Shown in pieces: positions 1 to 64,000 of a DNA stretch of 64,000 nucleotides (position 1 is its first letter; every line of letters begins with the position of its first letter). The DNA is from an uncultured Planctomycetia bacterium (lineage in GTDB: Bacteria > Planctomycetota > UBA8108 > UBA1146). The stretch covers positions 135,448 through 199,447 of the forward strand of contig CAYRAM010000001.1 of NCBI GenBank assembly GCA_964422295.1, read 5' to 3'. Under the pieces are notes generated by a model. That model worked only from the letters and a program-made list of their open reading frames with translations. It was not told where the DNA came from and ran no database searches. The translations under genes were made by a program, and so were the position numbers.

Positions 1-503
1 GACGTGACTACACCCTGGAAGAATATTGTCAGGCGATGCAGCGAGTCCGGGAAAGGCTTCCCGATGCGACGCTGGCGACAGATCTGATCGTCGGATTCCC
101 TGGTGAAACGGAAGAGGATTTTCAAGCTTCCCTGCAGCGGATCGATGAGATCGGTTTCGCCAAGGTCCACCTGTTCCCTTACAGCCCACGTCCACGAACC
201 AAGGCTGCGAGATTGCCGGATCATGTCGCGGCGGAGGTTCGGAATCAGCGTATGCAACGGGCACGTCAACATTGCAATATCGTCTCACAGAGGGTTGCGG
301 AGCAACGTCTTGGTCAATCGGTACTGGTATTGGTGGAGAAAACGGATGGCAACGGAACTGCGGAAGGACTCTCCAGAGAGGGATTGCGAGTCGCAGTGGA
401 AGGGGAGCGATTGATTCGCGGTCAAGAGTACCGGGTGAAGTTGGAAACGGTCGTTGGTGAGCGATTCAACGGGGTGACTCTCGAGAAGGTGAACGATGGG
501 TAA
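1..503 (+). CDS. MiaB/RimO/MtaB-family radical-SAM methylthiotransferase, C-terminal part (5' end lies outside the window)
   Basis: Frame-3 ORF runs to TAA at 501-503. It carries the 'LIVGFPGETEEDF' motif followed by a TRAM-like C-terminal domain (GQSVLVLVEK...YRVKLETVVGERF), typical of MiaB-family enzymes. Confidence 0.8.
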   Translation, partial: RDYTLEEYCQAMQRVRERLPDATLATDLIVGFPGETEEDFQASLQRIDEIGFAKVHLFPYSPRPRTKAARLPDHVAAEVRNQRMQRARQHCNIVSQRVAEQRLGQSVLVLVEKTDGNGTAEGLSREGLRVAVEGERLIRGQEYRVKLETVVGERFNGVTLEKVNDG

Positions 504-1308
504 TCGTACTGAAAAAGATCGGGAATCGTCGAAACCGCTGCATTTTCCCGCTGGATTGCATGATCGCAGCCTCGTCGGATGGGGTATTCGGAGGCGTCGT
601 GGGGATCTGGGGGGCCCCACTGACCCCGATGACGCCGATGCGGATCTGCAAAGATCCAAAATCGGTGAGAAATCGCAGGAGATTTCTCCTGCCACCGGAC
701 TCGCTGGGAGGACCGGAATCGAAGAAGAGACTGCGGTTGTCATCGAGGCGGATGACCCCCTTGGTGCGTTGGCCACTCGGGTCGCCTCGTGTCAAGAGTG
801 CAGCCTGTGCCAGACGCGGAACCGGACCGTATTTGGTGTCGGCAATCCTCATGCCCGTCTGATGTTTGTCGGCGAAGCTCCCGGTGCCGAAGAGGATCGG
901 AGAGGAGAGCCCTTTGTCGGTAGAGCAGGGCAACTTCTCGACAAGATCATTACACAAGGACTGAAGTTAACTCGTAAAGAAGTTTACATTACAAATGTAT
1001 TGAAATGCCGTCCACCGGAGAATCGGGATCCGCAGCCGGATGAGGTGGAACGGTGCAGGTCTTACCTGGAGGCGCAGATCGATTTTGTAAAGCCGCAAAT
1101 TCTTGTGGCGCTGGGACGTCCTGCAGCAATGTTTTTGACGGGTCAGGAGAGTTCCCTCAAACAATTGAGGGGAGGGAAACACGAATTTAGAGGGATTCCG
1201 GTGGTCGTCACCTACCATCCCGCCTTTCTTTTGCGTCAACCCCAATACAAGGCCCATTGTTGGCACGATCTGCAGTCCGTCATCGGCACCCTCGGAGAGT
1301 CGGAGTGA
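496..1308 (+). CDS. Uracil-DNA glycosylase family 4 (UdgA-like, 4Fe-4S type)
   Basis: Contains CQECSLC ... MFVGEAPGAEED ... PFVGRAGQLLD ... NVLKCRPPENRDP ... VTYHPAFLLRQP, the hallmark motifs of UDG family 4. The ~90-aa low-complexity N-terminus suggests the true start may be further downstream. The ORF overlaps the upstream gene by 8 nt. Confidence 0.8.
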   Translation: MGNRTEKDRESSKPLHFPAGLHDRSLVGWGIRRRRGDLGGPTDPDDADADLQRSKIGEKSQEISPATGLAGRTGIEEETAVVIEADDPLGALATRVASCQECSLCQTRNRTVFGVGNPHARLMFVGEAPGAEEDRRGEPFVGRAGQLLDKIITQGLKLTRKEVYITNVLKCRPPENRDPQPDEVERCRSYLEAQIDFVKPQILVALGRPAAMFLTGQESSLKQLRGGKHEFRGIPVVVTYHPAFLLRQPQYKAHCWHDLQSVIGTLGESE

Positions 1309-1536
1309 GCCCCGCGCAGCAGCGGTCAAATCTCTCCAGGGGATCGATTCTTGGCAAATGAGACCCTTTCGGTAAGTTGACTCGGGATTATGGGGATCTA
1401 TACTTTCCTCTTCCCCGGGAGGGAATTCGGTCGAAACGGAGACGTCTCCGTCGGGCCTAAATTCTTCGTGGGGAAGGAAAGAATGAGCCGATCGGCGCCG
1501 ATCAGGACGTCCGTGCAGTGATTTAGTCTGCAGTAA

Positions 1537-1620
1537 TTTTTTGCCGTGAGAATTTTCTGTCGTGAGAATTTTCTGTTGTGAATTTCTGTTGAGTTTTCTC
1601 TGTAATGAAGATTACGGCAA
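1537..1620. repeat. AT-rich degenerate tandem repeat (~15-bp unit GTGAGAATTTTCTGT, ~4 copies) bracketed by inverted repeat TTGCCGT/ACGGCAA
   Basis: Direct reading: ttgccgtgagaattttctgtcgtgagaattttctgttgtgaatttctgttgagttttctctg...acggcaa. It is an AT-rich island within a ~1-kb non-coding gap in a GC-rich background. Confidence 0.6.
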
Positions 1621-2204
1621 CGTCATGGTCGCTCCGTCGGAATTAGAGGATACGAGGTCGTGAGTTTCGGCGCAAAACGGGGACGTCTAGCGCCGGGATT
1701 GTGTGCAGTGTCTGCGATAAGTGCGGATCCCATTGGTTTCCGGCATTTCAGTCACCGCTGTTCGATCCTGTTCAGAATTTCGGGGAGATTGAGGGTATTC
1801 ATGTTGGGGATTTTTCCCCACTGAAACTCACGAGTCCTCCCCGGATTCCCGGGGTCAAGCGCGACTGTCAAGCTGACCATGTTCGTTGTTCGATTTTCTT
1901 GTGAAATCGTCAGCGCATGCGTTCACCAGGTGGATTCGAGAGTCGCCAACACCGCCTGGACTTTTGCCACGTATCTCGAAGGTTGAGTTTGAGGATGTGC
2001 GACCCGCTTGGATCGGGTCTGCCTTCTCATGGGTCCGGCTCGACATCGTTGGGTCGGCATGCTGGGTCGGTATGAGGATCCATAAGATGAAGTCCGTGAG
2101 GTCAAATCCGCGGGGTTACGTATGGGTCAGACCGTTTCACGGGGTGGTTGGAGAACATCGATAGCGCGGTTTGAGGATGAGAAGGATCGTCGATGGCGTG
2201 CGCT

Positions 2205-2402
2205 TAGGTCCTGCGACCCTGAGAGTTGAATTAGAGAAAACCAAACCCGAGTGATCCACTGCTAAAGGGGATCCTGCGACCTTGAAGCGACCTTGAAGCA
2301 ACCTTGGAGCGACCTTGGAGCGACCGAGGGGCAAGCGAGGAGCAAGCGAGGAGCGACCGGGGACGACGTTGGAGAGAGGTATTCGTGGAGAGAGGTATTC
2401 AT
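2205..2402. repeat. Cascade of short tandem duplications immediately upstream of and including the pilM-like start codon
   Basis: Four successive units each occur twice or more in tandem: gcgaccttgaa x2, gcgaccttggag x2, gcaagcgaggag x2, gagagaggtattcRtg x2. 'cctgcgaccYtga' also appears at 2208 and 2270. The last unit duplicates the SD-like sequence plus the GTG/ATG start. Confidence 0.6.
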
Positions 2403-4263
2403 GGCTGACTTCGAAGAAGTCTGGTGTCTCGATGGAGGAAAAAACTCCCTCAAGGCGATCAAGATCCAGCGGTCCGGCAACGGCGCTGAGATCGTCGCCG
2501 CCGAAAAAATCGAACACCCACTGGGCGCAGGCCCCGAGGCGACCGCAGCAGCGATCTCCAATTTGGCTTCTCAACATTCTCTCGCCGGGCCCTTGGCAGT
2601 TTCCCTACCGAGTCGTTCAGCACTGACAAGTTTCATCACCGTTCCTCCAGTGGACGGCAAGAAATTGGAGGAGCTGATCGGTTATGAGGCGCAGCAGAAT
2701 ATTCCGCTGCCGATGGAAGACGTCATCTGGGACAGCCACATTTGTGGCGATACCGACGACGGCGAGAAGGAGATTGGAATCTTTGCTGTCAGATCTGAAG
2801 AAGTTTCCGATCTTCTTCAAGATCTTGAGGCCGACAATTTGGAAATTGATGTACTCACACTCGGTAATGTCGGATTGCTGAATCTGATTCGCTTTGACCT
2901 CCGCCCCAAGCGTCCGATGGTCGCAATTGAAATCGGCGCACACCACACCGACCTGGTCGTGGTCAATGGGTCGCGTTACTGGTTCCGTTCGGTGCCCGTC
3001 TCCGGCAAGGATTTCACCCAGGCGCTTCAGGAACGTTTCAATTGCACTGAGGAGGAAGCGGAAAATCTCAAGGTGACCGCAGCCAAGTCTGACCATGCTG
3101 CCAAAATATTTGAAGTGCTGCAGCCGCTCTTGCGCGACCTTGTCAGTGAGATCAATCGTTCGATTGGCTATTACAAGTCCCGGGCTGGTGAGCTCAAGAT
3201 CGAAGATTTGTTCCTTTTCGGTGGCAGCGGCAAAGTGGTGGGGTTGCGAAAGTTCTTAGAAGACAACCTGCGGATTCGGGTGCAGATTTTCAAAAGTTTG
3301 CAACGCGTGCGGATTCGCCCCGAAGCGAATATTGTGCAGCAAGATCTGCAGGCGTTTTCATCTTGTATTGGAGCCGGACTACAGGCACTGGGGCTCGGTG
3401 AGATAGACCTCAATCTTTTGCCGCAGGAGCAACAGGAAGCCGCAGAATTCAAGAAGAAACAGAAGGTTGTTCTTGGAGCGACAGCCGCTCTCTATCTACT
3501 CATCGCATTCTTCGCAATCGTCTTCGGTGGCAAGATTGACGATGCCAATGCAGTCCTTCAGGAAGCCGGACTCGTCGACGAGTTGAAGGATAATGAAAAG
3601 TTGCTGGCGAAACTCCAGGAGGACAAGAGAGTAGTCCTTGAAAAGATGCAGAGCGACCTGGTTTCTCATGGAGCGGGTCGCCTCGTTCCCCGGGAGGTTC
3701 TCGAAATCATCGCCACAATCCCGAATGCCGAGCAAGTCTCCCAATCGATTCGCATGGAAGTGGAAGACGGTCCTGAAAAGGATAGCACCCGCGGTTCTGT
3801 TGAGGCGGAACAGGAATCACTCAACACCCAAAAGACTTGGCTCTCCGGGTTTGATGTTCGCAAGGTCAGAGTGACTGACTCGGGTACTGTTCTTGAAAAG
3901 GGAAGCAAAGTCGATTCGGGGATGACGGTCTTTGATGATCGTTACCAGGTGACTGTTCGTGGATTCCGATACGACCAAGGGGATGCCTCGACCAACGACC
4001 AGCAACTCAAATTGGTGGTCGTAGATCCGATTGAAGCCCGACTGACTGAAACATATGGTGCTCCTGAATATGGAGAGCGGGTCAGTCGAAATGTTGGAAC
4101 TGAAACGATGTTGATGTGGGCTCCCGACGATAATTTCAAGAGGGGTCGACAACGAGGACGCAATGACGAGGCATCTAGGGATCACGGGACTCCCCTCTAC
4201 CCCTGGACCATCTCTTGGGTCTATCCGCCGCTCCCGGTGGATCCCTCGGATGAAGAAGAATAG
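2401..4263 (+). CDS. pilM: Type IV pilus/T2SS-like assembly protein PilM fused to PilN-like segment, with an extra ~200-aa C-terminal domain
   Basis: Start taken at ATG 2401 (MADFEEVWCLDGG), which is the second copy of the duplicated SD+start unit. The ORF track extends to 2293 through the repeats. The N-terminal actin-like ATPase-fold pattern is typical of PilM (...IGAHHTDLVVVNG..., GKDFTQALQERFNCTEEEAENLK, SEINRSIGYYKS, LFLFGGSGKVVGL). A PilN-like 'LNLLPQEQQE' motif with one TM helix (VVLGATAALYLLIAFFAIVFGG) follows. Confidence 0.75.
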   Translation: MADFEEVWCLDGGKNSLKAIKIQRSGNGAEIVAAEKIEHPLGAGPEATAAAISNLASQHSLAGPLAVSLPSRSALTSFITVPPVDGKKLEELIGYEAQQNIPLPMEDVIWDSHICGDTDDGEKEIGIFAVRSEEVSDLLQDLEADNLEIDVLTLGNVGLLNLIRFDLRPKRPMVAIEIGAHHTDLVVVNGSRYWFRSVPVSGKDFTQALQERFNCTEEEAENLKVTAAKSDHAAKIFEVLQPLLRDLVSEINRSIGYYKSRAGELKIEDLFLFGGSGKVVGLRKFLEDNLRIRVQIFKSLQRVRIRPEANIVQQDLQAFSSCIGAGLQALGLGEIDLNLLPQEQQEAAEFKKKQKVVLGATAALYLLIAFFAIVFGGKIDDANAVLQEAGLVDELKDNEKLLAKLQEDKRVVLEKMQSDLVSHGAGRLVPREVLEIIATIPNAEQVSQSIRMEVEDGPEKDSTRGSVEAEQESLNTQKTWLSGFDVRKVRVTDSGTVLEKGSKVDSGMTVFDDRYQVTVRGFRYDQGDASTNDQQLKLVVVDPIEARLTETYGAPEYGERVSRNVGTETMLMWAPDDNFKRGRQRGRNDEASRDHGTPLYPWTISWVYPPLPVDPSDEEE

Positions 4264-4271
4264 GGGGCCGC

Positions 4272-5099
4272 ATGAGTGACAAGGTATTCTGGAGTTTGCT
4301 CGGTGCGGAAGTGGTCCTTTGGATCGTTCTGTTTGTCATCGTCGTAGTACCCAAAATGTCGGAATACGATTCTGTGAGTGCAAAGTTGAAGAGGCAGCAA
4401 AAAGACCTGAAGGAGTACTCACGAAAAGTCGACAGGGATTTACCCACCGAAGATATGGTGAAGGCTGAAGAGAAGTACCTCGAAAGTTGGAGCAAAGAGA
4501 TCGATCGCGCAGAAGAGTTTTACTCAAGCCGTGTGAGTCGCTTTGCTGAAGGAACTTCCAGCGATTTGAGTGGGTGGTCGACTCGTTATCGTGATGGCTT
4601 CGATCTTTTGGTGAAGCGCTACCGCTCTGAGGTGGGGCTCGATGCTGCTGCCGAGTTGCCATTTCTGGCCCAGGAAGATCTCGACGATGTCGACAAGATC
4701 GTCAATTATGAGCGTCGCTGGAAGGTGCAGAGTCACTTGGTGAACCTTGCACTGGAGAACCGAGGCTCAAATATTCTCGAGTTGACGATCGATCGGAAAA
4801 CGGCTCGTGCGAATCGTGGAGACGGCGATGGAGCGGCCCGATTCCCCGTATATCTAAAGTTGGAGATTCCTGGGAACCGTGTGGCGAATTTCGTCGACCA
4901 GATCATGAGGCACCCATTCATTGACTATTCCATCGGCCACTTGGCGGTCAGTAAGGATCGCGAGGAATTGCTCTTCGATGTCGTCAATGAAGCCAAGTCG
5001 GAGGAGGAAGAGTTGGGTGAGCCCAATGTCCTTCTGTTGCTTGAAATGGAAGTCCATGAAGGGACGATCGTGAGCTCTTCTGAAGAGGAACGGGGCTAA
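4272..5099 (+). CDS. PilO-like inner-membrane platform protein (N-terminal TM helix + coiled coil + C-terminal globular domain)
   Basis: Has an N-terminal TM helix (VVLWIVLFVIVVV) and a coiled-coil region rich in K/E/Q. Size and position directly after pilMN fit PilO. The call rests on architecture only, not on a specific motif. Confidence 0.5.
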   Translation: MSDKVFWSLLGAEVVLWIVLFVIVVVPKMSEYDSVSAKLKRQQKDLKEYSRKVDRDLPTEDMVKAEEKYLESWSKEIDRAEEFYSSRVSRFAEGTSSDLSGWSTRYRDGFDLLVKRYRSEVGLDAAAELPFLAQEDLDDVDKIVNYERRWKVQSHLVNLALENRGSNILELTIDRKTARANRGDGDGAARFPVYLKLEIPGNRVANFVDQIMRHPFIDYSIGHLAVSKDREELLFDVVNEAKSEEEELGEPNVLLLLEMEVHEGTIVSSSEEERG

Positions 5100-5103
5100 T
5101 CCA

Positions 5104-6210
5104 TTGCAAAATATCGATAAAATCACGATCGCTGTCGTTGCTTTGCTCCTCGTCGGAGGTTTTGGCTACCCCTTCCTGATGAGTGATCCCGGGAGTGAAT
5201 ACTCGAGCAAGATCAGCGAAGCCAATGAGGCCATCGAGGAAAATATGGCGTCCCAAGATCTGGGCGACCAAAGTGTTCCGGAAGTCCTCGGCAAAGTTCG
5301 TATGGCTTACGACATCTCCGGAGACGTGGCGATTCCTGAATGGTCTTTTTACCGCAAACCTGCCCGTCTCGATGTCAAGGAGCGGATCATCCAGGTTCCG
5401 CCGACCCTCGATCCCGCCTACCTTGCATCAGTCGCAGTGGTTCGGGATGCGGGGGGGCAACTCACCTATCATGAAATATCTGGTCGCCATGCGATTTACA
5501 CCAATGCGGAGATCACTTCCTGCGTCGTCGAAATGCGGGAAGGGGACGGGGAGTGGACGAAGCTGGATCAGGTAAACAGTTTCGCTTCTGGCCAGGCCTT
5601 TTCGATTCGGTCCGGTGCCTTGGAAGTTGGCCGCAGTTATCGCTATCGCATTTCTACCAAGGCCGCTGCTCTTCCTGGAAACATGTCCTTTCCCCGGGAT
5701 GGATCGAACTCTGTCTTGTCGGGAGAGACGGGACCCGTGTTGATGCCCGCTGATGAGGCTTGGAAGGTCAGTGGTGCCCAGGTGGGCCGCCTTGATAGTG
5801 CCGGCAACTTCATGCCCGGTCGTGCCACCATCCAGTACTCGCGTTGGGATTGGGAATCTTCCTCAGCGAAAAAATCCGCAAAGGTTGTGACCGAGCCGAA
5901 GGCGGGTGATCAGAGTGTCGAGCTGTTTGATACCGGTTTCCGATTGGAACGGATTCAGGATACGGCGGATGGTCGCGTTGTCGTTCTGCGGAACGAGAGC
6001 GGCAAAAGAGCCTATTTGAAAAACAATGATGACCCCCAGTCCCTGACCCCTCCGGGGTGGGACAACTTCGACAGTGATCCCGCTGAATCAACAGGGGAAG
6101 AAGACGAGGATGACGACTTGGGAGCGGTAGAGCCCGCCGACGAAGTCGAGCCGGTCAAGCCGAAGAGAACCCGCCCGAGCGGGGGGGGTCTCTTTGGAGG
6201 TGACGACTAA
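5104..6210 (+). CDS. Membrane-anchored periplasmic protein occupying the PilP position (FN3-like segment, acidic C-terminus)
   Basis: Has an N-terminal TM helix (ITIAVVALLLVGGFGY). 'GRSYRYRIST' resembles an FN3 strand motif. The C-terminus is Asp/Glu-rich and ends in a Gly-rich tail. It is co-directional with its neighbours and separated from them by only 4 nt and 2 nt. Confidence 0.5.
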   Translation: MQNIDKITIAVVALLLVGGFGYPFLMSDPGSEYSSKISEANEAIEENMASQDLGDQSVPEVLGKVRMAYDISGDVAIPEWSFYRKPARLDVKERIIQVPPTLDPAYLASVAVVRDAGGQLTYHEISGRHAIYTNAEITSCVVEMREGDGEWTKLDQVNSFASGQAFSIRSGALEVGRSYRYRISTKAAALPGNMSFPRDGSNSVLSGETGPVLMPADEAWKVSGAQVGRLDSAGNFMPGRATIQYSRWDWESSSAKKSAKVVTEPKAGDQSVELFDTGFRLERIQDTADGRVVVLRNESGKRAYLKNNDDPQSLTPPGWDNFDSDPAESTGEEDEDDDLGAVEPADEVEPVKPKRTRPSGGGLFGGDD

Positions 6211-6380
6211 GAGTGAGACAGGTGACGATGCCATGGGGCGGGTCACCCGTTCTGAAGGAATCTGCGAGGCAGACTTCGGAGCAAATTGGAAAGATTGAAA
6301 CTCGGCCACCTCTGGTGGCTGGAATAGCCAGCGGTCGCAAGGTGAAGCGACCGATTGACAACCAAAGCAAGGAGAGATCG

Positions 6381-8897
6381 ATGTCGATAAGCCTCCGGGA
6401 GCCCCAATTCAGAATCGTCATGGCGAGAAGTACCTTCTCAATCTTTGCCATGACCCTGTTGCTCCTCTGCGTTGCCGCCCAACCTGTCACAGCCCAGGAA
6501 GAGGGTGTGGATGGTCTGATCCGCGATGTCAGCTTGGAGAATCAGGCCCGGGCAGGTGCCGCTGTCCAAGCGGTGAATGCAGCGGAAAAACTGATCAACG
6601 AGTTACGCTATATCGAGGCGGAAGAGAAGTTGCAGGAGGCTGTTCGCCTCGATCCTGGCAACCAAAATGCCCGCGATCTTCTCGACACGGTACTGATGTT
6701 GCTCAGTGATCGCAGCGGAGATATCCGCGATCTTCAACGCCGAATGGTCGATGAGAAGAAGGTGCGACTGCAGCAGGACGTCTTTGAATTGGAGCGTCTG
6801 TATCTCGATGGCCGCAGGGCCATGGACGATGGCAGTTACGACAAGGCGGTCGCCATCTTCGATCAGATTCTTGAGCGGATTCGTTGGTTCCCCTTCGACT
6901 ATGATCTCAGCGATCAACAGAATCGGGCTCGCCAGTCGAAAGAAGAGTCGCTTCGCCTGCAAAATGAGAACGCCGCAGCCGAGAAGCGTGAGCGCGAGAT
7001 GCGTATTCTTGCAGAGGCAGAGTCGGAAATGGCACGGTCTGTATCCTTCATCCAAAACCGGATTGATGAGATTCTGCGCCAAGCGCGTCGCCTCTTTGCC
7101 GAAAGAGATTACGAGAGGGTGATCACTCTCTGTGACGAGGTTTTGCAACTCGATCCTTCAAGGAAGGATGTTCGTGCGCTTCGCCGTGAAGCCGCTGAAT
7201 TGCGCCATCTTTATGAGGTCCTCGACACCAGTTTGCAGACGCAACTTGAGTGGGATCGTACATTCCTGAGCCAGTTGGAATCGGAAATCCCTTACACGGA
7301 TATCTTTAATTTCCCTTCCCGTGAAGAATGGATGCGAATTACTCGCCAGGAACAGTCCCTCGAAGATCGTCTTCAAGCAGTGGAAAGCCAGCAGGAAAAG
7401 ACGATTCGCTCGCGTCTAAAGGTGCGTGTCGCCAGCGTTGAGTTTGAAGATGAGCCCTTTGAACAGGTGATCCAATTTCTCAGGGAACTCTCCGGGATCA
7501 ATTTCGTTCTCACCAAGGAAGCGTCCGAAGCTCTCGAAGGTGGCGATGGAACAGTGCGGCTGGCAGAAGTTACGGACCTGCCCCTCGAAAACGTATTGAA
7601 CCTGGTACTTCAAGGGAACGATCCACCATTTACCTACGTCATCCGGTCGGGAGCGGTTCTCATCGGCCCTTCCGATTCTGTTCGCAATGATGTGTTCCTG
7701 GAGTTTTACGAAGTTTCCGATATCACCAAAGACAAGCCTGATTTCCGTGCACCGCGTCTCGCTCTGCAGTCGAGCCAGGATGGGGATGACGGCGGAGCGG
7801 GGGGACTCTTCGACATCGGCGGGGAAGAAGACTCCCAGGAGACCACGCTGGATTCCGATATCCTCGTCGAGTTGGTCGTCAACGCCCTTTTCGGTGACGA
7901 AGGTGAACCGGACGGCGAGTCTGTGAGGATCCAAAGTGGTCGCCTTGTTGCGAACACCACTCTCGCCAACCACCGCAAGTTGATTCAATTGCTCAAAGCA
8001 TTGCGCAAGTCCACGGGGGTCATGGTGACGGTGGAGAGCCGCTTTATCGATCTCCAGGACAATTTCCTCGAATCGATCGGAGTCGATTACGGAAATCCGT
8101 TCAATTCCAATTTGCCGAACCCCATCAATGACATCGACGGTGCCGGTACCCAGATCGCAGCCGGCTTCGAAATCGTCGACGCCCAGGGAGAGATCGACGT
8201 GAGAGCAGCGGTTTACAACGCATTTTCGCTGCCTCTGGGGTCTTCCGTTTCACCCTTCAATCTCTCTGATACCGGTGGATTCGCGATTCAGTACAACGTT
8301 CTCGACAGTTACGCACTGGAAGCGATTCTGGAAGCCAATCAGAAGATGCAGCGCACCAAGAAGTTGGATGCGCCCCGTGTGACTGCCTTCAACACCCAGA
8401 TCTCCCACTCTCTCGTGGTTGATCAGAGTGCCTATATCGAGGATGCCGAAGTCAACCAAACCGGTGTGGTCCCCGTGATCAACCCTGTGATCGGGATTCT
8501 GAACTCAGGTTCGATTCTTCAGGTTCGCCCGACGGTCAGCCACGATCGCAAGTACGTGATTCTTGAGATCGAGCCGACCCTTGCAGTGCAGCTGCCATCC
8601 CGATTCAAGACTCTGACCCTCGGATTGACCAATCTGAATGTCGAGTTCCCCGTCCTTTCCGTAACAAACATCAAAACCACTGTGACGATTCCTGACGGCG
8701 GAACGGTTCTGGTGGGGGGACTCAAGCGCACCATCACCCAGGAATCCCGATCAGGAATTCCGGTGCTGTCGCGATTGCCGATTCTGGATCTCCTCGTCGG
8801 ACGCAAAGGGAATGCCCGCATGCAGTCGAATTTGTTCGTGTTGATCAGCGCAAAAATCACAGTTATCCGTGATGAAGAAGAGAAGCGGTTCAATTGA
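6381..8897 (+). CDS. Secretin (PilQ/GspD family) with N-terminal TPR/coiled-coil region and STN/N0-like domain - secretin paralogue 1
   Basis: The C-terminus carries the canonical secretin signature (...VTIPDGGTVLVGGLKRTITQESRSGIPVLSRLPILDLLVGRKGNARMQSNLFVLISAKI). Start chosen at ATG 6381, preceded by GGAGAG, which gives the signal-like 'MARSTFSIFAMTLLLLCVAAQPVTAQ'. The ORF track begins at 6213. Confidence 0.85.
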   Translation: MSISLREPQFRIVMARSTFSIFAMTLLLLCVAAQPVTAQEEGVDGLIRDVSLENQARAGAAVQAVNAAEKLINELRYIEAEEKLQEAVRLDPGNQNARDLLDTVLMLLSDRSGDIRDLQRRMVDEKKVRLQQDVFELERLYLDGRRAMDDGSYDKAVAIFDQILERIRWFPFDYDLSDQQNRARQSKEESLRLQNENAAAEKREREMRILAEAESEMARSVSFIQNRIDEILRQARRLFAERDYERVITLCDEVLQLDPSRKDVRALRREAAELRHLYEVLDTSLQTQLEWDRTFLSQLESEIPYTDIFNFPSREEWMRITRQEQSLEDRLQAVESQQEKTIRSRLKVRVASVEFEDEPFEQVIQFLRELSGINFVLTKEASEALEGGDGTVRLAEVTDLPLENVLNLVLQGNDPPFTYVIRSGAVLIGPSDSVRNDVFLEFYEVSDITKDKPDFRAPRLALQSSQDGDDGGAGGLFDIGGEEDSQETTLDSDILVELVVNALFGDEGEPDGESVRIQSGRLVANTTLANHRKLIQLLKALRKSTGVMVTVESRFIDLQDNFLESIGVDYGNPFNSNLPNPINDIDGAGTQIAAGFEIVDAQGEIDVRAAVYNAFSLPLGSSVSPFNLSDTGGFAIQYNVLDSYALEAILEANQKMQRTKKLDAPRVTAFNTQISHSLVVDQSAYIEDAEVNQTGVVPVINPVIGILNSGSILQVRPTVSHDRKYVILEIEPTLAVQLPSRFKTLTLGLTNLNVEFPVLSVTNIKTTVTIPDGGTVLVGGLKRTITQESRSGIPVLSRLPILDLLVGRKGNARMQSNLFVLISAKITVIRDEEEKRFN

Positions 8898-8931
8898 TCG
8901 AGGCAAACTCCTGGCTGATGTCAGGTAGGAA

Positions 8932-11790
8932 GTGCTCATGATTTCAGGATTTTCTTTCCCGACATGGACAAAGATCGTCCATGGTTTGGCTCTGGCGACG
9001 GTGCTGACGGCACCGACGACAGTGTCTGCCCAGTCGTTGGGAAGAGGTCCGTTGACGATGGAGGAAACCCGCTTCGTCAGTGAACTTTTAGGAACCTACG
9101 CCAGTCCTGATCTGGCCAAGGTTTGGATCGGGTCTCGCATCAAGACGGTAGATTCCGGGGGACGCGCAACTCTGGAGTTTGCCCTTGCTGACGCGATGCG
9201 GATTGAAGGAGATGTGGATGGGTATGAGGCGGAGATCCAGAGTCTCGCCAAGAAGTATCCCAATCATCCCCGTTCAAAAGGGGCACAGCTGGAATCAGTG
9301 CTGGCCGCACTCTTGCGCCTCTCCGATGCGAATACGGAGATGGTATTTGCCACCAGCCCGGCAGCACGTCAGCAAGCGCAGGATTTTCGCGATCGAATTT
9401 GGAACGATGAGATCGAAAAGTTGCTTGCGGAGAATATCCGCAGACTCAACGAGCAAGTCTCCCGGACCGAGTCCAAGGTCATGGATGCGAGTGATGCCGA
9501 GAGAAGAGATGAACTGGCGGGGACCCTGGCTGAGGAGACCCGCATCAGGGATCTTTGGGAGTTCAATCGCCTGAATGCCTACAAGGTGTACGCAGCGATG
9601 CTCCCCGATGGCGGTGAAGAGGCACAAGAGAAATTCGTCGCGCTTGCCAATTACGCCAACGAGTTCGTCAATTCCCGTTACGAGAACTTTGGTCGCAGAT
9701 ATGAAGCCCAACTGATCTACGGTCAGGCGCTCTCTTCTGCGGGTCAACCGGAGGAAGCGGCGATGGCTCTGGAGCTCCTCGTCGATATCGAGCCCAGTGC
9801 TGATCCACCCTACAGTGACGATGTGGTCTATTTCATCCGCCAGATGCGGATCGAGGCATTGACCGGATCCCTGCGCGCCTACAATCGATCGGGGCAACCT
9901 CAGGAGGGTCTCGACTTGATTGAATTCCTTTACGAGGACGATCAAGCCAGTTTTCCCTACCGCAGCACTCCCGAAGATCCGGAACTGGCGACGTTGGTCG
10001 CACTTTTGGATGTGGAGGAAGGAGTCACTCGGTTGGCCTCGGGGGATCGCCTTCGCGGATTTGAGTTGATTCGAGGTGTGATCGATCGATTCGATCAGCA
10101 GGAAGCATATTCTGCGGATCCTGCACAGGCGCGAGAAGTGGTCACCGGAATCCAGCGGGGCTTGAGTCGCCTGCAGGAATTGGGTGCGGGAAATCTGCCC
10201 GCTGAATTTTATGCTCGGGCGGCACTCGGTTTCCGCGACCGTGGGCTATCGGAAGAATCGATCGAAACCGCAAAATTGGCGCTGTACACCTCCGATGACA
10301 GCAAGGATGCAGACCGATGGCGCGCTGAGGCACTCTACGAGATCGGTGAATCGAGTGACGCACTCGGCCGCTCCATTGAAGCGGCATTGGCCTACCAAGA
10401 GTTGGCAGAAAATTATCCTGGTTCCCCAATGGTGGCGATGGCTTCTCAAAATTTCTTTGCCATCTCTGGTGACATGGCATCCTCTGATAACGGAGGCTCT
10501 GGAGAAGCGGGCCCATGGAACGAATTGCTCGTTGTCGCCGAAAAGTTGTTTGCCGACAATTCCAAGGGGTTGGGCAGTGAGCAGTTAAAACTGCAGCAAG
10601 CGGTCGAAGCTGAAGTGGAAGGGGATTACCGCAAGGCCCGGGAGCTCTTCCGCAGGATTTCCAGAAATTACAAGGATGGTGGCGTCGAAAAAACGGTTCC
10701 CTTCTTCTTCCGTGCTCGTGCTGGTGCTGCACGGTGTCTGTTCCGATCCAGCAGTGATGTCGAGCAGGCCCGCAAGGATGCCAGTGGGGAGATCCTCCCG
10801 CTCCTGGCTCAAGCCCGGGAAGCACGAAGTATCGGTGGGGAGTCGGTCCTTCGATACGAGTTGGCAAAGATGCATTGGGGAGACAAGGGCAAGGATCCTG
10901 ACGAAGCGATCAAAGCCTTGAATCCTGTTCTCAATGAGCTCAGTGGTGACAGCGTTTACCGGGAAGGGGCCCTTCTCTTCCTTCTCGAAGTCCTCTCTGC
11001 TGAAGGCAAGACGACCGAATCGGAAACGATTCTTGCGGAGCTTCGCAAGGCATGGCCCGGGAGCCAGACATTGGTGGCGGGAACCTATTATCTCATCGAG
11101 GCCTATGCGGCATCGACCGATCGGGCCGATCGTCGTCGTTCGGGAGAATTGGTGCTCGATTGGATCCGCCTCCCCGGATCCGGTTATGAAGAGTCTGGTC
11201 CAGGAGTGCGTCTCGGACTCGCCTCGATCTTGATCGATGGAGGTTTCTCGGCAGAAGCAGCCGGCATGCTCAGTAAGGCCCAAGAGGAAGCGATGGAGAG
11301 CGGTGAGCAGTCGTTGGTCATCGGTGTTTCCTACTTCCTTGCCAAAGCGGCCAACGCAGCGGGAAAGAACCGGGATGCCCTCGACAGCCTCAACGACATC
11401 ATTGAAAACTATGAAGATCTGACCTATGGGGGTTCCTACAATGAAGCCCCCTTTGTTCTGATTCAGAGGGCATCGGCAGAATTGGGTCTTTACCAGGTAG
11501 ATCGTTCAGCGAAGCGATTGAGCGCAATGTCCAAGGACCTGCAGGCAGCCATCGCAATCCTCGACCAAAGAAGAAAGTCACTCCTGTTCTCGGGTGGAAC
11601 CAATCCCGTCTTTGAGAAAGATTATTGGTCTGCCTGGTTGCAGTACATGGAAGTGCTGAAGGCGCAGGATCGTTGTGAGGACGTAGTGCAACTGATCCGC
11701 AGTCGCAGGCTGATGGCGGGGGATGGGAAAGACTTTGCCCCCAGAGATCTCCAGTCACGATTTGACCAACTGGAGAAGGATTGCAAATGA
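8932..11790 (+). CDS. Large secreted TPR-repeat protein (952 aa)
   Basis: Signal peptide (LALATVLTAPTTVSAQS) followed by helical-repeat composition throughout. An AGGTAGGAAG SD-like sequence lies upstream. Confidence 0.7.
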   Translation: MLMISGFSFPTWTKIVHGLALATVLTAPTTVSAQSLGRGPLTMEETRFVSELLGTYASPDLAKVWIGSRIKTVDSGGRATLEFALADAMRIEGDVDGYEAEIQSLAKKYPNHPRSKGAQLESVLAALLRLSDANTEMVFATSPAARQQAQDFRDRIWNDEIEKLLAENIRRLNEQVSRTESKVMDASDAERRDELAGTLAEETRIRDLWEFNRLNAYKVYAAMLPDGGEEAQEKFVALANYANEFVNSRYENFGRRYEAQLIYGQALSSAGQPEEAAMALELLVDIEPSADPPYSDDVVYFIRQMRIEALTGSLRAYNRSGQPQEGLDLIEFLYEDDQASFPYRSTPEDPELATLVALLDVEEGVTRLASGDRLRGFELIRGVIDRFDQQEAYSADPAQAREVVTGIQRGLSRLQELGAGNLPAEFYARAALGFRDRGLSEESIETAKLALYTSDDSKDADRWRAEALYEIGESSDALGRSIEAALAYQELAENYPGSPMVAMASQNFFAISGDMASSDNGGSGEAGPWNELLVVAEKLFADNSKGLGSEQLKLQQAVEAEVEGDYRKARELFRRISRNYKDGGVEKTVPFFFRARAGAARCLFRSSSDVEQARKDASGEILPLLAQAREARSIGGESVLRYELAKMHWGDKGKDPDEAIKALNPVLNELSGDSVYREGALLFLLEVLSAEGKTTESETILAELRKAWPGSQTLVAGTYYLIEAYAASTDRADRRRSGELVLDWIRLPGSGYEESGPGVRLGLASILIDGGFSAEAAGMLSKAQEEAMESGEQSLVIGVSYFLAKAANAAGKNRDALDSLNDIIENYEDLTYGGSYNEAPFVLIQRASAELGLYQVDRSAKRLSAMSKDLQAAIAILDQRRKSLLFSGGTNPVFEKDYWSAWLQYMEVLKAQDRCEDVVQLIRSRRLMAGDGKDFAPRDLQSRFDQLEKDCK

Positions 11791-12899
11791 TGGAGAGAAC
11801 ACCTGCAATGAATCTTGTCTCAACGAAGCTTTTGAAGCGGATCAAGTGGGCCGTGGGATCGATATTGTTCCCATTGTTGATGGTCATGAGTTCAAATGCG
11901 CTTTTTGCCGATCAAATCATCGTGACCGGTGGGCGTAATTACGAAGATGTCACCATCACTGGTGCCACGTACGAGCAGGTGCAGTTCAAGCTTCCGGGAG
12001 TCAGCACCTCTCAAAAGGTGGACGCCGACAAAGTTCTTCAATTGGTGTTTTCAAGGGAGTCATCGAGTCTCGCCAGGGGCAGGGGTGCTTTTGAAAAGGG
12101 AGATTGGGAGACCGCTTCCAATAGTTTCCAATCTGCAAAAAGCATGGGAGATGCACTCAAGAAATCGAGTGCCATGTACATGCACGGCTTGGCGCTGTTG
12201 CGATGGGGTGACACCGATGCGTCCAAATACGCCGCAGCAGTCGATGTGCTGAATGCTTATCTTACCGAATTTGAAGGCAAGAAGGATTTCTATGTTCCCC
12301 ACGCACGCATGGCGCTTTCGGAAGCGCATCGGAAAGCGGGGAATTACTCTGAGGCGGAAAGTGCACTTGCAAATCTTGCATCCGGGAACCTGGGCCGCCG
12401 TTGGGTATTGGGTGCACGCCTGGGCAAAGCCCAGAGTCTGCTCGCCCAAGAGAAGTGGCCCCAGAGCAGAGAAGAATTCTCATCGGTTTCTGGTGACTCG
12501 AATGCGACCACTGATCAGATCTGTCAGGCGTGGATCGGGTATGCCAGTGCGCAGCAAGGTCAAAAGCAGTGGCGGCAGGCTGCAGAGACAGTACGACAAC
12601 AGATTCTGGAAACCCGCGACAAGAACATCTTGGCCAATACTGCGGCGCGTGCCCACGGTTGGCTGGTTTGGGGACGATCGACGGAAGAACAGGCCGGGGG
12701 AGACTCTGCTGAGATGCAGTGGGCGATGATTCGTTATCTGCGAGCAGCAATCATGGCCTCCGGAGCAAATGGCGAGGTACTCGCAGAAGCTCTTTATCGC
12801 GCCAGGGAGTTGGCCAAGAAACAGGGAGATTCTGATAGAGCTGAGAGTTTGACCCAAAGATTGAAGCAGGTAGCTCCAGACTCCCGCTGGAACAAATAA
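11781..12899 (+). CDS. Secreted TPR-repeat protein (372 aa)
   Basis: Signal-peptide-like N-terminus (ILFPLLMVMSSNALFADQ). TPR-like repeats are visible (AAVDVLNAYLTEFEGKKDFYVPHARMALSEAHRKAGNY...). The ORF overlaps the upstream one by 10 nt. Confidence 0.65.
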   Translation: MQMMERTPAMNLVSTKLLKRIKWAVGSILFPLLMVMSSNALFADQIIVTGGRNYEDVTITGATYEQVQFKLPGVSTSQKVDADKVLQLVFSRESSSLARGRGAFEKGDWETASNSFQSAKSMGDALKKSSAMYMHGLALLRWGDTDASKYAAAVDVLNAYLTEFEGKKDFYVPHARMALSEAHRKAGNYSEAESALANLASGNLGRRWVLGARLGKAQSLLAQEKWPQSREEFSSVSGDSNATTDQICQAWIGYASAQQGQKQWRQAAETVRQQILETRDKNILANTAARAHGWLVWGRSTEEQAGGDSAEMQWAMIRYLRAAIMASGANGEVLAEALYRARELAKKQGDSDRAESLTQRLKQVAPDSRWNK

Positions 12900-12917
12900 T
12901 CGAATCATCAAAATTGG

Positions 12918-13709
12918 ATGGTGAGAGAGGAAAGAAAAATGAAGTTGACAGGTTTCATGAGCAAGAATCGGGGGAAGTCAATTTCCCGAATTCTGCTCCT
13001 GACCATCTTTGCAATGACGCTGGCTTTGGGGTCGAGCGTCATCGCTCATGCACAGCCTGAAGAGGCTGCTGCAGAGGAAAAGGAAACGATTTCTGTCCTC
13101 GATAATATTCGCGCAGCGGGGGCGGTCGGTGTGATTCTGATTCTGCTTTCGGGTGCGGGGTTTGCTTTGACCCTGATGCACGGTATGCAGTTGCGACGGG
13201 ATGTCCTGGTGCCGCCCGATTTGCTGGATCATGTCGAGTCGCTCTTTGAGACCGAGGATTACGAGGGGGCTTTGGATGCCCTGGAGCAACAGCCCAGCTT
13301 CCTTTCCAGTGTTCTCGCTGCAGGCCTGCCGAAGATCGATCGACCCTACGACGATATCGAAGATGCCATGGAGGAGGCCGGAGAGATCGAATCTTCCGAA
13401 TTGCATCGGAAGATCAGTTACATCTCGTTGATTGCGGCGATTTCTCCCATGTTGGGGTTGTTGGGTACAGTGATGGGAATGGTTACGGCGTTCAACGTGA
13501 TCGCTACCGAAAAGACATCACCGAAGCCGGCGGATTTGGCAGAAGGAATTTCGGAAGCGTTGATGACCACCATGATGGGATTGATCGTTGCGATCCCAAT
13601 GACGGTTTTCTACTTCATATTGAAAACGATCATCGATGGTGCATCTGTGGAGGTGAGCAGTATCGCTTCTGAGTTGATGTCTCGTTTTGATGATGGTGTC
13701 AACGCCTAA
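12918..13709 (+). CDS. exbB: MotA/TolQ/ExbB-family proton channel
   Basis: Carries the family signature 'SPMLGLLGTVMGMVTAFNVIA' and three TM segments. Confidence 0.85.
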   Translation: MVREERKMKLTGFMSKNRGKSISRILLLTIFAMTLALGSSVIAHAQPEEAAAEEKETISVLDNIRAAGAVGVILILLSGAGFALTLMHGMQLRRDVLVPPDLLDHVESLFETEDYEGALDALEQQPSFLSSVLAAGLPKIDRPYDDIEDAMEEAGEIESSELHRKISYISLIAAISPMLGLLGTVMGMVTAFNVIATEKTSPKPADLAEGISEALMTTMMGLIVAIPMTVFYFILKTIIDGASVEVSSIASELMSRFDDGVNA

Positions 13710-13726
13710 GGCTGGACGGAGCAAGA

Positions 13727-14233
13727 ATGGCACGGAAACAGAAGAAAATACTGAAAAAGAAAGGAGTCGACATGGACATGACGCCCATGATCGACATCGT
13801 TTTCTTGCTCATTGTTTTCTTCATGGTGGTCACAGAACTCACGGTGCAGCAAGCAGAGGTGATTTTGCCGATCGCATCTGAAGCGACCGTTGAGGAGCCT
13901 CAACCCGGTAGCCGAATCTTGTTCATCAACGTCTCCTTTGACAAAGAAGGCAATGAAGTTGTGCAGTTGATGAATAGCTCTCCGCTGACTCCGGAGAGGT
14001 TGCGATTGGAATTGAAACTGGAGGCGGAGGCGTACGGACTTTGGGAAGATAATCCTGTGAACCCCGATCCAAAGATGCGCCTCTCGAAACTCGAGGTGAC
14101 AATTCGTTGTGACCAGGGTGCCGAGAGTGGAAACATTCACAAGATTTTTGCCGCTTGCCAATATGCACGGATTTACCAGGTGCGATGTGCGGCGATTTCA
14201 GAAAGATTTGAGGACCCTTACAACCCTGAGTAG
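13727..14233 (+). CDS. exbD: ExbD/TolR-family protein 1
   Basis: 'MDMTPMIDIVFLLIVFFMV' is the canonical ExbD/TolR N-terminal TM motif. Confidence 0.85.
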   Translation: MARKQKKILKKKGVDMDMTPMIDIVFLLIVFFMVVTELTVQQAEVILPIASEATVEEPQPGSRILFINVSFDKEGNEVVQLMNSSPLTPERLRLELKLEAEAYGLWEDNPVNPDPKMRLSKLEVTIRCDQGAESGNIHKIFAACQYARIYQVRCAAISERFEDPYNPE

Positions 14234-14297
14234 CGGGGTTCGTTGCAGTGAATCCCCCGGAGGATGTCCGTGGTGGAGGAGAAAGAAGGGAGGAAGC

Positions 14298-14810
14298 ATG
14301 GCGAGAAGAAAGATCATCGATCCGGACCGCAACAAGGCAGATGCGGATATGACGCCTATGATTGACGTCGTGTTCCTTCTGTTGATCTTCTTCATGTTGG
14401 CAACCAAGTTCAAAATGCCCGAAGGAACGCTGAGGTCCTATCTCCCTAAGAATCGGGGAGAATCCAACAGCCGTCCGATGTTGTCAGAAAATTGTCGGGT
14501 CACCCTGCTTTATCAGGGGGATCAAGTGGTGGCCTATGCTGATCAGGCGCAGGTCCCAACCAGTGATGTCCTGGAGTCTGATTTCGAGTTGCACACCGGC
14601 GTTCCTGGTCCCGATCTCGATTACATTGAACAGCACATCCTTCGCCGCAGGGATACCTACGTAGCCCTGGGTGATACTGCGACATTGCCTGTTGTCATCG
14701 ATTTTGCAGAAAAAGTTCCGTACAAGTACGTGATCGACGTTTTGAACATTTGCGCCAAGTTAGACATTGAGAACATAGCCTTTGCCCAACCGGAAACTCC
14801 GATGGACTGA
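14298..14810 (+). CDS. exbD: ExbD/TolR-family protein 2
   Basis: 'ADMTPMIDVVFLLLIFFML' motif. Start set at ATG 14298 after GGAGGA. The ORF track's 14109 start would overlap exbD-1. Confidence 0.85.
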   Translation: MARRKIIDPDRNKADADMTPMIDVVFLLLIFFMLATKFKMPEGTLRSYLPKNRGESNSRPMLSENCRVTLLYQGDQVVAYADQAQVPTSDVLESDFELHTGVPGPDLDYIEQHILRRRDTYVALGDTATLPVVIDFAEKVPYKYVIDVLNICAKLDIENIAFAQPETPMD

Positions 14811-14977
14811 GGTGACGTTTCGGAAGTTCGATTGCTTTCGACGTTGTGAAGTTTGCAATTTGCCGATCTCGTCCATTTACCCTTGGAGGGGTGGACGAAA
14901 GAAGAAAGGGTGCTCTCGTGATTGAGACCCATAATCCCCAGAACGGCGCTGTCCCTGCCGTCTCTCGTGGAACCTCC

Positions 14978-17590
14978 ATGCTTCCGGGCAACATCGTTTG
15001 TCTTGGAATCATCGTGCTCCTGTTTTCCGGCTGTAGTGGATCTGCGGATCCGCGTCCAAGCGAGGTGGCATTCGAGCCTCCGCGCAAGGAAGCGAGCTCG
15101 GAAGGACAGGATCTTTTCGCCCGTACCCAGGATCCCGACGACCGCGGTGTCCAAGCCGTTGCCGACGAGGTCAATCTCGCCAGGCAGGCGAATCGAGCTA
15201 CTGCGAATTGGCTCCTGGAACAGGCAAACAAGCTGTTCGCAGAAGCGAATTACGCTGCTGCCGAGCGGGCTTACCGTCGGGCACTCGATGCCGATCCCAC
15301 CCTTCAGGAGGCGAAGGAAAAGTTGTCCCGCTGCCTGATGTTCCTCGGTCGCAGGGACGGTGAGATCCGAACGATTCTTCAGCAGTTCGGTGAAGAGGTT
15401 CGGGTGCTGGAGGAGCAACGTCTCAGTGAGGCCAATCGATTCCTCTCTGATGGCAAGGCTGCTCTCGACGCCGGGAAGATCGACGAGGCTCTCGGTCTGC
15501 TCCAACGCGCAAGAGAGCGACTGATCTGGTTCGATTACGGAGTCGATGTCACCGACATGCAGGCTGAAGCTCAGAGTCTTTATGACACGGCGCGCGGACT
15601 CAAGATCGACATGGACAAGCGGTCGAGAGAGCAGAGAGAAGCCCTCGCCATCGAGGAAGCGGAACGTCTGACGAGGGAAGTTGAAAAGCGTCGCTTGGAG
15701 CGAATCGCAACTCTCATGGATCGCATCGAAGATGCGATGGTTCGTGAGGACTTCCGAGAGGCGATCCAATTGTCGAGGACCATCTTGGGCATCGACCCCG
15801 AGAATCTTGCAGCACGCCGTCTTCAGGATCGTGCCAGCGAGTTTCTTCGTTCCTTCCGCTATGTCAGTTATCTTGGGCGTGAAAAAGAGCAAACCACGCG
15901 GGTCTGGGAAGATTTGGAAGCGAGTGCGATCCCGTACGAGGACCCATTCCGCTTCCCCGAAGACAAGAATTTCTGGCAGGGAGAAGTGCAGAAGCGCCTC
16001 GATGAGCTCTCCAGTTCCAATTTGGAAGAGTCCCCCGAAATCCGCAAAATTCGCCGCACTTTGGCGACCGGTACCACCTCATTTGACTTCCCCGATGCCA
16101 ACTTGGGTGAAGTTGTGGAGTTCCTGCGATCGGTAAGTGATCTCAACATCACCATTGATCCTGAAATCGATGCTGCGGATGTTCCAGTCAACCTGTCATT
16201 GGAAGGCGTCAAACTCGGCGAAGCGCTCGACCTGATCATGAAGGCTACCGGCAAAGCCTTCACATTCAGGGAGAATATCCTCTTCATTACAGAACCGGAA
16301 AATGCCTTTGGCGATCTGATCTTCGATATTTACAACGTGACCGACATTCTCAACAAGATCAGGGATTTCCCTGGTCCGGCGATTCGAGTATCGAGCAATG
16401 ACGAGGGAGAGGACGGAGGTGGTGACAACCCCTTCGACTTCGGTGGCTTCGATGAGGAAGAAGACGCAGAACTGACTCCCGACGATCTCGTGGAGTTGAT
16501 CCAGGAGTCCACCGGTGGTGCAGATGCCTGGGATGAATCCAATTCGACCATCAGTGGTCACAAGGGCCAGATTCTGATCAATGCCACCCGTGAATTGCAC
16601 CTGTCGATTCATGATTTCCTCACCAATCTTCGCGCTAACAGTGACGTCTTTGTCGTCGTGGAAGCTCGATTTATCGACATGGTCGATGATTTCCTTGAGG
16701 ACATCGGGGTCGATTCGAGAAACTTGGGGCAACCTCCCGGGCAAGGTTTTGGTACCGCATACGGGAGTTTGAACAGTTCTGGAACCGGGGGGACCGACAT
16801 CGGTTTCAATAACCTCGGTGATCCGGCAGATCCTCTGCTGGTCATGGGTCAAAATCGAACCGCAGGCCGTATGCAGAATATCCTCGACGGCTTTGTTGGG
16901 GGGGCTGCTGGAAGTCGCCTGAACTCCACACTGCGAGGACTGACGATGCAGGTCACCTGGCTTGACCCCTTCCAGATCAACGCGATCATTCGTGCCAGTC
17001 AGGAAGAGCGTGCTGCGAGGATCGTTACTGCACCCAAAGTGACCGCGTCCAATGGCCAGCGTGTCCATGTCTCTGTGATCACACAGCGCTCCTATGTTCA
17101 GGACTACGAGTTGGTTTCTGGTGGTACAGGACTAGTCGTATCCGAGGTTGCTGACCCGGTGATCGACACCTTCCAGGACGGCGTTGTCCTCGATGTTCGC
17201 CCAGTGATTTCAGCGGATCGGCGTTACATCACTGTGGATGTTCGTCCGACTCTTGCAAGTTTGATCAACGGAGTCATTTCGACGGTAACCATCAGTCTGG
17301 GAACACTTTCGAGTGCGGCGAGTCTCGTAGAAATCGATCTGCCGGAGATTTCGTTGCAGCAGGCGTTTACTTCGGTGACGGTTCCCGATGGCGGTACTGT
17401 TCTATTGGGTGGATTCCGTTCGCTCAATGAACTGAATTACGAATCGACGGTGCCGATTTTGGGGAATATTCCGATTCTCAAAAACGCTTTCCGTCGCAAA
17501 GCGAACCTTAATGAAAAGCGCAGTCTTTACATTCTTGTAACTGCAAAGATTGTCGATCTGCGTGCTGAAGAGCAGAAGTTGTTCAACTAA
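14978..17590 (+). CDS. Secretin (PilQ/GspD family) lipoprotein with N-terminal TPR/coiled-coil region and STN/N0-like domain - secretin paralogue 2
   Basis: The C-terminus carries the secretin signature (VTVPDGGTVLLGGFRSLNELNYESTVPILGNIPILKNAFRRKANLNEKRSLYILVTAKI). Start at ATG 14978 gives the lipobox signal 'MLPGNIVCLGIIVLLFSGCSG'. Its architecture parallels secretin 1 (ARERLIWFDYGVDVTD vs ILERIRWFPFDYDLSD). Confidence 0.85.
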   Translation: MLPGNIVCLGIIVLLFSGCSGSADPRPSEVAFEPPRKEASSEGQDLFARTQDPDDRGVQAVADEVNLARQANRATANWLLEQANKLFAEANYAAAERAYRRALDADPTLQEAKEKLSRCLMFLGRRDGEIRTILQQFGEEVRVLEEQRLSEANRFLSDGKAALDAGKIDEALGLLQRARERLIWFDYGVDVTDMQAEAQSLYDTARGLKIDMDKRSREQREALAIEEAERLTREVEKRRLERIATLMDRIEDAMVREDFREAIQLSRTILGIDPENLAARRLQDRASEFLRSFRYVSYLGREKEQTTRVWEDLEASAIPYEDPFRFPEDKNFWQGEVQKRLDELSSSNLEESPEIRKIRRTLATGTTSFDFPDANLGEVVEFLRSVSDLNITIDPEIDAADVPVNLSLEGVKLGEALDLIMKATGKAFTFRENILFITEPENAFGDLIFDIYNVTDILNKIRDFPGPAIRVSSNDEGEDGGGDNPFDFGGFDEEEDAELTPDDLVELIQESTGGADAWDESNSTISGHKGQILINATRELHLSIHDFLTNLRANSDVFVVVEARFIDMVDDFLEDIGVDSRNLGQPPGQGFGTAYGSLNSSGTGGTDIGFNNLGDPADPLLVMGQNRTAGRMQNILDGFVGGAAGSRLNSTLRGLTMQVTWLDPFQINAIIRASQEERAARIVTAPKVTASNGQRVHVSVITQRSYVQDYELVSGGTGLVVSEVADPVIDTFQDGVVLDVRPVISADRRYITVDVRPTLASLINGVISTVTISLGTLSSAASLVEIDLPEISLQQAFTSVTVPDGGTVLLGGFRSLNELNYESTVPILGNIPILKNAFRRKANLNEKRSLYILVTAKIVDLRAEEQKLFN

Positions 17591-17616
17591 GCCTGATACT
17601 CAGGGATGGTTATTGG

Positions 17617-17669
17617 GGGTCGCCACCGGGTGGAAATCTCGGTGGCGACCCTCGTGCCTTGAACGAGGG
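17617..17669 (+). terminator. Two overlapping, mutually exclusive GC-rich hairpins downstream of secretin 2; no U-tract
   Basis: Hairpin A is GGGTCGCCACC(17617-27) paired with GGTGGCGACCC(17641-51). Hairpin B is CCCTCG(17649-54) paired with CGAGGG(17664-69). The two share 17649-51. Confidence 0.45.
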
Positions 17670-17677
17670 TGAGTGAG

Positions 17678-18409
17678 ATGAGTCAAATCCAGGCCATATT
17701 TTTTGATGTCGATGGGACCTTGTTCTCGACGGTCGATTTTGCTGCAAGGGCAAGGCGGGCCAGTGTACGAGCGATGATTCAGGCTGGTCTCGACATCGAG
17801 GAGGATCTCCTGATGGAGGAACTCCACGAGGTGGTCAAAGAGTTTTCATCCAATTACGAGGGACACTTCGACAAACTTTTATTGCGTTTGCCCCGCAGAT
17901 CTTTGAAGGGATTGAACCCGGCTGTCATCATCTCTGCAGGCATCGTCGCTTATCACGATACAAAAACTCGCTTTCTGGAACCTTTTGAAGATGCCAGTGA
18001 GGTCTTGCGACGCCTTGCTAAAACTGGGCTTCGTCTGGGAATCATCACAGAGGGACTTGAAGTCAAGCAGTCAGAAAAATTGATTCGCTTGCGACTGCTT
18101 GAGTACTTTGACCACAAGGCGATCTTTATTTCGCATCAGGTTGGGATTTCGAAGCCTAATCCAAAGCTCTATCAGAGGGCATGCACGGATCTCAACCTCC
18201 GTCCATCCGAATGCCTGTACGTGGGCGATAACCCCATGCTCGATATCGATCCAGCCAATGAGATCGGAATGGTCACGGTGCTGGTGAGCCGAGAGGACAG
18301 ATTTCGATCAGTCAGTGGCAATACACAACCGGACCACGTCATTCAGAATTTCTGGGATTTGTCGGAAATCCTGCGTGAACAGGGTGTGAGTGTCCCGGAG
18401 GTACTGTGA
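17678..18409 (+). CDS. HAD-superfamily hydrolase (phosphatase)
   Basis: Has the 'IFFDVDGTLF' DxDGT motif I and 'YVGDNPMLDI' motif IV. The ATG at 17678 with a GAGGG SD is preferred over the GTG at 17669. Confidence 0.8.
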   Translation: MSQIQAIFFDVDGTLFSTVDFAARARRASVRAMIQAGLDIEEDLLMEELHEVVKEFSSNYEGHFDKLLLRLPRRSLKGLNPAVIISAGIVAYHDTKTRFLEPFEDASEVLRRLAKTGLRLGIITEGLEVKQSEKLIRLRLLEYFDHKAIFISHQVGISKPNPKLYQRACTDLNLRPSECLYVGDNPMLDIDPANEIGMVTVLVSREDRFRSVSGNTQPDHVIQNFWDLSEILREQGVSVPEVL

Positions 18410-19371
18410 TGGCACATCCTGAGTTGAGCATGGTGATTCCGGTTCGTGATGAGATTGAAGCGGTCGATTCACTGGTATCACGCTTATCTGAGTCTCTGGA
18501 AATGCTCGACGTTCGATCATTCGAGGTGATCTTTGTGGATGACGGATCTACGGATGGAACTGCAGAGCGACTTGAATGGCTGACCATCGAGGATGACCGC
18601 TACAGCCTTTTACGATTGCGCAGGCCTATGGGAAAAGGGGATGCCCTCGCAGCGGGATTCGAAAAAAGTCGCGGTGATTGGGTTGCGACCATCGATGCCG
18701 ATTTACAGGAACCCCCTGAAGAAATGGGTTCTTTGTTGCGTATTGCTCGATCCGGAGTTGACCTTGTGATCGGTTGGCGTCATCAGCGTAGTGATCAGCT
18801 GAGTCGCAGGATTTCTTCAACCCTTTACAACCAAATGGTCCGCTGGGTCGGTGGGCCACCTCTCCATGACGGCAACTGTGGCTTCAAAGTAATGACCCGG
18901 GAATTAGCGCTCACCCTGCCACTGGCAGGAGGAAGATTCCGATTTATGCATCTCGTTGCTGCTCGCTGGGGATACACCGTGCAAGAGGTTCCTGTTTCCC
19001 ATCGGCCACGACAGACGGGAGCTTCCCACTTCGGAGTATCGCGTGCTTTTTCAGCAATCTTCGATCTGGTAACAGTCCTGGTTTATCTGCGTGGGCAGGA
19101 TCGACCAGGTAGGAGTCTCTTGCGCTGGGGCATCTTTACAGGATCTCCCGGATTGGTGATTTTGATGTTCCTCGGCTATCTACGATTCGCCGATGGCACG
19201 ATAAACTATCGCTACCCACTTTTAGTATTGGGCGCACTGTTGACTCTGGCAGGATTGCAACTGGTTCTCTTTGGTTGTATGGCGGAATGGTTCTCAGGAA
19301 AGTCAAATGCAACTTTCACGCGCAAGAAATCAAACAATGTGGTACTTCGAGAGCGTGAACGACTGCCGTGA
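18406..19371 (+). CDS. Family 2 glycosyltransferase, polyprenyl-phosphate sugar synthase type (DPM1/ArnC/GtrB-like) with C-terminal TM helices
   Basis: Carries 'SMVIPVRDE', 'FEVIFVDDGSTDGT', 'DADLQEPPEE' and C-terminal hydrophobic helices. It overlaps the upstream gene by 4 nt (ATGA). Confidence 0.85.
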   Translation: MMAHPELSMVIPVRDEIEAVDSLVSRLSESLEMLDVRSFEVIFVDDGSTDGTAERLEWLTIEDDRYSLLRLRRPMGKGDALAAGFEKSRGDWVATIDADLQEPPEEMGSLLRIARSGVDLVIGWRHQRSDQLSRRISSTLYNQMVRWVGGPPLHDGNCGFKVMTRELALTLPLAGGRFRFMHLVAARWGYTVQEVPVSHRPRQTGASHFGVSRAFSAIFDLVTVLVYLRGQDRPGRSLLRWGIFTGSPGLVILMFLGYLRFADGTINYRYPLLVLGALLTLAGLQLVLFGCMAEWFSGKSNATFTRKKSNNVVLRERERLP

Positions 19372-20504
19372 TGTCTGTTCCAACCCTGCGTGTATTTTCT
19401 GCATCCTGGCCTGGCAAAGTGGAACCGTGGCGCGCACGATTCATCCGGGATCTTCATAAAGACTTGTCTCAGGATTTTGAAACGAGTGTGCTCGCGCCAG
19501 CCATCCATCAGGAGGACCCTCTCGAAGAGCAGGATGGGGATCTAAAGATCCGCCGCTTCCGATACCGGTCCGGTGGTAAGTCTCCCAGGCAGGGGGGAGC
19601 AGGAATCGTCGAATCGGTCTCATGGATGCTGTCAGGCCGAAGGGCTTTGCAGCAGTGGAAAATGGATCAAAGGAACAGTGTGACACTGGTTCATTGGGGG
19701 GTTCCAGGTGCATTTCTTGCGGCGCCGTTTTGCGACGAGATCAACAATCCAATGGTTGTCTGGTGTCATGGGAGTGATGTTCATAATCATGGACGCGGGT
19801 TTTGGGGCTCATTCCTTCTAAGGAGGGGCTTGAAGTCGGCGACTCGCGTTCTTGCTGCCAGTGCTGAGTTGGCGGATGAACTGAAGAGGAAACATGGAGT
19901 TCCTGCGGTGGAGGTGCTGCCTGTTGGAATTGATGCAACCTTTCAATCTCCGGCGATTGTCGGCAGGAGAAGTGCAGGGTTGCAAATACTCTGGGTTGGG
20001 GAAAGGGTCGAATCGAAAGGTTACGGAAGGGCATTACGCGGAGTCCAGAGGGCTGCGGAAAAGGGAGTGTCAGTATCGATGGAAGTCATTGGGGATGGAC
20101 CTCTCAAAGGCGTTGGAAACTTTACTCCGAACTTGCGAGGAGTCATCGATTCCAGGGGCGTTCGTGAAGCGATGGATCAGGCAGATCTATTGTTGCTACC
20201 CAGCCATGGTGAAGGGACTCCTCTGGTAGTGCAGGAAGCCAAGGCCCGCAATCTGCCTGTGGTCGCAACTCCGGTGGGTGGGATTCCAGCGATGTTCGAG
20301 GGTGACCAAGGATGGTTCGCGCTGAATTCATCCGGGGAGACAGAACTTGAAGCAGAAATTTGCGATTTATTGTCAATGTTGGAGCGGGACGCAGATGCAC
20401 TTGCTCAGCGGAGGCAGCAACTCGCAGAGTCATCGATTCCGGTTCAGTACCGGCGACAAAGTGCTGACAGATTGACCGAGATTATTCAGGAATTGAGCCC
20501 GTGA
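19368..20504 (+). CDS. Family 4 (GT-B) glycosyltransferase
   Basis: 'LLPSHGEGTPLVVQEAKARNLPVVATPVGGIPAMFE' matches the GT-B EX7E region. It overlaps the upstream gene by 4 nt. Confidence 0.8.
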   Translation: MMSVPTLRVFSASWPGKVEPWRARFIRDLHKDLSQDFETSVLAPAIHQEDPLEEQDGDLKIRRFRYRSGGKSPRQGGAGIVESVSWMLSGRRALQQWKMDQRNSVTLVHWGVPGAFLAAPFCDEINNPMVVWCHGSDVHNHGRGFWGSFLLRRGLKSATRVLAASAELADELKRKHGVPAVEVLPVGIDATFQSPAIVGRRSAGLQILWVGERVESKGYGRALRGVQRAAEKGVSVSMEVIGDGPLKGVGNFTPNLRGVIDSRGVREAMDQADLLLLPSHGEGTPLVVQEAKARNLPVVATPVGGIPAMFEGDQGWFALNSSGETELEAEICDLLSMLERDADALAQRRQQLAESSIPVQYRRQSADRLTEIIQELSP

Positions 20505-23266
20505 TGTGGGATTCACCCTTACTTCGCTTGATGATTCTTCTCGTCACAGGTTTGGCTCTCTATTCACCGGTCTTTGATGGTGAATGGGTATTTGATGACG
20601 AACGTCTGGTGGCGGGACACGATTGGCTATGGAGAGACTGGTCCGGAGTCTCTGCGGAGTTGAATTCTTGGGGCGAGATTCTTCGGGATGGTCCTCGGGA
20701 GGGGGATGAAGTTCGTACAGGATTTCGTCCGATTCGTTTCATTTCATATCGCATCGATGTATTGGTGCTAAAGTCAGCGGGAATCGACCAACCCAATCAT
20801 CCCGACGCACCGATACCGTTTCATATTCATAACCTGCTGTTGCATGTGTTGGTGGCGTGGTCCATCTCAGGTTTGATCGGGCGCTTATTTCCCTGGAGCC
20901 GAGGTGGACTTCATTTGGTAGTTGCCTTGGTGTATCTGGTTCATCCTGTTCAGACGGAAGCGGTCGCCTGGATCTCCGGTCGTAGAGATGTGTTGTTTTC
21001 CCTCTTCTATCTGTGTGCTTTGCTCGGAATTGCCGGACAACCGCTTCGAAACCTGCGTGGCCTCAAGGGGTGGCTGAGGGGATTCTTTCTGGCCTTGCTG
21101 GGGGCGATGGCGATGGCTACCAAGGAGATGGCCGCAACTCTGCCCTTGGTGATGGTAATGCTGGCGGCAATTCCTTCGGAAGATGACTCCGGTGCGGAAT
21201 TCGGTGAGGGCTCCTCTTCAAGCAATGCGCTGTCTTTGCGGCGGGCACTCTTGGCTTTTCCAGTTTGGATTCCGGTATCCCTGGTGGTTTGGGGAATGAC
21301 TCTACAACTGCTGTTGCATCACCACCCGGGAGAAGGTACCGAACGGTGGGGGGGCAGCGCTTGGGCGACCGTGTGGACTTCTGGACGCGCATTGGTCGAT
21401 TACATGTTGTTGATCATCGCTCCATGGGGGCTCACGGTGGATTACTCCCATGGAGCATTTCCACCTTCATCCGGCCCATTCCAACCGATTAGTTCCATCT
21501 TCTGCATGATCGCATTGGTGGTCCTTTCCGTGATCACCTGGAGATATCGGGGTTCAGCTTGGTCAGTGCTGGGGTGGCCGCTGTTTTTTGTACTCCTGAG
21601 CCCTGTGTTGCAGCTGATTCCTCATCCGGAGAGATTTGCGGAGCGATTCATGTACCTGCCAATGCTGGCGCCGATGCTGCTGCTCGCTGGCGGACTTTAT
21701 CGTTTAGAGAAATCCCACCCCGGTTGGAGGCAGATTCTGGTTCCGATTCTGTTGGTAATATTGGCGTTATTGACGCGATCCCGACTTCGCGACTGGGAGG
21801 GACCGTATCCCCTTTGGAAAAGTGCAGTCGAAGCGCAGCCGCAATGCGCCCGGGCATGGTTTGGTCTTGCAGACGCTGCCAGTGAAAAAGGATGGAACTG
21901 GGAGGCTGTGGAAGGATTGCGGACGACGATCGAGATTCTGGGACCAATGGAGAGGGACCATCTCCAACAAGGATTATACCTCCAGGCGTTACAGATTCGT
22001 GCCGGATTGCTGGCAACCTTTCTCCCGCAGCAAGCATTGCTTGATGCCCGCTCCCACTGGGAGGAATTGTTGGAAGAAGTGGATACGGATGGGACAGCCG
22101 TATCAGATCAGGCTTTGCCTTGGTTTGAACGCATGAAGGTCGAAGTCCGGCTGGGTGATGACGAGGCTGCGCTGTTATGTGCGCGACGACTCTTGGAATT
22201 GGAGTCTTCTCTTCCCGAACAACGCTTTGAATCCCTGATGTTATTGGCGGCTTTAGGCTCCAGTGAAGAGAGTCTCGACAGTTTGGAAGTGGCCCGGGAG
22301 CTCGCAATGGAGATGGGCGGGAATGCGCCCTCAAGGGTGTTTTATCAGAAGGGGATGTTACACCTTGCCGCAGAAGAATATGAATTGGCACTCAAAGCAT
22401 TTGTCGAATCTCAAAATAATCTGACCGCCGACGGTCGAGCTAGCAGTGCACTCTATCGTCAGGCGGAATGCCAACTGCAACTTGGACGCACTCAGGATGC
22501 AAAATCGATCCTCGAAAATCTCTTGAAGGTGGATCCAGGACATCTTGCAGCACACCTGTCTTTGGGTGAGTTGTTGTTGGCGACTGCAGAGAGAGAATCG
22601 GCCCGTGGGCATTTTGAATTTGTCTTGTCAGTTTCTCCCGACAATCCCCAGGCAATTCAGGGGATGCGTCAGGTGATGATTCGTCAAAGATTGGAAGAGG
22701 GTGATTCAGTCGCATTACCCGATCCGACCCGGATTGCAACATTGACCCTGTTGGCAGAAAAACTGCAAAAAGAAGGGCAATTTGAAAAGGCCAGGGAAGC
22801 ATTGGTCGAAGCCGAAAAGGAGGCGGAAGGTCCGGCAGAGAGGGATCGGCGCCTCGATCTCATCTTGCGAATCGCCCGTTTGGATGCCCGCATGAATGAA
22901 TGGGATCGAGCCGGTATTGGATACAGCCGTCTGTTCGATCGAACGGAGGTCGCTGATCGTGGTCGATTCATTCTTGAAGCTGTCGAGGTGCTCAGACGAA
23001 CCGGAGGAGCCAGCATTGCGCTGGAGTTTCTCGAACAGCAGCAACGGGAAGGAGTTTCGCATCCGGCTCTGAGGTCCCAATTGGGTGCACTCGCAGATCA
23101 AGTGGGGGATGTGGAAAAGGCTTTGAGGTGGTACCGTGAAGCTTTGGAAAATGACGCAGAAATATCCGAGCAACGCCGTCAACAGATCGATGACAGGATC
23201 AAAGTCTTGAAAAAAATGGGCGAAGTCGCTGATCCAGAAAACAACACGGTGAAAACAACACCATGA
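20501..23266 (+). CDS. TMTC/PMT-like multi-pass membrane protein (putative GT-C glycosyltransferase, DUF1736-like) with C-terminal TPR repeats
   Basis: About 450 aa of polytopic membrane domain beginning 'LALYSPVFDGEWVFDDERLV', followed by ~450 aa of TPR-like repeats. It overlaps the upstream gene by 4 nt. The TGA stop lies inside the 14-nt tandem repeat. Confidence 0.6.
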   Translation: MMWDSPLLRLMILLVTGLALYSPVFDGEWVFDDERLVAGHDWLWRDWSGVSAELNSWGEILRDGPREGDEVRTGFRPIRFISYRIDVLVLKSAGIDQPNHPDAPIPFHIHNLLLHVLVAWSISGLIGRLFPWSRGGLHLVVALVYLVHPVQTEAVAWISGRRDVLFSLFYLCALLGIAGQPLRNLRGLKGWLRGFFLALLGAMAMATKEMAATLPLVMVMLAAIPSEDDSGAEFGEGSSSSNALSLRRALLAFPVWIPVSLVVWGMTLQLLLHHHPGEGTERWGGSAWATVWTSGRALVDYMLLIIAPWGLTVDYSHGAFPPSSGPFQPISSIFCMIALVVLSVITWRYRGSAWSVLGWPLFFVLLSPVLQLIPHPERFAERFMYLPMLAPMLLLAGGLYRLEKSHPGWRQILVPILLVILALLTRSRLRDWEGPYPLWKSAVEAQPQCARAWFGLADAASEKGWNWEAVEGLRTTIEILGPMERDHLQQGLYLQALQIRAGLLATFLPQQALLDARSHWEELLEEVDTDGTAVSDQALPWFERMKVEVRLGDDEAALLCARRLLELESSLPEQRFESLMLLAALGSSEESLDSLEVARELAMEMGGNAPSRVFYQKGMLHLAAEEYELALKAFVESQNNLTADGRASSALYRQAECQLQLGRTQDAKSILENLLKVDPGHLAAHLSLGELLLATAERESARGHFEFVLSVSPDNPQAIQGMRQVMIRQRLEEGDSVALPDPTRIATLTLLAEKLQKEGQFEKAREALVEAEKEAEGPAERDRRLDLILRIARLDARMNEWDRAGIGYSRLFDRTEVADRGRFILEAVEVLRRTGGASIALEFLEQQQREGVSHPALRSQLGALADQVGDVEKALRWYREALENDAEISEQRRQQIDDRIKVLKKMGEVADPENNTVKTTP

Positions 23267-23303
23267 AAACAACACCATGAAAACAACAGCATGAAAGCGA
23301 CCC
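23235..23303. repeat. 14-nt tandem repeat (RTGAAAACAACASC, about 4.5 copies) spanning the stop of the TMTC-like gene and the start of the next gene
   Basis: Direct reading: cagaaaacaacacg / gtgaaaacaacacc / atgaaaacaacacc / atgaaaacaacagc / atgaaagcgaccc. The stop TGA is at 23264-66 in copy 3 and the next ATG is at 23291 in copy 5. Confidence 0.85.
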
Positions 23304-25618
23304 ACTATCTGGCGATGATTGGCGCAGCACTGATGGTGCTCGAAGTCTTGGTTGCCCGAGAATTGGCAACGGTGTTTGGCAACACGTTGTCCGGGGTCAC
23401 TTTGGCGATGAGTCTCGCATTGATCGGACTCGCGGCAGGTCTAATTGTGGTCACCTTGGGCGCCGAGCGCAGATCCGAGTCCTCCCATTGGTGCAGGATT
23501 ACCCTTTTGGGAATTGTTCCTGCAGGGATCTGGGTGGTGTATCTCTTGCCGTTGCTCCTCGATGGCAGTCGGCTGCATGGATCTGCTGCATTGAGACTTT
23601 TGTTGTCGCTGCCGCTATTGTGTGGAGCGATTCCACTGGGAGCTGCGATTACCGCAGCATTCAATGCCTCTCGGAAAGAAGTCGAAGAACGGGCATCCAA
23701 TGGGGTCTGTGCTCTCGATCTCGGCAGTGCAGCGGGTGCACTGCTGACCCCGCTTCTGCTCTTGCCTGAACTCGGAGAAGCCGGTGCTCTCGTGGTTGCG
23801 GTGCTTTTGTTGTTGGCTTGCTGCCGACGTGGGGAAACGGTCGCCAGGGTCCCATCCGAGTTGACAGAGGCGGATCATCCTGTTTCTCGGAGAGACATCG
23901 CCATCGCCGCATGGATCGGCATCGTGACGATGGCGTTACAAATTGGCTGGATCCGAACCTTGGGAGAAGTCTTTGGCTCAACTTTGACCATCTTCGGATT
24001 GACGACGGCAGCCATCTTGCTGGGTGGAGCAGCGGGTGCTCAGGCGATGCCGGCCATCCGTTCCAAGGTAGGCAATGAAAAGGTTCAACGATTCGCTTGG
24101 GCGCTGTGGCTGACGCTCCAGGGCTTTTCAATGCTGTTGCTGTCATTTACACCTTACATCTTCATCGCAATGGTTCAGTGGTTTAGCAACCAAGGTGAAT
24201 CGGGATTGCTGTGGGGGGAATGCCTGCTGATTCTTGCAGTCGTTGGTTTGCCATCCTTTTGTGTGGGGATCATCGTCCCTGCATTGATGGTAAAGCATGG
24301 TGAATATGGCCGCCTGGACAAGGGTGCGGGAGTCTTACAGGGTGCTCAGCTCATCGGAGGGGTGGTTGGTCTTGGATTGACAGCAACCTGGCTGCTTCCC
24401 GCATACGGTTCCCTTGGGCTCTTCATTGCTTGCGGAATAATGACTTTTGCCGGAGGAGTTCCTCTGCTGCGCAGGAGCGGTCACGGCACCACTGCGGGGG
24501 CCTTTTTGTGTGGCGGTCTGCTGATGGCTGCTTCCAGCCAGTTTTGGGATTCATCCCTGATGTCTGCAGGTGTTTTCCAGTGGGATCGGGCAGAGGTGGC
24601 CCGAGGGGAAGCATTGAAAGCTTGGGAGCAGCGGGAGGTGGTTGCAGAATTTTCAGGACAGTTTGGCAACGTACTCATCGAACGCGACTATTCGCAAAAC
24701 ACGGCATACCTTCGTGTGGGAGGCAGAATCGAGGGCAGCGTGCCCATCGACCCTGCTGCATCCACAATGGCAGATTTGCCCACGGAGGTTCTCCTCGGAG
24801 TTTTACCCACATGGGCGGGATCGGGACAGGGTCGGCTCTTGGTGGTGGGCCTGGGTGGAGGCACGACGGTGGCTGCAGCAGTCGAGACCTGGGATGGGGA
24901 GATGGTCGTCCTCGAAATTGAGCCGGCGGTGAAGGAAGCACTGTTATCGCGGCAGGGAGCAGAAGTTTTTCCCATTGAAAATGAAGCACTTCGAGGCCGG
25001 AAAGCTCCCCAGCTGGTGATTGAGGATGCGCGTTCATACCTGGTCCAGGATAATCGCCAGTGGGATGCGATCGTCATTCAGCCATCGGAACCGTGGTTGC
25101 CTTGGTCGGCGCCGCTCTTCACCCCAGACTTCCACCAATTGTTGGCGAATCGTCGTGCAGCGGGTGGGGTTGTCATCCAATGGTTGCAACTCTATCGCAT
25201 TGGAATTCCGGAATTTGCTGCCATCCTCTACTCCTTCAAAGAAGCGCTGGGAGAGGTGCAAGTATGGCATCCGCCGGGGACCGGTGAGGTCTTGCTGGTT
25301 GCCGGAGATGTGAAGGTGCCCGAGTCACCCATCGAATCCGTGGAAAAGGCGTGGGGCAGGGTGCTCGGAGTTCCTTTCCCCACTCAACCCTGGCTCGACG
25401 ATGACGACGTGGTGGCATGGCTTGAATCTGCAGGAGGGGCGGACCTCGACCGTCTCAGGGAGCGTCTGGAGTACTACTTGCCCCTGAGGGAAGAGAGTGG
25501 GATGGATCTGTCCCGGAGCCTCCTGTCCTCACTGGAGGCGATCCGCCGCAGGAGTCCTAGCAAGGGCCCCGCAGGGGAATCGACCGATTCCGTCAGCGGG
25601 GCTCCAGATGGGGGCTAA
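23291..25618 (+). CDS. Polytopic membrane protein fused to a spermidine-synthase-like (SpeE-fold, SAM-MTase-like) C-terminal domain
   Basis: About 430 aa of TM helices, then 'LLVVGLGGGTTVAAAVE...VVLEIEP...LVIEDARSYL...WDAIVIQPSEPW', which matches the aminopropyltransferase fold pattern. Confidence 0.7.
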   Translation: MKATHYLAMIGAALMVLEVLVARELATVFGNTLSGVTLAMSLALIGLAAGLIVVTLGAERRSESSHWCRITLLGIVPAGIWVVYLLPLLLDGSRLHGSAALRLLLSLPLLCGAIPLGAAITAAFNASRKEVEERASNGVCALDLGSAAGALLTPLLLLPELGEAGALVVAVLLLLACCRRGETVARVPSELTEADHPVSRRDIAIAAWIGIVTMALQIGWIRTLGEVFGSTLTIFGLTTAAILLGGAAGAQAMPAIRSKVGNEKVQRFAWALWLTLQGFSMLLLSFTPYIFIAMVQWFSNQGESGLLWGECLLILAVVGLPSFCVGIIVPALMVKHGEYGRLDKGAGVLQGAQLIGGVVGLGLTATWLLPAYGSLGLFIACGIMTFAGGVPLLRRSGHGTTAGAFLCGGLLMAASSQFWDSSLMSAGVFQWDRAEVARGEALKAWEQREVVAEFSGQFGNVLIERDYSQNTAYLRVGGRIEGSVPIDPAASTMADLPTEVLLGVLPTWAGSGQGRLLVVGLGGGTTVAAAVETWDGEMVVLEIEPAVKEALLSRQGAEVFPIENEALRGRKAPQLVIEDARSYLVQDNRQWDAIVIQPSEPWLPWSAPLFTPDFHQLLANRRAAGGVVIQWLQLYRIGIPEFAAILYSFKEALGEVQVWHPPGTGEVLLVAGDVKVPESPIESVEKAWGRVLGVPFPTQPWLDDDDVVAWLESAGGADLDRLRERLEYYLPLREESGMDLSRSLLSSLEAIRRRSPSKGPAGESTDSVSGAPDGG

Positions 25619-25812
25619 TTTCGGCATCCCCCCTGAAATTCGGCCTCGAATGGCGGATGTCCGTTGACACTTCCGGGCGATACAAATACGATCCGGGCTT
25701 GCACTTCGGACCAATGTTGTGCAGACAGGACTCGTTGGAGTCGATCAGAATGGAACCCGGGGATCGCTGTACAACTTGCTTTGTGCAGCTCTTACCTGAG
25801 GTATAGAGCAAG

Positions 25813-26283
25813 GTGAACAGAATGCAGAATTACAGCCCTCAGAAGAGCTTCGTCCAACGCAAGGAGGATGTCGTTCGCGACTGGTATCACGTCGATGCTT
25901 CCGCAGAGATTCTCGGACGCATGGCGACGGGGATCGCCAACATTCTCATGGGCAAGAATAAACCTACGTATACCCCTCATGTCGATGGGGGGGACTATGT
26001 GGTCGTGACTAATGCGAGCAAGGTGAGGACCACCGGCTCCAAGGGTGAGAAGAATCTCTATCACTACCATACCGGATACTTGGGAGGCCTTCGTTCGAAA
26101 ACCATGGGGTGGATGATCGAAAACAAGCCTGAAGAAGTGGTTCGATTGGCTGTGCGTCGCATGTTGCCAAAGAGTCGCCTGGGAAGAAAAATGCTTTCCA
26201 AATTGAAGGTGTACTCTGGGGAAGAGCACGATATGTCAGCCCAAGCTCCACATTTTGAGACGATCCGGATTACAGACAAGTAA
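25813..26283 (+). CDS. rplM: 50S ribosomal protein L13
   Basis: 'DWYHVDASAEILGRMATGIANILMGKNKPTYTPHVDGGDYVVVTNASKV' is strong L13 family identity. Confidence 0.95.
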   Translation: MNRMQNYSPQKSFVQRKEDVVRDWYHVDASAEILGRMATGIANILMGKNKPTYTPHVDGGDYVVVTNASKVRTTGSKGEKNLYHYHTGYLGGLRSKTMGWMIENKPEEVVRLAVRRMLPKSRLGRKMLSKLKVYSGEEHDMSAQAPHFETIRITDK

Positions 26284-26326
26284 AGAATGAGGAGGACCGG
26301 GAGATTCCGGTTCATAAGGAGATCAA

Positions 26327-26725
26327 TTGGCCAAGCCCAATGACTACATCTGGGGAGTTGGACGAAGAAAGACCGCCGTCGCCCGCGTTCGAATACGCGA
26401 AGGCAGCGGTAAAATGAACATCAACGGCAAGGAACACACCGATTACTTCCGCCTTTCCCCTGACCAGGAGCGAATTTTTGATCCCCTGAGGGCGGTCCAA
26501 TCAGAAGGAGCCTTTGATGTTTGGGCCAATGTCAATGGTGGAGGTACCACTGGGCAAGTGGGTGCCATCATCATGGGGCTCGCCCGTGCATTGGCAAGAG
26601 TCAATGAGGAAAACGAAACGACCCTGCGCAAAGGCACTTTTCTTACGCGGGATTCGCGAATGGTTGAGAGAAAGAAGCCTGGCCGCAAGAAAGCTCGCCG
26701 CTCCTTCCAGTTCTCCAAGCGCTAA
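26327..26725 (+). CDS. rpsI: 30S ribosomal protein S9
   Basis: 'GGGTTGQVGAIIMGLARAL ... RDSRMVERKKPGRKKARRSFQFSKR' is the canonical S9 C-terminus. Confidence 0.95.
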   Translation: MAKPNDYIWGVGRRKTAVARVRIREGSGKMNINGKEHTDYFRLSPDQERIFDPLRAVQSEGAFDVWANVNGGGTTGQVGAIIMGLARALARVNEENETTLRKGTFLTRDSRMVERKKPGRKKARRSFQFSKR

Positions 26726-26754
26726 ATCGAGATTCTCGACATCGACAACTTTTC

Positions 26755-26786
26755 AAAAGGGTTCGCAGTTGTGGACCCTTTTTTTG
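26755..26786 (+). terminator. Rho-independent terminator after rpsI
   Basis: aaaaGGGTTCgcagttgtGGACCCttttttt: a 6-bp stem (one G-U pair), an 8-nt loop and a 7-T run. Confidence 0.7.
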
Positions 26787-26836
26787 TTTCGAATCAAATT
26801 TGCTGGATTTCACTGCGTGGTCTCGGGGTAGGGGCA

Positions 26837-27640
26837 ATGAGTTCTTCAGCCAAGCGGAGTCTCCTTCAAAGGATTCAGGATCGTCTCCGCCGGAGAATCA
26901 AGTCTCTGGATTTCAGGTTCCGGCGGCGATTCCAACTGAGTACTATTCGATCCCTCTACGGCCCGCGATTTCACACGAACTTTGGAGACGCCACGTTTCG
27001 TCTCTATATCAAAGCCTCCTATGGGTTCTTTTACTGGGACAGGTTGCGGTCGATAGATCATGATTTCGTCTTCATCGATGTCGGAGCAAATCAAGGGCTG
27101 TACACCCTCGGGGCCGCCTTCAATCCACACTCGCAAGGGTGTCACGCTTTTGAGCCGGTTCCTGCAGTGGCCGACCTATTGTCCCGAAATCTGGAGTTGA
27201 ACGGTGTCTCTGAAAAGTGCCGCGTCAGCGAAGTGGCAATCTCTCGTGATTCGGGAGGGGCGACGATCACCTTGCCAGAGAACCACACCGGCGGGGCATC
27301 GATCCAAAAACACCCAGAGGAGAGCTCCACGAAGACTAGAACGATGGAAATCGAAACGATTTCCAGATCAGGATTGGATCAGCTCATTCGTCGGGATAAC
27401 TTTCCCGTCCGAATCAAGGTGGATGTCGAAGGCCATGAGGAGGTGGTCATTCAGGAGTTGTTGGCGAGCCATTTCGCCGATCGGATCGAGGAAATTTTCT
27501 ACGAGGTCGATGAGCGCTGGGTCGACCCGAACCGGCTTCAATCCAGCCTTCGGAATCTTGGATTCACCCTGATGAAAATCGGTGAAGGAAGCCACTACGA
27601 CATTCTCGCGGAACGAGTCCTGAAACCTCTTAAAGGGTAG
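26837..27640 (+). CDS. FkbM-family SAM-dependent methyltransferase
   Basis: 'FIDVGANQGLYTL' is the FkbM-family motif. The start is moved to ATG 26837 because the ORF track's 26771 start lies inside the rpsI terminator. Confidence 0.75.
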   Translation: MSSSAKRSLLQRIQDRLRRRIKSLDFRFRRRFQLSTIRSLYGPRFHTNFGDATFRLYIKASYGFFYWDRLRSIDHDFVFIDVGANQGLYTLGAAFNPHSQGCHAFEPVPAVADLLSRNLELNGVSEKCRVSEVAISRDSGGATITLPENHTGGASIQKHPEESSTKTRTMEIETISRSGLDQLIRRDNFPVRIKVDVEGHEEVVIQELLASHFADRIEEIFYEVDERWVDPNRLQSSLRNLGFTLMKIGEGSHYDILAERVLKPLKG

Positions 27641-27686
27641 TCCAGTCGCAGAGGAAAAGGCAGTGGAAGAAGGCAGTAGAAAAGGC

Positions 27687-27773
27687 TGGTACCGGAGGTG
27701 GGACTCGAACCCACAAGACCCGAAGGTCAGCGGATTTTGAATCCGCCGCGTCTGCCAGTTCCGCCACTCCGGC
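27687..27773 (-). tRNA. tRNA-Leu (anticodon CAA), 87 nt with long variable arm, CCA encoded
   Basis: The reverse complement is GCCGGAGTGGCGGAACTGGCAGACGCGGCGGATTCAAAATCCGCTGACCTTCGGGTCTTGTGGGTTCGAGTCCCACCTCCGGTACCA. The anticodon stem is GCGGA/TCCGC and the loop TTCAAAA gives anticodon CAA. Confidence 0.85.
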
Positions 27774-27850
27774 AACAAATTGACTGGCCGAGCCATACTA
27801 GTCCCTGAGTGTCTTCCCGTCACCCGATCCCAAGAAACCAAAGGTCGACC

Positions 27851-28504
27851 TCAGGAATCGTGCTCCCTGAGGCAGAGGGGCGGGCCGAGAATCTCTCTCC
27901 AGATCAGGCGATCGCGCAATTCCTCGCGTGTGATTCTGCGAAATCTGTTTCGGGGGGAAACGAGTTGTGGTGAATGGCCGGGAAGATTTCTGCTGAGGTA
28001 GGCAGCGGAGACCTGGTCCGGAGCGAGATGAAATGCCTCCTCCGCTCGCACCGGATCACCGGGGACATCTTCGATGATCGGTTCTTCCGCCATTGGGAAG
28101 GTGAAGATCTCGAGGCCCTTGGGGAGTTGGGGTTGCAGATCGGGGTTACTGATCGCGGGTTGCGGCGCAGGCTCAGGAATCTTGACCCAGCCGCCGGGAC
28201 CGGGTGGTGGCTCGGGAGCAGGTAAATTGGGATCGGGAAGACTGACCGGGTCCGCACCGGCGACAGGAGGTTCATTTCCAACCCTGATCCAGCCGGGATC
28301 ATCGAGTCCGGATGCGGGTGCCGGAGCACCCGGATCGGCAACGGTCTCATTGTCGCGAGCTCGTTGTCGATTTCTGCGGGATTCTTTCCTCATCATCCGT
28401 TTTGCTTCGGCAGCGGCCTTTTCAGCACGTGCCTTGTTCATCTCGATGATCCGACTGATGATCGGGACGACGATGAAGATGACGATGTAGATCCAACTAT
28501 CCAT
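27851..28504 (-). CDS. Pro-rich membrane-anchored protein (last gene of the nfeD-floA operon)
   Basis: It has an N-terminal TM helix (IYIVIFIVVPIISRII), a basic helix, then a PxP-rich stretch (PAPEPPPGPGGW...PEPAPQP). Only 16 nt separate it from floA on the same strand. Confidence 0.5.
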   Translation of the reverse strand: MDSWIYIVIFIVVPIISRIIEMNKARAEKAAAEAKRMMRKESRRNRQRARDNETVADPGAPAPASGLDDPGWIRVGNEPPVAGADPVSLPDPNLPAPEPPPGPGGWVKIPEPAPQPAISNPDLQPQLPKGLEIFTFPMAEEPIIEDVPGDPVRAEEAFHLAPDQVSAAYLSRNLPGHSPQLVSPRNRFRRITREELRDRLIWREILGPPLCLREHDS

Positions 28505-28520
28505 GGGCTAACTCTTCGCT

Positions 28521-29576
28521 TTACAGAGGTGTATCAGGATTGTTGTCTTCATCGTGCCCCAGGGACTCTCTCATCGAGGTGTCCGCCTGAAGGTTTTTCA
28601 AGCGGTAATAATCCATGACACCGAGGTTGCCAGATCGGAATGCATCGGCGATCGCTTTCGGCACTTCTGCTTCTGCCAAGACCAAGACCGCTTTGTTGGC
28701 GGCGATGGCTGCCACTTCTTCTTGCTCTTTTGCTACTGCTAGTGCGCGACGTTTCTCGGCCAGCGCCTGGGCGACTCGTTTGTCCGCTTCCGCCTGTTCA
28801 GCCTGGAGTTTCGCACCGATGTTTTCCCCAACGTCGACGTCGGCGATATCGATGGAAAGGATTTCAAAGGCGGTCCCCGAATCGAGTCCCTTGTCGAGAA
28901 CGGTTTTTGACATCAGATCCGGGTTTGCGAGTACTTGTTTGTGGTTGCCGGCGGAACCGATGGTGGTGACGATACCCTCGCCGACGCGGGCGATGATCGT
29001 CTCTTCGGTGGCACCACCGACCAGGCGGGCTAGATTGGTCCGGACTGTTACCCTGGCGCGGGCACGAAGCTGAATTCCATCCCCGGCCACTGCATCCACC
29101 GTGGAGCGCGCTTGGTCCCGGGAGGGGGCATCGATCACCTTCGGTTGAACACTGGTGCGGACAGCGTCGAGGACGTCCCGACCAGCGAGGTCGATGGCGG
29201 CTGCTTGGTCAAAGTTGAGGCTGATGTGAGCCTTGCTTGCGGCGACCAGGGCCAGGGTTACTCGTTGAACATTGCCCTTGGCCATGAAATGGGCTTCCAG
29301 CTTGTTGCTGTGAACATCACTGAGACCCGCCTTATTCGCCATGATGAGACTGTCGACAATGATCCGCGGGTTCACTTTTCTCAACCACATTCCGATGAAC
29401 GCAAATACGCTGATCTTCACACCTGAGGAAAGCGCCTGAATGTACAGTCTTCCGAAAGTGACGAAGAAGATAAACAGGACGATCGCCAGCACTCCGAGGA
29501 GGAACCAGCCCAAGATCTGCAAAGCGTTAGGCACTTGTCCAATTTGGAACAGACCTAAAAATAGGTTTTCTGACAT
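28521..29576 (-). CDS. floA: Flotillin-like protein FloA (SPFH/band-7 family, YqfA/UPF0365 type)
   Basis: Near-colinear with the Bacillus YqfA pattern: 'GVKISVF...GMWLRKV', '[26 protein letters not shown]', '[74 protein letters not shown]', '...[26 protein letters not shown]'. Confidence 0.9.
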
Positions 29577-29617
29577 GATTTCTCCCTGAATTTATCGGGA
29601 TCGAGTTCGTGAATGAC

Positions 29618-30094
29618 TCACGATTCCGATTCGTTGTTTTTAGCTTTTTTTACGACGATGCGGTTACCATCCGATTCGATGACTACGACCGAATCTCCTT
29701 TGTTGATGTAGCCTTGAAGGGCGACGACATCGAGTCTTTTTCCGGCGATCAGTGCGATCCCTGCCGGTCGGAGGTCCGACATGACGAGACCTCTCTCACC
29801 GATCATTTCCCGGGAGTCTTTGACGTCATCCCCGATGGAGTCCGATTCGCTGAGATCGGTTCTTAAACCAACCCTGCGCAGCCAGAACCGGAACAGGAAC
29901 ACGATCCAGGATACAGTCAAGACTGAACAGGAGACCGCTAGCAAGGTGTACCCCTGAAGGTACAACTCCCACACCGAGTATGCGATGCAGAGCAGGGCTG
30001 CGATCGCCAACACGCCGCCACTGGGGATGAAGACCTCAAGGAAGATCAAGATGAGACCTGCGAGGCAAAGCATGGACAGAAGCCACCATTCCAT
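29618..30094 (-). CDS. NfeD-like short protein (membrane N-terminus + C-terminal OB-fold)
   Basis: Has a hydrophobic N-terminus and the beta-rich C-terminus typical of NfeD-short/YuaF partners of SPFH proteins. It is followed immediately by floA. Confidence 0.7.
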   Translation of the reverse strand: MEWWLLSMLCLAGLILIFLEVFIPSGGVLAIAALLCIAYSVWELYLQGYTLLAVSCSVLTVSWIVFLFRFWLRRVGLRTDLSESDSIGDDVKDSREMIGERGLVMSDLRPAGIALIAGKRLDVVALQGYINKGDSVVVIESDGNRIVVKKAKNNESES

Positions 30095-30096
30095 CG

Positions 30097-31611
30097 TCAG
30101 GCCCCCTCTCCAGCGCTTACCACGATCCTGTTTCCTTCGATCTCCACAACCTCGACGGCGATTGATTTTTCGATGAAGTCTCCCACTGAGACTACGTCGA
30201 CCACTGTGCCATCAAAATCCGCTTTTCCCGCCGGGCGAAGTACTTCGAGGGTCATTCCTTTCTGTCCGACGGACAGGTCGGCTCCTGAAAAATCAGGTGC
30301 GGCTTCGAAAGGATCATCTGAAGACAAGGTCGAATTGTCGATCAGGGAGCCAGAAGGACGTCGCGACCCTGGTAGGAAAAAAGAGACGACCAGTATTGTT
30401 AACAAACCTCCGACCAGCGACCCTGTGACGATCAGGGCGTCTTCGCTGAGGACTTTCAAACTCAAGGGCTTGTCGACGGATTGGAATGACAGACCCATTG
30501 CGGCAATCACTGCAGCCAAGCCGACGATTCCGGCGATGCCGAATCCGGGAATTACAAACAACTCGATCACCACCAAGAACACTCCGATACCCATCGTCGT
30601 CAATTCGATCCAGCCAACCCCTCCGTCGGCGTAGTTGGCCATCATGAAGATGGTCAAAAACATCAGTGCGAGGCCAGAGCCGAGGCCGACTCCCGGTAAC
30701 TTCAGTTCGATGACGAGGCTGATAGCAGCAGCCAGGATCAATAGAAACTTGATAAAGCGCGTCCAGCCGCGGAAAGCATCGAGGGCCATCCCGCCGGCAT
30801 CGCCGATACGTTTTTCTCCCAGGGATTCTTCTGCAGTGATGACATTGAGTCGCGCAAGATTGAAATCGTTGAGTAATTGTGCCGGAGATTGACAGATGTA
30901 ACTGATGAACCCGTAATCGAAAGCTTCCTCCTCGTCGATGGTCAGAATCTCACCGTTTTCGACGATTCTTTCGACCGAAGCGGCTGCCCTTTCTGCAGCG
31001 GGCAGATCATCCAGCTCCTGGTCAGTCAAAAATCTCTCAGACCGATTGCCGCTACGCACACGCAATACACCTATTTCCTTGGTCACCATCGCTTCAGCAA
31101 GGGCAGTGGGGTATCCCCGTTCACGAGCCCAGCGCCGCATGTCGGCGCGAACGGTGGTTTGTATCTTTTCGGGAAGCTCATTGCCGAAGAGATCGATGGG
31201 CTGAACATCACCGATGCGGCTGTTGTCTCCCATAACCAAATTCCTGCAGGAGAAGGCCACCAGGGTTCCGCCGCTGTATGCGCTGCGACCATTGGGTACC
31301 CAGCCAAAGGTTTCGATATTTTCGTCGGAAAGATTGTCGATGTACTCTGCCAGTTCCCGGCTGGCTTCGATGGTTCCACCGGGAGTGTCCAACTTGATGA
31401 TCAGAAACCGAAGATCCTTTTTCTTCAGTGCCTCCACCGTATCGCGGAAATCGTCGACGGTTCCGCCGCTGATGGTGCCGAGAATCGTGACGATGACGGC
31501 AGAATCGGAGAGACTCTCAGGCGGGCCTGCTTCCTGGGACTGAACCGGATTTGTCATCCAGGCCATACTGAAAATCCAAAGGGTGCAGAGAATTACGCGA
31601 GAGGGTCGCAT
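30097..31611 (-). CDS. NfeD-long: membrane-bound ClpP-class serine protease with C-terminal TM + OB domain
   Basis: Signal peptide from ATG at 31609-11 (MRPSRVILCTLWIFSMAWMTNPVQSQ). 'LDTPGGTIEASRELAEYI' is the ClpP/SppA-like protease motif. Multiple TM helices and a C-terminal OB-like segment follow. The ORF track extends 34 codons further upstream. Confidence 0.8.
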   Translation of the reverse strand: MRPSRVILCTLWIFSMAWMTNPVQSQEAGPPESLSDSAVIVTILGTISGGTVDDFRDTVEALKKKDLRFLIIKLDTPGGTIEASRELAEYIDNLSDENIETFGWVPNGRSAYSGGTLVAFSCRNLVMGDNSRIGDVQPIDLFGNELPEKIQTTVRADMRRWARERGYPTALAEAMVTKEIGVLRVRSGNRSERFLTDQELDDLPAAERAAASVERIVENGEILTIDEEEAFDYGFISYICQSPAQLLNDFNLARLNVITAEESLGEKRIGDAGGMALDAFRGWTRFIKFLLILAAAISLVIELKLPGVGLGSGLALMFLTIFMMANYADGGVGWIELTTMGIGVFLVVIELFVIPGFGIAGIVGLAAVIAAMGLSFQSVDKPLSLKVLSEDALIVTGSLVGGLLTILVVSFFLPGSRRPSGSLIDNSTLSSDDPFEAAPDFSGADLSVGQKGMTLEVLRPAGKADFDGTVVDVVSVGDFIEKSIAVEVVEIEGNRIVVSAGEGA

Positions 31612-31854
31612 GGTTGGACGACACCGAAATGCGGTCAAGGAGATCTCCTTTAATCTTAGCTTGGCAATTTCACTCTTTGGCAGCGTTGACAGGAGAAGCT
31701 GCCCACTCCCCAACGTCGATATTGTCGGGAGTTATTGGGACTCAATCAAGGCATCAACACCCGGATAGGTCGAGTCATGACCATTGTTTACGGGAAATCC
31801 CCGCTTTTTCTTTCCAATTATGGAATCCGGAATTTCAAATCATCGAGACAGGGA

Positions 31855-32940
31855 TTATCGACTTGCAGGATCCCTGCAGAGGTCAAAGGCGAGGAGTGCA
31901 AAATGGGTGGCAGCATGACTGATGAAGTGATGACCATCTCTCTTGGGGGATCGGGTAAACCAGCGGCCACTCTCACGCTGCTGCCGTCGGAGCCAATTGA
32001 GGCCCTTTTTGATGACGGGATGTTTCGCAGAGACTCCGCTATTTCTGAGGAAAAATACGGAGAAGGCCGTTGCATAGGCATCGCTGGGGAGATCTGCGAC
32101 CTCATCCGTTGAACGTTTCCATCGGGAAGCCCCTAGGTCGACCAGACGCCAGCCTCCATCGGTGCGCTGTTTGGTGAGCAACTCCCTTTGCCAAGAGCGC
32201 TTTTGGGCTTTGCTCACCCAACCTCGCCAGCGGGATTCTGCCCACAGCAGCATCCCCTTGTGATGCAGGTTTTCCGGGGGATTTTTCTGGAGCCATCTTT
32301 TCAGTTTGGCGATTCCCTGGAGGGTGCGGGCAGATTTTCGCTCAGATTCAGGAAGGTAGCTCAGCGCAACTGTCACCAATGAGACTCCAAAGTGATCATC
32401 CGATTCGAAGGGGGGCCACCCACACTTGAGCCACTGGGACCAAGCTCCATCTTCGTCTTGCAGAGTCCAGATGTGATCAAGGGATGCGCGAGTTGTTTCC
32501 GAGAGATTGCCTTCGGTGAGAATATCACTGATCGTCAGAAAAGCGGCGGTGGCGACCTTGCCCTCCACCGAACCGTGCTGGCGTGAAGGGGGTTGCTGAT
32601 CGATGACGTATCTGTGCAGATATTCCTTGGCGAAATCTCTGGTGCGCTGGTTGCCGGCAGATTGAGGTGCGAGGTGGGCAGCGGTGATCAGGTGGAGCCC
32701 ATTGGTGTGGCAGGTGACACAGTTGCGCTTCTGTGCCCACTGATCTGCGACCGTCTGTGAAAATTTAAGGGCTGCTGCGAGAGAAAATTCCTTTCGCAGT
32801 GACTCTTTGGCATCGTTGGGTGCCAGCGTCTCTCCGGGCTGTGGCGAATCATCCTTGGCGAAGGAGGGGGGGATCAATCCCACCGCCAAGATCCCCAAGA
32901 TCAGGGCCAACACAGCAAGTTGCAGGGGGGATCTCAACAT
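31855..32940 (-). CDS. Secreted protein with one c-type heme motif (CVTCH) and prenyltransferase/squalene-oxidase-like QW repeats
   Basis: Has a signal peptide, a single CxxCH motif, and three 'Q..DGxW'-type repeats (LQDEDGAWSQW, TKQRTDGGWRL, RQQRESGRWF). Confidence 0.5.
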   Translation of the reverse strand: MLRSPLQLAVLALILGILAVGLIPPSFAKDDSPQPGETLAPNDAKESLRKEFSLAAALKFSQTVADQWAQKRNCVTCHTNGLHLITAAHLAPQSAGNQRTRDFAKEYLHRYVIDQQPPSRQHGSVEGKVATAAFLTISDILTEGNLSETTRASLDHIWTLQDEDGAWSQWLKCGWPPFESDDHFGVSLVTVALSYLPESERKSARTLQGIAKLKRWLQKNPPENLHHKGMLLWAESRWRGWVSKAQKRSWQRELLTKQRTDGGWRLVDLGASRWKRSTDEVADLPSDAYATAFSVFFLRNSGVSAKHPVIKKGLNWLRRQQRESGRWFTRSPKRDGHHFISHAATHFALLAFDLCRDPASR

Positions 32941-32943
32941 CTT

Positions 32944-34146
32944 TTAACCTTTCCCAAATTCCAGATGCTCGATACCCAGGGTCGCTTCCAATCGGGCTTC
33001 CAACTGATCCATCAGGGACACCGAATCAGGGGCTTCCTTTTCAGAAGGAACTTCCAGCGGATCACAAACGGTCAAAATCACTGACCTCGGGGCATATCGC
33101 CGGGCGGTTCCGGTGAAATCTTCCTCCAGACGCTCCACCGTTTCGAGGAATCGGTCGGGGGGCGCATCTTCTGAGAGGTACCCCCGGGGATAGAGGGAGA
33201 GTTTTTGTGCCAGTTCAAGGATCCGAAACTGATGCCAACGGCGTTCCCTTTCCTCATCTTCAATCTCTCCACTGACCATTCCCTTGAGGATCGCCGATCG
33301 AAGATCCTTGCCACGTCGGACGACATCTCCATCCTGAGGGCCGGAGAGCCATTCTTCCTCCAAGGGGTGGAGCAGGTGATCGATCAGGCGGGTGGAGCGT
33401 TCAAAGAGATCTCCCGACTGGACCTCGCCGAGGAACTCGATCTCTTTCAGACCGAGCAGCGCGCGAGCCACCTTTCGAACCCGCTCCAGCATCGGCAGCC
33501 GGGTTTGCGGCTTCCACGAGAGACGCTCTTCCATCTCTTGCAGTGCCGGCTCGATCGATTCTTCGATGGACGATTCCAGGTGGTAGCGGAGGGCCAGGGG
33601 GAAGAGCAGGACTTTACCTCCATCCGCCTTGGCTTTCTTGCGAGCCGCACCTCGTGCGATCGTGGCGATCCCATCCATCAAGGGGCTGAGGAGATCGTTG
33701 GTACGGGTCACTGCGCCTTCGGGAAAGATGACCAGAGGGCGCTCCCCCGATTCCAGCATCTCCATAGCAAACTGCAGCGAAGAGCGATCCATGCCCTCTC
33801 GATAGATGCTGAATGCACCCATTGAGCGGATCAGGAATCTCTGCAATGCGCCTTCCATGAATAGATGCCAACTCGCCATGACATAAAAGAGGGATCCGGT
33901 CGCCTGGGACAGGTGAAACAGAGTCATCGGATCTGCAGGGTGGGGGTGATTGGGTGTGATCAGGATGCCGTGACCTGCAGCACGTGCCTCCCGAATCTTC
34001 TCCTGTCCCAAAACTTTGGCAGAGGTGATGCCATAGGTGCGATCCAGGGTGCGCGGCAAAAGAAGTTGGCCTAGCATCCGTGGCAGTAATCTGCCCCGGT
34101 GCGGGGGGACGAACTGATACGGTTGATCGACGACCACACGGCTCAT
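32944..34146 (-). CDS. Lysophospholipid/glycerol-3-phosphate acyltransferase (PlsC/LPLAT family)
   Basis: 'ITPNHPHPADP' is the HX4D-type motif I and 'VIFPEGAVTRT' is the FPEGTR-type motif. Confidence 0.8.
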   Translation of the reverse strand: MSRVVVDQPYQFVPPHRGRLLPRMLGQLLLPRTLDRTYGITSAKVLGQEKIREARAAGHGILITPNHPHPADPMTLFHLSQATGSLFYVMASWHLFMEGALQRFLIRSMGAFSIYREGMDRSSLQFAMEMLESGERPLVIFPEGAVTRTNDLLSPLMDGIATIARGAARKKAKADGGKVLLFPLALRYHLESSIEESIEPALQEMEERLSWKPQTRLPMLERVRKVARALLGLKEIEFLGEVQSGDLFERSTRLIDHLLHPLEEEWLSGPQDGDVVRRGKDLRSAILKGMVSGEIEDEERERRWHQFRILELAQKLSLYPRGYLSEDAPPDRFLETVERLEEDFTGTARRYAPRSVILTVCDPLEVPSEKEAPDSVSLMDQLEARLEATLGIEHLEFGKG

Positions 34147-34580
34147 TCAGCAGATTCCTCAGCAGTGGATTTTCCGCTTCTCCTCTTCTCTTCCAATATC
34201 CCTGCTCCATAAGCGACGATGAGATAGAAAGGTGTTTCGGCCCAAGTCCAAGAGGGAAGGGGGATCATCATTTGATTCAAGATGCCGCCGATCATCGACA
34301 GTACGCCGATCGTCATTGCCATGCGCATCGGATAGCCAGGTGCCAAGCGAGCCGCGAGCCAGCCTCCAAAAAACGCCTGGCCGAGGTGGGCAAGGATCAC
34401 GAGTACAAATGCTGAAGCCGGCAGGGATGAAAGGTATATTTTTGTGGCCTCGGCGTCGGTCCAATCGAATCCTTCTGGCGGAGGAAAGTAATCCATGTTG
34501 ACCCCAACCAGATCCAAGTTGATTTTCAATCCCAGGTAGAGGCCGATCACCAGCGCACCGAACATTTTCAAATAAAACAT
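34143..34580 (-). CDS. Small polytopic membrane protein (4 TM), function unknown
   Basis: Hydrophobic helices throughout. It overlaps the downstream acyltransferase by 4 nt. Confidence 0.5.
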   Translation of the reverse strand: MFYLKMFGALVIGLYLGLKINLDLVGVNMDYFPPPEGFDWTDAEATKIYLSSLPASAFVLVILAHLGQAFFGGWLAARLAPGYPMRMAMTIGVLSMIGGILNQMMIPLPSWTWAETPFYLIVAYGAGILEEKRRSGKSTAEESAE

Positions 34581-34594
34581 CTTGTCTCCTCAGT

Positions 34595-35023
34595 TTATTT
34601 CAGTGGATTAAAGGGAGCCAATGGGTCGCGCCCCTGTGCCGGATCCAGCAGAATTTGGGAATCACTGATTTCAGAGAGCACTCCATCGATGTTGATCATC
34701 TCTCCGACCTTGACCTCTTGGGCCATCGCCTGAAATTTTCCGTAATGACAACGAATATTGCCCTCAAGGATGATCCAGCAGGATTTGGGGTCTGAGGTGT
34801 CGGTGCTTGTAACTTTGCCACGGACCGTGATTTTCTTGCCGATGAAAGGGGTTCCTTTCTCCCTCAGATCCTCTGCCAAGACTTGAACTGCCGGATCGGA
34901 GTAATCCATCTTCCAACCGGTGCATCCGCAGAGAAGGGCCAGAATCAAAGAAAGGAACAGATTAGAAAGGAACAGATTAGAACTGAGTCCCACGGAACAA
35001 CACCCTTCCTGTGAATGGATCAA
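34595..35023 (-). CDS. Lipoprotein, function unknown
   Basis: Has an 'ILALLCGCTGW' lipobox. The N-terminus contains an SNLFLSNLFLS duplication, encoded by the DNA tandem repeat gaaaggaacagatta x2 at ~34950-34985. Confidence 0.5.
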   Translation of the reverse strand: MIHSQEGCCSVGLSSNLFLSNLFLSLILALLCGCTGWKMDYSDPAVQVLAEDLREKGTPFIGKKITVRGKVTSTDTSDPKSCWIILEGNIRCHYGKFQAMAQEVKVGEMINIDGVLSEISDSQILLDPAQGRDPLAPFNPLK

Positions 35024-35145
35024 CCCTTGAAAGGATAAGGGGCCTGCGCACTTGGGAACAGGGAAGAATTGAATGGGAGTTGTTTCTTGGTTCAGTAAGG
35101 TGAGCAGGGAGATGAGGCCGTCGGCTGGAATTTGGGGGTGGACGC

Positions 35146-35778
35146 ATGGATTTTGCGGACCTGGTGAAAGCCTTTGGGGCGTTCTTTGCGATTATGAACC
35201 CCTTTGTGAATTTGCCGATCTTTCTCGCATTGACGGCGGGACTCACCGTTGGCCAGCAGCGCACACTTGCGATCAAGATCACGATATTTTCCGCACTGAT
35301 GTGTGCGGCGATCCTCTTTAGCGGTCAAAGCGTGCTCAATTTCTTTGGCATCACCGTCGATGAGTTTCGCATTGCAGGTGGATTGGTGTTGGCCCACATC
35401 GCTTGGTCGATGCTCAATGGCAGTGGCATCTCATCCCACCATGGCAACGATCAGGAACAGGAGCACATACAAGATCTCACCAGCCTCGCTTTTTATCCGA
35501 TCACCTTTCCGATGATCGTCGGGCCCGGCACGATTGCGACCCTGATCATCTACGCCGGTCGCTCCAGCGGCGCTGAATCCCTGGTCGAGATCGGTGGAGT
35601 GGTGGGGATCATCCTTTCTCTTCTATTTGTGGTGCTCTTTTTTGCGTCCTTCTTCGGCAAAATCCTCAGTGACACGATGCGGGTCATCATGACCCGTCTG
35701 ATGGGCATGGTATTGCTCGCCATCGCCATCGAGATGATCGCCGACGGGGCCAAGGCGGTCCTGCCCGGACTGGCCTGA
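35146..35778 (+). CDS. MarC-family (UPF0056) integral membrane protein
   Basis: 'FFAIMNPFVNLPIFLALT' is the family signature and the protein has 6 TM helices. Confidence 0.8.
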   Translation: MDFADLVKAFGAFFAIMNPFVNLPIFLALTAGLTVGQQRTLAIKITIFSALMCAAILFSGQSVLNFFGITVDEFRIAGGLVLAHIAWSMLNGSGISSHHGNDQEQEHIQDLTSLAFYPITFPMIVGPGTIATLIIYAGRSSGAESLVEIGGVVGIILSLLFVVLFFASFFGKILSDTMRVIMTRLMGMVLLAIAIEMIADGAKAVLPGLA

Positions 35779-35875
35779 GAATCCCGCCCAAATGAAAACC
35801 CTGGCACCTTGGGTGGCCTGGGCAGCGGCAGGATGGGGCAGATTGCGAGGTTCTTCAGCTAAGAGGTCACCGATC

Positions 35876-36673
35876 TCACTCCAGGAAGAGGTCCGACATC
35901 ACCGGTCGGTGATCGGAGGCGCTTGATTCCGGAATGACCGATGCGGACGCGGGCACCCATGCACTGGGAGGGCCAGTGAGGATGTAATCGATTTCGATCG
36001 TCGGTTGGTCGGCCGGAAATGTTGCTGCGGAATCTTCAGGCTTTTTCGCATCCCTGCCGAGCTTCCGGAAGGCCTTCATGGTGCGTGAACCCGGGACATC
36101 GTTGAAGTCGCCGAAGACGATCCACGCTGTCTCGAGGGCCTCGATCCGGCGGATGGTCTCAAGGGCCTGCAAGTATCGGAACCCATCATCTTTGACCCAA
36201 TCGAAATGGACTGCGATAGCGGTGATCACCTTCCCAGAATCTGTCCGGATGCGGGTGGCCAGTGCGACACGGGGTTCATGGCCATCGGGCAGGCGCCAGG
36301 ATTCATGGGACTGAATCGGTTGCCGGGAGAGGATCGCAAGTCCGTAGCGTCCGCCCTGGAAATCCATGAACGCACCGAATGCCGCATGCATGTCGAGCCG
36401 TTCGGCCAGCCATAAAGCCTGATCGACATCACCGCTTCGGCGTGCCTGATCGTCCACTTCCTGCAGGGCGATGATGTCGGCACCGAGCGACTCCAGGGTG
36501 GTCGCGGTTCTTTCGAGATCCAGGGTGCCATCCATGCCTAGACCGTGTTTGATGTTGTATGTCGCCACTCGAATCGGCGCAGAGGCATCCGAGGACGAAA
36601 CGTGGCTTCCCGCCAGGGAGGAACAGCCTGCAAGCACACCCGAGATCAGTATGAAGGGGAGAGCGCTTCTCAT
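35876..36673 (-). CDS. Endonuclease/exonuclease/phosphatase (EEP) family lipoprotein
   Basis: Has an 'LAGCSS' lipobox and the EEP core motifs 'VATYNIKHG...DIIALQEVD'. Confidence 0.8.
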   Translation of the reverse strand: MRSALPFILISGVLAGCSSLAGSHVSSSDASAPIRVATYNIKHGLGMDGTLDLERTATTLESLGADIIALQEVDDQARRSGDVDQALWLAERLDMHAAFGAFMDFQGGRYGLAILSRQPIQSHESWRLPDGHEPRVALATRIRTDSGKVITAIAVHFDWVKDDGFRYLQALETIRRIEALETAWIVFGDFNDVPGSRTMKAFRKLGRDAKKPEDSAATFPADQPTIEIDYILTGPPSAWVPASASVIPESSASDHRPVMSDLFLE

Positions 36674-36798
36674 TGCAGGCGCAGTTTACACAGGATCATC
36701 CCATGCCGTAACTGAGGACCCCCCTTGCCTGCAGGTGAATCTGCTGATCGTTATGCTACTGGGGGGACGATAGGGGCTCACTCGATCAAAAGCGGGGA

Positions 36799-39117
36799 TT
36801 ATTTGGTGATGACTCCTTCGGTGCAGACCAACAGTTCCTGGTGTGCTTGCGAGTCCTTTACGAACTTGTTTTCCTCCACATATCCGAGCGCTTTTTTACC
36901 GTCGTTGCACTGGGCATGGGGGTTGGCACCGCGGTCGAGGAGTATTTGAATGATGGCCGGATTGCTGTTGCAGCATGCGGCGACCATCAACGGAGTCATC
37001 CCCTGTTGATTTGTTGATTCAATGTTTGCTCCATGGTCAAGCATCAATGCGAGGATTTCAGGATTGGTGTTTTTGTATGCGGCTATGAGGAGTGGGTCCC
37101 AACCCTCCTGATTGCGAAAGTCCATCTTCGGAAATTTGCTCAAGAGCCGTTTTGTCACTTCCACTGAAGTGTTGCCGTAGGCTGCGATCATCAAGGGGTT
37201 CCAGCCAGATCCATTCAGTAAAGAAGCATCGAGATCGGAGCTGAACAGGAAATCGACGATCTGTGGGTGGTGTGAATTTGCGGCGGCATACATCAGCGCA
37301 GTTTCACCCGCTTCGTCCTGGGCATTCAAATCCGCACCTTTTTCAAGGAGGAGTTCCAGGACACCGGGATGGGACGAGTGGCTCGCTGCCAACATCAATG
37401 CGGTGGCCCCTGAGTGGTTGCGGGCATCGACGTCAGCACCATTGTCGATCAGGGAGTGCAGAACTTCCACGTTGGAATTATGATGCGCAGCGATCATCAG
37501 TGGGGTCCAACCGTCTTCATCCCGAGCATCCATCTTCGCTCCCCTTTTCAGGAGCAGATCGATCAACCATGGCTCGCCAGAGTTGCTGGCCGCATACATC
37601 ATCGGTGTCCAGCCGTTGGCGTCCTTGGTTTCGATATCGACGTCATTTTCCAGAAGCAAGTCGAGGATGGCTGTCACGCCCGTTTTTATCTCTTCTTCTT
37701 TTTGCTGAGCCTCTTGGATTCGTTTTTCTGAGCGCTCTTTGGCTTGGTCGAGGATTTCTTTTGCTTTGTCATCATCCGCGACTTGCGCCTTCAATTGTGC
37801 TCTTTCCAGAGCTCGTTTCGCATTCCTTTGGGCATATTTCACCGTTGGTTTTCTTGTTGTGATCAGCGTAACCAGGATAGGCGGTTCCCCAGCAAGGGTT
37901 GCTAAGTTTGGATCGACGCCACGATCGAGGAGCATCTTTGCAAATTCTCCATGCAACCTGTTGCATGCAACATGAAGGGGGGACCAGCCATTTTTGTTGA
38001 CTGAGGTGGGATCAGCCCCCGATTCGATGAGCGCTATTCCAATTTCAGGATTGACTCGATACTTTGCGGCGAGGTGCAGAGAACTGTATCCCGCTTTTGT
38101 TCCAGCATTGACGTCCGCCCCCGCCTCAAGAAGGATTTTGATAATCGCGGGATCAACATTTTTTGATACTCCCCGCTGCAGAGCCGTAAGATCTTGTCGG
38201 TCAGGGGCGTCGACCTCTGCGCCATGGCTGATGAGGAGACGGATGACTTCCGGATCTGCGGGTCGGTTTTCTTTTTCCGCATTTGGCTCGCGATGAGTTG
38301 CATACCGTTGAAACTTGAAGCGGCCGTTCCGATCACCCAATGCAAGGGTGAGAAGAGGGGAGATTTCACGAGAGCCTTCCTTGTACACCTCATTGACGTT
38401 TGACCCCGATTCAATCAAAGCTTTCACGAGATCAGCCGGGGCTCCGGTCTTGATGGCATGCATGAGAGCGGTGGAGCCTTGGTCGTCCTTTAATGCGACG
38501 GGGGCTCCCCGTTCGATGAGCAATCGTGTGATCTCGCCGGAAGAGTTGTGTTTTGCTGCGAGATTCAAAGGATTTCTACCTGTTTGATACAGCCTGCCAG
38601 CACTGGCACCACCGTCGAGCAAGGTTTTCGTCAGTTCGGGTGAATCCAAAAGGATTGCCTGTTCAATAGGGGTTCTCCGATGATCACCGGGGTCTTCGGT
38701 GTAAAGATGTACGCCATTTTCGATCAGCAATTTTGCGATCTCTGTGCGCGTAGAATCTCTTTCCTCGAAGTCCGGAGCCATGATGAGGTGAATCGCTCGC
38801 CCTCCCGTGGAACTCTTTGTATTCACATTGGCACCCGCCTGGATCAATCGTTCGATCACCTCCGGTTTGTAGGATCTGCTGACGGCAGTCAGTAAGGGGG
38901 TGTATCCGCGCGTGTCTTTGCCGTCAACTTCTGCACCCATCTGTATCAGTCCGGAAACGGCATTGACGTCATTGACGCCGTGAAGGTTCAGGGGGGTCTT
39001 CTTCGAAGGTTGCACGTCTGTACAGCCGATGAGGCAGATCAGTGGCGAAACCTGAAGCAGGGTGCAGAGCAGTGCCCGAACAAAAGTTGACATCGAGAGC
39101 CTCCATTCCGCCTCCAT
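36799..39117 (-). CDS. Ankyrin-repeat lipoprotein (772 aa, about 20 ANK repeats)
   Basis: Signal peptide/lipobox (LICLIGCTD). Repeated ANK consensus occurs throughout (GxTPLMxAAxxGHxxVVxLLLxxGADVNAxDxxGxTAL...). An alternative start lies 8 codons downstream. Confidence 0.9.
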   Translation of the reverse strand: MEAEWRLSMSTFVRALLCTLLQVSPLICLIGCTDVQPSKKTPLNLHGVNDVNAVSGLIQMGAEVDGKDTRGYTPLLTAVSRSYKPEVIERLIQAGANVNTKSSTGGRAIHLIMAPDFEERDSTRTEIAKLLIENGVHLYTEDPGDHRRTPIEQAILLDSPELTKTLLDGGASAGRLYQTGRNPLNLAAKHNSSGEITRLLIERGAPVALKDDQGSTALMHAIKTGAPADLVKALIESGSNVNEVYKEGSREISPLLTLALGDRNGRFKFQRYATHREPNAEKENRPADPEVIRLLISHGAEVDAPDRQDLTALQRGVSKNVDPAIIKILLEAGADVNAGTKAGYSSLHLAAKYRVNPEIGIALIESGADPTSVNKNGWSPLHVACNRLHGEFAKMLLDRGVDPNLATLAGEPPILVTLITTRKPTVKYAQRNAKRALERAQLKAQVADDDKAKEILDQAKERSEKRIQEAQQKEEEIKTGVTAILDLLLENDVDIETKDANGWTPMMYAASNSGEPWLIDLLLKRGAKMDARDEDGWTPLMIAAHHNSNVEVLHSLIDNGADVDARNHSGATALMLAASHSSHPGVLELLLEKGADLNAQDEAGETALMYAAANSHHPQIVDFLFSSDLDASLLNGSGWNPLMIAAYGNTSVEVTKRLLSKFPKMDFRNQEGWDPLLIAAYKNTNPEILALMLDHGANIESTNQQGMTPLMVAACCNSNPAIIQILLDRGANPHAQCNDGKKALGYVEENKFVKDSQAHQELLVCTEGVITK

Positions 39118-39308
39118 CTTAGGCTACGTCCGTTTTCGGGGGAATATCCATGATTCCCCCCTTCAACGAAAGACATCCGGGATGGGGATCGATTCGGACC
39201 GGGTCAGTGGTCATTTGAAACCGCGATGGATGGATCGAAGGAATGCGGAAGTGAAGAAAAAGTGTCCCCCAAGCAACCTGGAGGCCACTTGGGGGCAAGG
39301 CATCAAAT

Positions 39309-39384
39309 TGGTGGACCTGAGGGGGCTCGAACCCCTGACCTTCGCACTGCCAGTGCGACGCTCTCCCAGCTGAGCTACAGGCCC
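39309..39384 (-). tRNA. tRNA-Ala (anticodon GGC), CCA encoded
   Basis: The reverse complement is GGGCCTGTAGCTCAGCTGGGAGAGCGTCGCACTGGCAGTGCGAAGGTCAGGGGTTCGAGCCCCCTCAGGTCCACCA. The G3:U70 alanine identity pair is present and the anticodon loop is CTGGCAG. Confidence 0.9.
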
Positions 39385-39690
39385 ATATTGAGATTGGGGA
39401 AGGGGGATTGCTCCAACGAAATTGGCCTTTGAGGGCTCCCTTGCCCAATCCCAAAGCATAGCCGTGGCGTGTCTTGCGTCAAGGGAACCGATTGTGAGGC
39501 GGCATGGGAGCACCTACGATCACGGGGTGGAGTGGGGATCTGACGGGGGCCTGGGAGGTTTCCGAACTCGGCATCTTCGAATCCCGCGGCGATCGGCAAT
39601 CGGGGAAAATCGCGGCCTGCTCACAGGTGTTGGCAGATCGGTGCCGCCCCCAAAGCGATCCCGAACCAAAGTGATGGAATCGAGGCCCGA

Positions 39691-42438
39691 ATGGGCGTGG
39701 ATCTGAGAGATATCGAAAAACGTTGGCAGGAGCTTTGGCGTGAAAATCCGCTGCCGTCTCCGGTGGTCGCCGATGACGAAGAGCGCGCCAACGCAGCAGC
39801 AGAAGAAGAGGATCGATCGGCGGAGGAGAAGCCGAACTCCGAATCCCATGCCGAGTCGGAACCGGATGCCAGTCCCGACACAAATCCAAATACAAATCCT
39901 GATGGTGGGCAGGAGACGGATGCGATTGTTGGGGAGGAGAACTCTTCAGCAACTTCGCCTGGGGAAGATGCAGGGGGACCTGAAACCGATGACCAGCATC
40001 CGGATTCCGAAGGGGGACCGGATGAGAGTTTGGCTTCGCAGGAAACGGAAGCCGACGGGGAAGATCCCTCCAATCCTGACGGGGAAGATCGCGTCAACCC
40101 CGCTGCGAATGAATCCAAAAAGTCTTCCAGCGAGAGAAGAAAGCGTAGACGGGGACCCCGCACCTTTTATTGCCTCGACATGTTCCCCTATCCATCCCTC
40201 GATGGATTCAGTGTCAGCCAATTGCGTGGGGTCGCCACCAATGACGTCGTCGCCCGGTATCAACAATCCCGTGGCAGAAGAGTACTTCGTCCCATCGGCT
40301 GGGATGCGTTCCAGGCTTCGGTCGAAGAGGAAGCGCGTCAAAATCAGATATCACCCCAGGAAGTGGTTCAACAAGGCATCGTCTTGATGCAGGAGCAGCT
40401 CCGAAGATTTGGTGCGCTGGTTCATTGGGATCATCAGATCGATACCAGCGAACCCGCTGATTACCGCTGGTCGCAGTGGTTGTTTTTGCAACTATTGGCG
40501 AAGGGGTTGGTGCACCAGGATGAACAGGGCTGGAAGGTCGCGATCACCGATTATGCCGAACCTCTCCACTCCGGTTTGAAACACCTCAAGTGGCCTCCAA
40601 GGACCAAGGCATTGCAACGCAATTGGATCGGACGTCGCGAGGGCACCAAGTTGGTGCTCAAAGCCCGATCCGAGTTGTACGACGGCTGGGAGGAGTTGGA
40701 CGTCTTCTGTCGGCGTCTGGAAGCCCTGCCGGATGCGAGTTTTGTGGTTCTCTGCCCCGAACATCCTCTGCTGGCAAAAATTGTCGATCCGATCCAAGAG
40801 GAGGAGGTTCGCCAACTGCAGGAACAAACTACCCAATTGGACGAGCGCGAACGAAAGGCCAAGCGAGCGGATGCGGCCGGTGTCTCCACCGGTGCCTTCG
40901 CCCTAAACCCGGCGACACTGAATACGATTCCAATTTGGGTGAGCAGTTATGTGATGCCGGAAATCCGTTTTGGTGCAATTTTGGGCATGCCGGAAGAGAA
41001 TGAAGCCCACAAAGAGTTCGCAATCCATCATGGAATCCCATTGACGGGGACTGTTTCGGTATCCGGTCGCCGACGTCGTCGTCAAAGTCGACGTCGTTCG
41101 GGTAGCGATGGGGCTGCAGAAAAGAAAGGCCTGCAGGGGTCACTAGGTTCCCGAGGCCTGACAGAACCCATCATCGATTACAAATTGCATGACTGGGTTT
41201 TCGATCGGCAAAGATATTGGGGAGTTCCGATCCCCGTCATCGAGTGCGCTGAGTGCGGATCGATTCCTGTACCTGAGAAGGACCTTCCAGTTTGCTTGCC
41301 TCAAGTTGAACGACTGCCGGAAGTGGGTGAAGGAGAGAATCCTCTCGCAACTTTTGAGGATTGGGTGATCGCTGACTGCCCAGGATGTGGTGCTTCTGCC
41401 CGCCGTTGCACCGACACGATGCCTGACTGGATCGGCTCATGTTGGGGACATCTGCGTTGTCTGGATCCCGGATACGAAGAAGCGATTGCACGCCAGGAGC
41501 ACCTGCAGCGCTGGACTCCGATCAATCTGTGTGTCGGAGGGATCGAACATGCGGAACTTCATCTGATGTACGTTCGATTCATCAGTCATTTCTTGGCAGA
41601 TTTGAAGGTCACTCCCCGAGAGGAGCCGTACCGACGCTTGTTCAATCAGGGGCGAATCAGGTCGCAGGAGAATGAGAATGGGGATGATCCTGAAAATTCG
41701 CGCAGAGGACCTCGGGTGATCGCCAGTGAATACTTTGATCGCTATGGGGCTGATGCACTGCGACTGCATCTTCTCTTTATGGGCCCACCACAAGACCATG
41801 CTGAATGGAGCGATGAAGGTTTGAAGGGGTGTGCCCGGTTTCTTCAGAGGACCTACGAGGGGATCACCTCACGCATCGGGCAGGGAAAATTTGTCAGTCG
41901 CAACGTCCTGGTCGCCAAGCACCGATTGATTCGCAGAGTCACCAGGGCAATTCGCACGTACAGACTGAACAAGGCAGTCAGTGCGTTCATGGAATTTGTC
42001 AAACTTTTGCGCAGTGATGAGTTTTCACCGGAAGAGGTCGACAAGCAGACGCTCAAGACTTTTACGATTTTGTTGGCACCCTTTGCCCCACACATGGCGC
42101 ACGAATTATGGGATCGACTGGGGGAGTCGGGAAAATTGTCCGCTGAACCATGGCCGGAGCACAGCAACGAATTGCTTCAACCGACAGAAATTGAACTGGC
42201 TGTCTTCGTCAACAATTCTCTGGTCGATCGTATTTCGGTGGATTTGGAAGCCACCAAAAATCAGGTTATCGACCAGGTTTTGAAACTCTCCTCGGTACAG
42301 GACCGTACCGGGGGCCGATCTGCAGACCGCGTGATCCATGTTCCAGATCGGTTGCTGAAGTTGATTTATACTCCCCAGGAAGAGGGCAAGGATGACTCCC
42401 ATGAGGAAGAACCCTTTTTTGATCCCAACCTGAAATAG
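39691..42438 (+). CDS. Leucyl-tRNA synthetase paralogue with degenerate catalytic motifs (pseudo-LeuRS)
   Basis: Colinear with bacterial LeuRS: EIE..W..W N-terminus, 'FYCLDMFPYPS', 'RRVLRPIGWDAF', 'ALQRNWIGRREG', 'RQRYWGVPIP', 'CVGGIEHAELHLMYVRF', 'YGADALRLHLLFMGPPQDHAEW'. Three catalytic motifs are replaced: HIGH reads 'FSVSQLRG', KMSKS reads 'RIRSQENENG', and the editing 'GHDQRD' Asp region reads 'MPEENEA'. It also has a ~150-aa acidic insertion and an Arg-rich insertion. Confidence 0.85.
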   Translation: MGVDLRDIEKRWQELWRENPLPSPVVADDEERANAAAEEEDRSAEEKPNSESHAESEPDASPDTNPNTNPDGGQETDAIVGEENSSATSPGEDAGGPETDDQHPDSEGGPDESLASQETEADGEDPSNPDGEDRVNPAANESKKSSSERRKRRRGPRTFYCLDMFPYPSLDGFSVSQLRGVATNDVVARYQQSRGRRVLRPIGWDAFQASVEEEARQNQISPQEVVQQGIVLMQEQLRRFGALVHWDHQIDTSEPADYRWSQWLFLQLLAKGLVHQDEQGWKVAITDYAEPLHSGLKHLKWPPRTKALQRNWIGRREGTKLVLKARSELYDGWEELDVFCRRLEALPDASFVVLCPEHPLLAKIVDPIQEEEVRQLQEQTTQLDERERKAKRADAAGVSTGAFALNPATLNTIPIWVSSYVMPEIRFGAILGMPEENEAHKEFAIHHGIPLTGTVSVSGRRRRRQSRRRSGSDGAAEKKGLQGSLGSRGLTEPIIDYKLHDWVFDRQRYWGVPIPVIECAECGSIPVPEKDLPVCLPQVERLPEVGEGENPLATFEDWVIADCPGCGASARRCTDTMPDWIGSCWGHLRCLDPGYEEAIARQEHLQRWTPINLCVGGIEHAELHLMYVRFISHFLADLKVTPREEPYRRLFNQGRIRSQENENGDDPENSRRGPRVIASEYFDRYGADALRLHLLFMGPPQDHAEWSDEGLKGCARFLQRTYEGITSRIGQGKFVSRNVLVAKHRLIRRVTRAIRTYRLNKAVSAFMEFVKLLRSDEFSPEEVDKQTLKTFTILLAPFAPHMAHELWDRLGESGKLSAEPWPEHSNELLQPTEIELAVFVNNSLVDRISVDLEATKNQVIDQVLKLSSVQDRTGGRSADRVIHVPDRLLKLIYTPQEEGKDDSHEEEPFFDPNLK

Positions 42439-42601
42439 TGGGTCCAGAGCGGTCGCTGACCGGTGTCATCCCTGATTCTTGAATCGTCGGCATTCAGCCG
42501 CCTTTTGCCGTTCCTCGACACTTCATCGTATTCTCATCTGTGGGTTCCATGTACTGGATTTGAGTTTCCAGGTTGGAGTTCGCGTGGAAACGGGGAATTT
42601 G

Positions 42602-43819
42602 ATGAGACTCGACTCGCAGAACAGACTCTGGCCTATGATTCTATCGGTGCTTCTCCTCACCGTGGGCTTGACCGGTCTGTGGAATGAAGATGAGCCGTTC
42701 CAATTTCATGACTCTGCATTAGCAGACAACTTTGTTTCATTGGACCGTTGGGAAATCTCCGGATCACGACAGCGTGATGCGGCTGTGAAGGACTTCCCCG
42801 ATCCAACTCCGATGGAATTAGACCCCATTCCTTCCTGTTCGGTGACTGGGCCCCTTTCGATGCCATTTGATGAAAGGGAGCAGGAACGAAGTCGCATCCT
42901 GCGCGATTTGGATAACCGTAGTGCGACTCTTACGCAGGATCTCAGACGTGAATGGCAAGAATCGCAGAAGGATTTTGAATCCCGAATGCGTGCGATTCTT
43001 GGGGGAGAAGTCGCAACGGTATCTTCATCCACACCGATGGGAACACTCCAGCCCGTTCGCACTGAACACAAAAGCAGTAATCACAAAAAAGTCGAGCAGA
43101 TGGTTTATCCCATCGTCCAGTTGAAGGGCAATGGCACTGTTGGCAGCGGTGTGGTGGTTGCAAATGAGCCCGGTTCCAAGGGTGGTTGGCAAGTCTGGAT
43201 ACTCAGCGCATTTCACGTCGTTGAAGAGGTACGGGATTTCAGGGTTTATGATTCGAAGGTCGTCGACATACACTTTTTCGACCCCCATCTGGGCAGGGTC
43301 TCCGAGGAGACGTTCAGGGGTTGGGAAGTGGTGGCATATCCGGAAGCGGATCTGTCCCTACTCAAGGTCAATCGACCCACTCCGTGGCCGTATCTTGCAC
43401 ATGTCGCCTCAGAAGAAATCTGTGATCAACTGAGTGTATTTGACACCGTCTACGCTGTGGGTTGCCCCCTTGGCAATCAACCGATCCCCACCCGTGGAGA
43501 GATCTCCTCACAGTACAAACCGGTGGGGGATGAGGTTTATTGGATGGTCAGTGCTCCGACCTTTTTCGGCAATTCCGGAGGCGGAATTTTCCTCTCCGAG
43601 AGTGGATTATTGGTTGGAATCAGCAGCATGATCTATACCTATGGCAAAAGGGCTCCGATGGTGGTGCCCCACATGGGTCTCTTCGTTCCCCTGGCCCAGG
43701 TGCGATCCTGGCTGCGTCGCGAAGGTTTTGCCCACCTTCTCGCTGTTTCAGAGGGGATCCCCGTAACCACCTCAGGGGTGGATCAAGACGCTGCCAGAGC
43801 TGATTTCGGGTCATTTTGA
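42602..43819 (+). CDS. Membrane-anchored trypsin-like (S1 family) serine protease
   Basis: TM helix (LWPMILSVLLLTVGLTGLW), 'SAFHVV' His region and 'FFGNSGGGIF' (a variant of the GDSGGP Ser motif). Start set at ATG 42602; the ORF track begins at 42479. Confidence 0.7.
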   Translation: MRLDSQNRLWPMILSVLLLTVGLTGLWNEDEPFQFHDSALADNFVSLDRWEISGSRQRDAAVKDFPDPTPMELDPIPSCSVTGPLSMPFDEREQERSRILRDLDNRSATLTQDLRREWQESQKDFESRMRAILGGEVATVSSSTPMGTLQPVRTEHKSSNHKKVEQMVYPIVQLKGNGTVGSGVVVANEPGSKGGWQVWILSAFHVVEEVRDFRVYDSKVVDIHFFDPHLGRVSEETFRGWEVVAYPEADLSLLKVNRPTPWPYLAHVASEEICDQLSVFDTVYAVGCPLGNQPIPTRGEISSQYKPVGDEVYWMVSAPTFFGNSGGGIFLSESGLLVGISSMIYTYGKRAPMVVPHMGLFVPLAQVRSWLRREGFAHLLAVSEGIPVTTSGVDQDAARADFGSF

Positions 43820-43992
43820 CCCCGGACCCCTCTCCTTGTATCCTGTGATGAACGAGATTCCGAATTTTGTCCCCGGGAGGGGACTAGGGGATCAATCAAA
43901 TCTCTGCAGGGATCCATTCCCCAACAGGGATTCGATTCAGGAACTTCTGTGGGTCCCTGAATAGACTGGATTTAACCGGAAGGATATCAGCG

Positions 43993-45126
43993 ATGAACGC
44001 TGGATCGAATATGACTTGGTTCCCATGTGCCATTCTCTCAGTGCTGTGGACGCTGGCTCTCTGTGGAGAGGTTTTGTCCCAGGATCCCCCCGCTCCTGCC
44101 AAGGAGGTCACCAAGGATGCTTCCGCAACCGATGACGGCGCCGACGGATCGGTCGACGACATTTTGGGTTTGCCGACCAGCGAGCCGGAAGCGGTGGCCG
44201 TGATCGATCGCTACCTTGAATCGGTGGGTGGCAAAAACCGCCTAAAAAGCATTCAGGACCGGGTCGAGCGCTTCCGCAATAAAAAGATAGAGCCTACCAA
44301 CGAGACGATCATGAAGATGTCACGGTTCCTCAAGCGCAATGACGGCGCATTGATGATTCGTGAAGAGTGGCAACTTCCCGGTCTTGGTCTGACCAAGAAC
44401 AACGAGCCTCTCAATTTCGTTCAGGTCTACGACGGTGAGAAAGCCTTCGTCAAAGCGATGGGCGCAGTCTCCCCGTTGGCAGGCAAGACCTTGATCGTGT
44501 TCGTGTGGGACAAGCACATCGATGACTTTTTCTGCACTTTTTCCGATAACGGCTACATCGCCAAGGTGGCCGCGGATGACGTCGTCCTGGGCAAGGCATG
44601 CAAGGTGGTGGAACTGAACTCTTTCGCAGGTAATCAACGCATGTTGTTTGCCTTCAGCGATGAAGACGGACTCTTGCTGCGCAAGACGTGGCAAGAGGGT
44701 CAGGCACCTGCAGTGATCACAAAAGAAGTCTTCTACGAAGATTACACCCGGATCCGCTTCAGCGACGATCGCAATCAGTGGATCAAAACTCCCATCTCCA
44801 AGAAGATTTTTGAAGACGGGGAACTCAGCCTTGAAGTCAACTTTGATGAAATCACCCTCAATGCGGGGATTTCCTCCAACATCTTTGGTCGTCCTGACGG
44901 ACGATCCTTTGAAGAGGTTCGCCGCGAGCGAGAAGCTGCCAGAGCCAAAGAGAAAGAAGGCGTTGCAGGGGGCGATGCAGCCGAAGGCGATGAAAAGAAG
45001 CCGGTCTGGGAGAAGCCGAAACCAAAGCCGAAGCCTGTGTGGGAAAAACCCAAACCAAAACCTGCGCCGAAGCCGGCTCCAAAACCAGAGCCGACTCCGG
45101 AGCCCACACCTGAACCCAAGCCTTAG
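43993..45126 (+). CDS. Secreted protein with C-terminal (K/E)P-rich repeat tail
   Basis: Has a signal peptide (CAILSVLWTLALCGEVLSQ) and a C-terminus of 'KPVWEKPKPKPKPVWEKPKPKPAPKPAPKPEPTPEPTPEPKP'. Confidence 0.5.
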   Translation: MNAGSNMTWFPCAILSVLWTLALCGEVLSQDPPAPAKEVTKDASATDDGADGSVDDILGLPTSEPEAVAVIDRYLESVGGKNRLKSIQDRVERFRNKKIEPTNETIMKMSRFLKRNDGALMIREEWQLPGLGLTKNNEPLNFVQVYDGEKAFVKAMGAVSPLAGKTLIVFVWDKHIDDFFCTFSDNGYIAKVAADDVVLGKACKVVELNSFAGNQRMLFAFSDEDGLLLRKTWQEGQAPAVITKEVFYEDYTRIRFSDDRNQWIKTPISKKIFEDGELSLEVNFDEITLNAGISSNIFGRPDGRSFEEVRREREAARAKEKEGVAGGDAAEGDEKKPVWEKPKPKPKPVWEKPKPKPAPKPAPKPEPTPEPTPEPKP

Positions 45127-45157
45127 GGCGCGTACGGGTTAATTTGCTGCATGATTT

Positions 45158-45200
45158 GCAAAAGGGTGTGACCGCTTTCAGCGGTCACACCCTTTTTTTG
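45158..45200. terminator. Bidirectional rho-independent terminator between convergent genes
   Basis: caaaaGGGTGTGACCGCtttcaGCGGTCACACCCttttttt: a perfect 12-bp stem flanked by an A-run and a T-run. Confidence 0.8.
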
Positions 45201-45223
45201 GGATCAAATGGGCTGCTGGTGGA

Positions 45224-46303
45224 TTATCCCGGGTTGGGGCTGTTGTTTTTCAGTACGAGTTGACCACAAGCTCCATCAATATCGAGACCGCGGCTGCGTC
45301 TTGCAGTGACCTGTCCCTCATAGTGGTGGCATATCTCTTCTCTGAATCTCTCGACAGTTTCTTCATCCGCTGCTTGGAAGGGGGCACCTTCGAAGGGGTG
45401 AAACGGCAATAGATTGATGTGGCCATGGCACTTGCGTGCAAAAGCAGCCAATGCCAAGGCCTCGTGGACATCGTCGTTCACTCCTGGCAGAACGACATAT
45501 TCGAGGCTGATACGACGAACCTTGTTGCGCAATCTGGAGAGCGTGTCGAGCAGATCGGAGAGGGAGTGCTTCGACTGAATGGGGACGATTCGCGCACGGG
45601 TTTCCTCGACGGCACTGTGAAGGCTGACTGCCAAGCGGATCTGCGGATGTTCTTCAATGAGAGGGGGAATCTTTGGCACGATGCCGACGGTAGACACCGT
45701 GATGCGCCGGGGGCTCATGCCAAATCCCATCGGCGATGTCAGCCACTGCAACGACCGTGAGACGGAAGCAAAATTGTGCAACGGTTCACCCATGCCCATG
45801 AAGACCACTTGGGTGACTCCGACTTTCCCCTCCGAGCGGGTGAAATGGTCCACGGCATGCCATTGTCCGACAATCTCACTGGAAGAGAGATTACGGGTCA
45901 GTTTCATCGTTCCGGTCGCACAGAAGGTGCAGCCGGCTGCGCAACCCACCTGACTGGAGACGCACAGGGTTCCCCTGTCCTGGGTCGGGATCCAAACAGC
46001 CTCGACAGATTTTCCGTCTGCGAGATCAAAAAGGAATTTCAGGGTTCCGTCACTGGATCTCAGTACCGTGTTGATCGAGATCGGTGGTGCCAGGATATCG
46101 GCCGCCAGTTCTTCTCGAATCATCTTGGGAATAGTCGACATTTCTGAGGCCAACAAAGTTCTTTGTCCGATGAGATGCTCATGAATTTGACGTCCCCGAT
46201 ATGCGGGAAGATTTCTATGGCTACACCACGAGGAGATTCGCGCTGCGGCTACTTCTGGATCGCCATCGAGCAGATGTTTCTCTGGATTTCGCTGGGAGTT
46301 CAT
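45224..46303 (-). CDS. rlmN: 23S rRNA (A2503-C2)/tRNA methyltransferase RlmN (radical SAM)
   Basis: 'CVSSQVGCAAGCTFCATGTMKL' is the CX3CX2C motif, and 'GMGEPLHNF' plus a conserved C-terminal Cys region are present. Confidence 0.9.
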   Translation of the reverse strand: MNSQRNPEKHLLDGDPEVAAARISSWCSHRNLPAYRGRQIHEHLIGQRTLLASEMSTIPKMIREELAADILAPPISINTVLRSSDGTLKFLFDLADGKSVEAVWIPTQDRGTLCVSSQVGCAAGCTFCATGTMKLTRNLSSSEIVGQWHAVDHFTRSEGKVGVTQVVFMGMGEPLHNFASVSRSLQWLTSPMGFGMSPRRITVSTVGIVPKIPPLIEEHPQIRLAVSLHSAVEETRARIVPIQSKHSLSDLLDTLSRLRNKVRRISLEYVVLPGVNDDVHEALALAAFARKCHGHINLLPFHPFEGAPFQAADEETVERFREEICHHYEGQVTARRSRGLDIDGACGQLVLKNNSPNPG

Positions 46304-46953
46304 CGATTCTGTTTCCCCAGCATTTCGCCTTGTGGGCCCAGTATTAAGTGTCGGTTTCCCGCTACGGGAGTCTCGCTTCCACGGTAGGTGTACGTTACCA
46401 AGCCATCTGCGGCGAGGGTCACCCGAGCATTCTTGTAGGTCCAGACAAAGCTCCCATCCGGTCCCTGCTCTTCGACGACAGGATCGCTGTCGTCACCAAA
46501 ACAAGTGATCTCAAGGAGACCCTGTTGGCGCCAAAAAGGAAGGTCTTCCGTTGGAGGAGTATAAACCCAAATGATGCTGTCGGTGTCCCAGCGGAAAATG
46601 GATGTACCGATTTTGAAACGGTTTCTGTCACGATAGACGCGCACATTTTTTACTTCGACAAAGTCCTTACGATCGGAGTGTCCAAACACAGGATCAACTT
46701 CTTCGTTCCCTGTTGGAAGTTGGAATCGAAATCTCATCCCGCCGTAGTAGAGAGTGGGACTCCAATTGATTTCTTCCTTTTGGAGACTTCCCCGTCTTGT
46801 CAGTTCATCGGTTGAAGCGGTAAATCTGTTTGAAATTTCCCCAGGGGACTTCTGTACATTTTGGCAGCCTGCACTTCCGTGAAGACAGAGGAGAACCAAT
46901 AACGGTAGCGCCGGCCGCAGGTCGGATCGTGAATAGGTGAGGCAGCTGGACAC
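46300..46953 (-). CDS. Lipoprotein, function unknown
   Basis: Signal peptide + 'SAGCQN' lipobox. It overlaps rlmN by 4 nt. Confidence 0.45.
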   Translation of the reverse strand: MSSCLTYSRSDLRPALPLLVLLCLHGSAGCQNVQKSPGEISNRFTASTDELTRRGSLQKEEINWSPTLYYGGMRFRFQLPTGNEEVDPVFGHSDRKDFVEVKNVRVYRDRNRFKIGTSIFRWDTDSIIWVYTPPTEDLPFWRQQGLLEITCFGDDSDPVVEEQGPDGSFVWTYKNARVTLAADGLVTYTYRGSETPVAGNRHLILGPQGEMLGKQNR

Positions 46954-46962
46954 CGTAAACTC

Positions 46963-47400
46963 CTATCGGCGAGAAAGGGATTTCCTTTCGCCATGGAGCG
47001 CCATCTCAGCACGAATTTGCCGGAGTTGATACCGTAGTTTTTGTTGTTCACTCTTTGGTTGACCCAAAAATGCTCGGAATTGCTGATCGGTCAGAATCCC
47101 GGCAACAGTCATCAGGAATTCGCCCTGATCGATGGGATCACCTTCGAGAGCCTTTTCCTCGATAAAAAGGTTGCGGACTGCACGCAGTGCGGTGCGCTGG
47201 TCATCCCCGAGATCGAGTCGATCGATCTTCAAGTATAGATCCTGAATTGGACGGGGTTCCATTCGGTCAAAACTGTTTGCCATCAGGCAAACAGTCGTGA
47301 TGGATAGCAGACAAATGGAAACGAATTTTCGACGACGGGATCCGAAAAAGCGTGTAACCAATGAAACATGGTTAATCGGTAGTGACTTTGGCATCAACAC
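46963..47400 (-). CDS. Signal-anchored periplasmic protein with LTxxQ-like motifs (Spy/CpxP-like?)
   Basis: 'LGDDQRTALRAV' and 'ILTDQQFRAFL' resemble LTXXQ-family repeats. This is a weak call. Confidence 0.4.
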   Translation of the reverse strand: MLMPKSLPINHVSLVTRFFGSRRRKFVSICLLSITTVCLMANSFDRMEPRPIQDLYLKIDRLDLGDDQRTALRAVRNLFIEEKALEGDPIDQGEFLMTVAGILTDQQFRAFLGQPKSEQQKLRYQLRQIRAEMALHGERKSLSRR

Positions 47401-47938
47401 GACCCTTCAGGGTCAGCAGGGCGGCGGCAACGCCCAGCATCAGATTACACGAAATTGATAATTTAAAAATGGCAATTTCGTCACTGTGGCTGTCTTCACT
47501 TTTGACCCCACTCCATGGGGGTGGTCACCGATCGCCGCCACATCATCTTGACGACTCCATTGAGGACATGCTGGCGGATCATTCCGGTGGCCGGATTCTG
47601 AGCAGCAGACAGAACAACTCCACCGATAAACCGGTACCGGTGTTGAGAACGCTTGTCGGGCACTTCGCTGACAGTGTGGGCAGATCTGCAACTGGTAGAT
47701 GTTACAGAAGTGAAACCATTGTGCGAGTGACGCAAACCTGTGGGCACTAAACTCTTTGACGATTTCCATCAAACCTGACTCCTTCCAAGGTCGGGATTGA
47801 AGATTGCGGCCTTGCGGCTGAAGGCACGCACTTCCATACCAAGCAATGGACGTGCCAATCCATAATTCCATTCAAATGAGCCTGTATCCCTGCATTGCGC
47901 CAGAATGAGGTAGGGCGAGGATCGGAATCTTAAAGCAG

Positions 47939-49027
47939 GTGACACAAATTCACGCATCCCTGATGGGGTCGGATGTGGTCACTGCCTCGATGAGGAGAGT
48001 GGATTCAGGTCTTCCTCTGCAGGAGCCTGCTGCCTCGGATAAGGGGGCATCGGTGATGGAAGAATCAGAAACGGATCACGCAGAGTTGCCCACAGCCCAT
48101 GAATCAGCGAATTCCGATGATGAGGCATCGATTTCCCAGGATGAGTTTGCAAGAAGCAGTGAACCCGCGATTTGGCGAAGAAGCGCCGAAGATTGGCCTT
48201 CCGGTTTTACGGACTTGGGAGACGGACAGCCGAAATCTCTGTGGAGAATGGGGCCGATCAAGATCGGGGAGCGCAAAGTTGTGGCCATCGTCGGATCGAG
48301 GAGGTCGACCGTTGCCGGGCTGGTTCGTGCCCGGGCACTCGGAGAGAAGTTGTCAAAGATGGGGATCAGCGTGATCAGTGGCTTGGCGCGAGGCATCGAT
48401 TCGGCCGCTCTGTCAGGAGCCTTGCAAGGGGCTGCTCCGGCGATCGCAATACTGGGTAATGGATTGCCGAGGATTTACCCGCCAGAAAATCATTCGCTGG
48501 CGGAGGCGATCATCGATCATGGGGGAGGAGTGGTGACAGAGTACCCCTCCTCCGCACCACCGAGAGCGGCCCACTTCCCCCAAAGGAACCGGTTGATCAG
48601 TGCGTGGGCAGAGACGGTGGTCGTCGTCGAGGCAACGAGTCGATCGGGATCACTGGGGACCGCTCACCGGGCCTTGGAGATGGGGAGGTCGGTTCTGGCC
48701 TTTCCCGGGTCTGTCGAATCAGGGGAATACGGGGGATGCCATGCTCTGATTCGTGAAGGGGCCCATTTGGTCGAAAACGTCGATGACGTGACCGAGGTGA
48801 TACTGGAACAACGACAGCCAGGGGAACACTCGAGTGAGAAACGGCAGTTGGCCCGGCTCTGGAAATTGTGTGGAGAATCGGGGGAATCGCCACACCCCCC
48901 CGGGCCTGAAGCCCTGGATTTGTTACAGCAGCGGACCGGTTGGTCCGCTGCTTACCTCCTGCAGGTTTGGTGGAAGTGGCAGGAGCACCATCGTCAGCAG
49001 ATCATTTCCGATCAGGGGCACGGATAA
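47939..49027 (+). CDS. dprA: DNA-processing protein DprA (Smf)
   Basis: 'RKVVAIVGSRRST..G...A..LGEKLSKMGISVISGLARGIDSAA...IAILGNGL..IYP.ENHSLAEAIIDHGGGVVTEYP' is the DprA Rossmann-like core. The N-terminal ~70 aa is atypical, so the start may be downstream. Confidence 0.85.
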   Translation: MTQIHASLMGSDVVTASMRRVDSGLPLQEPAASDKGASVMEESETDHAELPTAHESANSDDEASISQDEFARSSEPAIWRRSAEDWPSGFTDLGDGQPKSLWRMGPIKIGERKVVAIVGSRRSTVAGLVRARALGEKLSKMGISVISGLARGIDSAALSGALQGAAPAIAILGNGLPRIYPPENHSLAEAIIDHGGGVVTEYPSSAPPRAAHFPQRNRLISAWAETVVVVEATSRSGSLGTAHRALEMGRSVLAFPGSVESGEYGGCHALIREGAHLVENVDDVTEVILEQRQPGEHSSEKRQLARLWKLCGESGESPHPPGPEALDLLQQRTGWSAAYLLQVWWKWQEHHRQQIISDQGHG

Positions 49028-51489
49028 GTGGGGCAATCGAGTGCGTCGTCGGTGGGATCCGATCCACACTGCAGGGGGGGTGGCAGGGGACCCGCGGATC
49101 CGAACAGATACGACAGGACACGAATGGCATCGGCGATGTCGATGAGGCCGTCATCATTGGCATCGAGTGCATCGTCACAGTCGATGGGGGTTTCCCCCGA
49201 AAAGAGGATTCCCAACAAGGCGATGGGATCGCCGATATCAATGGCCCCATCCGCATTGGCATCTCCGCGCGTGAATATTTCCGAGATGAAGATGACGACG
49301 GTTGCACCCTGCGTTTCCGGGGTCACCGATGCTCCTGAAACGGTTGCGAGCACATTTTGGACTGTGGGTTGTCCCAGGGTATTGACGAAATCGAGATATG
49401 GAAGCTGTGTTGGCAGCAACCCGGAGTATTCGATGGTCGCCACAGGAATACTGTTTTCGAAAGACAGGTTCTCCTGAAGGGTGAAATCGACGAGGCAAGC
49501 GATGGTGACGCCGTCGATCAGGATTGCAGTTTCAAAGAAGTCGGGGCCTGTATTGTTGCCGAGAGCAGCAAGAGAGTCACTGATCGTGACAGCGGTTGCC
49601 GTCAGGGAAGTGGCGTCATGACCGATTCCCATCGAGAAACCTGCGCAGAGAATTGGCGCACCTGAGGTCTGGAAGATTTCCGGTGTTGCCGAAAGTTCAT
49701 TTCCAGCTGAACTGGTGATCTGCGGGATGCGGTAGACAAAAGGTGAGGTGGTCGGAGGGGTGACCTCTACGGTCGTGGAGGCGTTCTCCATCAATGTTCC
49801 GAAATCAGGACCTTCGATATCCGCAAGCGGCAATCCCAAACCATCGGTCTGCCAATTTTTGTCAGCGACCATCTGCCGGGGTGCACGGCGGTAAATCAAT
49901 CGTGCTTCAACCGAAACTGGACTGACGGTCCCACTGAGATCGAAACTGATCTGGGTGAGGTCCGATGCCAAGGGTGCAATTCGATTGTCAAGCACGATGG
50001 AGTCTGCCTCGGTGAACAGAACGTTTTCAGTCCCACTGGCGTCACGATTGATTTTGGCGAAGACTTTTCCGGGCAATCCGGCAAAGAACCCTTGGGCGGG
50101 ATCACCGATTCCACCCAGGGGATTGATGATATCCCCGGAAGATTGTGATAACGCGGTTCCGTTTGAGTCTGTGGCAATGACACGGAGCACCATATTTCTC
50201 AGCGTGACTCCGCTTGGAACTGCATGTCCGGTCTGATCATTGAGTATCTCGGCTGAAACTTGTAACTCATCGCCGACCTGGATCGCATTGAGAGTGAGTG
50301 TGACCGCATTTTCAAGAAAGATGGGAGTTGTTCCCTGGATGTCGTGTCCGTGAACCGTGGACGGATCTCTGAGAAGTGGTGGGAAGAGGGCAGAGCAGGC
50401 ATCCACCGGTTCGCTGGCAAAGGGAGTCATGTGGCAATCAACGCAGGTTTGGTAGAGAGGATCTGAAGGATCGCCGTAGGGGGAGCTCAGCCATTCCGAG
50501 TAGGTCTCCTGAGCAGGAATGCTGGAGGCCTCATTAAAGTCATTGTCGTGGTCGGGATCATTGTTGTACTCATGGCAAACCGCGCATGCTTCAGCGGCCA
50601 ATTGGGGCTGAAAGCTGCCGCGCATTTGATTCTGCACCACAAAGTCGACATCGCCGAGGAGACCGTACATCACCTGATCGATGAGACCACTGGAATCGGG
50701 TCTCTGAACGGTAACCGCACCGGGGATGAATCCCGTCGCATCCAATTGGTTTTCATCCACGTGAGCGATTTTGTGACAGGTCTCACAGGAAACTCCCCGC
50801 TCTTGAGCTTCGGTGGGAGGGCCTGACAGGGGAGCGAGTGGCGAGAATGGTTGTGCGATCCAGCCTTCGGGCTGGTGACACGAAGCGCAGCTTCCATCAG
50901 GTGCGACCCCGGCATGGATGGAATCGCGGAGATAGACGAATCCACCATTTCCACCTGCTGTTCCCGTGCCGTCAAAGAGGTCGTAAACCCAGGTATTCAA
51001 ACCGGTGTGGGACATTCGTGAATCCGCCCACTGCTCATATTGCACCGGATGGCAGATGGCACATTGGAATGGGGTCACAAAATTGTAGTTGGGATCGTCT
51101 TCAGGGTTGACGGGATCGAGCGCGATCACCACCGATGTTTGAGGTGTGTTTACCGTGACAGGTGCATTGAAGTAACCCTTGTGGGCTCCAACTATCTTCA
51201 ATCCCAATCCTGAAACGGAAGGCAGCGAAAAAGTTCCATCGATGGCTGATTCTGTACAAATCGTCGTTGCCTGGAGGGTGACTTTTGCTCCTGATAGCGG
51301 ATCACCCGTGGCTGAGTTGATCACCGTTCCACTGACTTGGGCATCCACCGATTGCAAAGTCGGGCCGCAATTGAGGATCAAAATTGTTGCCACGTAGATC
51401 CAGGGCAGCCTGCCGATAAGACCCTTGGAATGGGGGTTTGAACGAAGTGTTGGGATGACGAATCGGTACACGCCTGCTCCTGATTGCAA
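49012..51489 (-). CDS. Secreted multiheme (5x CxxCH) c-type cytochrome with N-terminal CarboxypepD_reg-like domain and C-terminal dockerin-type repeats
   Basis: Five heme motifs are present: CAICH, CASCH, CETCH, CAVCH and CVDCH. The N-terminus 'VSGTVINSATGDPLSGAKVTL...DGTFSL' matches the CarboxypepD_reg pattern. The C-terminus 'GDANADGAIDIGDPIALLGILF...DANDDGLIDIADAIRVLSYLFG' is a dockerin-type Ca-binding repeat pair. Confidence 0.75.
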   Translation of the reverse strand: MQSGAGVYRFVIPTLRSNPHSKGLIGRLPWIYVATILILNCGPTLQSVDAQVSGTVINSATGDPLSGAKVTLQATTICTESAIDGTFSLPSVSGLGLKIVGAHKGYFNAPVTVNTPQTSVVIALDPVNPEDDPNYNFVTPFQCAICHPVQYEQWADSRMSHTGLNTWVYDLFDGTGTAGGNGGFVYLRDSIHAGVAPDGSCASCHQPEGWIAQPFSPLAPLSGPPTEAQERGVSCETCHKIAHVDENQLDATGFIPGAVTVQRPDSSGLIDQVMYGLLGDVDFVVQNQMRGSFQPQLAAEACAVCHEYNNDPDHDNDFNEASSIPAQETYSEWLSSPYGDPSDPLYQTCVDCHMTPFASEPVDACSALFPPLLRDPSTVHGHDIQGTTPIFLENAVTLTLNAIQVGDELQVSAEILNDQTGHAVPSGVTLRNMVLRVIATDSNGTALSQSSGDIINPLGGIGDPAQGFFAGLPGKVFAKINRDASGTENVLFTEADSIVLDNRIAPLASDLTQISFDLSGTVSPVSVEARLIYRRAPRQMVADKNWQTDGLGLPLADIEGPDFGTLMENASTTVEVTPPTTSPFVYRIPQITSSAGNELSATPEIFQTSGAPILCAGFSMGIGHDATSLTATAVTISDSLAALGNNTGPDFFETAILIDGVTIACLVDFTLQENLSFENSIPVATIEYSGLLPTQLPYLDFVNTLGQPTVQNVLATVSGASVTPETQGATVVIFISEIFTRGDANADGAIDIGDPIALLGILFSGETPIDCDDALDANDDGLIDIADAIRVLSYLFGSAGPLPPPLQCGSDPTDDALDCPTYPCP

Positions 51490-51688
51490 GGAGGCCCTTA
51501 TTATCGGACCCGAAGGGTTTCACAATTTAATGGTAACGCTGCCCGGGACCCCTGGCGGGGGAATGGAGTCCACACGGTAAATATAGCCGAGTAGCCGTCG
51601 ATATGGGAAGCGGCAGACTGCCGAAATTTGCAGAAAATCGTAGAATTCAGGGGAACAGGAGTGGTTTCGGTTCCCCGACAGGAGTTCT

Positions 51689-54600
51689 GTGGCTGCCCAT
51701 CCGGGAGACACCGGCGAAGCCGGGATGTCCGATCGCTTTGAGCCTATTCGACTTCTCGGTCGGGGGGGAATGGGAGAAGTGTGGCAGGTTCGTGATTCCC
51801 TCACCGGTGAGGAAGTCTCACTGAAACGGGTATCTGCGGCCCAAGCGAAAACTCCCATCGGTCAGAGGCTGCGCAGAGAGTATTTGAATCTGCAGCAGTT
51901 GCGCCACCCAGCCATCCTCGAAGTAAAAAATTATGCAGAGAATCCTGTCACCGGTGAAGCCTGGTTTTCCAGCGAAGTGCTTCGGGGGCCGAGTTCGACC
52001 GATCTATCAGGAACATTGAATTTCCACAGATGGTTACAATTATCGGCGGGATTCCTTCGATCATTGGCGTTCCTCCATCGAAACGGTTGGGTACACGGGG
52101 ACATCAAGCCTGACAATATTCGTCTCAGGAGTCCGGTGGGTTCACAGCCGATGGACCCGGTCCTTCTCGATTTTGGATTAACACGCAGGGAACACCTTCC
52201 TGCAGAAGAAAAGATTCTCGGGACACCCCAATCGATGGCTCCGGAACAATGGCTCGGTCAGCCTCCCGATTTCCGTAGTGATGTCTACTCTGCGGGGATA
52301 TTGCTCTTCCACTGGTGGACGGGCAGGTTTCCCTTTGAAGATGTCTCCAAGCCTCTTCTCAGCAGTGCCCACCTTCATGATGAGATTGTTGATCCTGGTT
52401 CATTGCGAAGCGGGTTGCCCGTCGAAGTCTCAGGGATACTGCTGAAGATGTTGGCGAAGAGGCCCGATGATCGACCGTCAAATGCTGGCGAAGTCCTGTC
52501 AACTTTGGCGACGACACTCGACGAAGAAGTGAATGAGAAGGCGGAAACCGTAGCCTCCTTACTGTCTCAGATCGAGTATGCGGGAGTGGGGGAGGCTCCA
52601 GTCAGGGAACTGCAGGATGCGCTATTGCAATGGGTAGGTTCTTCTGCAGAACAAGAGTCGCTCATCCATTTGCATCGAAATGACGCCGACCGAAAAATCA
52701 TCGTGGATCGGGTAGTTGGTATTCTGCAAAGCAGGGGCATCGGTGTTGTTACCCTCAAGGGTTGCTCTACAGAGCCATTTTTTGAATTGTCACGCAGTAT
52801 CGATCGTACGTGGAAAAAAATAGTCGTTCTCGTGAGAGATCCGGAACTCGGAAATTCGGAATGGCAAAAGCTACTCCAAATTCGCCAATGGAAATCATCG
52901 CGTCTTCATTGGTGGATCAGTTCCAGGGAAACCCCAGCGGGTTTCTTTGGCCAGGCTCTCTCTGTCTGTCACTTGAGGAAGATCTCCACTGACGCATCTG
53001 TGCTTCCGGAATTGGATGAGTTTGTTGAGAACGCTTTGCCTGGCTGTCAGCTTTCTTCCCGGGTGCGTGGTCGACTTCAATCATGGGGCCAAGACCAACC
53101 CGGGATGTGGCGCAGAATTCTCCGCGGGCGCATCAAATCTGGGGAATTGAATCATGATGGTCAGCGATGGATCTGGCGAGAGAATCAGCTTCCTGTGGAA
53201 GATTGTTGGCGCAAAAGGGCACAGCAAGAAGCGTCCACTCTCTCCGATTCAAGCGGCAGGATTTTGGCCGCCTTGGCGGTATTGGGAAAGCCTGGGTCGG
53301 TCGCTGAAATTTCAACGTTGGTGGAGCTGCCCTCGGGAGAATTGCCGGTTCGAATCGCAGAACTGGCTGCCCAGAAGTGGTTGAGAGTGGGGCGCAGGAT
53401 TCAATTTGTTGAGCCATTTCAGCAGGATGCAATTCTTGCCGCACTGGATGCTGGGGAGCGAAAAGAGATTCATGCCCGCGTAATCCAACTGAGTCATGAA
53501 GATCGACTGGAGAAAGCGCACCATCAATTGAGTGCAGGGAATGCCATTGGTGCTGCAGAGACCTTACGGCCATCTCTGAGAGAGGTTGAGCAACCGAAAT
53601 CTTTGGAAGAAGCCCTTCGCTGGGTCCCATTACTTTCTTCTCTGGTTCAATTGCTGCCGCAAGACTCACGGGGTGTCTGGTTGGAAATGCTGGGACAGAT
53701 GGAAGATCGATTGGGCCATTCGGCACTTCGCGACCATGCGTGGAGGGAGGCAGAAAGATGTTATCAATCAGGGTCCAGAGAGGCGTTACGTTTGACCCGT
53801 TGGCGAGCCTCAGTATATCGCAGAGATGGAGAATCTCGGAAAGCATTGGCTTGCATCGAAGGCATTGCCCGCCAAGAGATTGATTTTTCAAATTCACAGG
53901 TGATGGAGGAGGCGATCCTCGTCGCTCTGGAGTTTTCACGGATACAAAGGGGCCTCGCCAGGCAAGGCTTGGGAAAGTTGCCAAAAAAAGATCCATTGGC
54001 GGAGTGGATACCGCGCTGTCGTGGTGCGATGAGAGTTTCACTAATTCTTGAACAGTGCCGTCGGTACTTGCTACAGGGGAGCCGTCTGAGAGCACGCGAT
54101 CATGCGCGGATTGCCCTCGGTGAGAGCAGTATTGCCCGAGTCAACTGTGAAGCGATGAGCCTCCTTGCGCGTGCCAATGGAGATTTGCCATCCCTTCGCC
54201 TCTGGAGCAAGCTCCACGGATTCCTCGCGCGCAAAGAGAATCGACACGAAGCCGCCACGGCTGCAGAGGTCGACGCTGTGGAGGCTCTACAACGGATGGG
54301 TGAATCCCCCCGGATCGGAACAGAAATTCACAGTTTGATCGAAAGGGCGCGAAAAGAGTGCCCCGCTCAGTTGCCCAGGGCCCTCTTGGTTCGTGCCCGA
54401 GAGGAATCTGGAAGGGGGTTTATCCGTTCAGCGGCGAGGGATCTAGAAGAGGCGATGTCGTTGGAGGGGCCTGCAGGAATCGTCGCGTGGGAAGGAAATC
54501 TTTTGGTGGCCGCATCGGAGTGGGTTGCCGGAAGGACTGCAACTGCCATCAAAATCCTCGAGGCGGCCAAGCCGGACTGGGCTCCCCATGAGCCTGAGCG

Positions 54601-55321
54601 TATCGACGTGCATGCCCGTCATGCCATTCTCCGAAGTCGGTGTGTCAGATCTTTAGGAGAATTATCGGGGAGCTTGTTTGTGATCGATCACGCCTTAGCG
54701 GATCTGCGCATGAGAGGCACTGAGCAGGACCTGGTTTCATTGCGCTGGGAACGAATCGCATTGCTTCGATTGTTGGGGAGGGATTCCCTGGCTCGTATGG
54801 AGGAGAGCAAGTTAAAGGGATTGACTTCACTGGAGCCGGGGTTGGACCCCGAGCCTGCGGGATCCCGAAGGGCAGAGGTGACTTTTAGGGATTTGGTGCG
54901 CGGCTTTGGTCGTTCTATCGATGAGGAGGATTGGAACTCTCGCTTGGAGGGGGTGGCACTCGATGCTCTGAGACTGAGGGCCCAGCCGCTTTCGCTGCGC
55001 ATTCAGTTGGCAAAATTGTTGTCGACACCTCATCCGGATTCCGAATCGTTGGCACGCCATTGTTGGAAGAAAGCGGTGCGATTGGAGACTCGGGAAGCAA
55101 GGGCTCTTGTTTTGGGTTTTTGGGCTCGTGTACGCAGAGAGCAGGGAGATCTCAAATCTGCACAGATCCTTCAACTTGCAGCGGAGCGGGAATTGGATCG
55201 CTGGTATCAGAGGTCCCCTTCGGGAAGCGTTCAGGCGGCGATCGCAGAATGGTTGGGGATTGAAGAGGGATCTCTCCGAATTAGTTCGGCGATGGGTGGC
55301 CGAAACAACCTCCTGACGTAG
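51689..55321 (+). CDS. Ser/Thr protein kinase with ~900-aa C-terminal helical (TPR/STAND-like) region
   Basis: 'LLGRGGMGEVWQV...VSLK', 'HRNGWVHGDIKPDNIRL', 'DFGL' and 'GTPQSMAPEQ' are Hanks-type kinase subdomains I to VIII. Confidence 0.85.
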   Translation: MAAHPGDTGEAGMSDRFEPIRLLGRGGMGEVWQVRDSLTGEEVSLKRVSAAQAKTPIGQRLRREYLNLQQLRHPAILEVKNYAENPVTGEAWFSSEVLRGPSSTDLSGTLNFHRWLQLSAGFLRSLAFLHRNGWVHGDIKPDNIRLRSPVGSQPMDPVLLDFGLTRREHLPAEEKILGTPQSMAPEQWLGQPPDFRSDVYSAGILLFHWWTGRFPFEDVSKPLLSSAHLHDEIVDPGSLRSGLPVEVSGILLKMLAKRPDDRPSNAGEVLSTLATTLDEEVNEKAETVASLLSQIEYAGVGEAPVRELQDALLQWVGSSAEQESLIHLHRNDADRKIIVDRVVGILQSRGIGVVTLKGCSTEPFFELSRSIDRTWKKIVVLVRDPELGNSEWQKLLQIRQWKSSRLHWWISSRETPAGFFGQALSVCHLRKISTDASVLPELDEFVENALPGCQLSSRVRGRLQSWGQDQPGMWRRILRGRIKSGELNHDGQRWIWRENQLPVEDCWRKRAQQEASTLSDSSGRILAALAVLGKPGSVAEISTLVELPSGELPVRIAELAAQKWLRVGRRIQFVEPFQQDAILAALDAGERKEIHARVIQLSHEDRLEKAHHQLSAGNAIGAAETLRPSLREVEQPKSLEEALRWVPLLSSLVQLLPQDSRGVWLEMLGQMEDRLGHSALRDHAWREAERCYQSGSREALRLTRWRASVYRRDGESRKALACIEGIARQEIDFSNSQVMEEAILVALEFSRIQRGLARQGLGKLPKKDPLAEWIPRCRGAMRVSLILEQCRRYLLQGSRLRARDHARIALGESSIARVNCEAMSLLARANGDLPSLRLWSKLHGFLARKENRHEAATAAEVDAVEALQRMGESPRIGTEIHSLIERARKECPAQLPRALLVRAREESGRGFIRSAARDLEEAMSLEGPAGIVAWEGNLLVAASEWVAGRTATAIKILEAAKPDWAPHEPERIDVHARHAILRSRCVRSLGELSGSLFVIDHALADLRMRGTEQDLVSLRWERIALLRLLGRDSLARMEESKLKGLTSLEPGLDPEPAGSRRAEVTFRDLVRGFGRSIDEEDWNSRLEGVALDALRLRAQPLSLRIQLAKLLSTPHPDSESLARHCWKKAVRLETREARALVLGFWARVRREQGDLKSAQILQLAAERELDRWYQRSPSGSVQAAIAEWLGIEEGSLRISSAMGGRNNLLT

Positions 55322-55399
55322 AATCTCACGGAGATGGAGGACCCGCAATGATGGCGGGTCGCGAAGCGGGAGGCTTTGAGCCCCTGAAGGGAAACACCT

Positions 55400-57181
55400 G
55401 TGTTGAGAACACACACCTGCGGTCAGTTGCGAGTCGAAAATGTTGGACAAGAAATCTGTTTGGTCGGTTGGATCGACGCCGTCCGTGACCATGGAGGCCT
55501 GAAGTTCGTCGATCTTCGTGACCGTTATGGAAGGGTGCAGGTGCAGATCTCCCCTGAATCCATCGGAGGGAATGCCCTCGAAACTCTTCGATTTGACCAG
55601 GTGCTCAGGGTATCCGGTGAGGTGAAGGAGCGCCCGGATGGGATGCGTAACCCCAAATTGGCAACGGGTGACGTCGAGCTGATCGCTGGCAGTGCAGAAG
55701 TGATCGGTGAATGCCCACCGCTGCCTTTCAATCCTGACTCAGGGGACCAAGTCAATGATGAGTTGCGCTTCAAGTACCGATTCATCGACATGCGAAGGGA
55801 TGAGGTCCAGAGAAGATTTCGCCTTCGTAGCGACATGCAGTTTGCCATGCGCCAATTTTTGCACCATCAGCAGTTTATCGATCTCGAAACGCCGATGTTG
55901 ACCAAGAGCACTCCCGAGGGGGCACGGGATTTTCTCGTACCGAGTCGCCTTAATCCGGGAGAATTTTATGCTCTTCCACAATCGCCCCAAATCTTCAAAC
56001 AGATCTTCATGATCTCCGGTTTCGACCGCTACATGCAGGTGGTGAGGTGTTTCCGGGATGAAGATCTGCGCGCAGATCGGCAGCCGGAGTTCACTCAACT
56101 CGATCTTGAGATGGCATGCATTGATGAAAACGACATCATCGGTCTCGTTGAAGGGCTAATGCAACACGTGGTTCGCGAAGTCCTGGGCAAGGAAATCCCA
56201 GGGCCCTTCCCTCGTCTGAGCTACGAGGAGGCGACTCTCACCTATGGCAGCGACTCCCCGGACCTGCGTAGCGACTTGAGAATTCAGGATTTTTCTGATT
56301 TAGCGGAGGCGCTGGAATTCAAGGTCTTCAGCGGAGCGGTCGAAGCGGGTGGTTGCGTTCGCGGCTTGAAGATTCCTGGAGGTGGAGGGTGGAGTCGCAA
56401 GGAGATCGAATCCCTTGAGCCGATCGTGACCCAACAAGGTGCGGGAGGATTAGCCTGGTTCAAGATGACCGAAGAGGGCCCGGCGGGGCCTGTATCCCGG
56501 TTCCTTGCCGGAGAAGCCGGAAGCACACTGATCTCTCGTTTGGAGATGGAAACGGGGGATTTGGCCTGCTTTATTGCCGATGCTGAGACACGTGTAGTCG
56601 TCAATTCCCTGGGCCAATTGCGCAAGGAGTTGGCCCTGCGCCTCGGGCATATTGACCCCGAAGATCTTCAGTTTTGTTGGGTAGAGGAATTTCCCCTCTT
56701 TGATGAGGATGAAGAAACGGGTAACCCGACACCCTGTCACCACCCGTTTACCTGTCCTCACCCCGACGATATTGATCACCTGGACAACCGTCCTCTGGAA
56801 GTTCGAGCTCGAGCCTACGACCTGGTCCTGAATGGCTTTGAGGTTGCAGGCGGAAGTATCCGTATTCACCAGAGAGAACTCCAGGAGCGGGTCTTTGCGG
56901 CGATCGGCATTTCACCAGAGGAGGCGGAATCCAAGTTCAGTTTTCTGCTGGAAGCACTCAAGTACGGTGCACCACCCCATGGCGGCATCGCCTTTGGCCT
57001 CGATCGCCTGGCGATGCTCCTCTGTGGACTCGACACGATTCGTGAGGTCATCGCCTTCCCGAAGACCCAAAAGGGGACATGCCAATTGACGGATGCTCCT
57101 GACGCAGTCGGTGCGGAGCAGTTAGCGGAGGTGGGGTTGCAGGAGGCCCCACGGGAGTCCTCGAAAGACGAAGGAAATTGA
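55400..57181 (+). CDS. aspS: Aspartyl-tRNA synthetase
   Basis: 'LRTHTCGQL...GQEICLVGWI...RDHGGLKFVDLRDRYG', 'FRDEDLRADRQPEFTQLDLEMA', 'GGSIRIH' and 'GAPPHGGIAFGLDRLAML' are present. Confidence 0.95.
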   Translation: MLRTHTCGQLRVENVGQEICLVGWIDAVRDHGGLKFVDLRDRYGRVQVQISPESIGGNALETLRFDQVLRVSGEVKERPDGMRNPKLATGDVELIAGSAEVIGECPPLPFNPDSGDQVNDELRFKYRFIDMRRDEVQRRFRLRSDMQFAMRQFLHHQQFIDLETPMLTKSTPEGARDFLVPSRLNPGEFYALPQSPQIFKQIFMISGFDRYMQVVRCFRDEDLRADRQPEFTQLDLEMACIDENDIIGLVEGLMQHVVREVLGKEIPGPFPRLSYEEATLTYGSDSPDLRSDLRIQDFSDLAEALEFKVFSGAVEAGGCVRGLKIPGGGGWSRKEIESLEPIVTQQGAGGLAWFKMTEEGPAGPVSRFLAGEAGSTLISRLEMETGDLACFIADAETRVVVNSLGQLRKELALRLGHIDPEDLQFCWVEEFPLFDEDEETGNPTPCHHPFTCPHPDDIDHLDNRPLEVRARAYDLVLNGFEVAGGSIRIHQRELQERVFAAIGISPEEAESKFSFLLEALKYGAPPHGGIAFGLDRLAMLLCGLDTIREVIAFPKTQKGTCQLTDAPDAVGAEQLAEVGLQEAPRESSKDEGN

Positions 57182-57433
57182 GGATTTCAGGGGTCCTGCT
57201 GAGGGATCTGGCGCTGTTGTGATTACGGGACTCTACGGGGACCTCTTCTGAGTGAAATTCGTTGTTTTTCGGTAGATTACTGCGAGAATTCACAGATCTG
57301 ACTTGCCAGAAGGGTGCCTGACGGTGTATTCATCAGGGCTTGCCAATGGCAAGTTTTTTGATTGACCAATGGTTCCACCGATTTGGGAATGAAGTCCTGA
57401 AAACGGTGACCGGAAAGAACGGGAGTCAGAGAC

Positions 57434-57943
57434 ATCAGCGAGCAAACGAAATACAGGGTCATCGATCGTCCCGGGCCTGGAGAGGTTCGACTGATCGATG
57501 AAGAAGGAAATCAGGTCGGTGTACTTGGGCGTACGGAGGCCCTCGATCTGGCCGTAGACAGAGATCTTGATCTCGTCGAATTGAACCCAAATGTAGATCC
57601 TCCGCTTTGCAAGTTGATGGACTTCGGTAAGTTTAAGTACGACCAGTCGAAAAATGCCAAGCAAACTCAAAAGGTTCGCAAGATCAAAGAAATCAAATTG
57701 CGCCCGAAAACAGAAAAGCATGATTTCGATGTGAAGTTGAAACGGGCGCGAAAGTTCATTGAAGAGGGCCACAAGGTTCTCGTGACCATGGTTTACAGGG
57801 GGCGAGAACAGCGTCACCCGGAAATTGGTCGTGAAGTGCTGATGCGCTTTTTCGATGATATGGAGGACCTGGCCAAGATGGAGCGAGAGCCGCTACAGGA
57901 AGCTCGCAACCGAATGGCCATGGTTTTGGCTAAGAAAAAGTGA
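57434..57943 (+). CDS. infC: Translation initiation factor IF-3 (start codon uncertain, probably non-AUG)
   Basis: The frame is open from the stop at 57407-09. 'EVRLIDEEGNQVGVLGRTEALDLAVDRDLDLVELNPNVDPPLCKLMDFGKFKYDQ' is the IF-3 N-domain. 'HDFDVKLKRARKFIEEGHKVLVTMVYRGRE' is the C-domain. There is no in-frame ATG/GTG before the N-domain, so the candidate start is ATC 57434 (ATH-type starts are classic for infC). Confidence 0.75.
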   Translation: MSEQTKYRVIDRPGPGEVRLIDEEGNQVGVLGRTEALDLAVDRDLDLVELNPNVDPPLCKLMDFGKFKYDQSKNAKQTQKVRKIKEIKLRPKTEKHDFDVKLKRARKFIEEGHKVLVTMVYRGREQRHPEIGREVLMRFFDDMEDLAKMEREPLQEARNRMAMVLAKKK

Positions 57944-57991
57944 AATTGATACGCCGCCCTGCATGCAGGGAGGCTCAGGAAAAGGGGACTC

Positions 57992-58201
57992 GTGCCCAGG
58001 AAGACTCACAAACCTCACAAGGGGCTGCAAAAGCGTGTCAAACTGACCGCCACTGGCAAGGTCAAGAGACACAGAGCTGGAAAAAGCCACCGAATGTCTC
58101 GGCGAACCTGGACCGCCACCCGTGTTCGACGAGGTCGTCGTGCGGAGATTTGTCCGGAATGTGATGCAAAAATCATCAAGGCTCTCCTAGGCGTAGGCTA
58201 G
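57992..58201 (+). CDS. rpmI: 50S ribosomal protein L35
   Basis: 'MPRKTHKPHKGLQKRVKLTATGKVKRHRAGKSHR' matches the L35 pattern (MPK.KT....KR.K.T.TGK..R). Confidence 0.85.
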   Translation: MPRKTHKPHKGLQKRVKLTATGKVKRHRAGKSHRMSRRTWTATRVRRGRRAEICPECDAKIIKALLGVG

Positions 58202-58298
58202 GAGAATGTAAGCGCCTTCCCGGCGTAGCAACCGGCGACTGCGGGGATTGAAGTGAGTTGATTCTCCTCCCGACAGTGCCTTTTGGAAAGGGAACCAC

Positions 58299-58655
58299 AT
58301 GCCACGCGTACGCTATGGCGTCGCTCGCCACCGCAAACAGAAGCGGATCCTTAAAAAAGCCAAGGGTTTTTTCGGAGCTGGCAGTCGCCAGTACAGAACT
58401 GCCCGTCAATCCATCATTCGTTCTGAAGTCTTTGCAACTCGTGATCGAAGGAACAGAAAGCGAATGTATCGTCGACTGTGGATCACCCGGATTTCCGCTG
58501 CTTGCCAGGGAACCGGAATCTCATACAGTCGGTTTATCCATGGTTTGAAGAGGGCCAATGTGGATCTGGATCGAAAAATGATCTCCGAATTGGCAATTCG
58601 TAATCCAGAGGCGTTTACTTCACTTGTGGGAGTCGCCAGAGGCGCCCTGTCATGA
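58299..58655 (+). CDS. rplT: 50S ribosomal protein L20
   Basis: 'MPRVRYGVARHRKQKRILKKAKGFFGA.SR.YR.A.Q......FA.RDRRNRKR.YRRLWI.RI.AA....GISYS.FI.GLK.A.V.LDRK' is strong L20 identity. Confidence 0.95.
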   Translation: MPRVRYGVARHRKQKRILKKAKGFFGAGSRQYRTARQSIIRSEVFATRDRRNRKRMYRRLWITRISAACQGTGISYSRFIHGLKRANVDLDRKMISELAIRNPEAFTSLVGVARGALS

Positions 58656-59656
58656 GTCAAAACGGGTCCTTTTCGGATCTGGATGCCATCGAGATAGATG
58701 CTCTTGCGGCAATCGAAGCTGCAGGAGACGCGGCCGCACTTGACCAAGTCAGGATTCAGGTCCTCGGCAAAAAGGGATCTCTCAAGCAGATATTACGAAA
58801 TCTGGGTGGATTGACACCCGATGAACGGCCACTTTTCGGTGCTCGTGCAAACGTCGTAAAGGATAAGGTCCAGCAAGCACTCGAGACGGCCCGAGAAAAA
58901 TTGGGATCCCCCAAAGGTGCAAATGTCAGTGCGGATACGGGAGCGGACCTGACTCTTCCTGGATTGCAACCGGAAGTTGGCAGCCGCCATCCTGTGAGCC
59001 TGGTTTCTGCCCGCATGATTCGCATCTTCGCCAGCCTCGGATTCGAGGTCGCAGATGGTCCCGAAGTCGAAGATGAATGGCACAACTTCACGGGTCTCAA
59101 TATTCCCGCAGACCACATCGCCCGGGATCCCGCAGAAAACTTTTATCTTGAGGATGATCTGCTGATGCGCAGTCAAACCTCAACGGTACAGGTTCGCGTG
59201 ATGGAAAACACACCTCCACCCCTGCGGATTATTGCTCCAGGAAAGGTCTTTCGGCCTGACACGGTGGATGCCACTCATTCCTACATGTTCCATCAATTGG
59301 AAGGGCTCGTTGTCGATGAGGGCATCGCATTCGGCCATTTGAAATCGACATTGCTGACCTTCTTTCAGCAATTGTTGCAGGATGAAAACATGAAACTTCG
59401 ATTACGTCCGTCCTTTTTCCCATTCACTGAACCGAGTGCTGAAGTCGATCTGCATTGGCGCGGTGGTTGGATGGAGATGGGCGGGTGTGGCATGGTGGAT
59501 CCGAATGTGCTTGAAGCTGTTGGAATCGATCCCGAGAAGTACACAGGCTTCGCTTTTGGCCTGGGAATCGAGCGCGTCACGATGGCTTCCTACAACATTC
59601 CGGATATTCGTTACTTCACAGAAAATGACGTCAGGTTCCTCGGTCAGTTTTCCTGA
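58652..59656 (+). CDS. pheS: Phenylalanyl-tRNA synthetase alpha subunit
   Basis: 'FHQLEGLVVDEGI', 'FFPFTEPSAEVD' and 'GCGMVDPNVL' are present. It overlaps rplT by 4 nt. Confidence 0.95.
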   Translation: MSQNGSFSDLDAIEIDALAAIEAAGDAAALDQVRIQVLGKKGSLKQILRNLGGLTPDERPLFGARANVVKDKVQQALETAREKLGSPKGANVSADTGADLTLPGLQPEVGSRHPVSLVSARMIRIFASLGFEVADGPEVEDEWHNFTGLNIPADHIARDPAENFYLEDDLLMRSQTSTVQVRVMENTPPPLRIIAPGKVFRPDTVDATHSYMFHQLEGLVVDEGIAFGHLKSTLLTFFQQLLQDENMKLRLRPSFFPFTEPSAEVDLHWRGGWMEMGGCGMVDPNVLEAVGIDPEKYTGFAFGLGIERVTMASYNIPDIRYFTENDVRFLGQFS

Positions 59657-59692
59657 GGGGGATACCTTTGATGATTTACGCAAAGGGTTGAG

Positions 59693-61756
59693 ATGAAGGT
59701 ATCTGTCGATTGGCTGCGAGATCATGTTGATTTCGATCTGGAGATCAATGATTTGGCCTATCGTTTGACCATGTGTGGCCTCAATTGTGAAGGCATCGAA
59801 GAGCATGGAACGGACCATGTCCTCGAATTGGAAGTGACGTCGAATCGACCAGACCACTTGGGTCATCGTGGCGTCGCCAGAGATCTTGCGTGTCTCTTGG
59901 GGGTTCCTCTCAAACCATTGGCCATCGATTTTGAAACAGTAGACACCAATGCCTCAGGTCTGAGACTGGATGAGTTGGTATCAGTCGTCGTCGACGATGT
60001 AGATCGATGCGGACGGTACACCACCAGAGTCGCAGAAGATCTGAAGGTGACCTCAAGCCCCGATTGGCTGCAACAACGACTTTTGGCGATTGGACTGCGT
60101 CCGATCAACGTGGTCGTCGATCTCACAAATTACGTATTGATGGAATTGGGCCAACCTCTACACGCATTTGATCTCGATCGCCTGGAGGGTTCTGAAGTGC
60201 TCATCCGTCGGGCTTTACGAGCTGAAAAATTTACCGCAATCGATGGTTCCGACCATGAATTGGAGACAGGGGATCTGGTCATCGCAGATCAGAGGGGAGC
60301 AGCCGCTCTCGCTGGTGTTATGGGTGGATCGCGTACGGAGGTTCACCAGGACACGAGCAGGATTCTCCTTGAGTCCGCATGGTTTGAACCGGTTCCGGTT
60401 CGGGAGACATCCCGTCGCATGCTGCTTTCATCCGATTCCTCATATCGTTTCGAACGAAGGGTCGATGTAGAGGCATGTGAACTTGCTTCCAGACGCTTCA
60501 TGCACCTTCTTGCCAAGGAGACGGGGTGCACCATTCTCAGTGGTTGTCTTGAAGTGGTTCGCGACGGTCTGCTGGAGATTCCTGCTGCAGTTGCGATCCG
60601 GCCTGACAGGGCTTCCAGCATTCTCGGGGATCAGATCCCTGAAGGCGAGATTCGCACGATTCTGGAAGCACTCGGTTTCACATCTGAATCGGATTCCGGA
60701 GATGAGGGACCTTGGGTCGCTCCCTCTTGGCGGGTGGATTGTGGCCGGGAAGCAGATCTAATCGAGGAGATCGGCCGAATTCGTGGACTCGATCAGATGG
60801 ACGATCGACGCATGGAGGTTCGCGCTGTCCCTGAGGATCCTCGCGCAGGTCGGGTCGAGCGGGTCCATGAGTATCTCGTCGGAACAGGCCACCACGAATC
60901 GATGACATTCTCGTTTGGCGTCGCCGAGAGTGAATTTCAAGCTTTGGAGAACTGGTGGAATCTTGGTACGCCATGGGTGGTGAGAAACCCGGTTCGTTCC
61001 AACGAAGGGACTCTGAGAAGAAGTTTGGTGCCCGGACTCTTGAATAGTGTTCGCGGAAATCGCCTGCACGGCGTCGATGAAGTGCGTCTCTTTGAAGTCG
61101 GAACGGTCTTCCATCGCAAAGAGGGATTGGATCGACCTGCGGAAAAACTTCATGTGGCGTGGATCCATAGTCAGGCGCAACCGGAGAAGGGTACTGGGCC
61201 ATACCGGGAGGCCAGGGGGATCGCAGACGGGATTCTCAGCCTGCTCAGAGTCGGTGAGTCGGGACCCTTGTCCCCATCTTGGTCACCTGTAGGAGAGACG
61301 GGTGGGTTCGTAACCGGGACTACAGCGGCTCTCAGTTTCTCCAGCGATCAGATTGGCCTCGTCGGCTCTGTAATTCTGGAAGGGGTGCCGGGAGAAACCT
61401 GGTATGGAGAGTTGGATCTGGGATACCTCCTCGATCATGCGCGTCAGGAAGTAAGGTTTAGTGACTTCTCCAGACATCCGGTGATTACCCGTGACTTGAA
61501 CTTCGTTGTTTCGGAAGAAGTGCTCTGGAGAGATCTCTCTTCTGAGATTGAGGCTGCGAGTCTTGAAAATCTTGAATCAAGCAACTTTATCGACATGTAT
61601 CGCGGCAAGCAGGTGGGAGAGGGGCGAAAAAGCGTTACCTTTTCACTGATTTTCCGTGCTGCGGACCGGACATTGACCCATGAAGAGGTGGATGAATCGG
61701 TCAATGGTCTCGTCAGTCGATTGGGAGATCGATTACAGGCGGAACTCCGCCGTTAG
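59693..61756 (+). CDS. pheT: Phenylalanyl-tRNA synthetase beta subunit (short form lacking the N-terminal EMAP-like tRNA-binding domain)
   Basis: 'MKVSVDWLRDHV...TMCGLNCEGIE' runs directly into 'LELEVTSNRPDHLGHRGVARD'. This skips ~110 aa relative to the E. coli PheT B2 domain. The B3/4, B5 and FDX-ACB-like regions are present. Confidence 0.9.
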   Translation: MKVSVDWLRDHVDFDLEINDLAYRLTMCGLNCEGIEEHGTDHVLELEVTSNRPDHLGHRGVARDLACLLGVPLKPLAIDFETVDTNASGLRLDELVSVVVDDVDRCGRYTTRVAEDLKVTSSPDWLQQRLLAIGLRPINVVVDLTNYVLMELGQPLHAFDLDRLEGSEVLIRRALRAEKFTAIDGSDHELETGDLVIADQRGAAALAGVMGGSRTEVHQDTSRILLESAWFEPVPVRETSRRMLLSSDSSYRFERRVDVEACELASRRFMHLLAKETGCTILSGCLEVVRDGLLEIPAAVAIRPDRASSILGDQIPEGEIRTILEALGFTSESDSGDEGPWVAPSWRVDCGREADLIEEIGRIRGLDQMDDRRMEVRAVPEDPRAGRVERVHEYLVGTGHHESMTFSFGVAESEFQALENWWNLGTPWVVRNPVRSNEGTLRRSLVPGLLNSVRGNRLHGVDEVRLFEVGTVFHRKEGLDRPAEKLHVAWIHSQAQPEKGTGPYREARGIADGILSLLRVGESGPLSPSWSPVGETGGFVTGTTAALSFSSDQIGLVGSVILEGVPGETWYGELDLGYLLDHARQEVRFSDFSRHPVITRDLNFVVSEEVLWRDLSSEIEAASLENLESSNFIDMYRGKQVGEGRKSVTFSLIFRAADRTLTHEEVDESVNGLVSRLGDRLQAELRR

Positions 61757-61804
61757 AAGCGGTCAAATCCCTATTACTCACAAAACTCTTCCGTGAATCA
61801 AAGA

Positions 61805-63037
61805 CTATTCCTGAATAGTGACCTTTGTACCTTTGAGCACCCATGGGTAGAGCGTGATGACATCCGTATTTCTGAGACGGACACAACCCTCAGAACAAAG
61901 GGTTCCAATCGAATCAGGATCATCGGTGCCGTGAATCCCAAGCCCGAAACTTGCACCATCGACGAAACCAATCCAGCGTTCACCGAGTGGATTTCCTTCG
62001 CCGCCGTATGCGATGGGCGCACGTCCATCACGCGGTTGCCACATCGGCTGCTTTTGACACACACCAATAGTGTAATCCCCTGCGGGAGTGGGTTTTTCAA
62101 TACGTCCATGGCCGATGGGGAATCCCATTAGCCAGCGGTTCCCCAGATACACATCGAGTCGAAAGTCGCTCTTGTCCACCTCGATCCGGACCTTTCCACT
62201 CAACACCTTGAGTTTTTGTCCAGGATGGATCACGTGCGACTTCAGTTGATTGAGATGCATCAATGCATCCACCGATGTCTTGTTCCGCTGGGCGATCACA
62301 GAAAGACTGTCTCCTGAAACAACAGTGTCAAAGGTGCAAACTTCAGGGAAAGGCTTGCTGGAAAACACCCAGCGATCGACCAGGGTCCACAATTTTGCAC
62401 GAATCAGGGCTTTGGTTTCCAGATCTTTAGCGCCTAGGTAGGCTTCTGTCAGCAGATCCCAGGATTGGAGTGCCGCACCGGAGTCTGCAATGCCGACCTG
62501 GTCCGCACAGACCTCCGCTGCGAGACCGAAGCCGGGGGAGCCCGGTCCACGTTGAAAGATCTCATGAGCGAGGGCGTTCAACTCATTGCCGGTGACTTCT
62601 CCGAGAAGAAGGTATCGTGCTTCGCCCGCAACAGTGCTTTCAGGGGCGGTCGTCACGATGGATTTGAGGTTCGATCGAGCTTCACCAATCGCAGCAGGAT
62701 CGTTTGTTTCGAGGAGGAGTGCACTGAGTCTGAGCCTATTTCCCATCGAATTGTTTCTGGCGATCTCTTCCCGAACGATGAGGATTTCATTGTCCAGGTC
62801 ACTCAGCGGTTGCTCCACTGGATCTTCCACGGGAGGCTGCATTGCCGCATCCGCCGATTTGGAGCGGTCATCCGGGAACTCCGGCTCGTAGGCAGGATCA
62901 CGATCGGTTACCGAAGACTCTTCTGCTGGATACTCAGGTGTTACAGACGTGGATGTCCACAAAGTGTATGCCCAATAAACACCACCACCGATAATCAATA
63001 ATAGAATCAGGTTTCTCATTTTTCCCCCAGAGTTCAT
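61805..63037 (-). CDS. LysM + L,D-transpeptidase (YkuD) domain protein, N-terminal TM anchor
   Basis: The LysM domain is 'FDTVVSGDSLSVIAQRNKTSVDALMHLNQL...HPGQKLKV'. The YkuD catalytic region is 'GIHGTDDPDSIGTLCSEGCVRL'. Confidence 0.8.
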   Translation of the reverse strand: MNSGGKMRNLILLLIIGGGVYWAYTLWTSTSVTPEYPAEESSVTDRDPAYEPEFPDDRSKSADAAMQPPVEDPVEQPLSDLDNEILIVREEIARNNSMGNRLRLSALLLETNDPAAIGEARSNLKSIVTTAPESTVAGEARYLLLGEVTGNELNALAHEIFQRGPGSPGFGLAAEVCADQVGIADSGAALQSWDLLTEAYLGAKDLETKALIRAKLWTLVDRWVFSSKPFPEVCTFDTVVSGDSLSVIAQRNKTSVDALMHLNQLKSHVIHPGQKLKVLSGKVRIEVDKSDFRLDVYLGNRWLMGFPIGHGRIEKPTPAGDYTIGVCQKQPMWQPRDGRAPIAYGGEGNPLGERWIGFVDGASFGLGIHGTDDPDSIGTLCSEGCVRLRNTDVITLYPWVLKGTKVTIQE

Positions 63038-63095
63038 CGTTGCCGTTTCGTATTCTAAAACTCCCCACTCGCGGAAGCCATAGGGAGAAGTGGGC

Positions 63096-64000
63096 TCAGC
63101 CGAGAATCGCCTTTACGGAGATCCGTGATAAATCCACGAGCCAGTCAGGGAAAAGGCCAACCGCAATCGTCGCAATTCCGCAAACCCCAACCGTAAATTG
63201 GACTCCCCATGGAGCAGGAATCAGGTCGAATGAAGATCTCGGATCCCTGAACCACATCGCCACGATCGGCTTGAGGTAGTAATAGACGCTCACCAGCGAA
63301 GTGAGGATGCCGACGACAGCCAATTGCACAAATCCCGCCCCGATCGCGTCCTTGAAGATCATTAACTTGCCGATAAATCCAGCGGTCATTGGGACACCCG
63401 CCAGGGAGATCAAAGAGATGGTGAATCCGAGGGCAAGCAGGGGCTTGTTCTTGGCGAGGCCATTCAATTCCCCGAGGTTATCTTTGTCCGTAGCACTACT
63501 CAGGGCAGTCAGTACTCCGAATGCCGCCAGGGTTGTCGCTGCATAAGCGCAGAGATAAAAGGGGAGACTCGCACCGATGGCCAAATCGTCCCCTGAAAGC
63601 GCAACGATGAGAGGAATCATCAAATACCCGCTGTGGGCGATGCCCGAGTATGCAAGCATTCTCTTGAGACTTTGCTGATTTAAGGCAGCAAGATTTCCAA
63701 GAATCATCGTCACGATGGAAAGTGCGATCAGGATTTGATCCAGATATTCTCCGCCACCGGTGTGAAAGAGGAAGCGGCAGAGTGCAAAGAAACTGGATGC
63801 CTTTACTGCCACCGCCATCCAACCGACAGCAAGTGTGGGTGATCCCTGATAGACGTCCGGCACCCAAGAATGGAAGGGTACGAGCCCGACCTTGAATGCG
63901 AATCCAATGAGAACCATGAGGACGCCTACCGCAAAGAGAACATCATTACTTGCATCTGCAGCGGCGATACCTGAGAGGGACAACTCACCCCCGCTGAGAC
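63096..64000 (-). CDS. nuoN: NADH-quinone oxidoreductase subunit N (NuoN/ND2 family), 5' end beyond window
   Basis: 'GLVPFHSWVPDVYQGSPTLAVGWMAVAVKASSF' and 'LKRMLAYSGIAHSGYLMIPL' match the NuoN/ND2 pattern. The ORF is still open at the window edge. Confidence 0.75.
   Translation of the reverse strand, partial: LSGGELSLSGIAAADASNDVLFAVGVLMVLIGFAFKVGLVPFHSWVPDVYQGSPTLAVGWMAVAVKASSFFALCRFLFHTGGGEYLDQILIALSIVTMILGNLAALNQQSLKRMLAYSGIAHSGYLMIPLIVALSGDDLAIGASLPFYLCAYAATTLAAFGVLTALSSATDKDNLGELNGLAKNKPLLALGFTISLISLAGVPMTAGFIGKLMIFKDAIGAGFVQLAVVGILTSLVSVYYYLKPIVAMWFRDPRSSFDLIPAPWGVQFTVGVCGIATIAVGLFPDWLVDLSRISVKAILG

Follow-up and report, generated by a model that had tools for sequence, protein, structure and literature searches.

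The DNA analysed here, a stretch of 64,000 nucleotides from a marine planctomycete that we refer to as the window, carries a real and conserved locus in which a pilus-type scaffold, two secretins and an ExbB/ExbD motor are encoded together. ORF calls and profile searches placed 10 co-directional genes on the + strand, spanning positions 2293-17590, with a further module in the same orientation behind them:

2293..4263, + strand: PilM-PilN fusion, likely start 2401 (PF11104, TIGR01175, topology)
4272..5099, + strand: PilO/Amuc_1100-like bitopic protein, g2 (AF2 model and Foldseek)
5104..6210, + strand: bitopic periplasmic FN3 protein with an acidic tail, g3 (profile search against the PDB)
6213..8897, + strand: secretin 1 (Sec1), likely start 6420; signal peptide, helical TPR, N0/STN-like and secretin regions (PF00263)
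8932..11790, + strand: large periplasmic TPR protein of 952 aa with a signal peptide, TPR952 (TPR matches)
11781..12899, + strand: periplasmic TPR protein of 372 aa with a signal peptide and a small N-terminal beta domain, TPR372 (TPR_19)
12918..13709, + strand: ExbB/TolQ-type proton-channel stator subunit, likely start 12939 (PF01618)
13727..14233, + strand: ExbD/TolR paralogue 1, ExbD1 (PF02472)
14298..14810, + strand: ExbD/TolR paralogue 2, ExbD2; the ORF opens at 14109, likely start 14298 (PF02472)
14846..17590, + strand: secretin 2 (Sec2), likely start 14978; lipoprotein with helical TPR, N0, ring-building and secretin regions (PF00263)
17669..25618, + strand: downstream co-directional syntenic module of five genes (Pfam/NCBIfam matches, synteny)

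The starts given as likely for Sec1, ExbB, ExbD2 and Sec2 are those we take to be the true ones. An earlier reading made from the sequence alone (the sequence-only reading) had counted 11 co-directional genes from position 2205; the common orientation on the + strand stands, but the interval holds 10 genes, and the first ORF opens at 2293, with its likely ATG at 2401. The 10-nt overlap that it described for the TPR pair requires the TTG at 11781 to be the start codon. The tight spacing that it had pointed out is real, the gaps between the genes of the cassette being 2-64 nt, as in operons, and the run continues five genes further, to 25618. Pfam/NCBIfam searches confirmed the PilM, secretin, TPR, MotA_ExbB and ExbD domains that it had named, and an Rfam scan of the window returned two tRNAs only.

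The first three genes encode what looks like an inner-membrane platform. The PilM-PilN fusion, proposed earlier, is borne out by PilM_2 (PF11104; E=4e-27, 95.5 bits against a cut-off of 27), by TIGR01175 (134.1 bits against a cut-off of 133) and by its topology, in which one TM helix (aa 392-410) separates a cytoplasmic actin-like PilM domain from a periplasmic part of 245 aa, made up of a coiled coil and a C-terminal domain. The PilN half is assigned from topology only, its periplasmic part having no Pfam match, and a 620-aa database protein is 100% identical to the fusion. The second protein, g2, gave no HMM match in Pfam or NCBIfam, where the Pfam copy used apparently lacks the Amuc_1100 model: a verrucomicrobial protein with a precomputed PF28028 match scored nothing there. 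An AF2 model made from the single sequence, of low confidence (pLDDT 51), predicts an N-terminal TM helix, a coiled coil and an alpha-beta-beta-alpha-beta-beta domain. With this model the top 11 Foldseek matches in the PDB were Myxococcus PilO (3jc8) and Amuc_1100 (6lad, 6laf and 6kny, with probability 0.97-1.0 and TM 0.5-0.58), and P. aeruginosa PilO came next. hhalign gave 84% probability for a relationship with a verrucomicrobial Amuc_1100-family protein, over the N-terminal 91 columns only. The earlier description of g2 as PilO-like thus agrees with its fold matches, which come from one low-confidence model. The third protein, g3, carries the TM helix (aa 7-25) expected of the bitopic periplasmic protein first described and, in addition, an FN3 domain. 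Searched as a single sequence it found nothing; it took a profile of 9 orthologues to reach FN3 domains in the PDB, among them those of titin (best E=6.5e-11). Its position is that of PilP/GspC or Amuc_1099 in related clusters; no PilP lipoprotein is found at the locus, where the TM-anchored FN3 protein stands in its place.

Sec1 and Sec2 are paralogues (29% identical over 824 columns), and both match PF00263 well above its cut-off of 27.5 bits (Sec1, E=3.2e-20 and 72.9 bits; Sec2, E=9.8e-26 and 90.8 bits). Both carry N-terminal TPRs and Sec2 has the lipobox LFSGC of a lipoprotein, so the two TPR-secretin fusions of the sequence-only reading, the second a lipoprotein, are present as described. 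Its STN/N0 domain fared less evenly. The Pfam STN model stays below its threshold in both secretins (Sec1, E=2e-4, 21 bits against a cut-off of 28; Sec2, E=0.13) and is reached in homologues that are 55-66% identical, but the AF2 model of Sec2 (pLDDT about 90 in the TPR region and about 75-80 in N0) contains an N0 fold that superimposes on that of PilQ (4ar0) at 2.4 A over 81 columns, with probability 1.0 and 27% identity. The Foldseek matches of this model were the InvG and PilQ secretins, the PilQ N0 and the N0-N1 domains of GspD and MxiD. We rejected the idea that the STN domain is a sign of TonB-type coupling, as it is the ordinary N0 domain of a secretin.

Between the secretin genes lies a cassette encoding two TPR proteins and the motor. 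TPR952 matches TPR_6, TPR_14, TPR_19 and a YbgF-type TPR model (E=8.5e-13), and TPR372 matches TPR_19 (E=6e-7); both, recognised as TPR proteins from the start, have signal peptides. Sequence searches of the PDB with g2, TPR372 and TPR952 gave nothing useful, and no sequence relative was found there for either TPR protein. The ExbB-ExbD-ExbD set is likewise confirmed: ExbB matches MotA_ExbB (PF01618; E=1e-29, 103 bits) and has a signal-peptide-like N-terminal extension and 3 TM helices, and the two ExbD paralogues match PF02472 (E=5e-16 and 7e-17, 59 and 62 bits). In NCBIfam the motor genes come closest to TolQ and TolR, at scores that do not reach the equivalog models (for ExbB and TolQ, E=8e-22, 78 bits against a cut-off of 221). 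The TM2/TM3 motifs of ExbB are at least 90% conserved among 41 orthologues, and the sequences inspected among 76 ExbD ORFs all had the TM aspartate (MTPMID in ExbD1). As judged from these alignments, the motor is under purifying selection, with the ExbD aspartate and the ExbB TM motifs, its catalytic residues, kept.

The linkage of motor and secretins is not peculiar to the window. In 21 of the 29 planctomycete species genomes that were anchored on the secretins and had both of them visible, the TPR/ExbBDD cassette is flanked by the two secretin genes, and this synteny persists down to 37-45% Sec2 identity (L037, L045, L063). The closest relatives of ExbB (43-49% identity) lie in the same locus in 5/5 sampled contexts, one of them on a 7.87-Mb contig, with the gene order PilO-like, FN3, Sec1, TPR, TPR, ExbB, ExbD, ExbD, Sec2, so that the motor looks dedicated to the locus. 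Gene neighbourhoods thus support the view that ExbB, ExbD and ExbD are conserved partners of the TPR-secretin and PilMN genes, not chance neighbours. Every named protein among the 120 closest ExbB homologues is from the Planctomycetota, most of the 120 being without a name, and the set appears to be planctomycete throughout; in a wider library search almost all ExbB clusters were unnamed metagenome proteins. TPR952, which L063 lacks, counts as an accessory of the cassette, and TPR372 is the most persistent gene between the secretins, where it stays without ExbBDD in L053, L054, L055 (by tally) and L056 (by gene map). Correlations of identity between Sec2 and the other proteins were left out, being confounded by Sec1/Sec2 cross-matches. 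Sulfatase genes are inserted within the locus in two relatives. At Phycisphaerae-type PilMN loci, no secretin adjoins, and an uncalled gap there is apparently a 23S rRNA gene, by eye.

The same neighbourhoods bear on another explanation, that two independent systems share the region without mechanical coupling: an ordinary T4P/T2SS-type operon for alignment proteins and secretin, with the ATPase, platform protein, peptidase and pilins encoded elsewhere, and a Tol-like envelope-maintenance module made up of TolQ, TolR, TolR and CpoB-like TPR proteins. The TolQ and TolR matches of the motor genes and the YbgF/CpoB-type TPR match of TPR952 would fit this. Apparently unrelated neighbours, namely the genes for UDG, HAD and rplM, are just as syntenic, which makes gene order alone weak evidence at close range. 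Moreover, in 8 of the 29 genomes the two secretins are not accompanied by ExbBDD (L033 and L039, with 53-55% Sec2 identity, L038, L041 and L053-L056), so the motor is either not obligatory or encoded elsewhere in those genomes. Against independence, the cassette, where present, lies always exactly between the secretin genes, co-directional and with short gaps, with ExbB down to 43% identity; TolA, TolB and Pal are absent in and near the locus and from the whole window; and one would not expect lineages as closely related as L033 and L039 to lose a Tol system that is essential. We consider two uncoupled systems somewhat unlikely.

In agreement with the sequence-only reading, the window lacks the remaining parts of a pilus or Ton system. 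No ATPase, pilin, peptidase or TonB gene was found in the 64 kb or in the 10 kb upstream on the source contig, so that no canonical T4P set lies just outside on that side. Among window ORFs of at least 150 aa there was no Pfam match to PilB/GspE, PilC/GspF, prepilin peptidase or TonB; TonB_C and TBDT domains were found neither among these ORFs nor at the locus, and nothing resembling a TonB/TolA-like force transducer was found at the locus or in the window. Six-frame searches of the 64 kb returned no prepilin motif. The pilMNOPQ operons of Pseudomonas and Neisseria are normally unlinked from pilB/C/D and from the pilin genes, an arrangement that would suit two separate systems as well. A locus without an ATPase is therefore normal for operons of this type. 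It is no ground for the earlier suggestion that the motor works here in place of a dedicated cytoplasmic ATPase, and the machine may well also use a PilB-type ATPase and pilin-like subunits whose genes lie in other parts of the genome.

The closest studied parallel is the mucin-uptake machinery of Akkermansia. Its MUL1 and MUL2 loci have both been reported as required for mucin transport across the outer membrane, and MUL1 is annotated with Amuc_0546 (ExbD/TolR) and Amuc_0548 (MotA/TolQ/ExbB) adjoining mul1A/B (Amuc_0544/0543). The first four planctomycete genes match the MUL2 order Amuc_1101, 1100, 1099, 1098, that is, a PilM-like fusion, a putatively PilO/Amuc_1100-like protein, a third gene and a TPR-secretin. 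The fusion matches the Amuc_1101 family model (NF045709) with E=9e-57 and 193.3 bits against a cut-off of 650, and Sec2 matches the Amuc_1098 family model (NF042912) over aa 260-904 with E=3e-32 and 111.4 bits against a cut-off of 750; on these scores the planctomycete proteins are relatives, not equivalogs. No similarity was seen between g3 and the verrucomicrobial protein at the Amuc_1099 position. A verrucomicrobial relative carries an Amuc_1102-type pilin-like gene upstream of its PilM-like gene, whereas this gene is absent from the planctomycete locus, where the spacer 1309-2292 contains neither a credible ORF nor a prepilin motif. A family-4 UDG gene flanks the planctomycete locus, and near MUL1 there is a similar neighbour, Amuc_0551, which we take from its old annotation name to be a family-4 UDG. 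MUL1 and the planctomycete cassette were compared by annotations, and are alike in composition only. In Akkermansia an ExbB/ExbD motor is tied genetically to the process from a separate locus, and here the motor genes stand within a single operon that adds a secretin paralogue and two large TPR proteins. With the MUL2 order and the ExbB/ExbD genes of MUL1, the planctomycete locus looks like both modules joined. By analogy, this gives the uptake role first suggested for the locus a precedent, and it speaks against two uncoupled systems, since one and the same transport phenotype of Akkermansia reportedly requires the ExbB/ExbD locus as well as the pilus-like locus homologous to this one.

Other envelope machines resemble the locus in part. 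It shares with type IVa pili (PilMNOPQ and the TPR pilotin PilF/Tgl) the PilM fold, bitopic proteins that may be of the PilN/PilO type, a secretin that has an N0 domain and is accompanied by TPR proteins, and an operon that usually lacks the ATPase and pilins; unlike in those systems, PilM and PilN are fused, an FN3 protein replaces the PilP lipoprotein, the TPRs are fused to the secretins, and there are two secretins with ExbBDD embedded between them. To TonB-ExbB-ExbD and Tol-Pal (TolQRA, TolB, Pal, CpoB) it is linked by the protein families, the TM aspartate, the channel motifs and the CpoB-like TPR segment, but the 64 kb holds no TonB, TolA, TonB-dependent receptor, TolB or Pal, and the outer-membrane partner would be a secretin. 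The GldLM motor of the Bacteroidota type IX system is similar in working principle only, with a stator of the MotAB/ExbBD superfamily, a large outer-membrane channel and no dedicated cytoplasmic ATPase; its sequences are unrelated, it uses the SprA translocon instead of a secretin, and it exports. The sequence-only reading had drawn a parallel with the AglRQS/Glt machinery of Myxococcus, in which TolQ and two TolR proteins drive TPR-rich envelope proteins in gliding. The 1:2 ratio of ExbB to ExbD genes and the many TPR proteins are all that fits: ordinary Ton systems often have two or three ExbD genes for each ExbB, Glt complexes use beta-barrels and TonB-like GltG/J, not secretins, and Pfam/NCBIfam searches of the locus proteins found no Glt-type domains. 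We know of no gliding in these bacteria, and we rejected a motility machine of this kind as extremely improbable.

The five genes from 17669 to 25618 encode a HAD phosphatase, an ArnC-like GT2, a GT4, a protein of about 10 TM helices with a C-terminal TPR (921 aa) and a membrane spermidine-synthase-like protein. A homologue of the 921-aa protein, in L073, carries a weak PMT_2 match, and the 921-aa protein is a possible GT-C. The module, syntenic down to 37% Sec2 identity, may serve periplasmic glycosylation in connection with the machine, its membership being uncertain. It raises the alternative of an export machine, in which the TPR-secretins would act in the manner of the TPR-barrel exporters known from synthase-dependent polysaccharide systems, or as a pilus or holdfast outlet. 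The downstream glycosyltransferases would help to make the product released, a glycoconjugate or a glycosylated fibre, and ExbBDD would provide energy or aid assembly. The HAD, GT2, GT4 and multi-TM/TPR genes directly 3' of Sec2 favour this, as do the classical role of secretins as export channels and the fact that planctomycete fibres emerge from crateriform structures. However, a processive synthase, Wzx/Wzy and a Wza-type component are all absent, the ArnC-like GT2 and the weak PMT_2 match suggest periplasmic glycosylation of protein or lipid and not polymer synthesis, no pilin or fibre subunit lies in the 64 kb, and MUL, the closest studied relative, is reported to be an import system. We regard export as improbable.

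Our preferred reading, to which we give a probability of about 0.5, is that the locus is one operon for a PVC-type, T4P-like trans-envelope complex with its own PMF motor that imports polymers, the planctomycete counterpart of MUL1 and MUL2 together. Gene content, gene order, domain folds and topology, seen at the locus, provide its parts. The PilM-PilN fusion, the PilO/Amuc_1100-like protein and the FN3 protein would form the inner-membrane platform, with the FN3 protein probably contacting the N0 domains of the secretins. In the outer membrane the two paralogous secretins, Sec1 targeted as a soluble protein and Sec2 as a lipoprotein, would form channels with fused periplasmic TPR arms. ExbB-ExbD-ExbD would be a dedicated PMF stator that gates or energises the secretin channel, and the two soluble periplasmic TPR proteins are its likely adaptors. 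Large polymers, probably glycans, would pass through the outer membrane to reach the periplasm. Three elements of this reading are inferred: a physical coupling between motor and secretins, the direction of transport and the substrate.

In planctomycetes, dextran of 10-40 kDa reaches the periplasm by an uptake that is sensitive to CCCP, and this, like the sulfatase genes inserted in two relatives, favours the preferred reading. In its furthest form, which we think distinctly doubtful, the import reading would make this locus the planctomycete macromolecule-uptake machine, with twin secretin pores tied to the cytoplasmic membrane by PilMN, the PilO-like and the FN3 proteins and opened or driven by a dedicated ExbBDD motor through the TPR adaptors, and the basis of both the crateriform 'press-stud' complexes and CCCP-sensitive polysaccharide import. 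The link to large pore complexes of this kind, for which the sequence-only reading had made the locus a candidate, is speculative. Our literature searches found no paper joining Planctomycetes with secretin and ExbD, or with TolQ and secretin, and no gene assignment for the crateriform structures in connection with a secretin. If that form were true, this would be the first secretin known as a PMF-energised import gate.

Planctomycetes and Verrucomicrobia take up large polysaccharides as far as the periplasm ('selfish' uptake) without the SusC/D of Bacteroidota. For mucin import in Akkermansia, genetic evidence points to a pilus-like secretin cluster and to a separate ExbB/ExbD locus, and operons that unite what look like the two modules, as many Planctomycetota carry, are independent genomic evidence for a joint function. 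The locus is therefore a testable candidate for moving large polymers across the planctomycete outer membrane, and gives a short list of genes that could be knocked out in tractable planctomycetes and studied by uptake assays and cryo-ET. If the coupling is confirmed, secretin channels would join the systems that ExbBD-type motors are known to serve, and import would be added to the known roles of secretins.

The sequence-only reading had described a hybrid locus combining PilM-PilN and PilO-like proteins with two TPR-secretins and an ExbB-ExbD-ExbD motor, and the ORF calls, Pfam and NCBIfam searches and topology bore this out with minor corrections only. The + strand from 2293 to 17590 is occupied by ten co-directional ORFs, not 11, and the first starts at 2293 or, probably, 2401, instead of 2205 (the other likely true starts are 6420 for secretin 1, 12939 for ExbB, 14298 for the second ExbD and 14978 for secretin 2). 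The first gene matches PilM (PF11104, E=4e-27; TIGR01175 slightly over its cut-off), and since hydropathy and N-terminal inspection showed that in its product a single TM helix and then 245 aa of periplasmic sequence follow the PilM domain, we assigned it as a PilM-PilN-type fusion. By the same inspection genes 2 and 3 encode bitopic proteins, secretin 1 has a signal peptide and secretin 2 a lipobox. The secretins, each with N-terminal TPRs, match PF00263 (E=3e-20 and 1e-25), and between them lie two TPR proteins (952 and 372 aa; confirmed in Pfam and NCBIfam, both with signal peptides), a MotA_ExbB protein (E=1e-29) and two ExbD proteins (E=5e-16 and 7e-17) that both retain the TM aspartate. 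The secretin and PilM genes have their closest relatives in Planctomycetota MAGs.

Gene 2, the PilO-like gene, had no HMM match; the top 11 PDB fold matches of its low-confidence model (single-sequence, pLDDT 51) were Myxococcus PilO and crystal structures of Akkermansia Amuc_1100. The source is a marine Planctomycetota metagenome contig, and in its JGI copy (L071; JGI 3300002231, KVRMV2_100036802) this gene, at 13411-14240 (window 4272-5099), is read as two ORFs of 171 and 105 aa as opposed to the single 275-aa ORF of the window; the copies differ by a frameshift or in their assembly. A profile search detected an FN3 domain in gene 3 (E=6.5e-11). In the secretin 2 model, for which 18 sequences were used, the helical TPR region is confident, and there is an N0 domain that matches the PilQ N0 at 2.4 Å and also resembles the N0-N1 domains of GspD and MxiD. 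The STN domain that had been read in the secretins stands as an N0 domain in this model; the Pfam STN score was below threshold. We rejected N0/STN as a sign of TonB coupling, because it is an ordinary secretin feature.

A search of every frame across the 64 kb found no prepilin motif, and PilB, PilC, PilD, TonB, TolA, TolB and Pal were absent from the other window genes and from the 10 kb of source contig that lie upstream; nor did the locus itself contain a TonB-like transducer. Thus the locus has no ATPase, pilin or peptidase, as claimed, and no canonical T4P set lies within those upstream 10 kb. The further step, that no ATPase is needed, was unjustified, since pilBCD and the pilin genes normally lie apart from pilMNOPQ operons and the PilM domain is retained here.

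A secretin alignment scan using one genome per species gave 61 loci, most of them by far under Planctomycetota titles, onto which the window proteins were mapped with tblastn, phmmer and jackhmmer. Among the secretin-anchored loci with both secretins visible (21 with the motor and 8 without), ExbB and two to three ExbD genes lie between the secretins in 21 of 29, so the linkage on which the earlier proposal depended is conserved. Both TPR genes accompany the motor in 20 of these 21, the exception (L063) being without the large one. In three related loci (L029, L030 and L037) ExbB is followed by three ExbD paralogues, not two. The eight loci without the motor comprise two in which the secretins are directly adjacent (L033 and L039), four that keep only the 372-aa-type TPR gene between them (L053-L056) and two with neither (L038 and L041). 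Brocadiia-type loci are limited to the PilM-PilN fusion, the PilO-like gene and one secretin, and Phycisphaerae-type loci lack an adjacent secretin.

Every named match among the best 120 ExbB homologues was from Planctomycetota, most being without a name, and all 120 appear to be planctomycete. All five sampled ExbB contexts (43-49% identity; one on a 7.87-Mb contig) had the architecture of the locus, the ExbB channel motifs were conserved among orthologues, and no inspected sequence lacked the ExbD aspartate. A motility motor of the Agl/Glt type seems barely credible. Together, synteny counts, contexts and motifs argue that the ExbBDD motor is a dedicated, vertically inherited part of the locus in a large planctomycete clade, and an accessory layer of it that is not universal. 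Gene order alone is no proof of function, because the family-4 uracil-DNA glycosylase (UDG) upstream and the HAD, GT2 and GT4 genes downstream show synteny equal to that of the motor. With this in mind, an alternative has to be weighed in which a T4P scaffold and a Tol-like module are separate systems that share no more than a location; given the position of the motor between the secretins we think this unlikely, though deserving of some weight.

Some relatives carry further genes of these families. TPR-secretin paralogues 35-40% identical to secretin 2 lie in genomic contexts other than the locus in L036 (9926-12712, adjoining a DUF4953 Met-zincin and a Ser/Thr kinase), L038, L040 and L042. 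In three Phycisphaerae-type loci (L066, L074 and L075) the PilM-PilN fusion is followed by two unknown genes of ~450 and 650-720 aa, with no adjacent secretin; in L075 an apparent 23S rRNA gene, judged by eye, comes next, and L066 and L074 have similar uncalled gaps.

The nearest characterised likeness is to the Akkermansia mucin utilisation loci, MUL1 and MUL2. In NCBIfam the first gene is related to the Amuc_1101 family (PilM-like) and the last to the Amuc_1098 family (secretin), both far below equivalog cut-offs. The MUL2 order Amuc_1101, 1100, 1099, 1098 corresponds to the PilM fusion, PilO/Amuc_1100-like gene, third gene and TPR-secretin of the locus, and a verrucomicrobial relative has the order Amuc_1102, PilM, Amuc_1100, unnamed gene. 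According to passages in papers citing Davey et al. 2023, MUL2 and MUL1 are necessary for outer-membrane mucin transport. A supplementary annotation table of the MUL1 region lists Amuc_0543 as mul1B, Amuc_0544 as mul1A, Amuc_0546 as ExbD/TolR and Amuc_0548 as MotA/TolQ/ExbB. In the window a family-4 UDG (496-1308) lies directly upstream of the locus, as it does in many planctomycete relatives. Amuc_0551, which adjoins the MUL1 ExbB gene, has an old annotation name that we take to denote a family-4 UDG, placing one beside that ExbB gene just as one flanks the planctomycete locus; the shared neighbour may be left over from a joint ancestral locus. The planctomycete locus resembles a union of MUL2-like and MUL1-like modules in a single operon that has a duplicated secretin, the MUL1 comparison being by annotation and composition only. 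By this analogy, the ExbBD-secretin working principle would have a precedent in Akkermansia.

The co-directional run was confirmed and does not end at 17669, as had been read, but goes on to 25618. These and other window genes are as follows:

17669-25618, + strand, five co-directional genes after secretin 2 with 4-nt overlaps: HAD phosphatase (TIGR02253 family), ArnC-like polyprenyl-phosphate glycosyltransferase (GT2), GT4, ~10-TM protein and multi-TM spermidine-synthase-like protein
36799-39117, - strand, 772-aa ankyrin-repeat protein
47939-49027, + strand, DprA
49012-51489, - strand, 825-aa multihaem-cytochrome-like protein with CarboxypepD_reg domains
51689-55321, + strand, 1210-aa Ser/Thr kinase

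The ~10-TM protein has a C-terminal TPR region, and a homologue a weak PMT_2 match; it may be GT-C/TMTC-like. The five downstream genes, which keep their synteny with the locus at secretin 2 identities as low as 37%, look like a periplasmic glycosylation module. Upstream, the ~1 kb between the UDG and the PilM fusion (1309-2400) contains no credible ORF and no Rfam match; in the close relatives L048 and L049 it is conserved only at ~1340-1490, within which lies the best promoter-like site (1377-1404, 10/12 matches).

In the best-supported reading, a T4P-like inner-membrane platform would form the base of a machine whose FN3 protein would connect to the secretin N0 domains of two TPR-armed channels, and, together with soluble TPR adaptors, an ExbB-ExbD-ExbD stator would gate or energise polymer transport across the outer membrane. 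The downstream genes raise the possibility that the system exports a glycoconjugate or fibre built with them, which we consider improbable. For the platform-secretin-stator machine we favour import as the probable direction, because of the Akkermansia precedent, the CCCP sensitivity of dextran uptake into the planctomycete periplasm, for which the machinery is not known, and the sulfatase genes inserted in the loci of two distant relatives. These genes (L068 15037-16443; L070 11871-13841) follow secretin 2 in one relative and separate it from ExbD in the other, and hint at a link with sulfated glycan use.

In the literature we found no paper describing such a locus in Planctomycetes. The locus provides independent genomic support for ExbBD-secretin coupling and, judged from its genes, would be a concrete candidate for an uncharacterised planctomycete polymer-uptake system.

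Follow-up and report, generated by a model that had tools for sequence, protein, structure and literature searches.

A compact gene cluster beside a secretin gene

What do five closely packed genes between a secretin gene and rplM contribute to an uncultured marine planctomycete represented by a MAG? Within the window (the whole 64,000-nucleotide stretch of DNA analysed), they encode a HAD phosphatase, a GT2 and a GT4 glycosyltransferase, a 921-aa protein with a GT-C domain followed by a TPR domain, and a 775-aa MFS/SpdS fusion protein. We predict, with a probability of about 65%, that they constitute one coupled operon for extracytoplasmic glycosylation via a lipid-linked sugar. The scheme of a lipid-phosphate-sugar synthase working with a GT-C is already known; what differs here is the predicted enzyme type, a TMTC-like GT-C with a TPR domain, and the odd fifth protein.

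The five ORFs, all on the + strand, form a single translationally coupled unit at 17669-25618, essentially where an earlier note on this DNA had placed them. The HAD gene (17669-18409, 246 aa) starts with GTG at 17669; position 17678, given previously, is an in-frame ATG and an alternative start. It is followed by the GT2 gene (18406-19371, 321 aa), the GT4 gene (19368-20504, 378 aa) and the genes for the 921-aa (20501-23266) and 775-aa (23291-25618) proteins. GTGATG was read at the HAD/GT2, GT2/GT4 and GT4/921-aa junctions, where it can be taken either as a 4-nt GTGA overlap or as a 1-nt TGATG overlap. The fourth junction is a 24-nt spacer inside a 14-nt tandem repeat (GAAAACAACACCAT x 4.3; 23237-23296, + strand) that spans the GT-C/MFS gene boundary and yields two 5-codon mini-ORFs chained via ATGA. 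In relatives this junction is a plain stop/start overlap (GTGATG, TTGA or GTGA), and the coupling claimed earlier for all five genes thus stands, three junctions having GTGATG and the fourth overlapping elsewhere. A sigma-70-like promoter ahead of rplM (25813-26283), TTGACA-17-TACGAT at 25664-25692 on the + strand (10/12 consensus matches, from a consensus scan only), marks the downstream module boundary.

At the upstream end, a 17-bp perfect GC-rich hairpin (17614-17654, + strand) lies 3' of the secretin stop codon (17590) and ahead of the HAD gene, with an MFE of -44.7 kcal/mol and z = -5.3 against shuffles. It was found at the matching position in every relative checked except L077, and is followed by a U-tract in three of them (L019, L035 and L036). 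The hairpin is a probable transcript boundary or attenuator, and the occurrence of such hairpins 3' of the secretin gene, some with U-tracts, suggests that the module is on a separate transcript.

Conservation of the block in Planctomycetota

About 25 Planctomycetota MAG species keep the order ExbB-ExbD-secretin-HAD-GT2-GT4-(small SAM methyltransferase)-GT-C/TPR-(MFS/SpdS)-rplM, the small methyltransferase and gene 5 being its variable members. Since this order recurs in so many species-level MAGs, at GT-C identities as low as ~30%, the arrangement is not due to chance. Among the proteins encoded by the module, HAD is the best conserved (55-89% identical within the clade), and the GT2 gene also adjoins that for the GT-C/TPR protein in two further phyla (L023 and L034).

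Predicted donor-forming enzymes

The assignment of GT2 to the polyprenyl-phosphate-sugar synthases was upheld. PF00535 matched at 2.8e-24, the ArnC (1.6e-36) and PgfS (2.6e-31) models each matched over the full length, and residues 6-298 aligned with structures of ArnC (9bhc and 8vxh, ~1e-34), GtrB (5eke, 4e-22) and DPMS (5mlz, 2e-15). These structural matches take in the membrane region, in which hydrophobic segments at 210-228, 238-261 and 272-290 include a C-terminal TM hairpin. GT2 is therefore strongly predicted to be a full-length ArnC/GtrB/DPMS-type polyprenyl-phosphate sugar synthase and not a cellulose-synthase-like enzyme, the alternative named in the earlier note.

The HAD protein matched HAD_2 (2.6e-24), TIGR02253 of subfamily IA (184.9 bits; cut-off 169.75), PH1655 (2hoq, 7e-43) and N-acylneuraminate-9-phosphatase (~1e-11). 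With DxDGT and GDxxxxD motifs visible in its sequence, it is classified as a HAD-IA phosphatase. The GT4 protein, likewise as called before, matched the domain profiles Glyco_trans_1_4, Glyco_transf_4 and Glycos_transf_1 and has an EX7E motif (EGTPLVVQE). Its best model was TuaC, at 9e-22 and far under the TuaC cut-off, and matches to structures were weak and of BshA type. Sequence features place it as a soluble retaining GT-B glycosyltransferase.

A TMTC-like GT-C with a periplasmic TPR domain

The 921-aa protein had been described as TMTC/PMT-like with C-terminal TPRs. Profile searches did not bear this out directly: the N-terminal 450 aa matched neither PMT_2 nor DUF1736 nor any other GT-C Pfam model, and a PDB search with a family profile gave no GT-C at the sequence level. 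The description was nevertheless sustained at the level of fold and motifs. The GT-C domain (aa 1-432; 20501-21796, + strand) gave a confident structure model whose best Foldseek matches were all GT-C, and the DD motif, set beforehand as the point on which the call could fail, is present in the first periplasmic loop (D32 D33, invariant in the family alignment). The TMTC motifs M1, M2, M3, M4 and M7 (PMC7801869) have their counterparts in FRP, HPxQTEAV, KEMAATLP and AERFMYLP. Homologues of the protein do match PMT_2 and TMTC_DUF1736, at identities to it of only ~23-30%. The C-terminal TPR domain (aa ~435-921; 21803-23266, + strand) is matched by TPR families at aa 439-470, 617-731 and 855-885. 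K/R-rich (cytoplasmic) loops precede the last TM helix, and the chain should therefore exit into the periplasm, in agreement with the TMTC and TfpW topologies (PMC7801869; bioRxiv 10.1101/2020.04.19.049825). Modelling and motifs together strongly predict a GT-C of the TMTC/PMT-clan type with the DD loop and a ~490-aa TPR domain on the periplasmic side.

Eukaryotic TMTC1-4 belong to the GT-C/PMT clan and to the cadherin O-mannosylation pathway, their transferase activity having been inferred from sequence and modelling; full-length prokaryotic homologues were noted as uncharacterised (PMC7801869). The 921-aa protein shares with them the N-terminal GT-C membrane domain, the C-terminal TPR on the non-cytoplasmic side and the motifs DD after TM1, (Y/F)RP, HPxxTE, KE(T/M)xxT and ERxxY. 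It differs in having no direct PF08409 (DUF1736) or PF13231 match, in a donor that would be undecaprenyl-P-sugar and not dolichol-P-mannose, and in having the gene for its donor synthase in the same operon. A bacterial counterpart is TfpW of Pseudomonas aeruginosa Pa5196/PA7, which arabinosylates type IV pilin; it is an 11-TM GT-C whose TPR domain is periplasmic (bioRxiv 10.1101/2020.04.19.049825). By description, TfpW also has DDx in periplasmic loop 1 and its TPR at the C-terminus; it is likewise encoded beside type IV pilus genes and uses a lipid-linked monosaccharide donor of cytoplasmic origin. However, tfpW directly follows pilA, whereas the neighbours here are secretin, TPR and ExbBD genes, and the TfpW donor pathway is PRPP/DprE-type, not ArnC-like.

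Proposed pathway and its acceptor

Enzymes of the GT2 class found here take one sugar from a nucleotide sugar and load it onto undecaprenyl phosphate on the cytoplasmic side. In the pathway that we propose, the resulting lipid-P-sugar would be flipped across the membrane, and the GT-C would pass the sugar on to an acceptor that the TPR domain holds. Purely by analogy, the HAD phosphatase and GT4 may make or modify the donor in the cytoplasm; the precedent for HAD is the pentofuranose three-component system, where a HAD phosphatase domain removes the phosphate from a lipid-linked ribose-5-phosphate donor. Three-component systems include GtrA/GtrB/GtrC (O-antigen glucosylation), ArnC/ArnEF/ArnT (lipid A Ara4N), CsbB/GtcA/YfhO and the pentofuranose PPPRS/MATE/GT136 system (PMC11127046). 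They likewise combine a cytoplasmic-face polyprenyl-phosphate sugar synthase, here ArnC/GtrB-like (1e-34 to 4e-22), with a GT-C acting outside the cytoplasm. In contrast to them, no recognised flippase gene of GtrA, SMR or MATE type is found in the module, the GT-C is TMTC-like with a long TPR instead of GtrC, ArnT or GT136, and GT4 and the MFS-SpdS fusion (in relatives, also the small SAM methyltransferase) are additions absent from all those systems.

Because of the analogy with TfpW and the eukaryotic TMTCs, we favour as acceptor at least one protein, periplasmic or in the outer membrane, of the type IV pilus-like secretin apparatus encoded alongside. The tie to this apparatus, drawn already in the earlier note, is weakly supported: clade-wide adjacency speaks for it, but the same synteny takes in rplM-rpsI, likewise conserved, the hairpin suggests a separate transcript, and neither a pilin gene nor a prepilin motif was found in the window. 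The same lipid-P-sugar and GT-C chemistry could also act on a glycan or lipid (LPS/lipid A, peptidoglycan or exopolysaccharide), with the TPR domain as a periplasmic scaffold; ArnT, GtrC and YfhO are the models for this reading, which we regard as a possible but secondary one. TPR domains also scaffold polysaccharide export (BcsC, PgaA and AlgK), which leaves room for a glycan acceptor, and TPR models of such systems match the 921-aa protein weakly (PrsT, 1.4e-14; BcsC, 0.009). The best GT2 relatives, ArnC and GtrB, serve lipid A modification and O-antigen glucosylation, no obvious Ser/Thr-rich acceptor protein or pilin was found nearby, and the module appears transcriptionally apart from the secretin gene. 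The block, however, is free of LPS, EPS or peptidoglycan genes, and adjacency to the pilus-like secretin genes is kept down to ~30% GT-C identity. Its motif set and GT-C/long-TPR architecture fit TMTC and TfpW, of which the latter is tied by experiment to protein glycosylation and the former to the protein O-mannosylation pathway.

That the genes do not serve one pathway at all appears unlikely. HAD and GT4 (joined in relatives by the small methyltransferase) would then make a cytoplasmic glycoside via a phosphorylated intermediate, as happens when sucrose-phosphate or glycosylglycerate is synthesised, and would have no more than the operon or syntenic block in common with an unrelated GT2/GT-C pair. 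Compatible solutes are classically made in two steps by such a pairing of GT4 and HAD phosphatase; two relatives (L016 and L021) retain HAD-GT4-MT-GT-C without GT2 in the block, which counts against a single pathway, and the clade synteny also includes the unrelated rplM-rpsI. On the other hand, the same GTGATG device links HAD to GT2 and GT4 to GT-C by overlap of stop and start codons, the HAD-GT2-GT4 order is maintained throughout the clade, GT4 does not significantly match sucrose-phosphate or glycosylglycerate synthases, and HAD is of subfamily IA (TIGR02253), not IIB as in SPP and MpgP.

The fifth protein, an MFS/SpdS fusion

In the favoured lipid-linked glycosylation pathway, gene 5 would be accessory, its MFS part serving as the missing flippase or as a supplier of co-substrate. 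The earlier note had listed it as an unusual fifth member, a polytopic protein fused to a SpeE-fold domain; its place in the block is variable, not fixed. The SpdS fold was confirmed, although PF01564 remained below threshold (E 0.04). The protein comprises a 12-TM MFS transporter domain (aa 1-394; 23291-24472), a 13th TM helix running from cytoplasm to periplasm (aa 400-418; 24488-24544) and a spermidine-synthase-fold domain (SpdS-like, class I methyltransferase-type) with a C-terminal helical tail (24578-25618), all on the + strand. RRSGHG precedes the 13th helix and WDSSL follows it; throughout the family this stretch stays hydrophobic, and W419 and G427 are conserved. Given 12 MFS helices, this 13th helix and 19 K/R in inside loops vs 2 outside, the SpdS-fold domain is predicted to be periplasmic.

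This topology and the active-site residues disagree with the earlier suggestion of an aminopropyl or other SAM-dependent alkyl transferase acting on a membrane-proximal acceptor. Such an enzyme, membrane-anchored, using dcSAM or SAM and with its catalytic domain in the cytoplasm, is now considered very improbable. The Gly-rich loop, E542 and D579, features of nucleotide binding, are invariant across the family, and NCBIfam aminopropyltransferase models match weakly (2e-5 to 1.5e-3). However, the GxG(D/E)G acid, required for dcSAM in true spermidine synthases (PMC10349129), is Gly here (GLGGGT) and missing from all 26 aligned members, QPSEP replaces the catalytic DxxDP, and neither dcSAM nor SAM is known to be available in the periplasm. 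Lacking both the dcSAM-determining acid and the catalytic Asp, the protein was rejected as an aminopropyltransferase. Most likely the SpdS-fold domain binds an AdoMet-like ligand, or is a methyltransferase or binding module.

A methyltransferase role of the periplasmic domain may be considered by analogy with fungal NHMT (AN4663), in which a 7-TM domain is fused to an SpdS-like methyltransferase whose target, in the ER, is His1 of secreted LPMOs (PMC10349129). NHMT also joins a polytopic membrane domain to a spermidine-synthase-fold domain devoid of the GxG(D/E)G acid, and because of that loss it is a methyltransferase and not an aminopropyltransferase; its substrates belong to the secretory pathway. 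The homology seen is limited to the fold, with a 12+1-TM MFS here against 7 TM in the fungal domain; the SpdS-like domain of METTL13 is a further comparison. In architecture the protein resembles NCBIfam NF037959 ('fused MFS/spermidine synthase'), a family on whose function a literature search found no paper. It matches named members (1e-31 to 1e-9) and has the same invariant motifs (G-x-G-x-G, E, D and PSxPW), but scores 24.7 bits vs a cut-off of 40, has QPSEP vs the family's EPSNP and lacks the C-terminal TPR extension carried by many members. Proteins of NF037959 type are paired with a GT-C specifically in this clade (elsewhere at 2/80 loci). The membrane part of the 775-aa protein is a genuine MFS transporter, a point that the earlier note had missed.

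Five translationally coupled genes downstream of a secretin gene

All five plus-strand open reading frames proposed in an earlier note on this DNA are real. They encode a HAD hydrolase (17669-18409; GTG start, with an in-frame ATG at 17678 that the note had taken as the start), a GT2 glycosyltransferase (18406-19371), a GT4 glycosyltransferase (19368-20504), a 921-residue protein (20501-23266; gene 4) and a 775-residue protein (23291-25618; gene 5). The HAD/GT2, GT2/GT4 and GT4/gene 4 junctions use the same ...GTGATG... device, in which the upstream TGA shares 4 nt with a GTG start or 1 nt with an ATG start. The junction between genes 4 and 5 is a 24-nt spacer inside a 14-nt tandem repeat, GAAAACAACACCAT, present in 4.3 copies at 23237-23296 and spanning the end of gene 4, the spacer and the start of gene 5. 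Each copy contains ATGA, which chains two mini-ORFs of 5 codons each (start codons at 23263 and 23277) stop to start up to the gene 5 ATG at 23291. This junction is a simple overlap in homologous loci of other genomes and metagenomes (designated by L numbers): GTGATG in L001 and L003, TTGA in L010 and GTGA in L011. Given the GTGATG device at three junctions and the overlaps of relatives at the fourth, the five genes are translationally coupled in this lineage, as had been claimed.

A 17-bp perfect GC-rich hairpin without a U-tract (17614-17654; -44.7 kcal/mol, z -5.3) follows the stop codon of the upstream secretin gene. A hairpin occupies the equivalent site in all relatives checked except L077, with a U-tract in L019, L035 and L036, and a distant clade has a conserved CTTCCGATATAT motif ahead of the HAD gene. 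These hairpins, the three U-tracts and the conserved motif indicate that the module is probably a transcription unit of its own, at least in the genomes that carry them. The sequence CTTCCGATATA(T/C)T is conserved upstream of the HAD gene in members of this distant clade (L017, L019, L022, L035, L036 and L006), and may be the -10 region of a promoter. At the other end, a sigma-70-like promoter ahead of rplM (TTGACA-17-TACGAT, 25664-25692), predicted by consensus scan only, marks the putative downstream boundary. An RNA-family search of the window returned two tRNAs only and no known RNA elements at the module.

The GT2 protein is of the polyprenyl-phosphate-sugar synthase type

The profile search proposed for the GT2 protein matched PF00535, the GT-A GT2 catalytic domain, at residues 8-162 (2.8e-24), and the translation contains DDGSTD and the DxD motif DAD. 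Residues 6-298 of 321 align with residues 9-297 of ArnC (5.7e-34; ArnC structures at ~1e-34), with residues 26-311 of GtrB (4.4e-22) and with archaeal DPMS (2e-15), and the ArnC and PgfS NCBIfam models match over the full length. C-terminal hydrophobic segments fall within residues 210-290, and the likeness to ArnC and GtrB takes in the juxtamembrane helices and the C-terminal transmembrane hairpin. The cellulose-synthase-like models PgaC and NodC, in contrast, matched only the N-terminal ~100 residues. The protein thus belongs to the polyprenyl-phosphate-sugar synthases, as the earlier note had it, and not to the cellulose-synthase-like subfamily that would have undone its call. No NCBIfam equivalog model came near its cut-off, all scores lying far below, and the sugar therefore cannot be named.

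The HAD protein belongs to the HAD-IA hydrolases, scores above the TIGR02253 cut-off and has intact catalytic motifs in translation. Among structures it lies nearest to the uncharacterised PH1655 (7e-43), with N-acylneuraminate-9-phosphatase at ~1e-11. Gene 3 encodes a soluble GT4 enzyme with an EX7E motif, whose relatives are weak (TuaC, 9e-22; BshA-type structures, ~1e-5).

Gene 4 encodes a predicted GT-C enzyme with TPR repeats

The note had looked to PMT_2 (PF13231) and DUF1736 (PF08409) to identify the gene 4 protein. Its N-terminal 450 residues matched neither family even at E <= 10, DUF6056 (0.006) being the only model seen, and a sequence search of the PDB with a 26-homologue profile gave no GT-C protein and noise only. 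In the homologues, which are bacterial, TPR repeats come after a transmembrane domain, and JGI names some of them protein O-mannosyltransferase; PMT_2 matches 7 of the 26 and TMTC_DUF1736 matches 3, so that a link of gene 4 to these families would be transitive, running through its homologues. An AlphaFold2 model built on the 26-homologue alignment was confident (pLDDT 85, pTM 0.90) and has the GT-C membrane fold. It was this comparison of the predicted fold, not the sequence route, that settled the GT-C assignment. TPR repeats were confirmed by profile and follow the GT-C domain, an architecture like that of TMTC proteins.

The note had staked its call on an acidic DD/DE motif in the first external loop. 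The motif is present, since FVFDD lies directly after TM1 and its D32 and D33 are invariant both in the 26 homologues and in a 7-sequence set. Further motifs are FRP (75-77), HPVQTEAV (148-155), KEMAATLP (208-215) and AERFMYLP (380-387), in which F75-R-P77, H148-P-V-Q-T-E153, K208-E-M-A-A-T and E381-R-F-M-Y385 are invariant or nearly so in both alignments. TMTC proteins are described by the motifs M1 (DD), M2 (..YRP), M3 (an acidic residue), M4 (KET(Q)xxT) and M7 (ERxxY) (Eisenhaber et al., PMC7801869). Matched by eye, without alignment to TMTC sequences, the gene 4 motifs appear to correspond to these five; the wording HPxxTE for M3 is our own reading of a motif published as an acidic residue. 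Three short loops (129-137, 177-187 and 348-353) contain K/R and no acidic residues, and the first external loop has a net charge of -7, a pattern that fits a predicted periplasmic location of that loop and of the TPR domain.

Full-length prokaryotic TMTC homologues have been noted as existing and uncharacterised (PMC7801869), and our literature search found no functional studies of bacterial TMTC-like enzymes. Proteins of the gene 4 type are very common in bacteria; a single scan of species representatives confirmed more than 500 loci. An operon in which such an enzyme has a donor synthase of its own would be a minimal, well-defined setting in which to learn what these enzymes glycosylate. 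TMTC-like GT-C/TPR genes also occur as tandem arrays of 3 or 4 paralogues in other phyla (L079, 3167-11224; L027).

A candidate lipid-linked glycosylation pathway and its acceptor

We place a probability of about 0.65 on the core of the module being a pathway for glycosylation outside the cytoplasm through a lipid-linked sugar donor, which the GT2 protein would make and the GT-C/TPR protein would use. The HAD and GT4 proteins would, by analogy, take part in donor synthesis; for HAD this assignment is drawn from the pentofuranose three-component system, in which a HAD domain dephosphorylates lipid-linked ribose-5-phosphate (PMC11127046). The MFS part of gene 5 could serve as a flippase or as a co-substrate exporter. 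A reading of the module as a defence system was dropped, there being no PADLOC hits of note.

A protein acceptor is our preferred, tentative choice, only slightly ahead of a glycan or a lipid. The earlier note had offered the adjacent secretin apparatus as a possible substrate. That apparatus is encoded by a PVC-type type IV pilus-like locus (2293-17590) comprising a 656-residue PilM-like protein, two proteins of unknown function and two secretins. The PilM-like protein and the secretins match the Akkermansia-type Amuc_1101 and Amuc_1098 families, respectively, and the two 900-residue secretins, which carry N-terminal TPR, are encoded on either side of two large TPR proteins and ExbB-ExbD-ExbD. 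For a pilus-linked role the best functional precedent would be TfpW, the type IV pilin glycosyltransferase of Pseudomonas aeruginosa, a GT-C protein that has 11 transmembrane helices and a TPR domain in the periplasm. TfpW is encoded beside the major pilin, which it glycosylates, whereas the module has genes for PilM-like, secretin, TPR and ExbBD proteins as neighbours, and the prepilin motif G(F/M)T(L/I)xE is absent from all frames of the 64-kb window. The suggestion is favoured by the second secretin staying next to the module at GT-C identities near 30%; it is weakened by the rplM-rpsI housekeeping pair also being kept beside the module, by the hairpin boundary and by the missing prepilin motif. 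If the acceptor does lie in this apparatus, assembly of a surface organelle would be tied to periplasmic glycosylation in the PVC group (Planctomycetes-Verrucomicrobia-Chlamydiae).

Gene 5 carries a spermidine-synthase fold on a membrane transporter

The glycosylation logic of the module is familiar; a genuine oddity is the predicted periplasmic spermidine-synthase (SpdS) fold of gene 5. A Pfam scan of the protein gave nothing below 0.01, and the Spermine_synth profile (PF01564) named in the note scored 13.9 bits against a gathering threshold of 22.9 (E 0.04). Hypothetical proteins from marine Planctomycetota MAGs make up its close relatives. Further out, at 23-29% identity, come proteins annotated as 'fused MFS/spermidine synthase'; gene 5 scores 24.7 bits with NF037959, whose curated cut-off is 40, which makes it a divergent branch relative to that family. 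The structural model was confident (pLDDT 86.9, pTM 0.86) and has the NF037959 architecture of an N-terminal MFS fold and a C-terminal SpdS-like domain. The latter consists of an N-terminal beta-hairpin domain and a Rossmann-like domain and matches spermidine-synthase structures (6qmm, 23.5; 1uir, 23.0), bearing out the claim of a SpeE-like fold on a polytopic membrane protein. Because MFS termini are cytoplasmic, a 13th hydrophobic helix (residues 400-418) separates the two domains and the predicted inside loops hold 19 K/R against 2 in the predicted outside loops, the SpdS-like domain should be periplasmic.

The note had further suggested that gene 5 might be an aminopropyl transferase, and here its active-site residues argue otherwise. 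The acid of the GxG(D/E)G motif binds the aminopropyl amine of dcSAM and has served as the criterion for NHMT, a fungal membrane-fused SpdS-like methyltransferase (PMC10349129). Gene 5 has GLGGGT where 1uir has GGGEGA, and none of the 26 family members has the acid. The catalytic D-x-x-D-P is likewise replaced, with IQPSEP in gene 5 against IDLTDP in 1uir, and reads EPSNP in distant fused relatives; the family shows no variation in the Gly-rich loop, E542 or D579. With Gly in place of the acid throughout the family, gene 5 is predicted by the NHMT criterion not to be an aminopropyltransferase, a judgement with which the DxxDP change and the subthreshold PF01564 score agree. The label 'fused MFS/spermidine synthase' is therefore misleading for a protein that lacks the residues defining aminopropyltransferases and has an AdoMet-binding-like fold predicted to lie in the periplasm behind an MFS domain.

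We take gene 5 to be a putative accessory transporter of the MFS type whose AdoMet-fold domain is predicted to be periplasmic, which raises a testable question of cofactor supply outside the cytoplasm. A far more speculative and improbable extension is that the MFS part exports SAM or a related co-substrate to the fused domain, and that this domain methylates what the GT-C enzyme has installed, whether sugar or protein. MFS-type Golgi SAM transporters of plants offer a parallel for such export. For the layout, a possible precedent is NHMT, in which a polytopic membrane domain is fused to a SpdS-like methyltransferase acting on secreted proteins (PMC10349129), and a gene 5 methyltransferase that supplied itself would parallel this fungal ER enzyme. 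Our search found no literature on the function of the fused MFS/spermidine synthase family; were this extension true, it would give that large uncharacterised family a function and place SAM-dependent chemistry in the bacterial periplasm.

Conservation of the block and its variable members

Relatives were compared through encoding-contig look-ups, a scan of GTDB species representatives and a tblastn census. The block (TPR)-ExbB-ExbD-(ExbD)-secretin-HAD-GT2-GT4-GT-C/TPR-rplM-rpsI is kept in ~25 Planctomycetota MAG species. Relatives in the window's clade, whose GT-C identity is 44% or higher save for L003 (37%), have the MFS/SpdS gene after GT-C and lack a small methyltransferase. In a more distant clade, with GT-C identities of 31-36%, a 237-residue class I SAM methyltransferase, UbiG-like and generic, sits between GT4 and GT-C (L006, 5765-6478; also L007, L014-L022, L025, L035, L036, L077 and L091), and the MFS/SpdS gene is usually missing. 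L022 and L091 carry both genes, so the small methyltransferase is ruled out as a stand-in for the SpdS-like protein; the two are variable members of the block, not simple substitutes. Two Planctomycetota MAGs (L016 and L021) keep secretin-HAD-GT4-methyltransferase-GT-C with no GT2 between HAD and GT4, and have two adjacent secretin genes with no ExbBD between them.

Outside the clade, TMTC-like GT-C genes occur without the block; in L023 and L034 the gene next to GT-C encodes an ArnC-like GT2. In the reverse direction, of 80 metagenome loci that carry a fused MFS/SpdS gene, just 2 had a GT-C gene nearby (one of the two being the full block), which makes the pairing clade-specific. No fused MFS/SpdS gene was found at ~55 GT-C loci outside the clade, and an association of the two as a general rule was rejected on these counts, with L089 as the one divergent neighbour. 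This locus belongs to an unrelated lineage; its fused MFS/SpdS gene (4255-5961, minus strand) lies ~2 kb from a divergent PMT_2+TPR gene (8001-10739, plus strand), and the case is among the few such associations outside the Planctomycetota clade. A 964-residue ORF overlapping a distant MFS/SpdS gene in L004 is spurious, lying on the opposite strand of a helicase gene, and was discarded as a partner.

Other genes in the window

An FkbM-family methyltransferase gene (26771-27640, plus strand) lies directly 3' of rpsI, with a terminator-like hairpin (26755-26782) overlapping its start; only the closest relative, L013, keeps the gene in this place. A flotillin FloA gene and two NfeD genes (28521-31713, minus strand) show synteny with the closer relatives alone (L001, L009, L010 and L013). 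A family 4 uracil-DNA glycosylase (496-1308, plus strand) has an N-terminal extension of ~90 residues rich in charged residues. A 772-residue protein (36799-39117, minus strand) consists almost entirely of ankyrin repeats (Ank_2, 4e-89), which is unusual in bacteria.

Follow-up and report, generated by a model that had tools for sequence, protein, structure and literature searches.

A 14-nt tandem array at a gene junction of a planctomycete operon, probably derived from an ATGA stop/start overlap

Two membrane-protein genes in an operon of surface-glycan type of a marine planctomycete are joined by a 14-nt tandem repeat, which contains the stop codon of the first gene and the start codon of the second. 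Is this array a switch for the downstream gene, as proposed in the initial annotation, or a tolerated by-product of the way in which the two genes are joined? All positions refer to the window, i.e. the whole stretch of 64 kb of DNA that was analyzed.

The repeat array and its flanking genes

The array is located at 23235–23304 of the + strand and consists of five units. Unit 1 (CAGAAAACAACACG, 23235–23248) is degenerate, begins with CAG, has no start codon and encodes ..ENNT of the upstream protein. The GTG of unit 2 (GTGAAAACAACACC, 23249–23262) is read in frame as Val in the upstream gene. Units 3 (ATGAAAACAACACC, 23263–23276) and 4 (ATGAAAACAACAGC, 23277–23290) carry the ATG codons of two mini-ORFs described below, and the degenerate unit 5 (ATGAAAGCGACCCA, 23291–23304) provides the opening codons (MKAT) of the downstream gene. 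The earlier description of an ATG or GTG in each copy is correct for units 2–5 and incorrect for unit 1.

TRF reports the repeat at 23237–23296 (period 14, 4.3 copies, 93% matches) with a score of 99, the top score of the window. In 60 dinucleotide-preserving shuffles of the whole window the best score was 63 and the mean 44. The proposed head-to-tail 14-nt repeat is thus confirmed as genuine and beyond chance. Allowing up to two mismatches, the 14-mer was found four times in the window (0.5 expected) with three of the four occurrences inside the array; outside the array it is not above chance within the 64 kb. There are two substitutions in all between units 2–4. Unit 5 shares 9–10 of 14 bases with the repeat unit, and the last copy of the repeat family (D1) is 71% identical. 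Near-identical inner units with degenerate edges are typical of a young slippage array.

The copy number is derived from one metagenome-assembled contig. The downstream protein is the sole member of its 90% cluster, one 263-kb NCBI contig is its only known source, and the relatives, too, are all MAGs. No second sequence of the species was found in any collection searched, and these list no encoding contig for the 775-aa protein or for the database entry identical to it. Metagenome scans with a conserved 26-nt anchor just 3' of the junction and with a two-unit repeat pattern gave no matches, the best match to the last 321 residues of the upstream protein has 66% identity, and the GTDB species representatives contain nothing above 79% identity. 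Since small-k de Bruijn assemblers can mis-count tandem repeats, the copy number or even the whole array might be an assembly or consensus artefact of the MAG. However, the array (~60 nt) and its exactly periodic core (~39 nt, 23250–23288) are shorter than ordinary reads and the usual largest k, and substitutions at both ends distinguish the units. Furthermore, the flanking ORFs are intact and of full length compared to the orthologues, both of which a random mis-join would rarely preserve. An artefact is highly unlikely.

Upstream of the junction, the operon encodes a HAD hydrolase (17669–18409), a GT2 (18406–19371) and a GT4 (19368–20504), all on the + strand and assigned by ORF coordinates and Pfam. 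Each of these genes is linked to the following gene by a 4-nt GTGA overlap (−4; three junctions), and this part of the operon (17669–20504) has the same gene order in the orthologous loci. The gene preceding the array (20501–23266, + strand) encodes a 921-aa polytopic membrane protein with C-terminal TPR repeats (GT-C/PMT/TMTC-like). Homologues of its N-terminal membrane domain contain PF13231 (PMT_2) or PF08409 (TMTC_DUF1736) and are annotated as protein O-mannosyl-transferase or GT39. The hydrophilic, poorly conserved tail spans units 1–2 and ends with ...ENNTVKTTP, followed by the TGA at 23264–23266 inside unit 3, where the initial annotation had placed it. Among the orthologues, neither the sequence nor the length of this C-terminal tail is conserved, so duplications in this region are tolerable.

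The downstream gene (23291–25618, + strand), which precedes rplM–rpsI (rplM identified by Pfam), encodes a 775-aa membrane protein with an MFS-like polytopic N-terminal half and a C-terminal domain resembling spermidine synthase. The start codon, ATG 23291, lies in unit 5, in agreement with the earlier assignment to copy 5, and its position is conserved in all orthologues. Pfam and NCBIfam yielded no above-threshold family for this protein or for the N-terminal domain of the upstream protein. With a family profile, the downstream protein matches spermidine synthases of the PDB at E = 1e-7, and its matches to 'fused MFS/spermidine synthase' families, including NF037959, are under the curated cut-offs. 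The labels TMTC-like and SpeE-like were retained at the level of remote homology, as they are based on remote homologues with PF13231 or PF08409 and on the spermidine-synthase-like domain, respectively.

Reading frames and the effect of copy number

Three-frame translation of the junction reveals ATGA at 23263–23266, 23277–23280 and 23291–23294, which form three successive overlaps. Mini-ORF 1 (ATG AAA ACA ACA CCA TGA, encoding MKTTP; 23263–23280, + strand) overlaps the TGA of the upstream gene with its ATG and the ATG of mini-ORF 2 with its own TGA. Mini-ORF 2 (ATG AAA ACA ACA GCA TGA, encoding MKTTA; 23277–23294, + strand) overlaps the start codon of the downstream gene with its TGA. Both were identified by three-frame translation and simulation. 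As 14 equals 15 − 1 (−1 modulo 3) and ATGA is present in each unit, every ATG-bearing unit forms a closed five-codon mini-ORF. The stop-to-start distance of the two real genes is +24 nt, outside the −4 or −1 overlap of a coupled pair, and the ATGA geometry is found only stepwise, through both mini-ORFs.

The junction was explicitly rebuilt with 0–6 units. In these simulations, all variants with n ≥ 2 retain the upstream protein of 921 residues with its tail ...(V/M)KTT(P/A), in which at most one residue is substituted, depending on the unit lost. The downstream 775-aa ORF is untouched. Both proteins are invariant because each unit has its own TGA and ATG. The stop-to-start distance is −4, +10, +24 and +38 for n = 2, 3, 4 and 5 with 0, 1, 2 and 3 ATGA-linked mini-ORFs, respectively, and the n = 2 variant is a plain ATGA overlap. 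Only n ≤ 1 fuses or frameshifts the ORFs, the loss of three units (n = 1) resulting in an in-frame fusion of 1691 residues. Gain or loss of a unit had been expected to shift the frame, change the C-terminus or fuse the ORFs; the simulated variants with n = 2–6 contradict this, as both ORFs stay intact. The expected effect on the spacing for translational coupling, on the other hand, is reproduced (−4 to +38 for n = 2–5). Classical ON/OFF phase variation is not supported, since gain or loss of units within n = 2–6 does not switch either ORF in the simulation. Copy number might at most tune the dosage of the downstream protein.

The two long ORFs share one reading frame (coordinate mod 3 = 2) and are separated by the TGA and eight codons, which the initial annotation had missed. 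Readthrough of the TGA or a three-unit deletion would therefore yield a TMTC-like/SpeE-like polyprotein of about 1700 residues (~185 kDa) with the junction peptide ..KTTP-X-KQHHENNSMKAT.., in line with the uninterrupted 1691-aa ORF of the n = 1 variant and with distant family members that have TPR and SpeE-like domains in a single chain. However, an in-frame state is expected by chance in one of three cases, and the orthologues hold the two genes in different frames with −4 or −1 overlaps. TGA is the usual stop at most junctions of the operon and of the orthologous loci, and neither a recoding signal nor a structure was found 3' of the TGA. Such a fusion is extremely improbable. Selenocysteine insertion or readthrough at the in-frame TGA was rejected because of the missing structure after the TGA and the out-of-frame orthologues.

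The only SD-like element of the leader is GGTGA at 23248–23252, 10 nt before ATG 23263 (scored as SD-like in the n = 2 variant). No SD-like motif precedes ATG 23291; one is present in 20 of the 26 orthologues. This leader has an A content of 53% and the weakest fold in the set (−7.9 compared to a mean of −18.5 kcal/mol). No significant fold was detected at the junction (z-score −0.31). At the gathering threshold, Rfam finds two tRNAs only in the whole window, and no match was obtained at E ≤ 1 for 23000–23600. A promoter scan gave a single weak promoter-like site (23190–23217). A terminator-like hairpin (23265–23245, minus strand) is made by the repeat itself, is on the wrong strand for the operon and was judged spurious.

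This unusually unstructured A-rich leader and the four evenly spaced copies of GAAAACAACA would fit an mRNA- or DNA-binding platform, in which the A/C-rich repeats are recognized by S1, an Hfq-type A-rich binder, an sRNA or a DNA-binding regulator independently of the mini-ORFs. Unstructured leaders rich in CA or A are known to enhance translation. A regulon-like distribution is not observed, however, since the motif is not beyond chance elsewhere in the window and occurs in no orthologous locus. Rfam has no match, and the orthologues manage without the motif. We consider a binding platform very unlikely.

Orthologous junctions and origin of the array

The orthologous set comprises 26 loci from marine Planctomycetota MAGs with 36–79% protein identity and the same gene order. 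The two genes overlap by −4 in 19 and by −1 in five of them, i.e. in 24 of 26, and are separated by a gap of +3 in the remaining two, compared to +24 here. The repeat is found at none of the 26 junctions, and the repeat unit is absent from all 32 related loci. Absence of the repeat at 26 of 26 junctions with unchanged gene organization is an outcome that the initial annotation had named as refuting a switch. The loci belong to different species (≤79% identity) and thus show that the array is lineage-specific and no conserved switch; they do not speak to strain-level variation. Other lineage-specific arrays with a period of 12–17 nt, many of them apparently incidental, occur in this clade, which is prone to them.

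The closest orthologue, L001, has the junction ...EPEDRDR, stop, ATGA. Derivation of the exact ancestral junction from L001 was abandoned, as the tails are too diverged for alignment and only an n = 2-like ATGA state can be proposed.

We estimate a probability of roughly 0.6 that the array is a lineage-specific short tandem array, which originated from an ancestral ATGA overlap by replication slippage or unequal recombination and is tolerated as a near-neutral VNTR with no ON/OFF switch. The ancestral state would be the 4-nt ATGA stop/start overlap of two translationally coupled genes. The amplified 14 nt would be a copy of this junction and of the ~4 codons with which the downstream gene begins, as suggested by the resemblance of MKAT in unit 5 to MKTT. 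Neutrality and recency rest on the homogeneity of the array in the single sequence of the species.

The array is probably tolerated because serial termination–reinitiation can relay ribosomes over the 24-nt gap. Ribosomes would end the 921-aa gene at UGA 23264–66, reinitiate at AUG 23263 and make MKTTP. After termination they would reinitiate at AUG 23277 and make MKTTA. The next termination would be followed by reinitiation at AUG 23291, where the SpeE-like gene has its conserved start. Such a relay would keep the −4 coupling geometry in each step despite the distance between the real genes. According to PMC10666635, termination–reinitiation collapses at a spacing of ~20–38 nt and needs no more of an upstream ORF than its last 15 nt. 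Ribosomes can reach a −4-coupled gene by 'delivery' from short ORFs, an arrangement used by MIRUs (PMC12548453). Ribosomes may in addition initiate directly, independently of an SD, on the A-rich unstructured leader. For n ≥ 2, a change in copy number would at most alter the number of relay steps and hence the downstream:upstream protein ratio.

We infer reinitiation via five-codon ORFs from the sequence. The relay might have a low efficiency, because peptidyl-tRNA drop-off and slow termination are common on very short ORFs. The relay architecture should arise for roughly one in three duplicated lengths that include ATGA. With this prior it says little for or against selection.

The same geometry could serve as a contingency rheostat, in which frequent slippage changes the number of units and thereby sets a heritable, reversible and graded SpeE-like:TMTC-like ratio without a frameshift. 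With each extra ATGA mini-ORF, downstream translation would be scaled by a reinitiation efficiency of less than 1, or ribosome entry sites would be added. In the simulation, spacing and mini-ORF number step with copy number while the proteins remain intact, and coupling efficiency is steeply distance-dependent (PMC10666635). In H. pylori, the tlpB G-repeat, a variable repeat of an mRNA leader, sets a precedent for graded control (PMC8295292). The near-identity of units 2–4 makes the array slippage-competent, and the host operon is of surface-glycan type. On the other hand, absence of the array from all orthologous junctions argues against a conserved regulatory device, many apparently incidental arrays exist in the same clade and only about three perfect 14-nt units are present. 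Known contingency tracts usually consist of many copies of 1–7-nt units, and arrays like this 14-nt one mutate far slower. Overall, a contingency rheostat is unlikely. That selection maintains the array as a 'frame-safe' rheostat, in which every unit is a self-contained ATGA module and slippage sets the serial reinitiation steps and the stoichiometry of the two membrane proteins, is quite unlikely.

If the relay of the preferred explanation works, a −4-coupled junction can be multiplied several times and still pass ribosomes. It would offer a ready series (n = 2, 3, 4, ...) for determining the reinitiation efficiency per step and for tuning subunit ratios in operons. MIRU-like arrays of coupled small ORFs could then arise locally by slippage, not by mobility. 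If the array is neutral, it is a caution that a non-triplet repeat at a gene boundary need not be a frameshift switch, because the unit may hold its own stop and start. If the selected rheostat were true, it would be a novel type of expression control, heritable and graded, with a 14-nt MIRU analogue formed de novo from a gene junction.

Comparison with known systems

The closest known analogue of the array is the mycobacterial MIRU. MIRU-VNTRs (Supply et al. 1997, recounted in PMC12548453) are tandem units between co-directional operon genes, and each unit is a small ORF with its ends coupled to the neighbours at −4 nt, which results in a minimal effect on downstream expression. The senX3-regX3 MIRU of Mycobacterium tuberculosis consists of three 77-bp units in H37Rv and of two 77-bp units and one 53-bp unit in CDC1551 (PMC4213456). 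The planctomycete array likewise lies between co-directional operon genes, and its unit ORFs overlap the stop and start codons of their neighbours at −4 nt. It differs in the length of the unit (14 nt compared to ~46–101 bp). MIRUs are a dispersed family, whereas the unit described here is confined to one site of the 64-kb window and is missing from all 32 related loci. In contrast to the apparently mobile MIRUs, the array appears to have originated locally, out of the junction plus the opening codons of the downstream gene, and its host is a planctomycete. MIRU copy numbers differ between strains, whereas this array is known from one sequence.

Direct coupling by ATGA or TGATG (Huber et al. 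2019, PMC6728339; Huber et al. 2023, PMC10666635) is matched by the canonical overlap in 24 of 26 orthologues. The three successive junctions of the array are canonical as well, and the sense codons of each mini-ORF add up to 15 nt, which is reported to be sufficient for termination–reinitiation. However, the real genes are separated by 24 nt, a spacing that reportedly abolishes most of the direct termination–reinitiation, and coupling would need two serial reinitiation events.

With SSR contingency loci the array shares a head-to-tail non-triplet repeat at a gene boundary in an operon of surface-glycan type. Unlike in these loci, a change in copy number frameshifts neither ORF, the unit is long (14 nt) and present in few copies, and the array is not kept at the orthologous loci. 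A change in length would alter the context of downstream translation initiation, as for the tlpB G-repeat and RepG of H. pylori (PMC8295292), but the array described here has no known sRNA partner.

The junction array and its genes

The array (23235–23304) consists of five 14-nt units in the order CAGAAAACAACACG, GTGAAAACAACACC, ATGAAAACAACACC, ATGAAAACAACAGC and ATGAAAGCGACCCA. Tandem Repeats Finder (TRF) reports it at 23237–23296 (period 14, 4.3 copies, 93% matches) with the highest score of the window, 99, compared to a maximum of 63 in 60 dinucleotide-preserving shuffles. The head-to-tail repeat described in the initial annotation is thereby confirmed. Four sites in the window match the unit with at most two mismatches (0.5 expected) and three of these lie inside the array. 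Units 2–4 differ by only two substitutions and the edge units are degenerate. In sequence terms, such a homogeneous core with degenerate edges is what a young slippage array typically shows. Unit 1 carries CAG in place of the start codon; the statement that each copy contains an ATG or GTG does not apply to it. Unit 5 (MKAT...) matches the repeat unit (MKTT...) at 9–10 of 14 bases, and from this likeness the unit looks like a duplicate of the junction together with the initial codons of the downstream gene.

The upstream ORF (20501–23266, 921 aa) ends with ...ENNTVKTTP* and its TGA (23264–23266) is located inside unit 3. The downstream ORF (23291–25618, 775 aa) has the ATG of unit 5 as its start codon. 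Both assignments agree with the initial annotation. The two ORFs share one frame, with the TGA and eight codons between them. The operon encodes, in this order, a HAD hydrolase, GT2, GT4, the TPR membrane protein and the 775-aa membrane protein, and rplM–rpsI come next. The first three operon junctions each have a 4-nt GTGA overlap.

Neither membrane protein passes the threshold of a curated family. Pfam gives no above-threshold match for the 440-aa N-terminal membrane domain of the upstream protein. The homologues of this domain (25–31% identity across most of its length) contain PF13231 (PMT_2) or PF08409 (TMTC_DUF1736) and are annotated as protein O-mannosyl-transferase or GT39, so the label TMTC-like is reasonable. 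The downstream protein contains a spermidine-synthase-like domain at approximately residues 500–660. A profile of its family matches PDB spermidine synthases (E=1e-7), distant homologues carry PF01564, and the match to the NCBIfam model 'fused MFS/spermidine synthase' falls short of its cut-off. The close relatives are all marine Planctomycetota MAGs. In the window (17669–25618) and in the orthologous loci from such MAGs (L001–L031), the TMTC-like and MFS/SpeE-like genes are adjacent, in the related species with −4 or −1 overlaps down to 36% identity, and GT2–GT4 always precede them. This arrangement suggests joint action of the two proteins, perhaps in a complex, within an uncharacterised glycosylation or aminopropyl-transfer pathway of marine Planctomycetota.

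Mini-ORF chain and simulated copy numbers

The array is genuine and not random. It is built as a chain of ATGA-linked mini-ORFs, an architecture both neat and unusual. Every ATG-bearing unit holds ATGA. Because 14 equals 15−1, the frame opened at one ATG (ATG AAA ACA ACA CCA TGA) closes at a TGA overlapping the next unit's ATG. The junction consists of three such ATGA overlaps in series, a feature not mentioned previously. The upstream stop overlaps ATG 23263, mini-ORF 1 (23263–23280, MKTTP*) ends over ATG 23277 and mini-ORF 2 (23277–23294, MKTTA*) ends over ATG 23291, the gene start. TGAs at 23250, 23264, 23278 and 23292 close all three frames.

The locus was rebuilt in silico with 0–6 units (n) and ORFs were read for each variant. 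For n = 2–6, the upstream protein keeps 921 aa and the same tail, with at most one residue changed according to the unit dropped, and the downstream ORF is intact. A 1691-aa in-frame fusion arises only at n = 1, and n = 0 yields a frameshifted extension. Thus, the earlier inference that one unit more or less would shift the frame or fuse the ORFs is wrong. The predicted change in coupling distance is correct: for n = 2, 3, 4, 5 and 6 the stop-to-start distance is −4, +10, +24, +38 and +52, with 0, 1, 2, 3 and 4 mini-ORFs, respectively. The n = 2 variant is a simple ATGA overlap.

Orthologous junctions and translation initiation

Orthologous loci were gathered by exact-protein look-ups and by scanning GTDB species representatives with an alignment of 17 sequences. 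The junction was read in 26 loci (36–79% protein identity), some of which are duplicate records of one contig. For L012 (QNYK01000063.1) and L030 (JAFMMO010000139.1), the MAG labels are 'Bacillota bacterium' and 'Proteobacteria bacterium'; by gene content and sequence similarity, both loci group with the Planctomycetota relatives. Likely, these are mis-binned contigs or mislabelled MAGs.

The gene order GT2, GT4, TPR protein, SpeE-like protein, rplM, rpsI is conserved. Stop/start distances are −4 (ATGA, GTGA or TTGA) in 19 of 26 loci, −1 (TGATG or TAATG) in five and +3 in two, whereas +24 is found in the window only. TRF detected no array at this junction in any of 32 loci (292 kb), and the unit is absent from all of them. 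Absence of the repeat with unchanged gene organisation, named in the initial annotation as evidence against a switch, is what the 26 junctions present. Judged from this comparison, the ancestral junction is a tight, strongly conserved stop/start overlap and the array is derived and lineage-specific. Such conservation suggests that it is important for the two proteins to be translated in a coupled manner; overlaps of this kind have been linked to heteromeric complexes (Huber et al. 2023, PMC10666635). The C-terminal tail of the upstream protein is hydrophilic, variable in length and not conserved among orthologues, so that units 1–2 could be taken up into the coding sequence.

By a lenient criterion (≥4-mer at −7 to −16), 20 of 26 orthologues have an SD-like element inside the acidic tail of the upstream gene, and none precedes ATG 23291 in the window. 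The sole SD-like element is GGTGA (23248–23252), 10 nt ahead of the first ATG (23263). The 30 nt preceding the downstream gene are 53% A. The folding energy of the −45 to +25 segment is −7.9 kcal/mol, compared to −18.5 ± 6.0 kcal/mol for the orthologues, and variants with more units have still less structure. The fold of the junction region is not significant (z = −0.31) and Rfam gave no match there.

In published reporter experiments, termination-reinitiation drops steeply with distance. In Haloferax it is nearly abolished at ~20 nt; in E. coli a spacing of 38 nt reduces it by 80–100%, and the results for 14 nt vary (PMC10666635). Given this dependence, direct coupling across the 24-nt gap is expected to be weak. 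For termination-reinitiation, the final 15 nt of the upstream ORF are enough (PMC10666635), and a −4-coupled gene can receive ribosomes from short ORFs (PMC12548453). The chain of 15-nt ATGA-linked mini-ORFs may therefore serve as a relay with −4 geometry at every step. Ribosomes could additionally initiate directly on the A-rich, unstructured leader. Very short ORFs are subject to peptidyl-tRNA drop-off, which makes the relay efficiency uncertain. Amplification would be tolerated because it is self-healing, and the effect of copy number would be quantitative, probably with less downstream output per extra unit.

Probable slippage product, possible switch and known systems

A tolerated, lineage-specific slippage product, rather than a switch, best explains the array (probability of about 0.6). 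The hallmark of phase variation, a frameshift switch upon unit change, does not appear for n = 2–6 in the simulation, and the orthologous loci contain no conserved tract. Three near-perfect 14-nt copies are expected to slip far less than classical contingency tracts. No second sequence of the species was found; every searched collection contains a single one. A graded rheostat, with copy number tuning downstream expression, would resemble the gradual, repeat-length-dependent control in H. pylori (PMC8295292), but the array is absent at orthologous loci and this explanation is improbable. That the array is a selected, frame-safe rheostat appears slightly less probable still. The many other lineage-specific arrays (12–17-nt period) in non-coding DNA of the window and its relatives are in keeping with a mutational origin of the array.

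In many species of the clade, a purine-rich array of 12–17-nt period lies downstream of rplM–rpsI, directly 3' of a conserved tRNA-Leu(CAA) gene on the minus strand. In the window it spans 27648–27686 and adjoins the tRNA gene (~27688–27773, minus strand). The relatives carry it at 7664–7779 (L019), 7642–7742 (L004/L011), 7658–7764 (L010), 5875–5935 (L003), 7713–7738 (L006), 7414–7458 (L016), 5640–5665 (L018), 7653–7683 (L023) and 7677–7712 (L025). Unit sequence and copy number differ by lineage (up to 14 nt x 8.3 in L019). L013, L014, L015, L022, L024 and L026 have a classic hairpin-plus-T-run terminator instead. The spot looks like either a recurrent hot spot of array formation or a fast-evolving functional element. 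In addition, copies of the L019 unit, GTGAATCGAAGACA, produce a series of five-codon ORFs linked through GTGA, which is probably coincidental.

Several arrays occupy ~1 kb without a long ORF (1308–2404): 16 nt x ~3 (1535–1593), 13 nt (2050–2074), 11 nt x 4.5 nested in a 33-nt period (2276–2359) and 16 nt x 2.2 (2370–2404). The nominal 5' end of ORF 2293–4263 lies within the 11-nt array, so this start is probably annotated too far upstream. Two repeats with triplet-compatible units probably encode short peptide repeats: an in-frame 33-nt unit (11 codons) x 1.9 at 44997–45059, near the 3' end of ORF 43993–45126, and a perfect 15 nt x 2.3 repeat at 34949–34982, near the 5' end of minus-strand ORF 34595–35023.

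The closest analogue of the array is the mycobacterial MIRU. MIRUs occur in tandem between operon genes, and every unit contains a small ORF with −4-nt coupling to the flanking gene; this design has been proposed to keep the influence on expression minimal (Supply et al. 1997, cited in PMC12548453). MIRU copy number varies between strains (PMC4213456). The array shares the coupled-small-ORF architecture of MIRUs. In contrast to MIRUs (46–101 bp), its unit has 14 nt, is not dispersed in the window and 32 related loci, appears locally derived and belongs to a host from a different phylum. By this analogy, the array is a candidate VNTR at a putatively coupled gene junction, MIRU-like in its putative working and outside the MIRU family.
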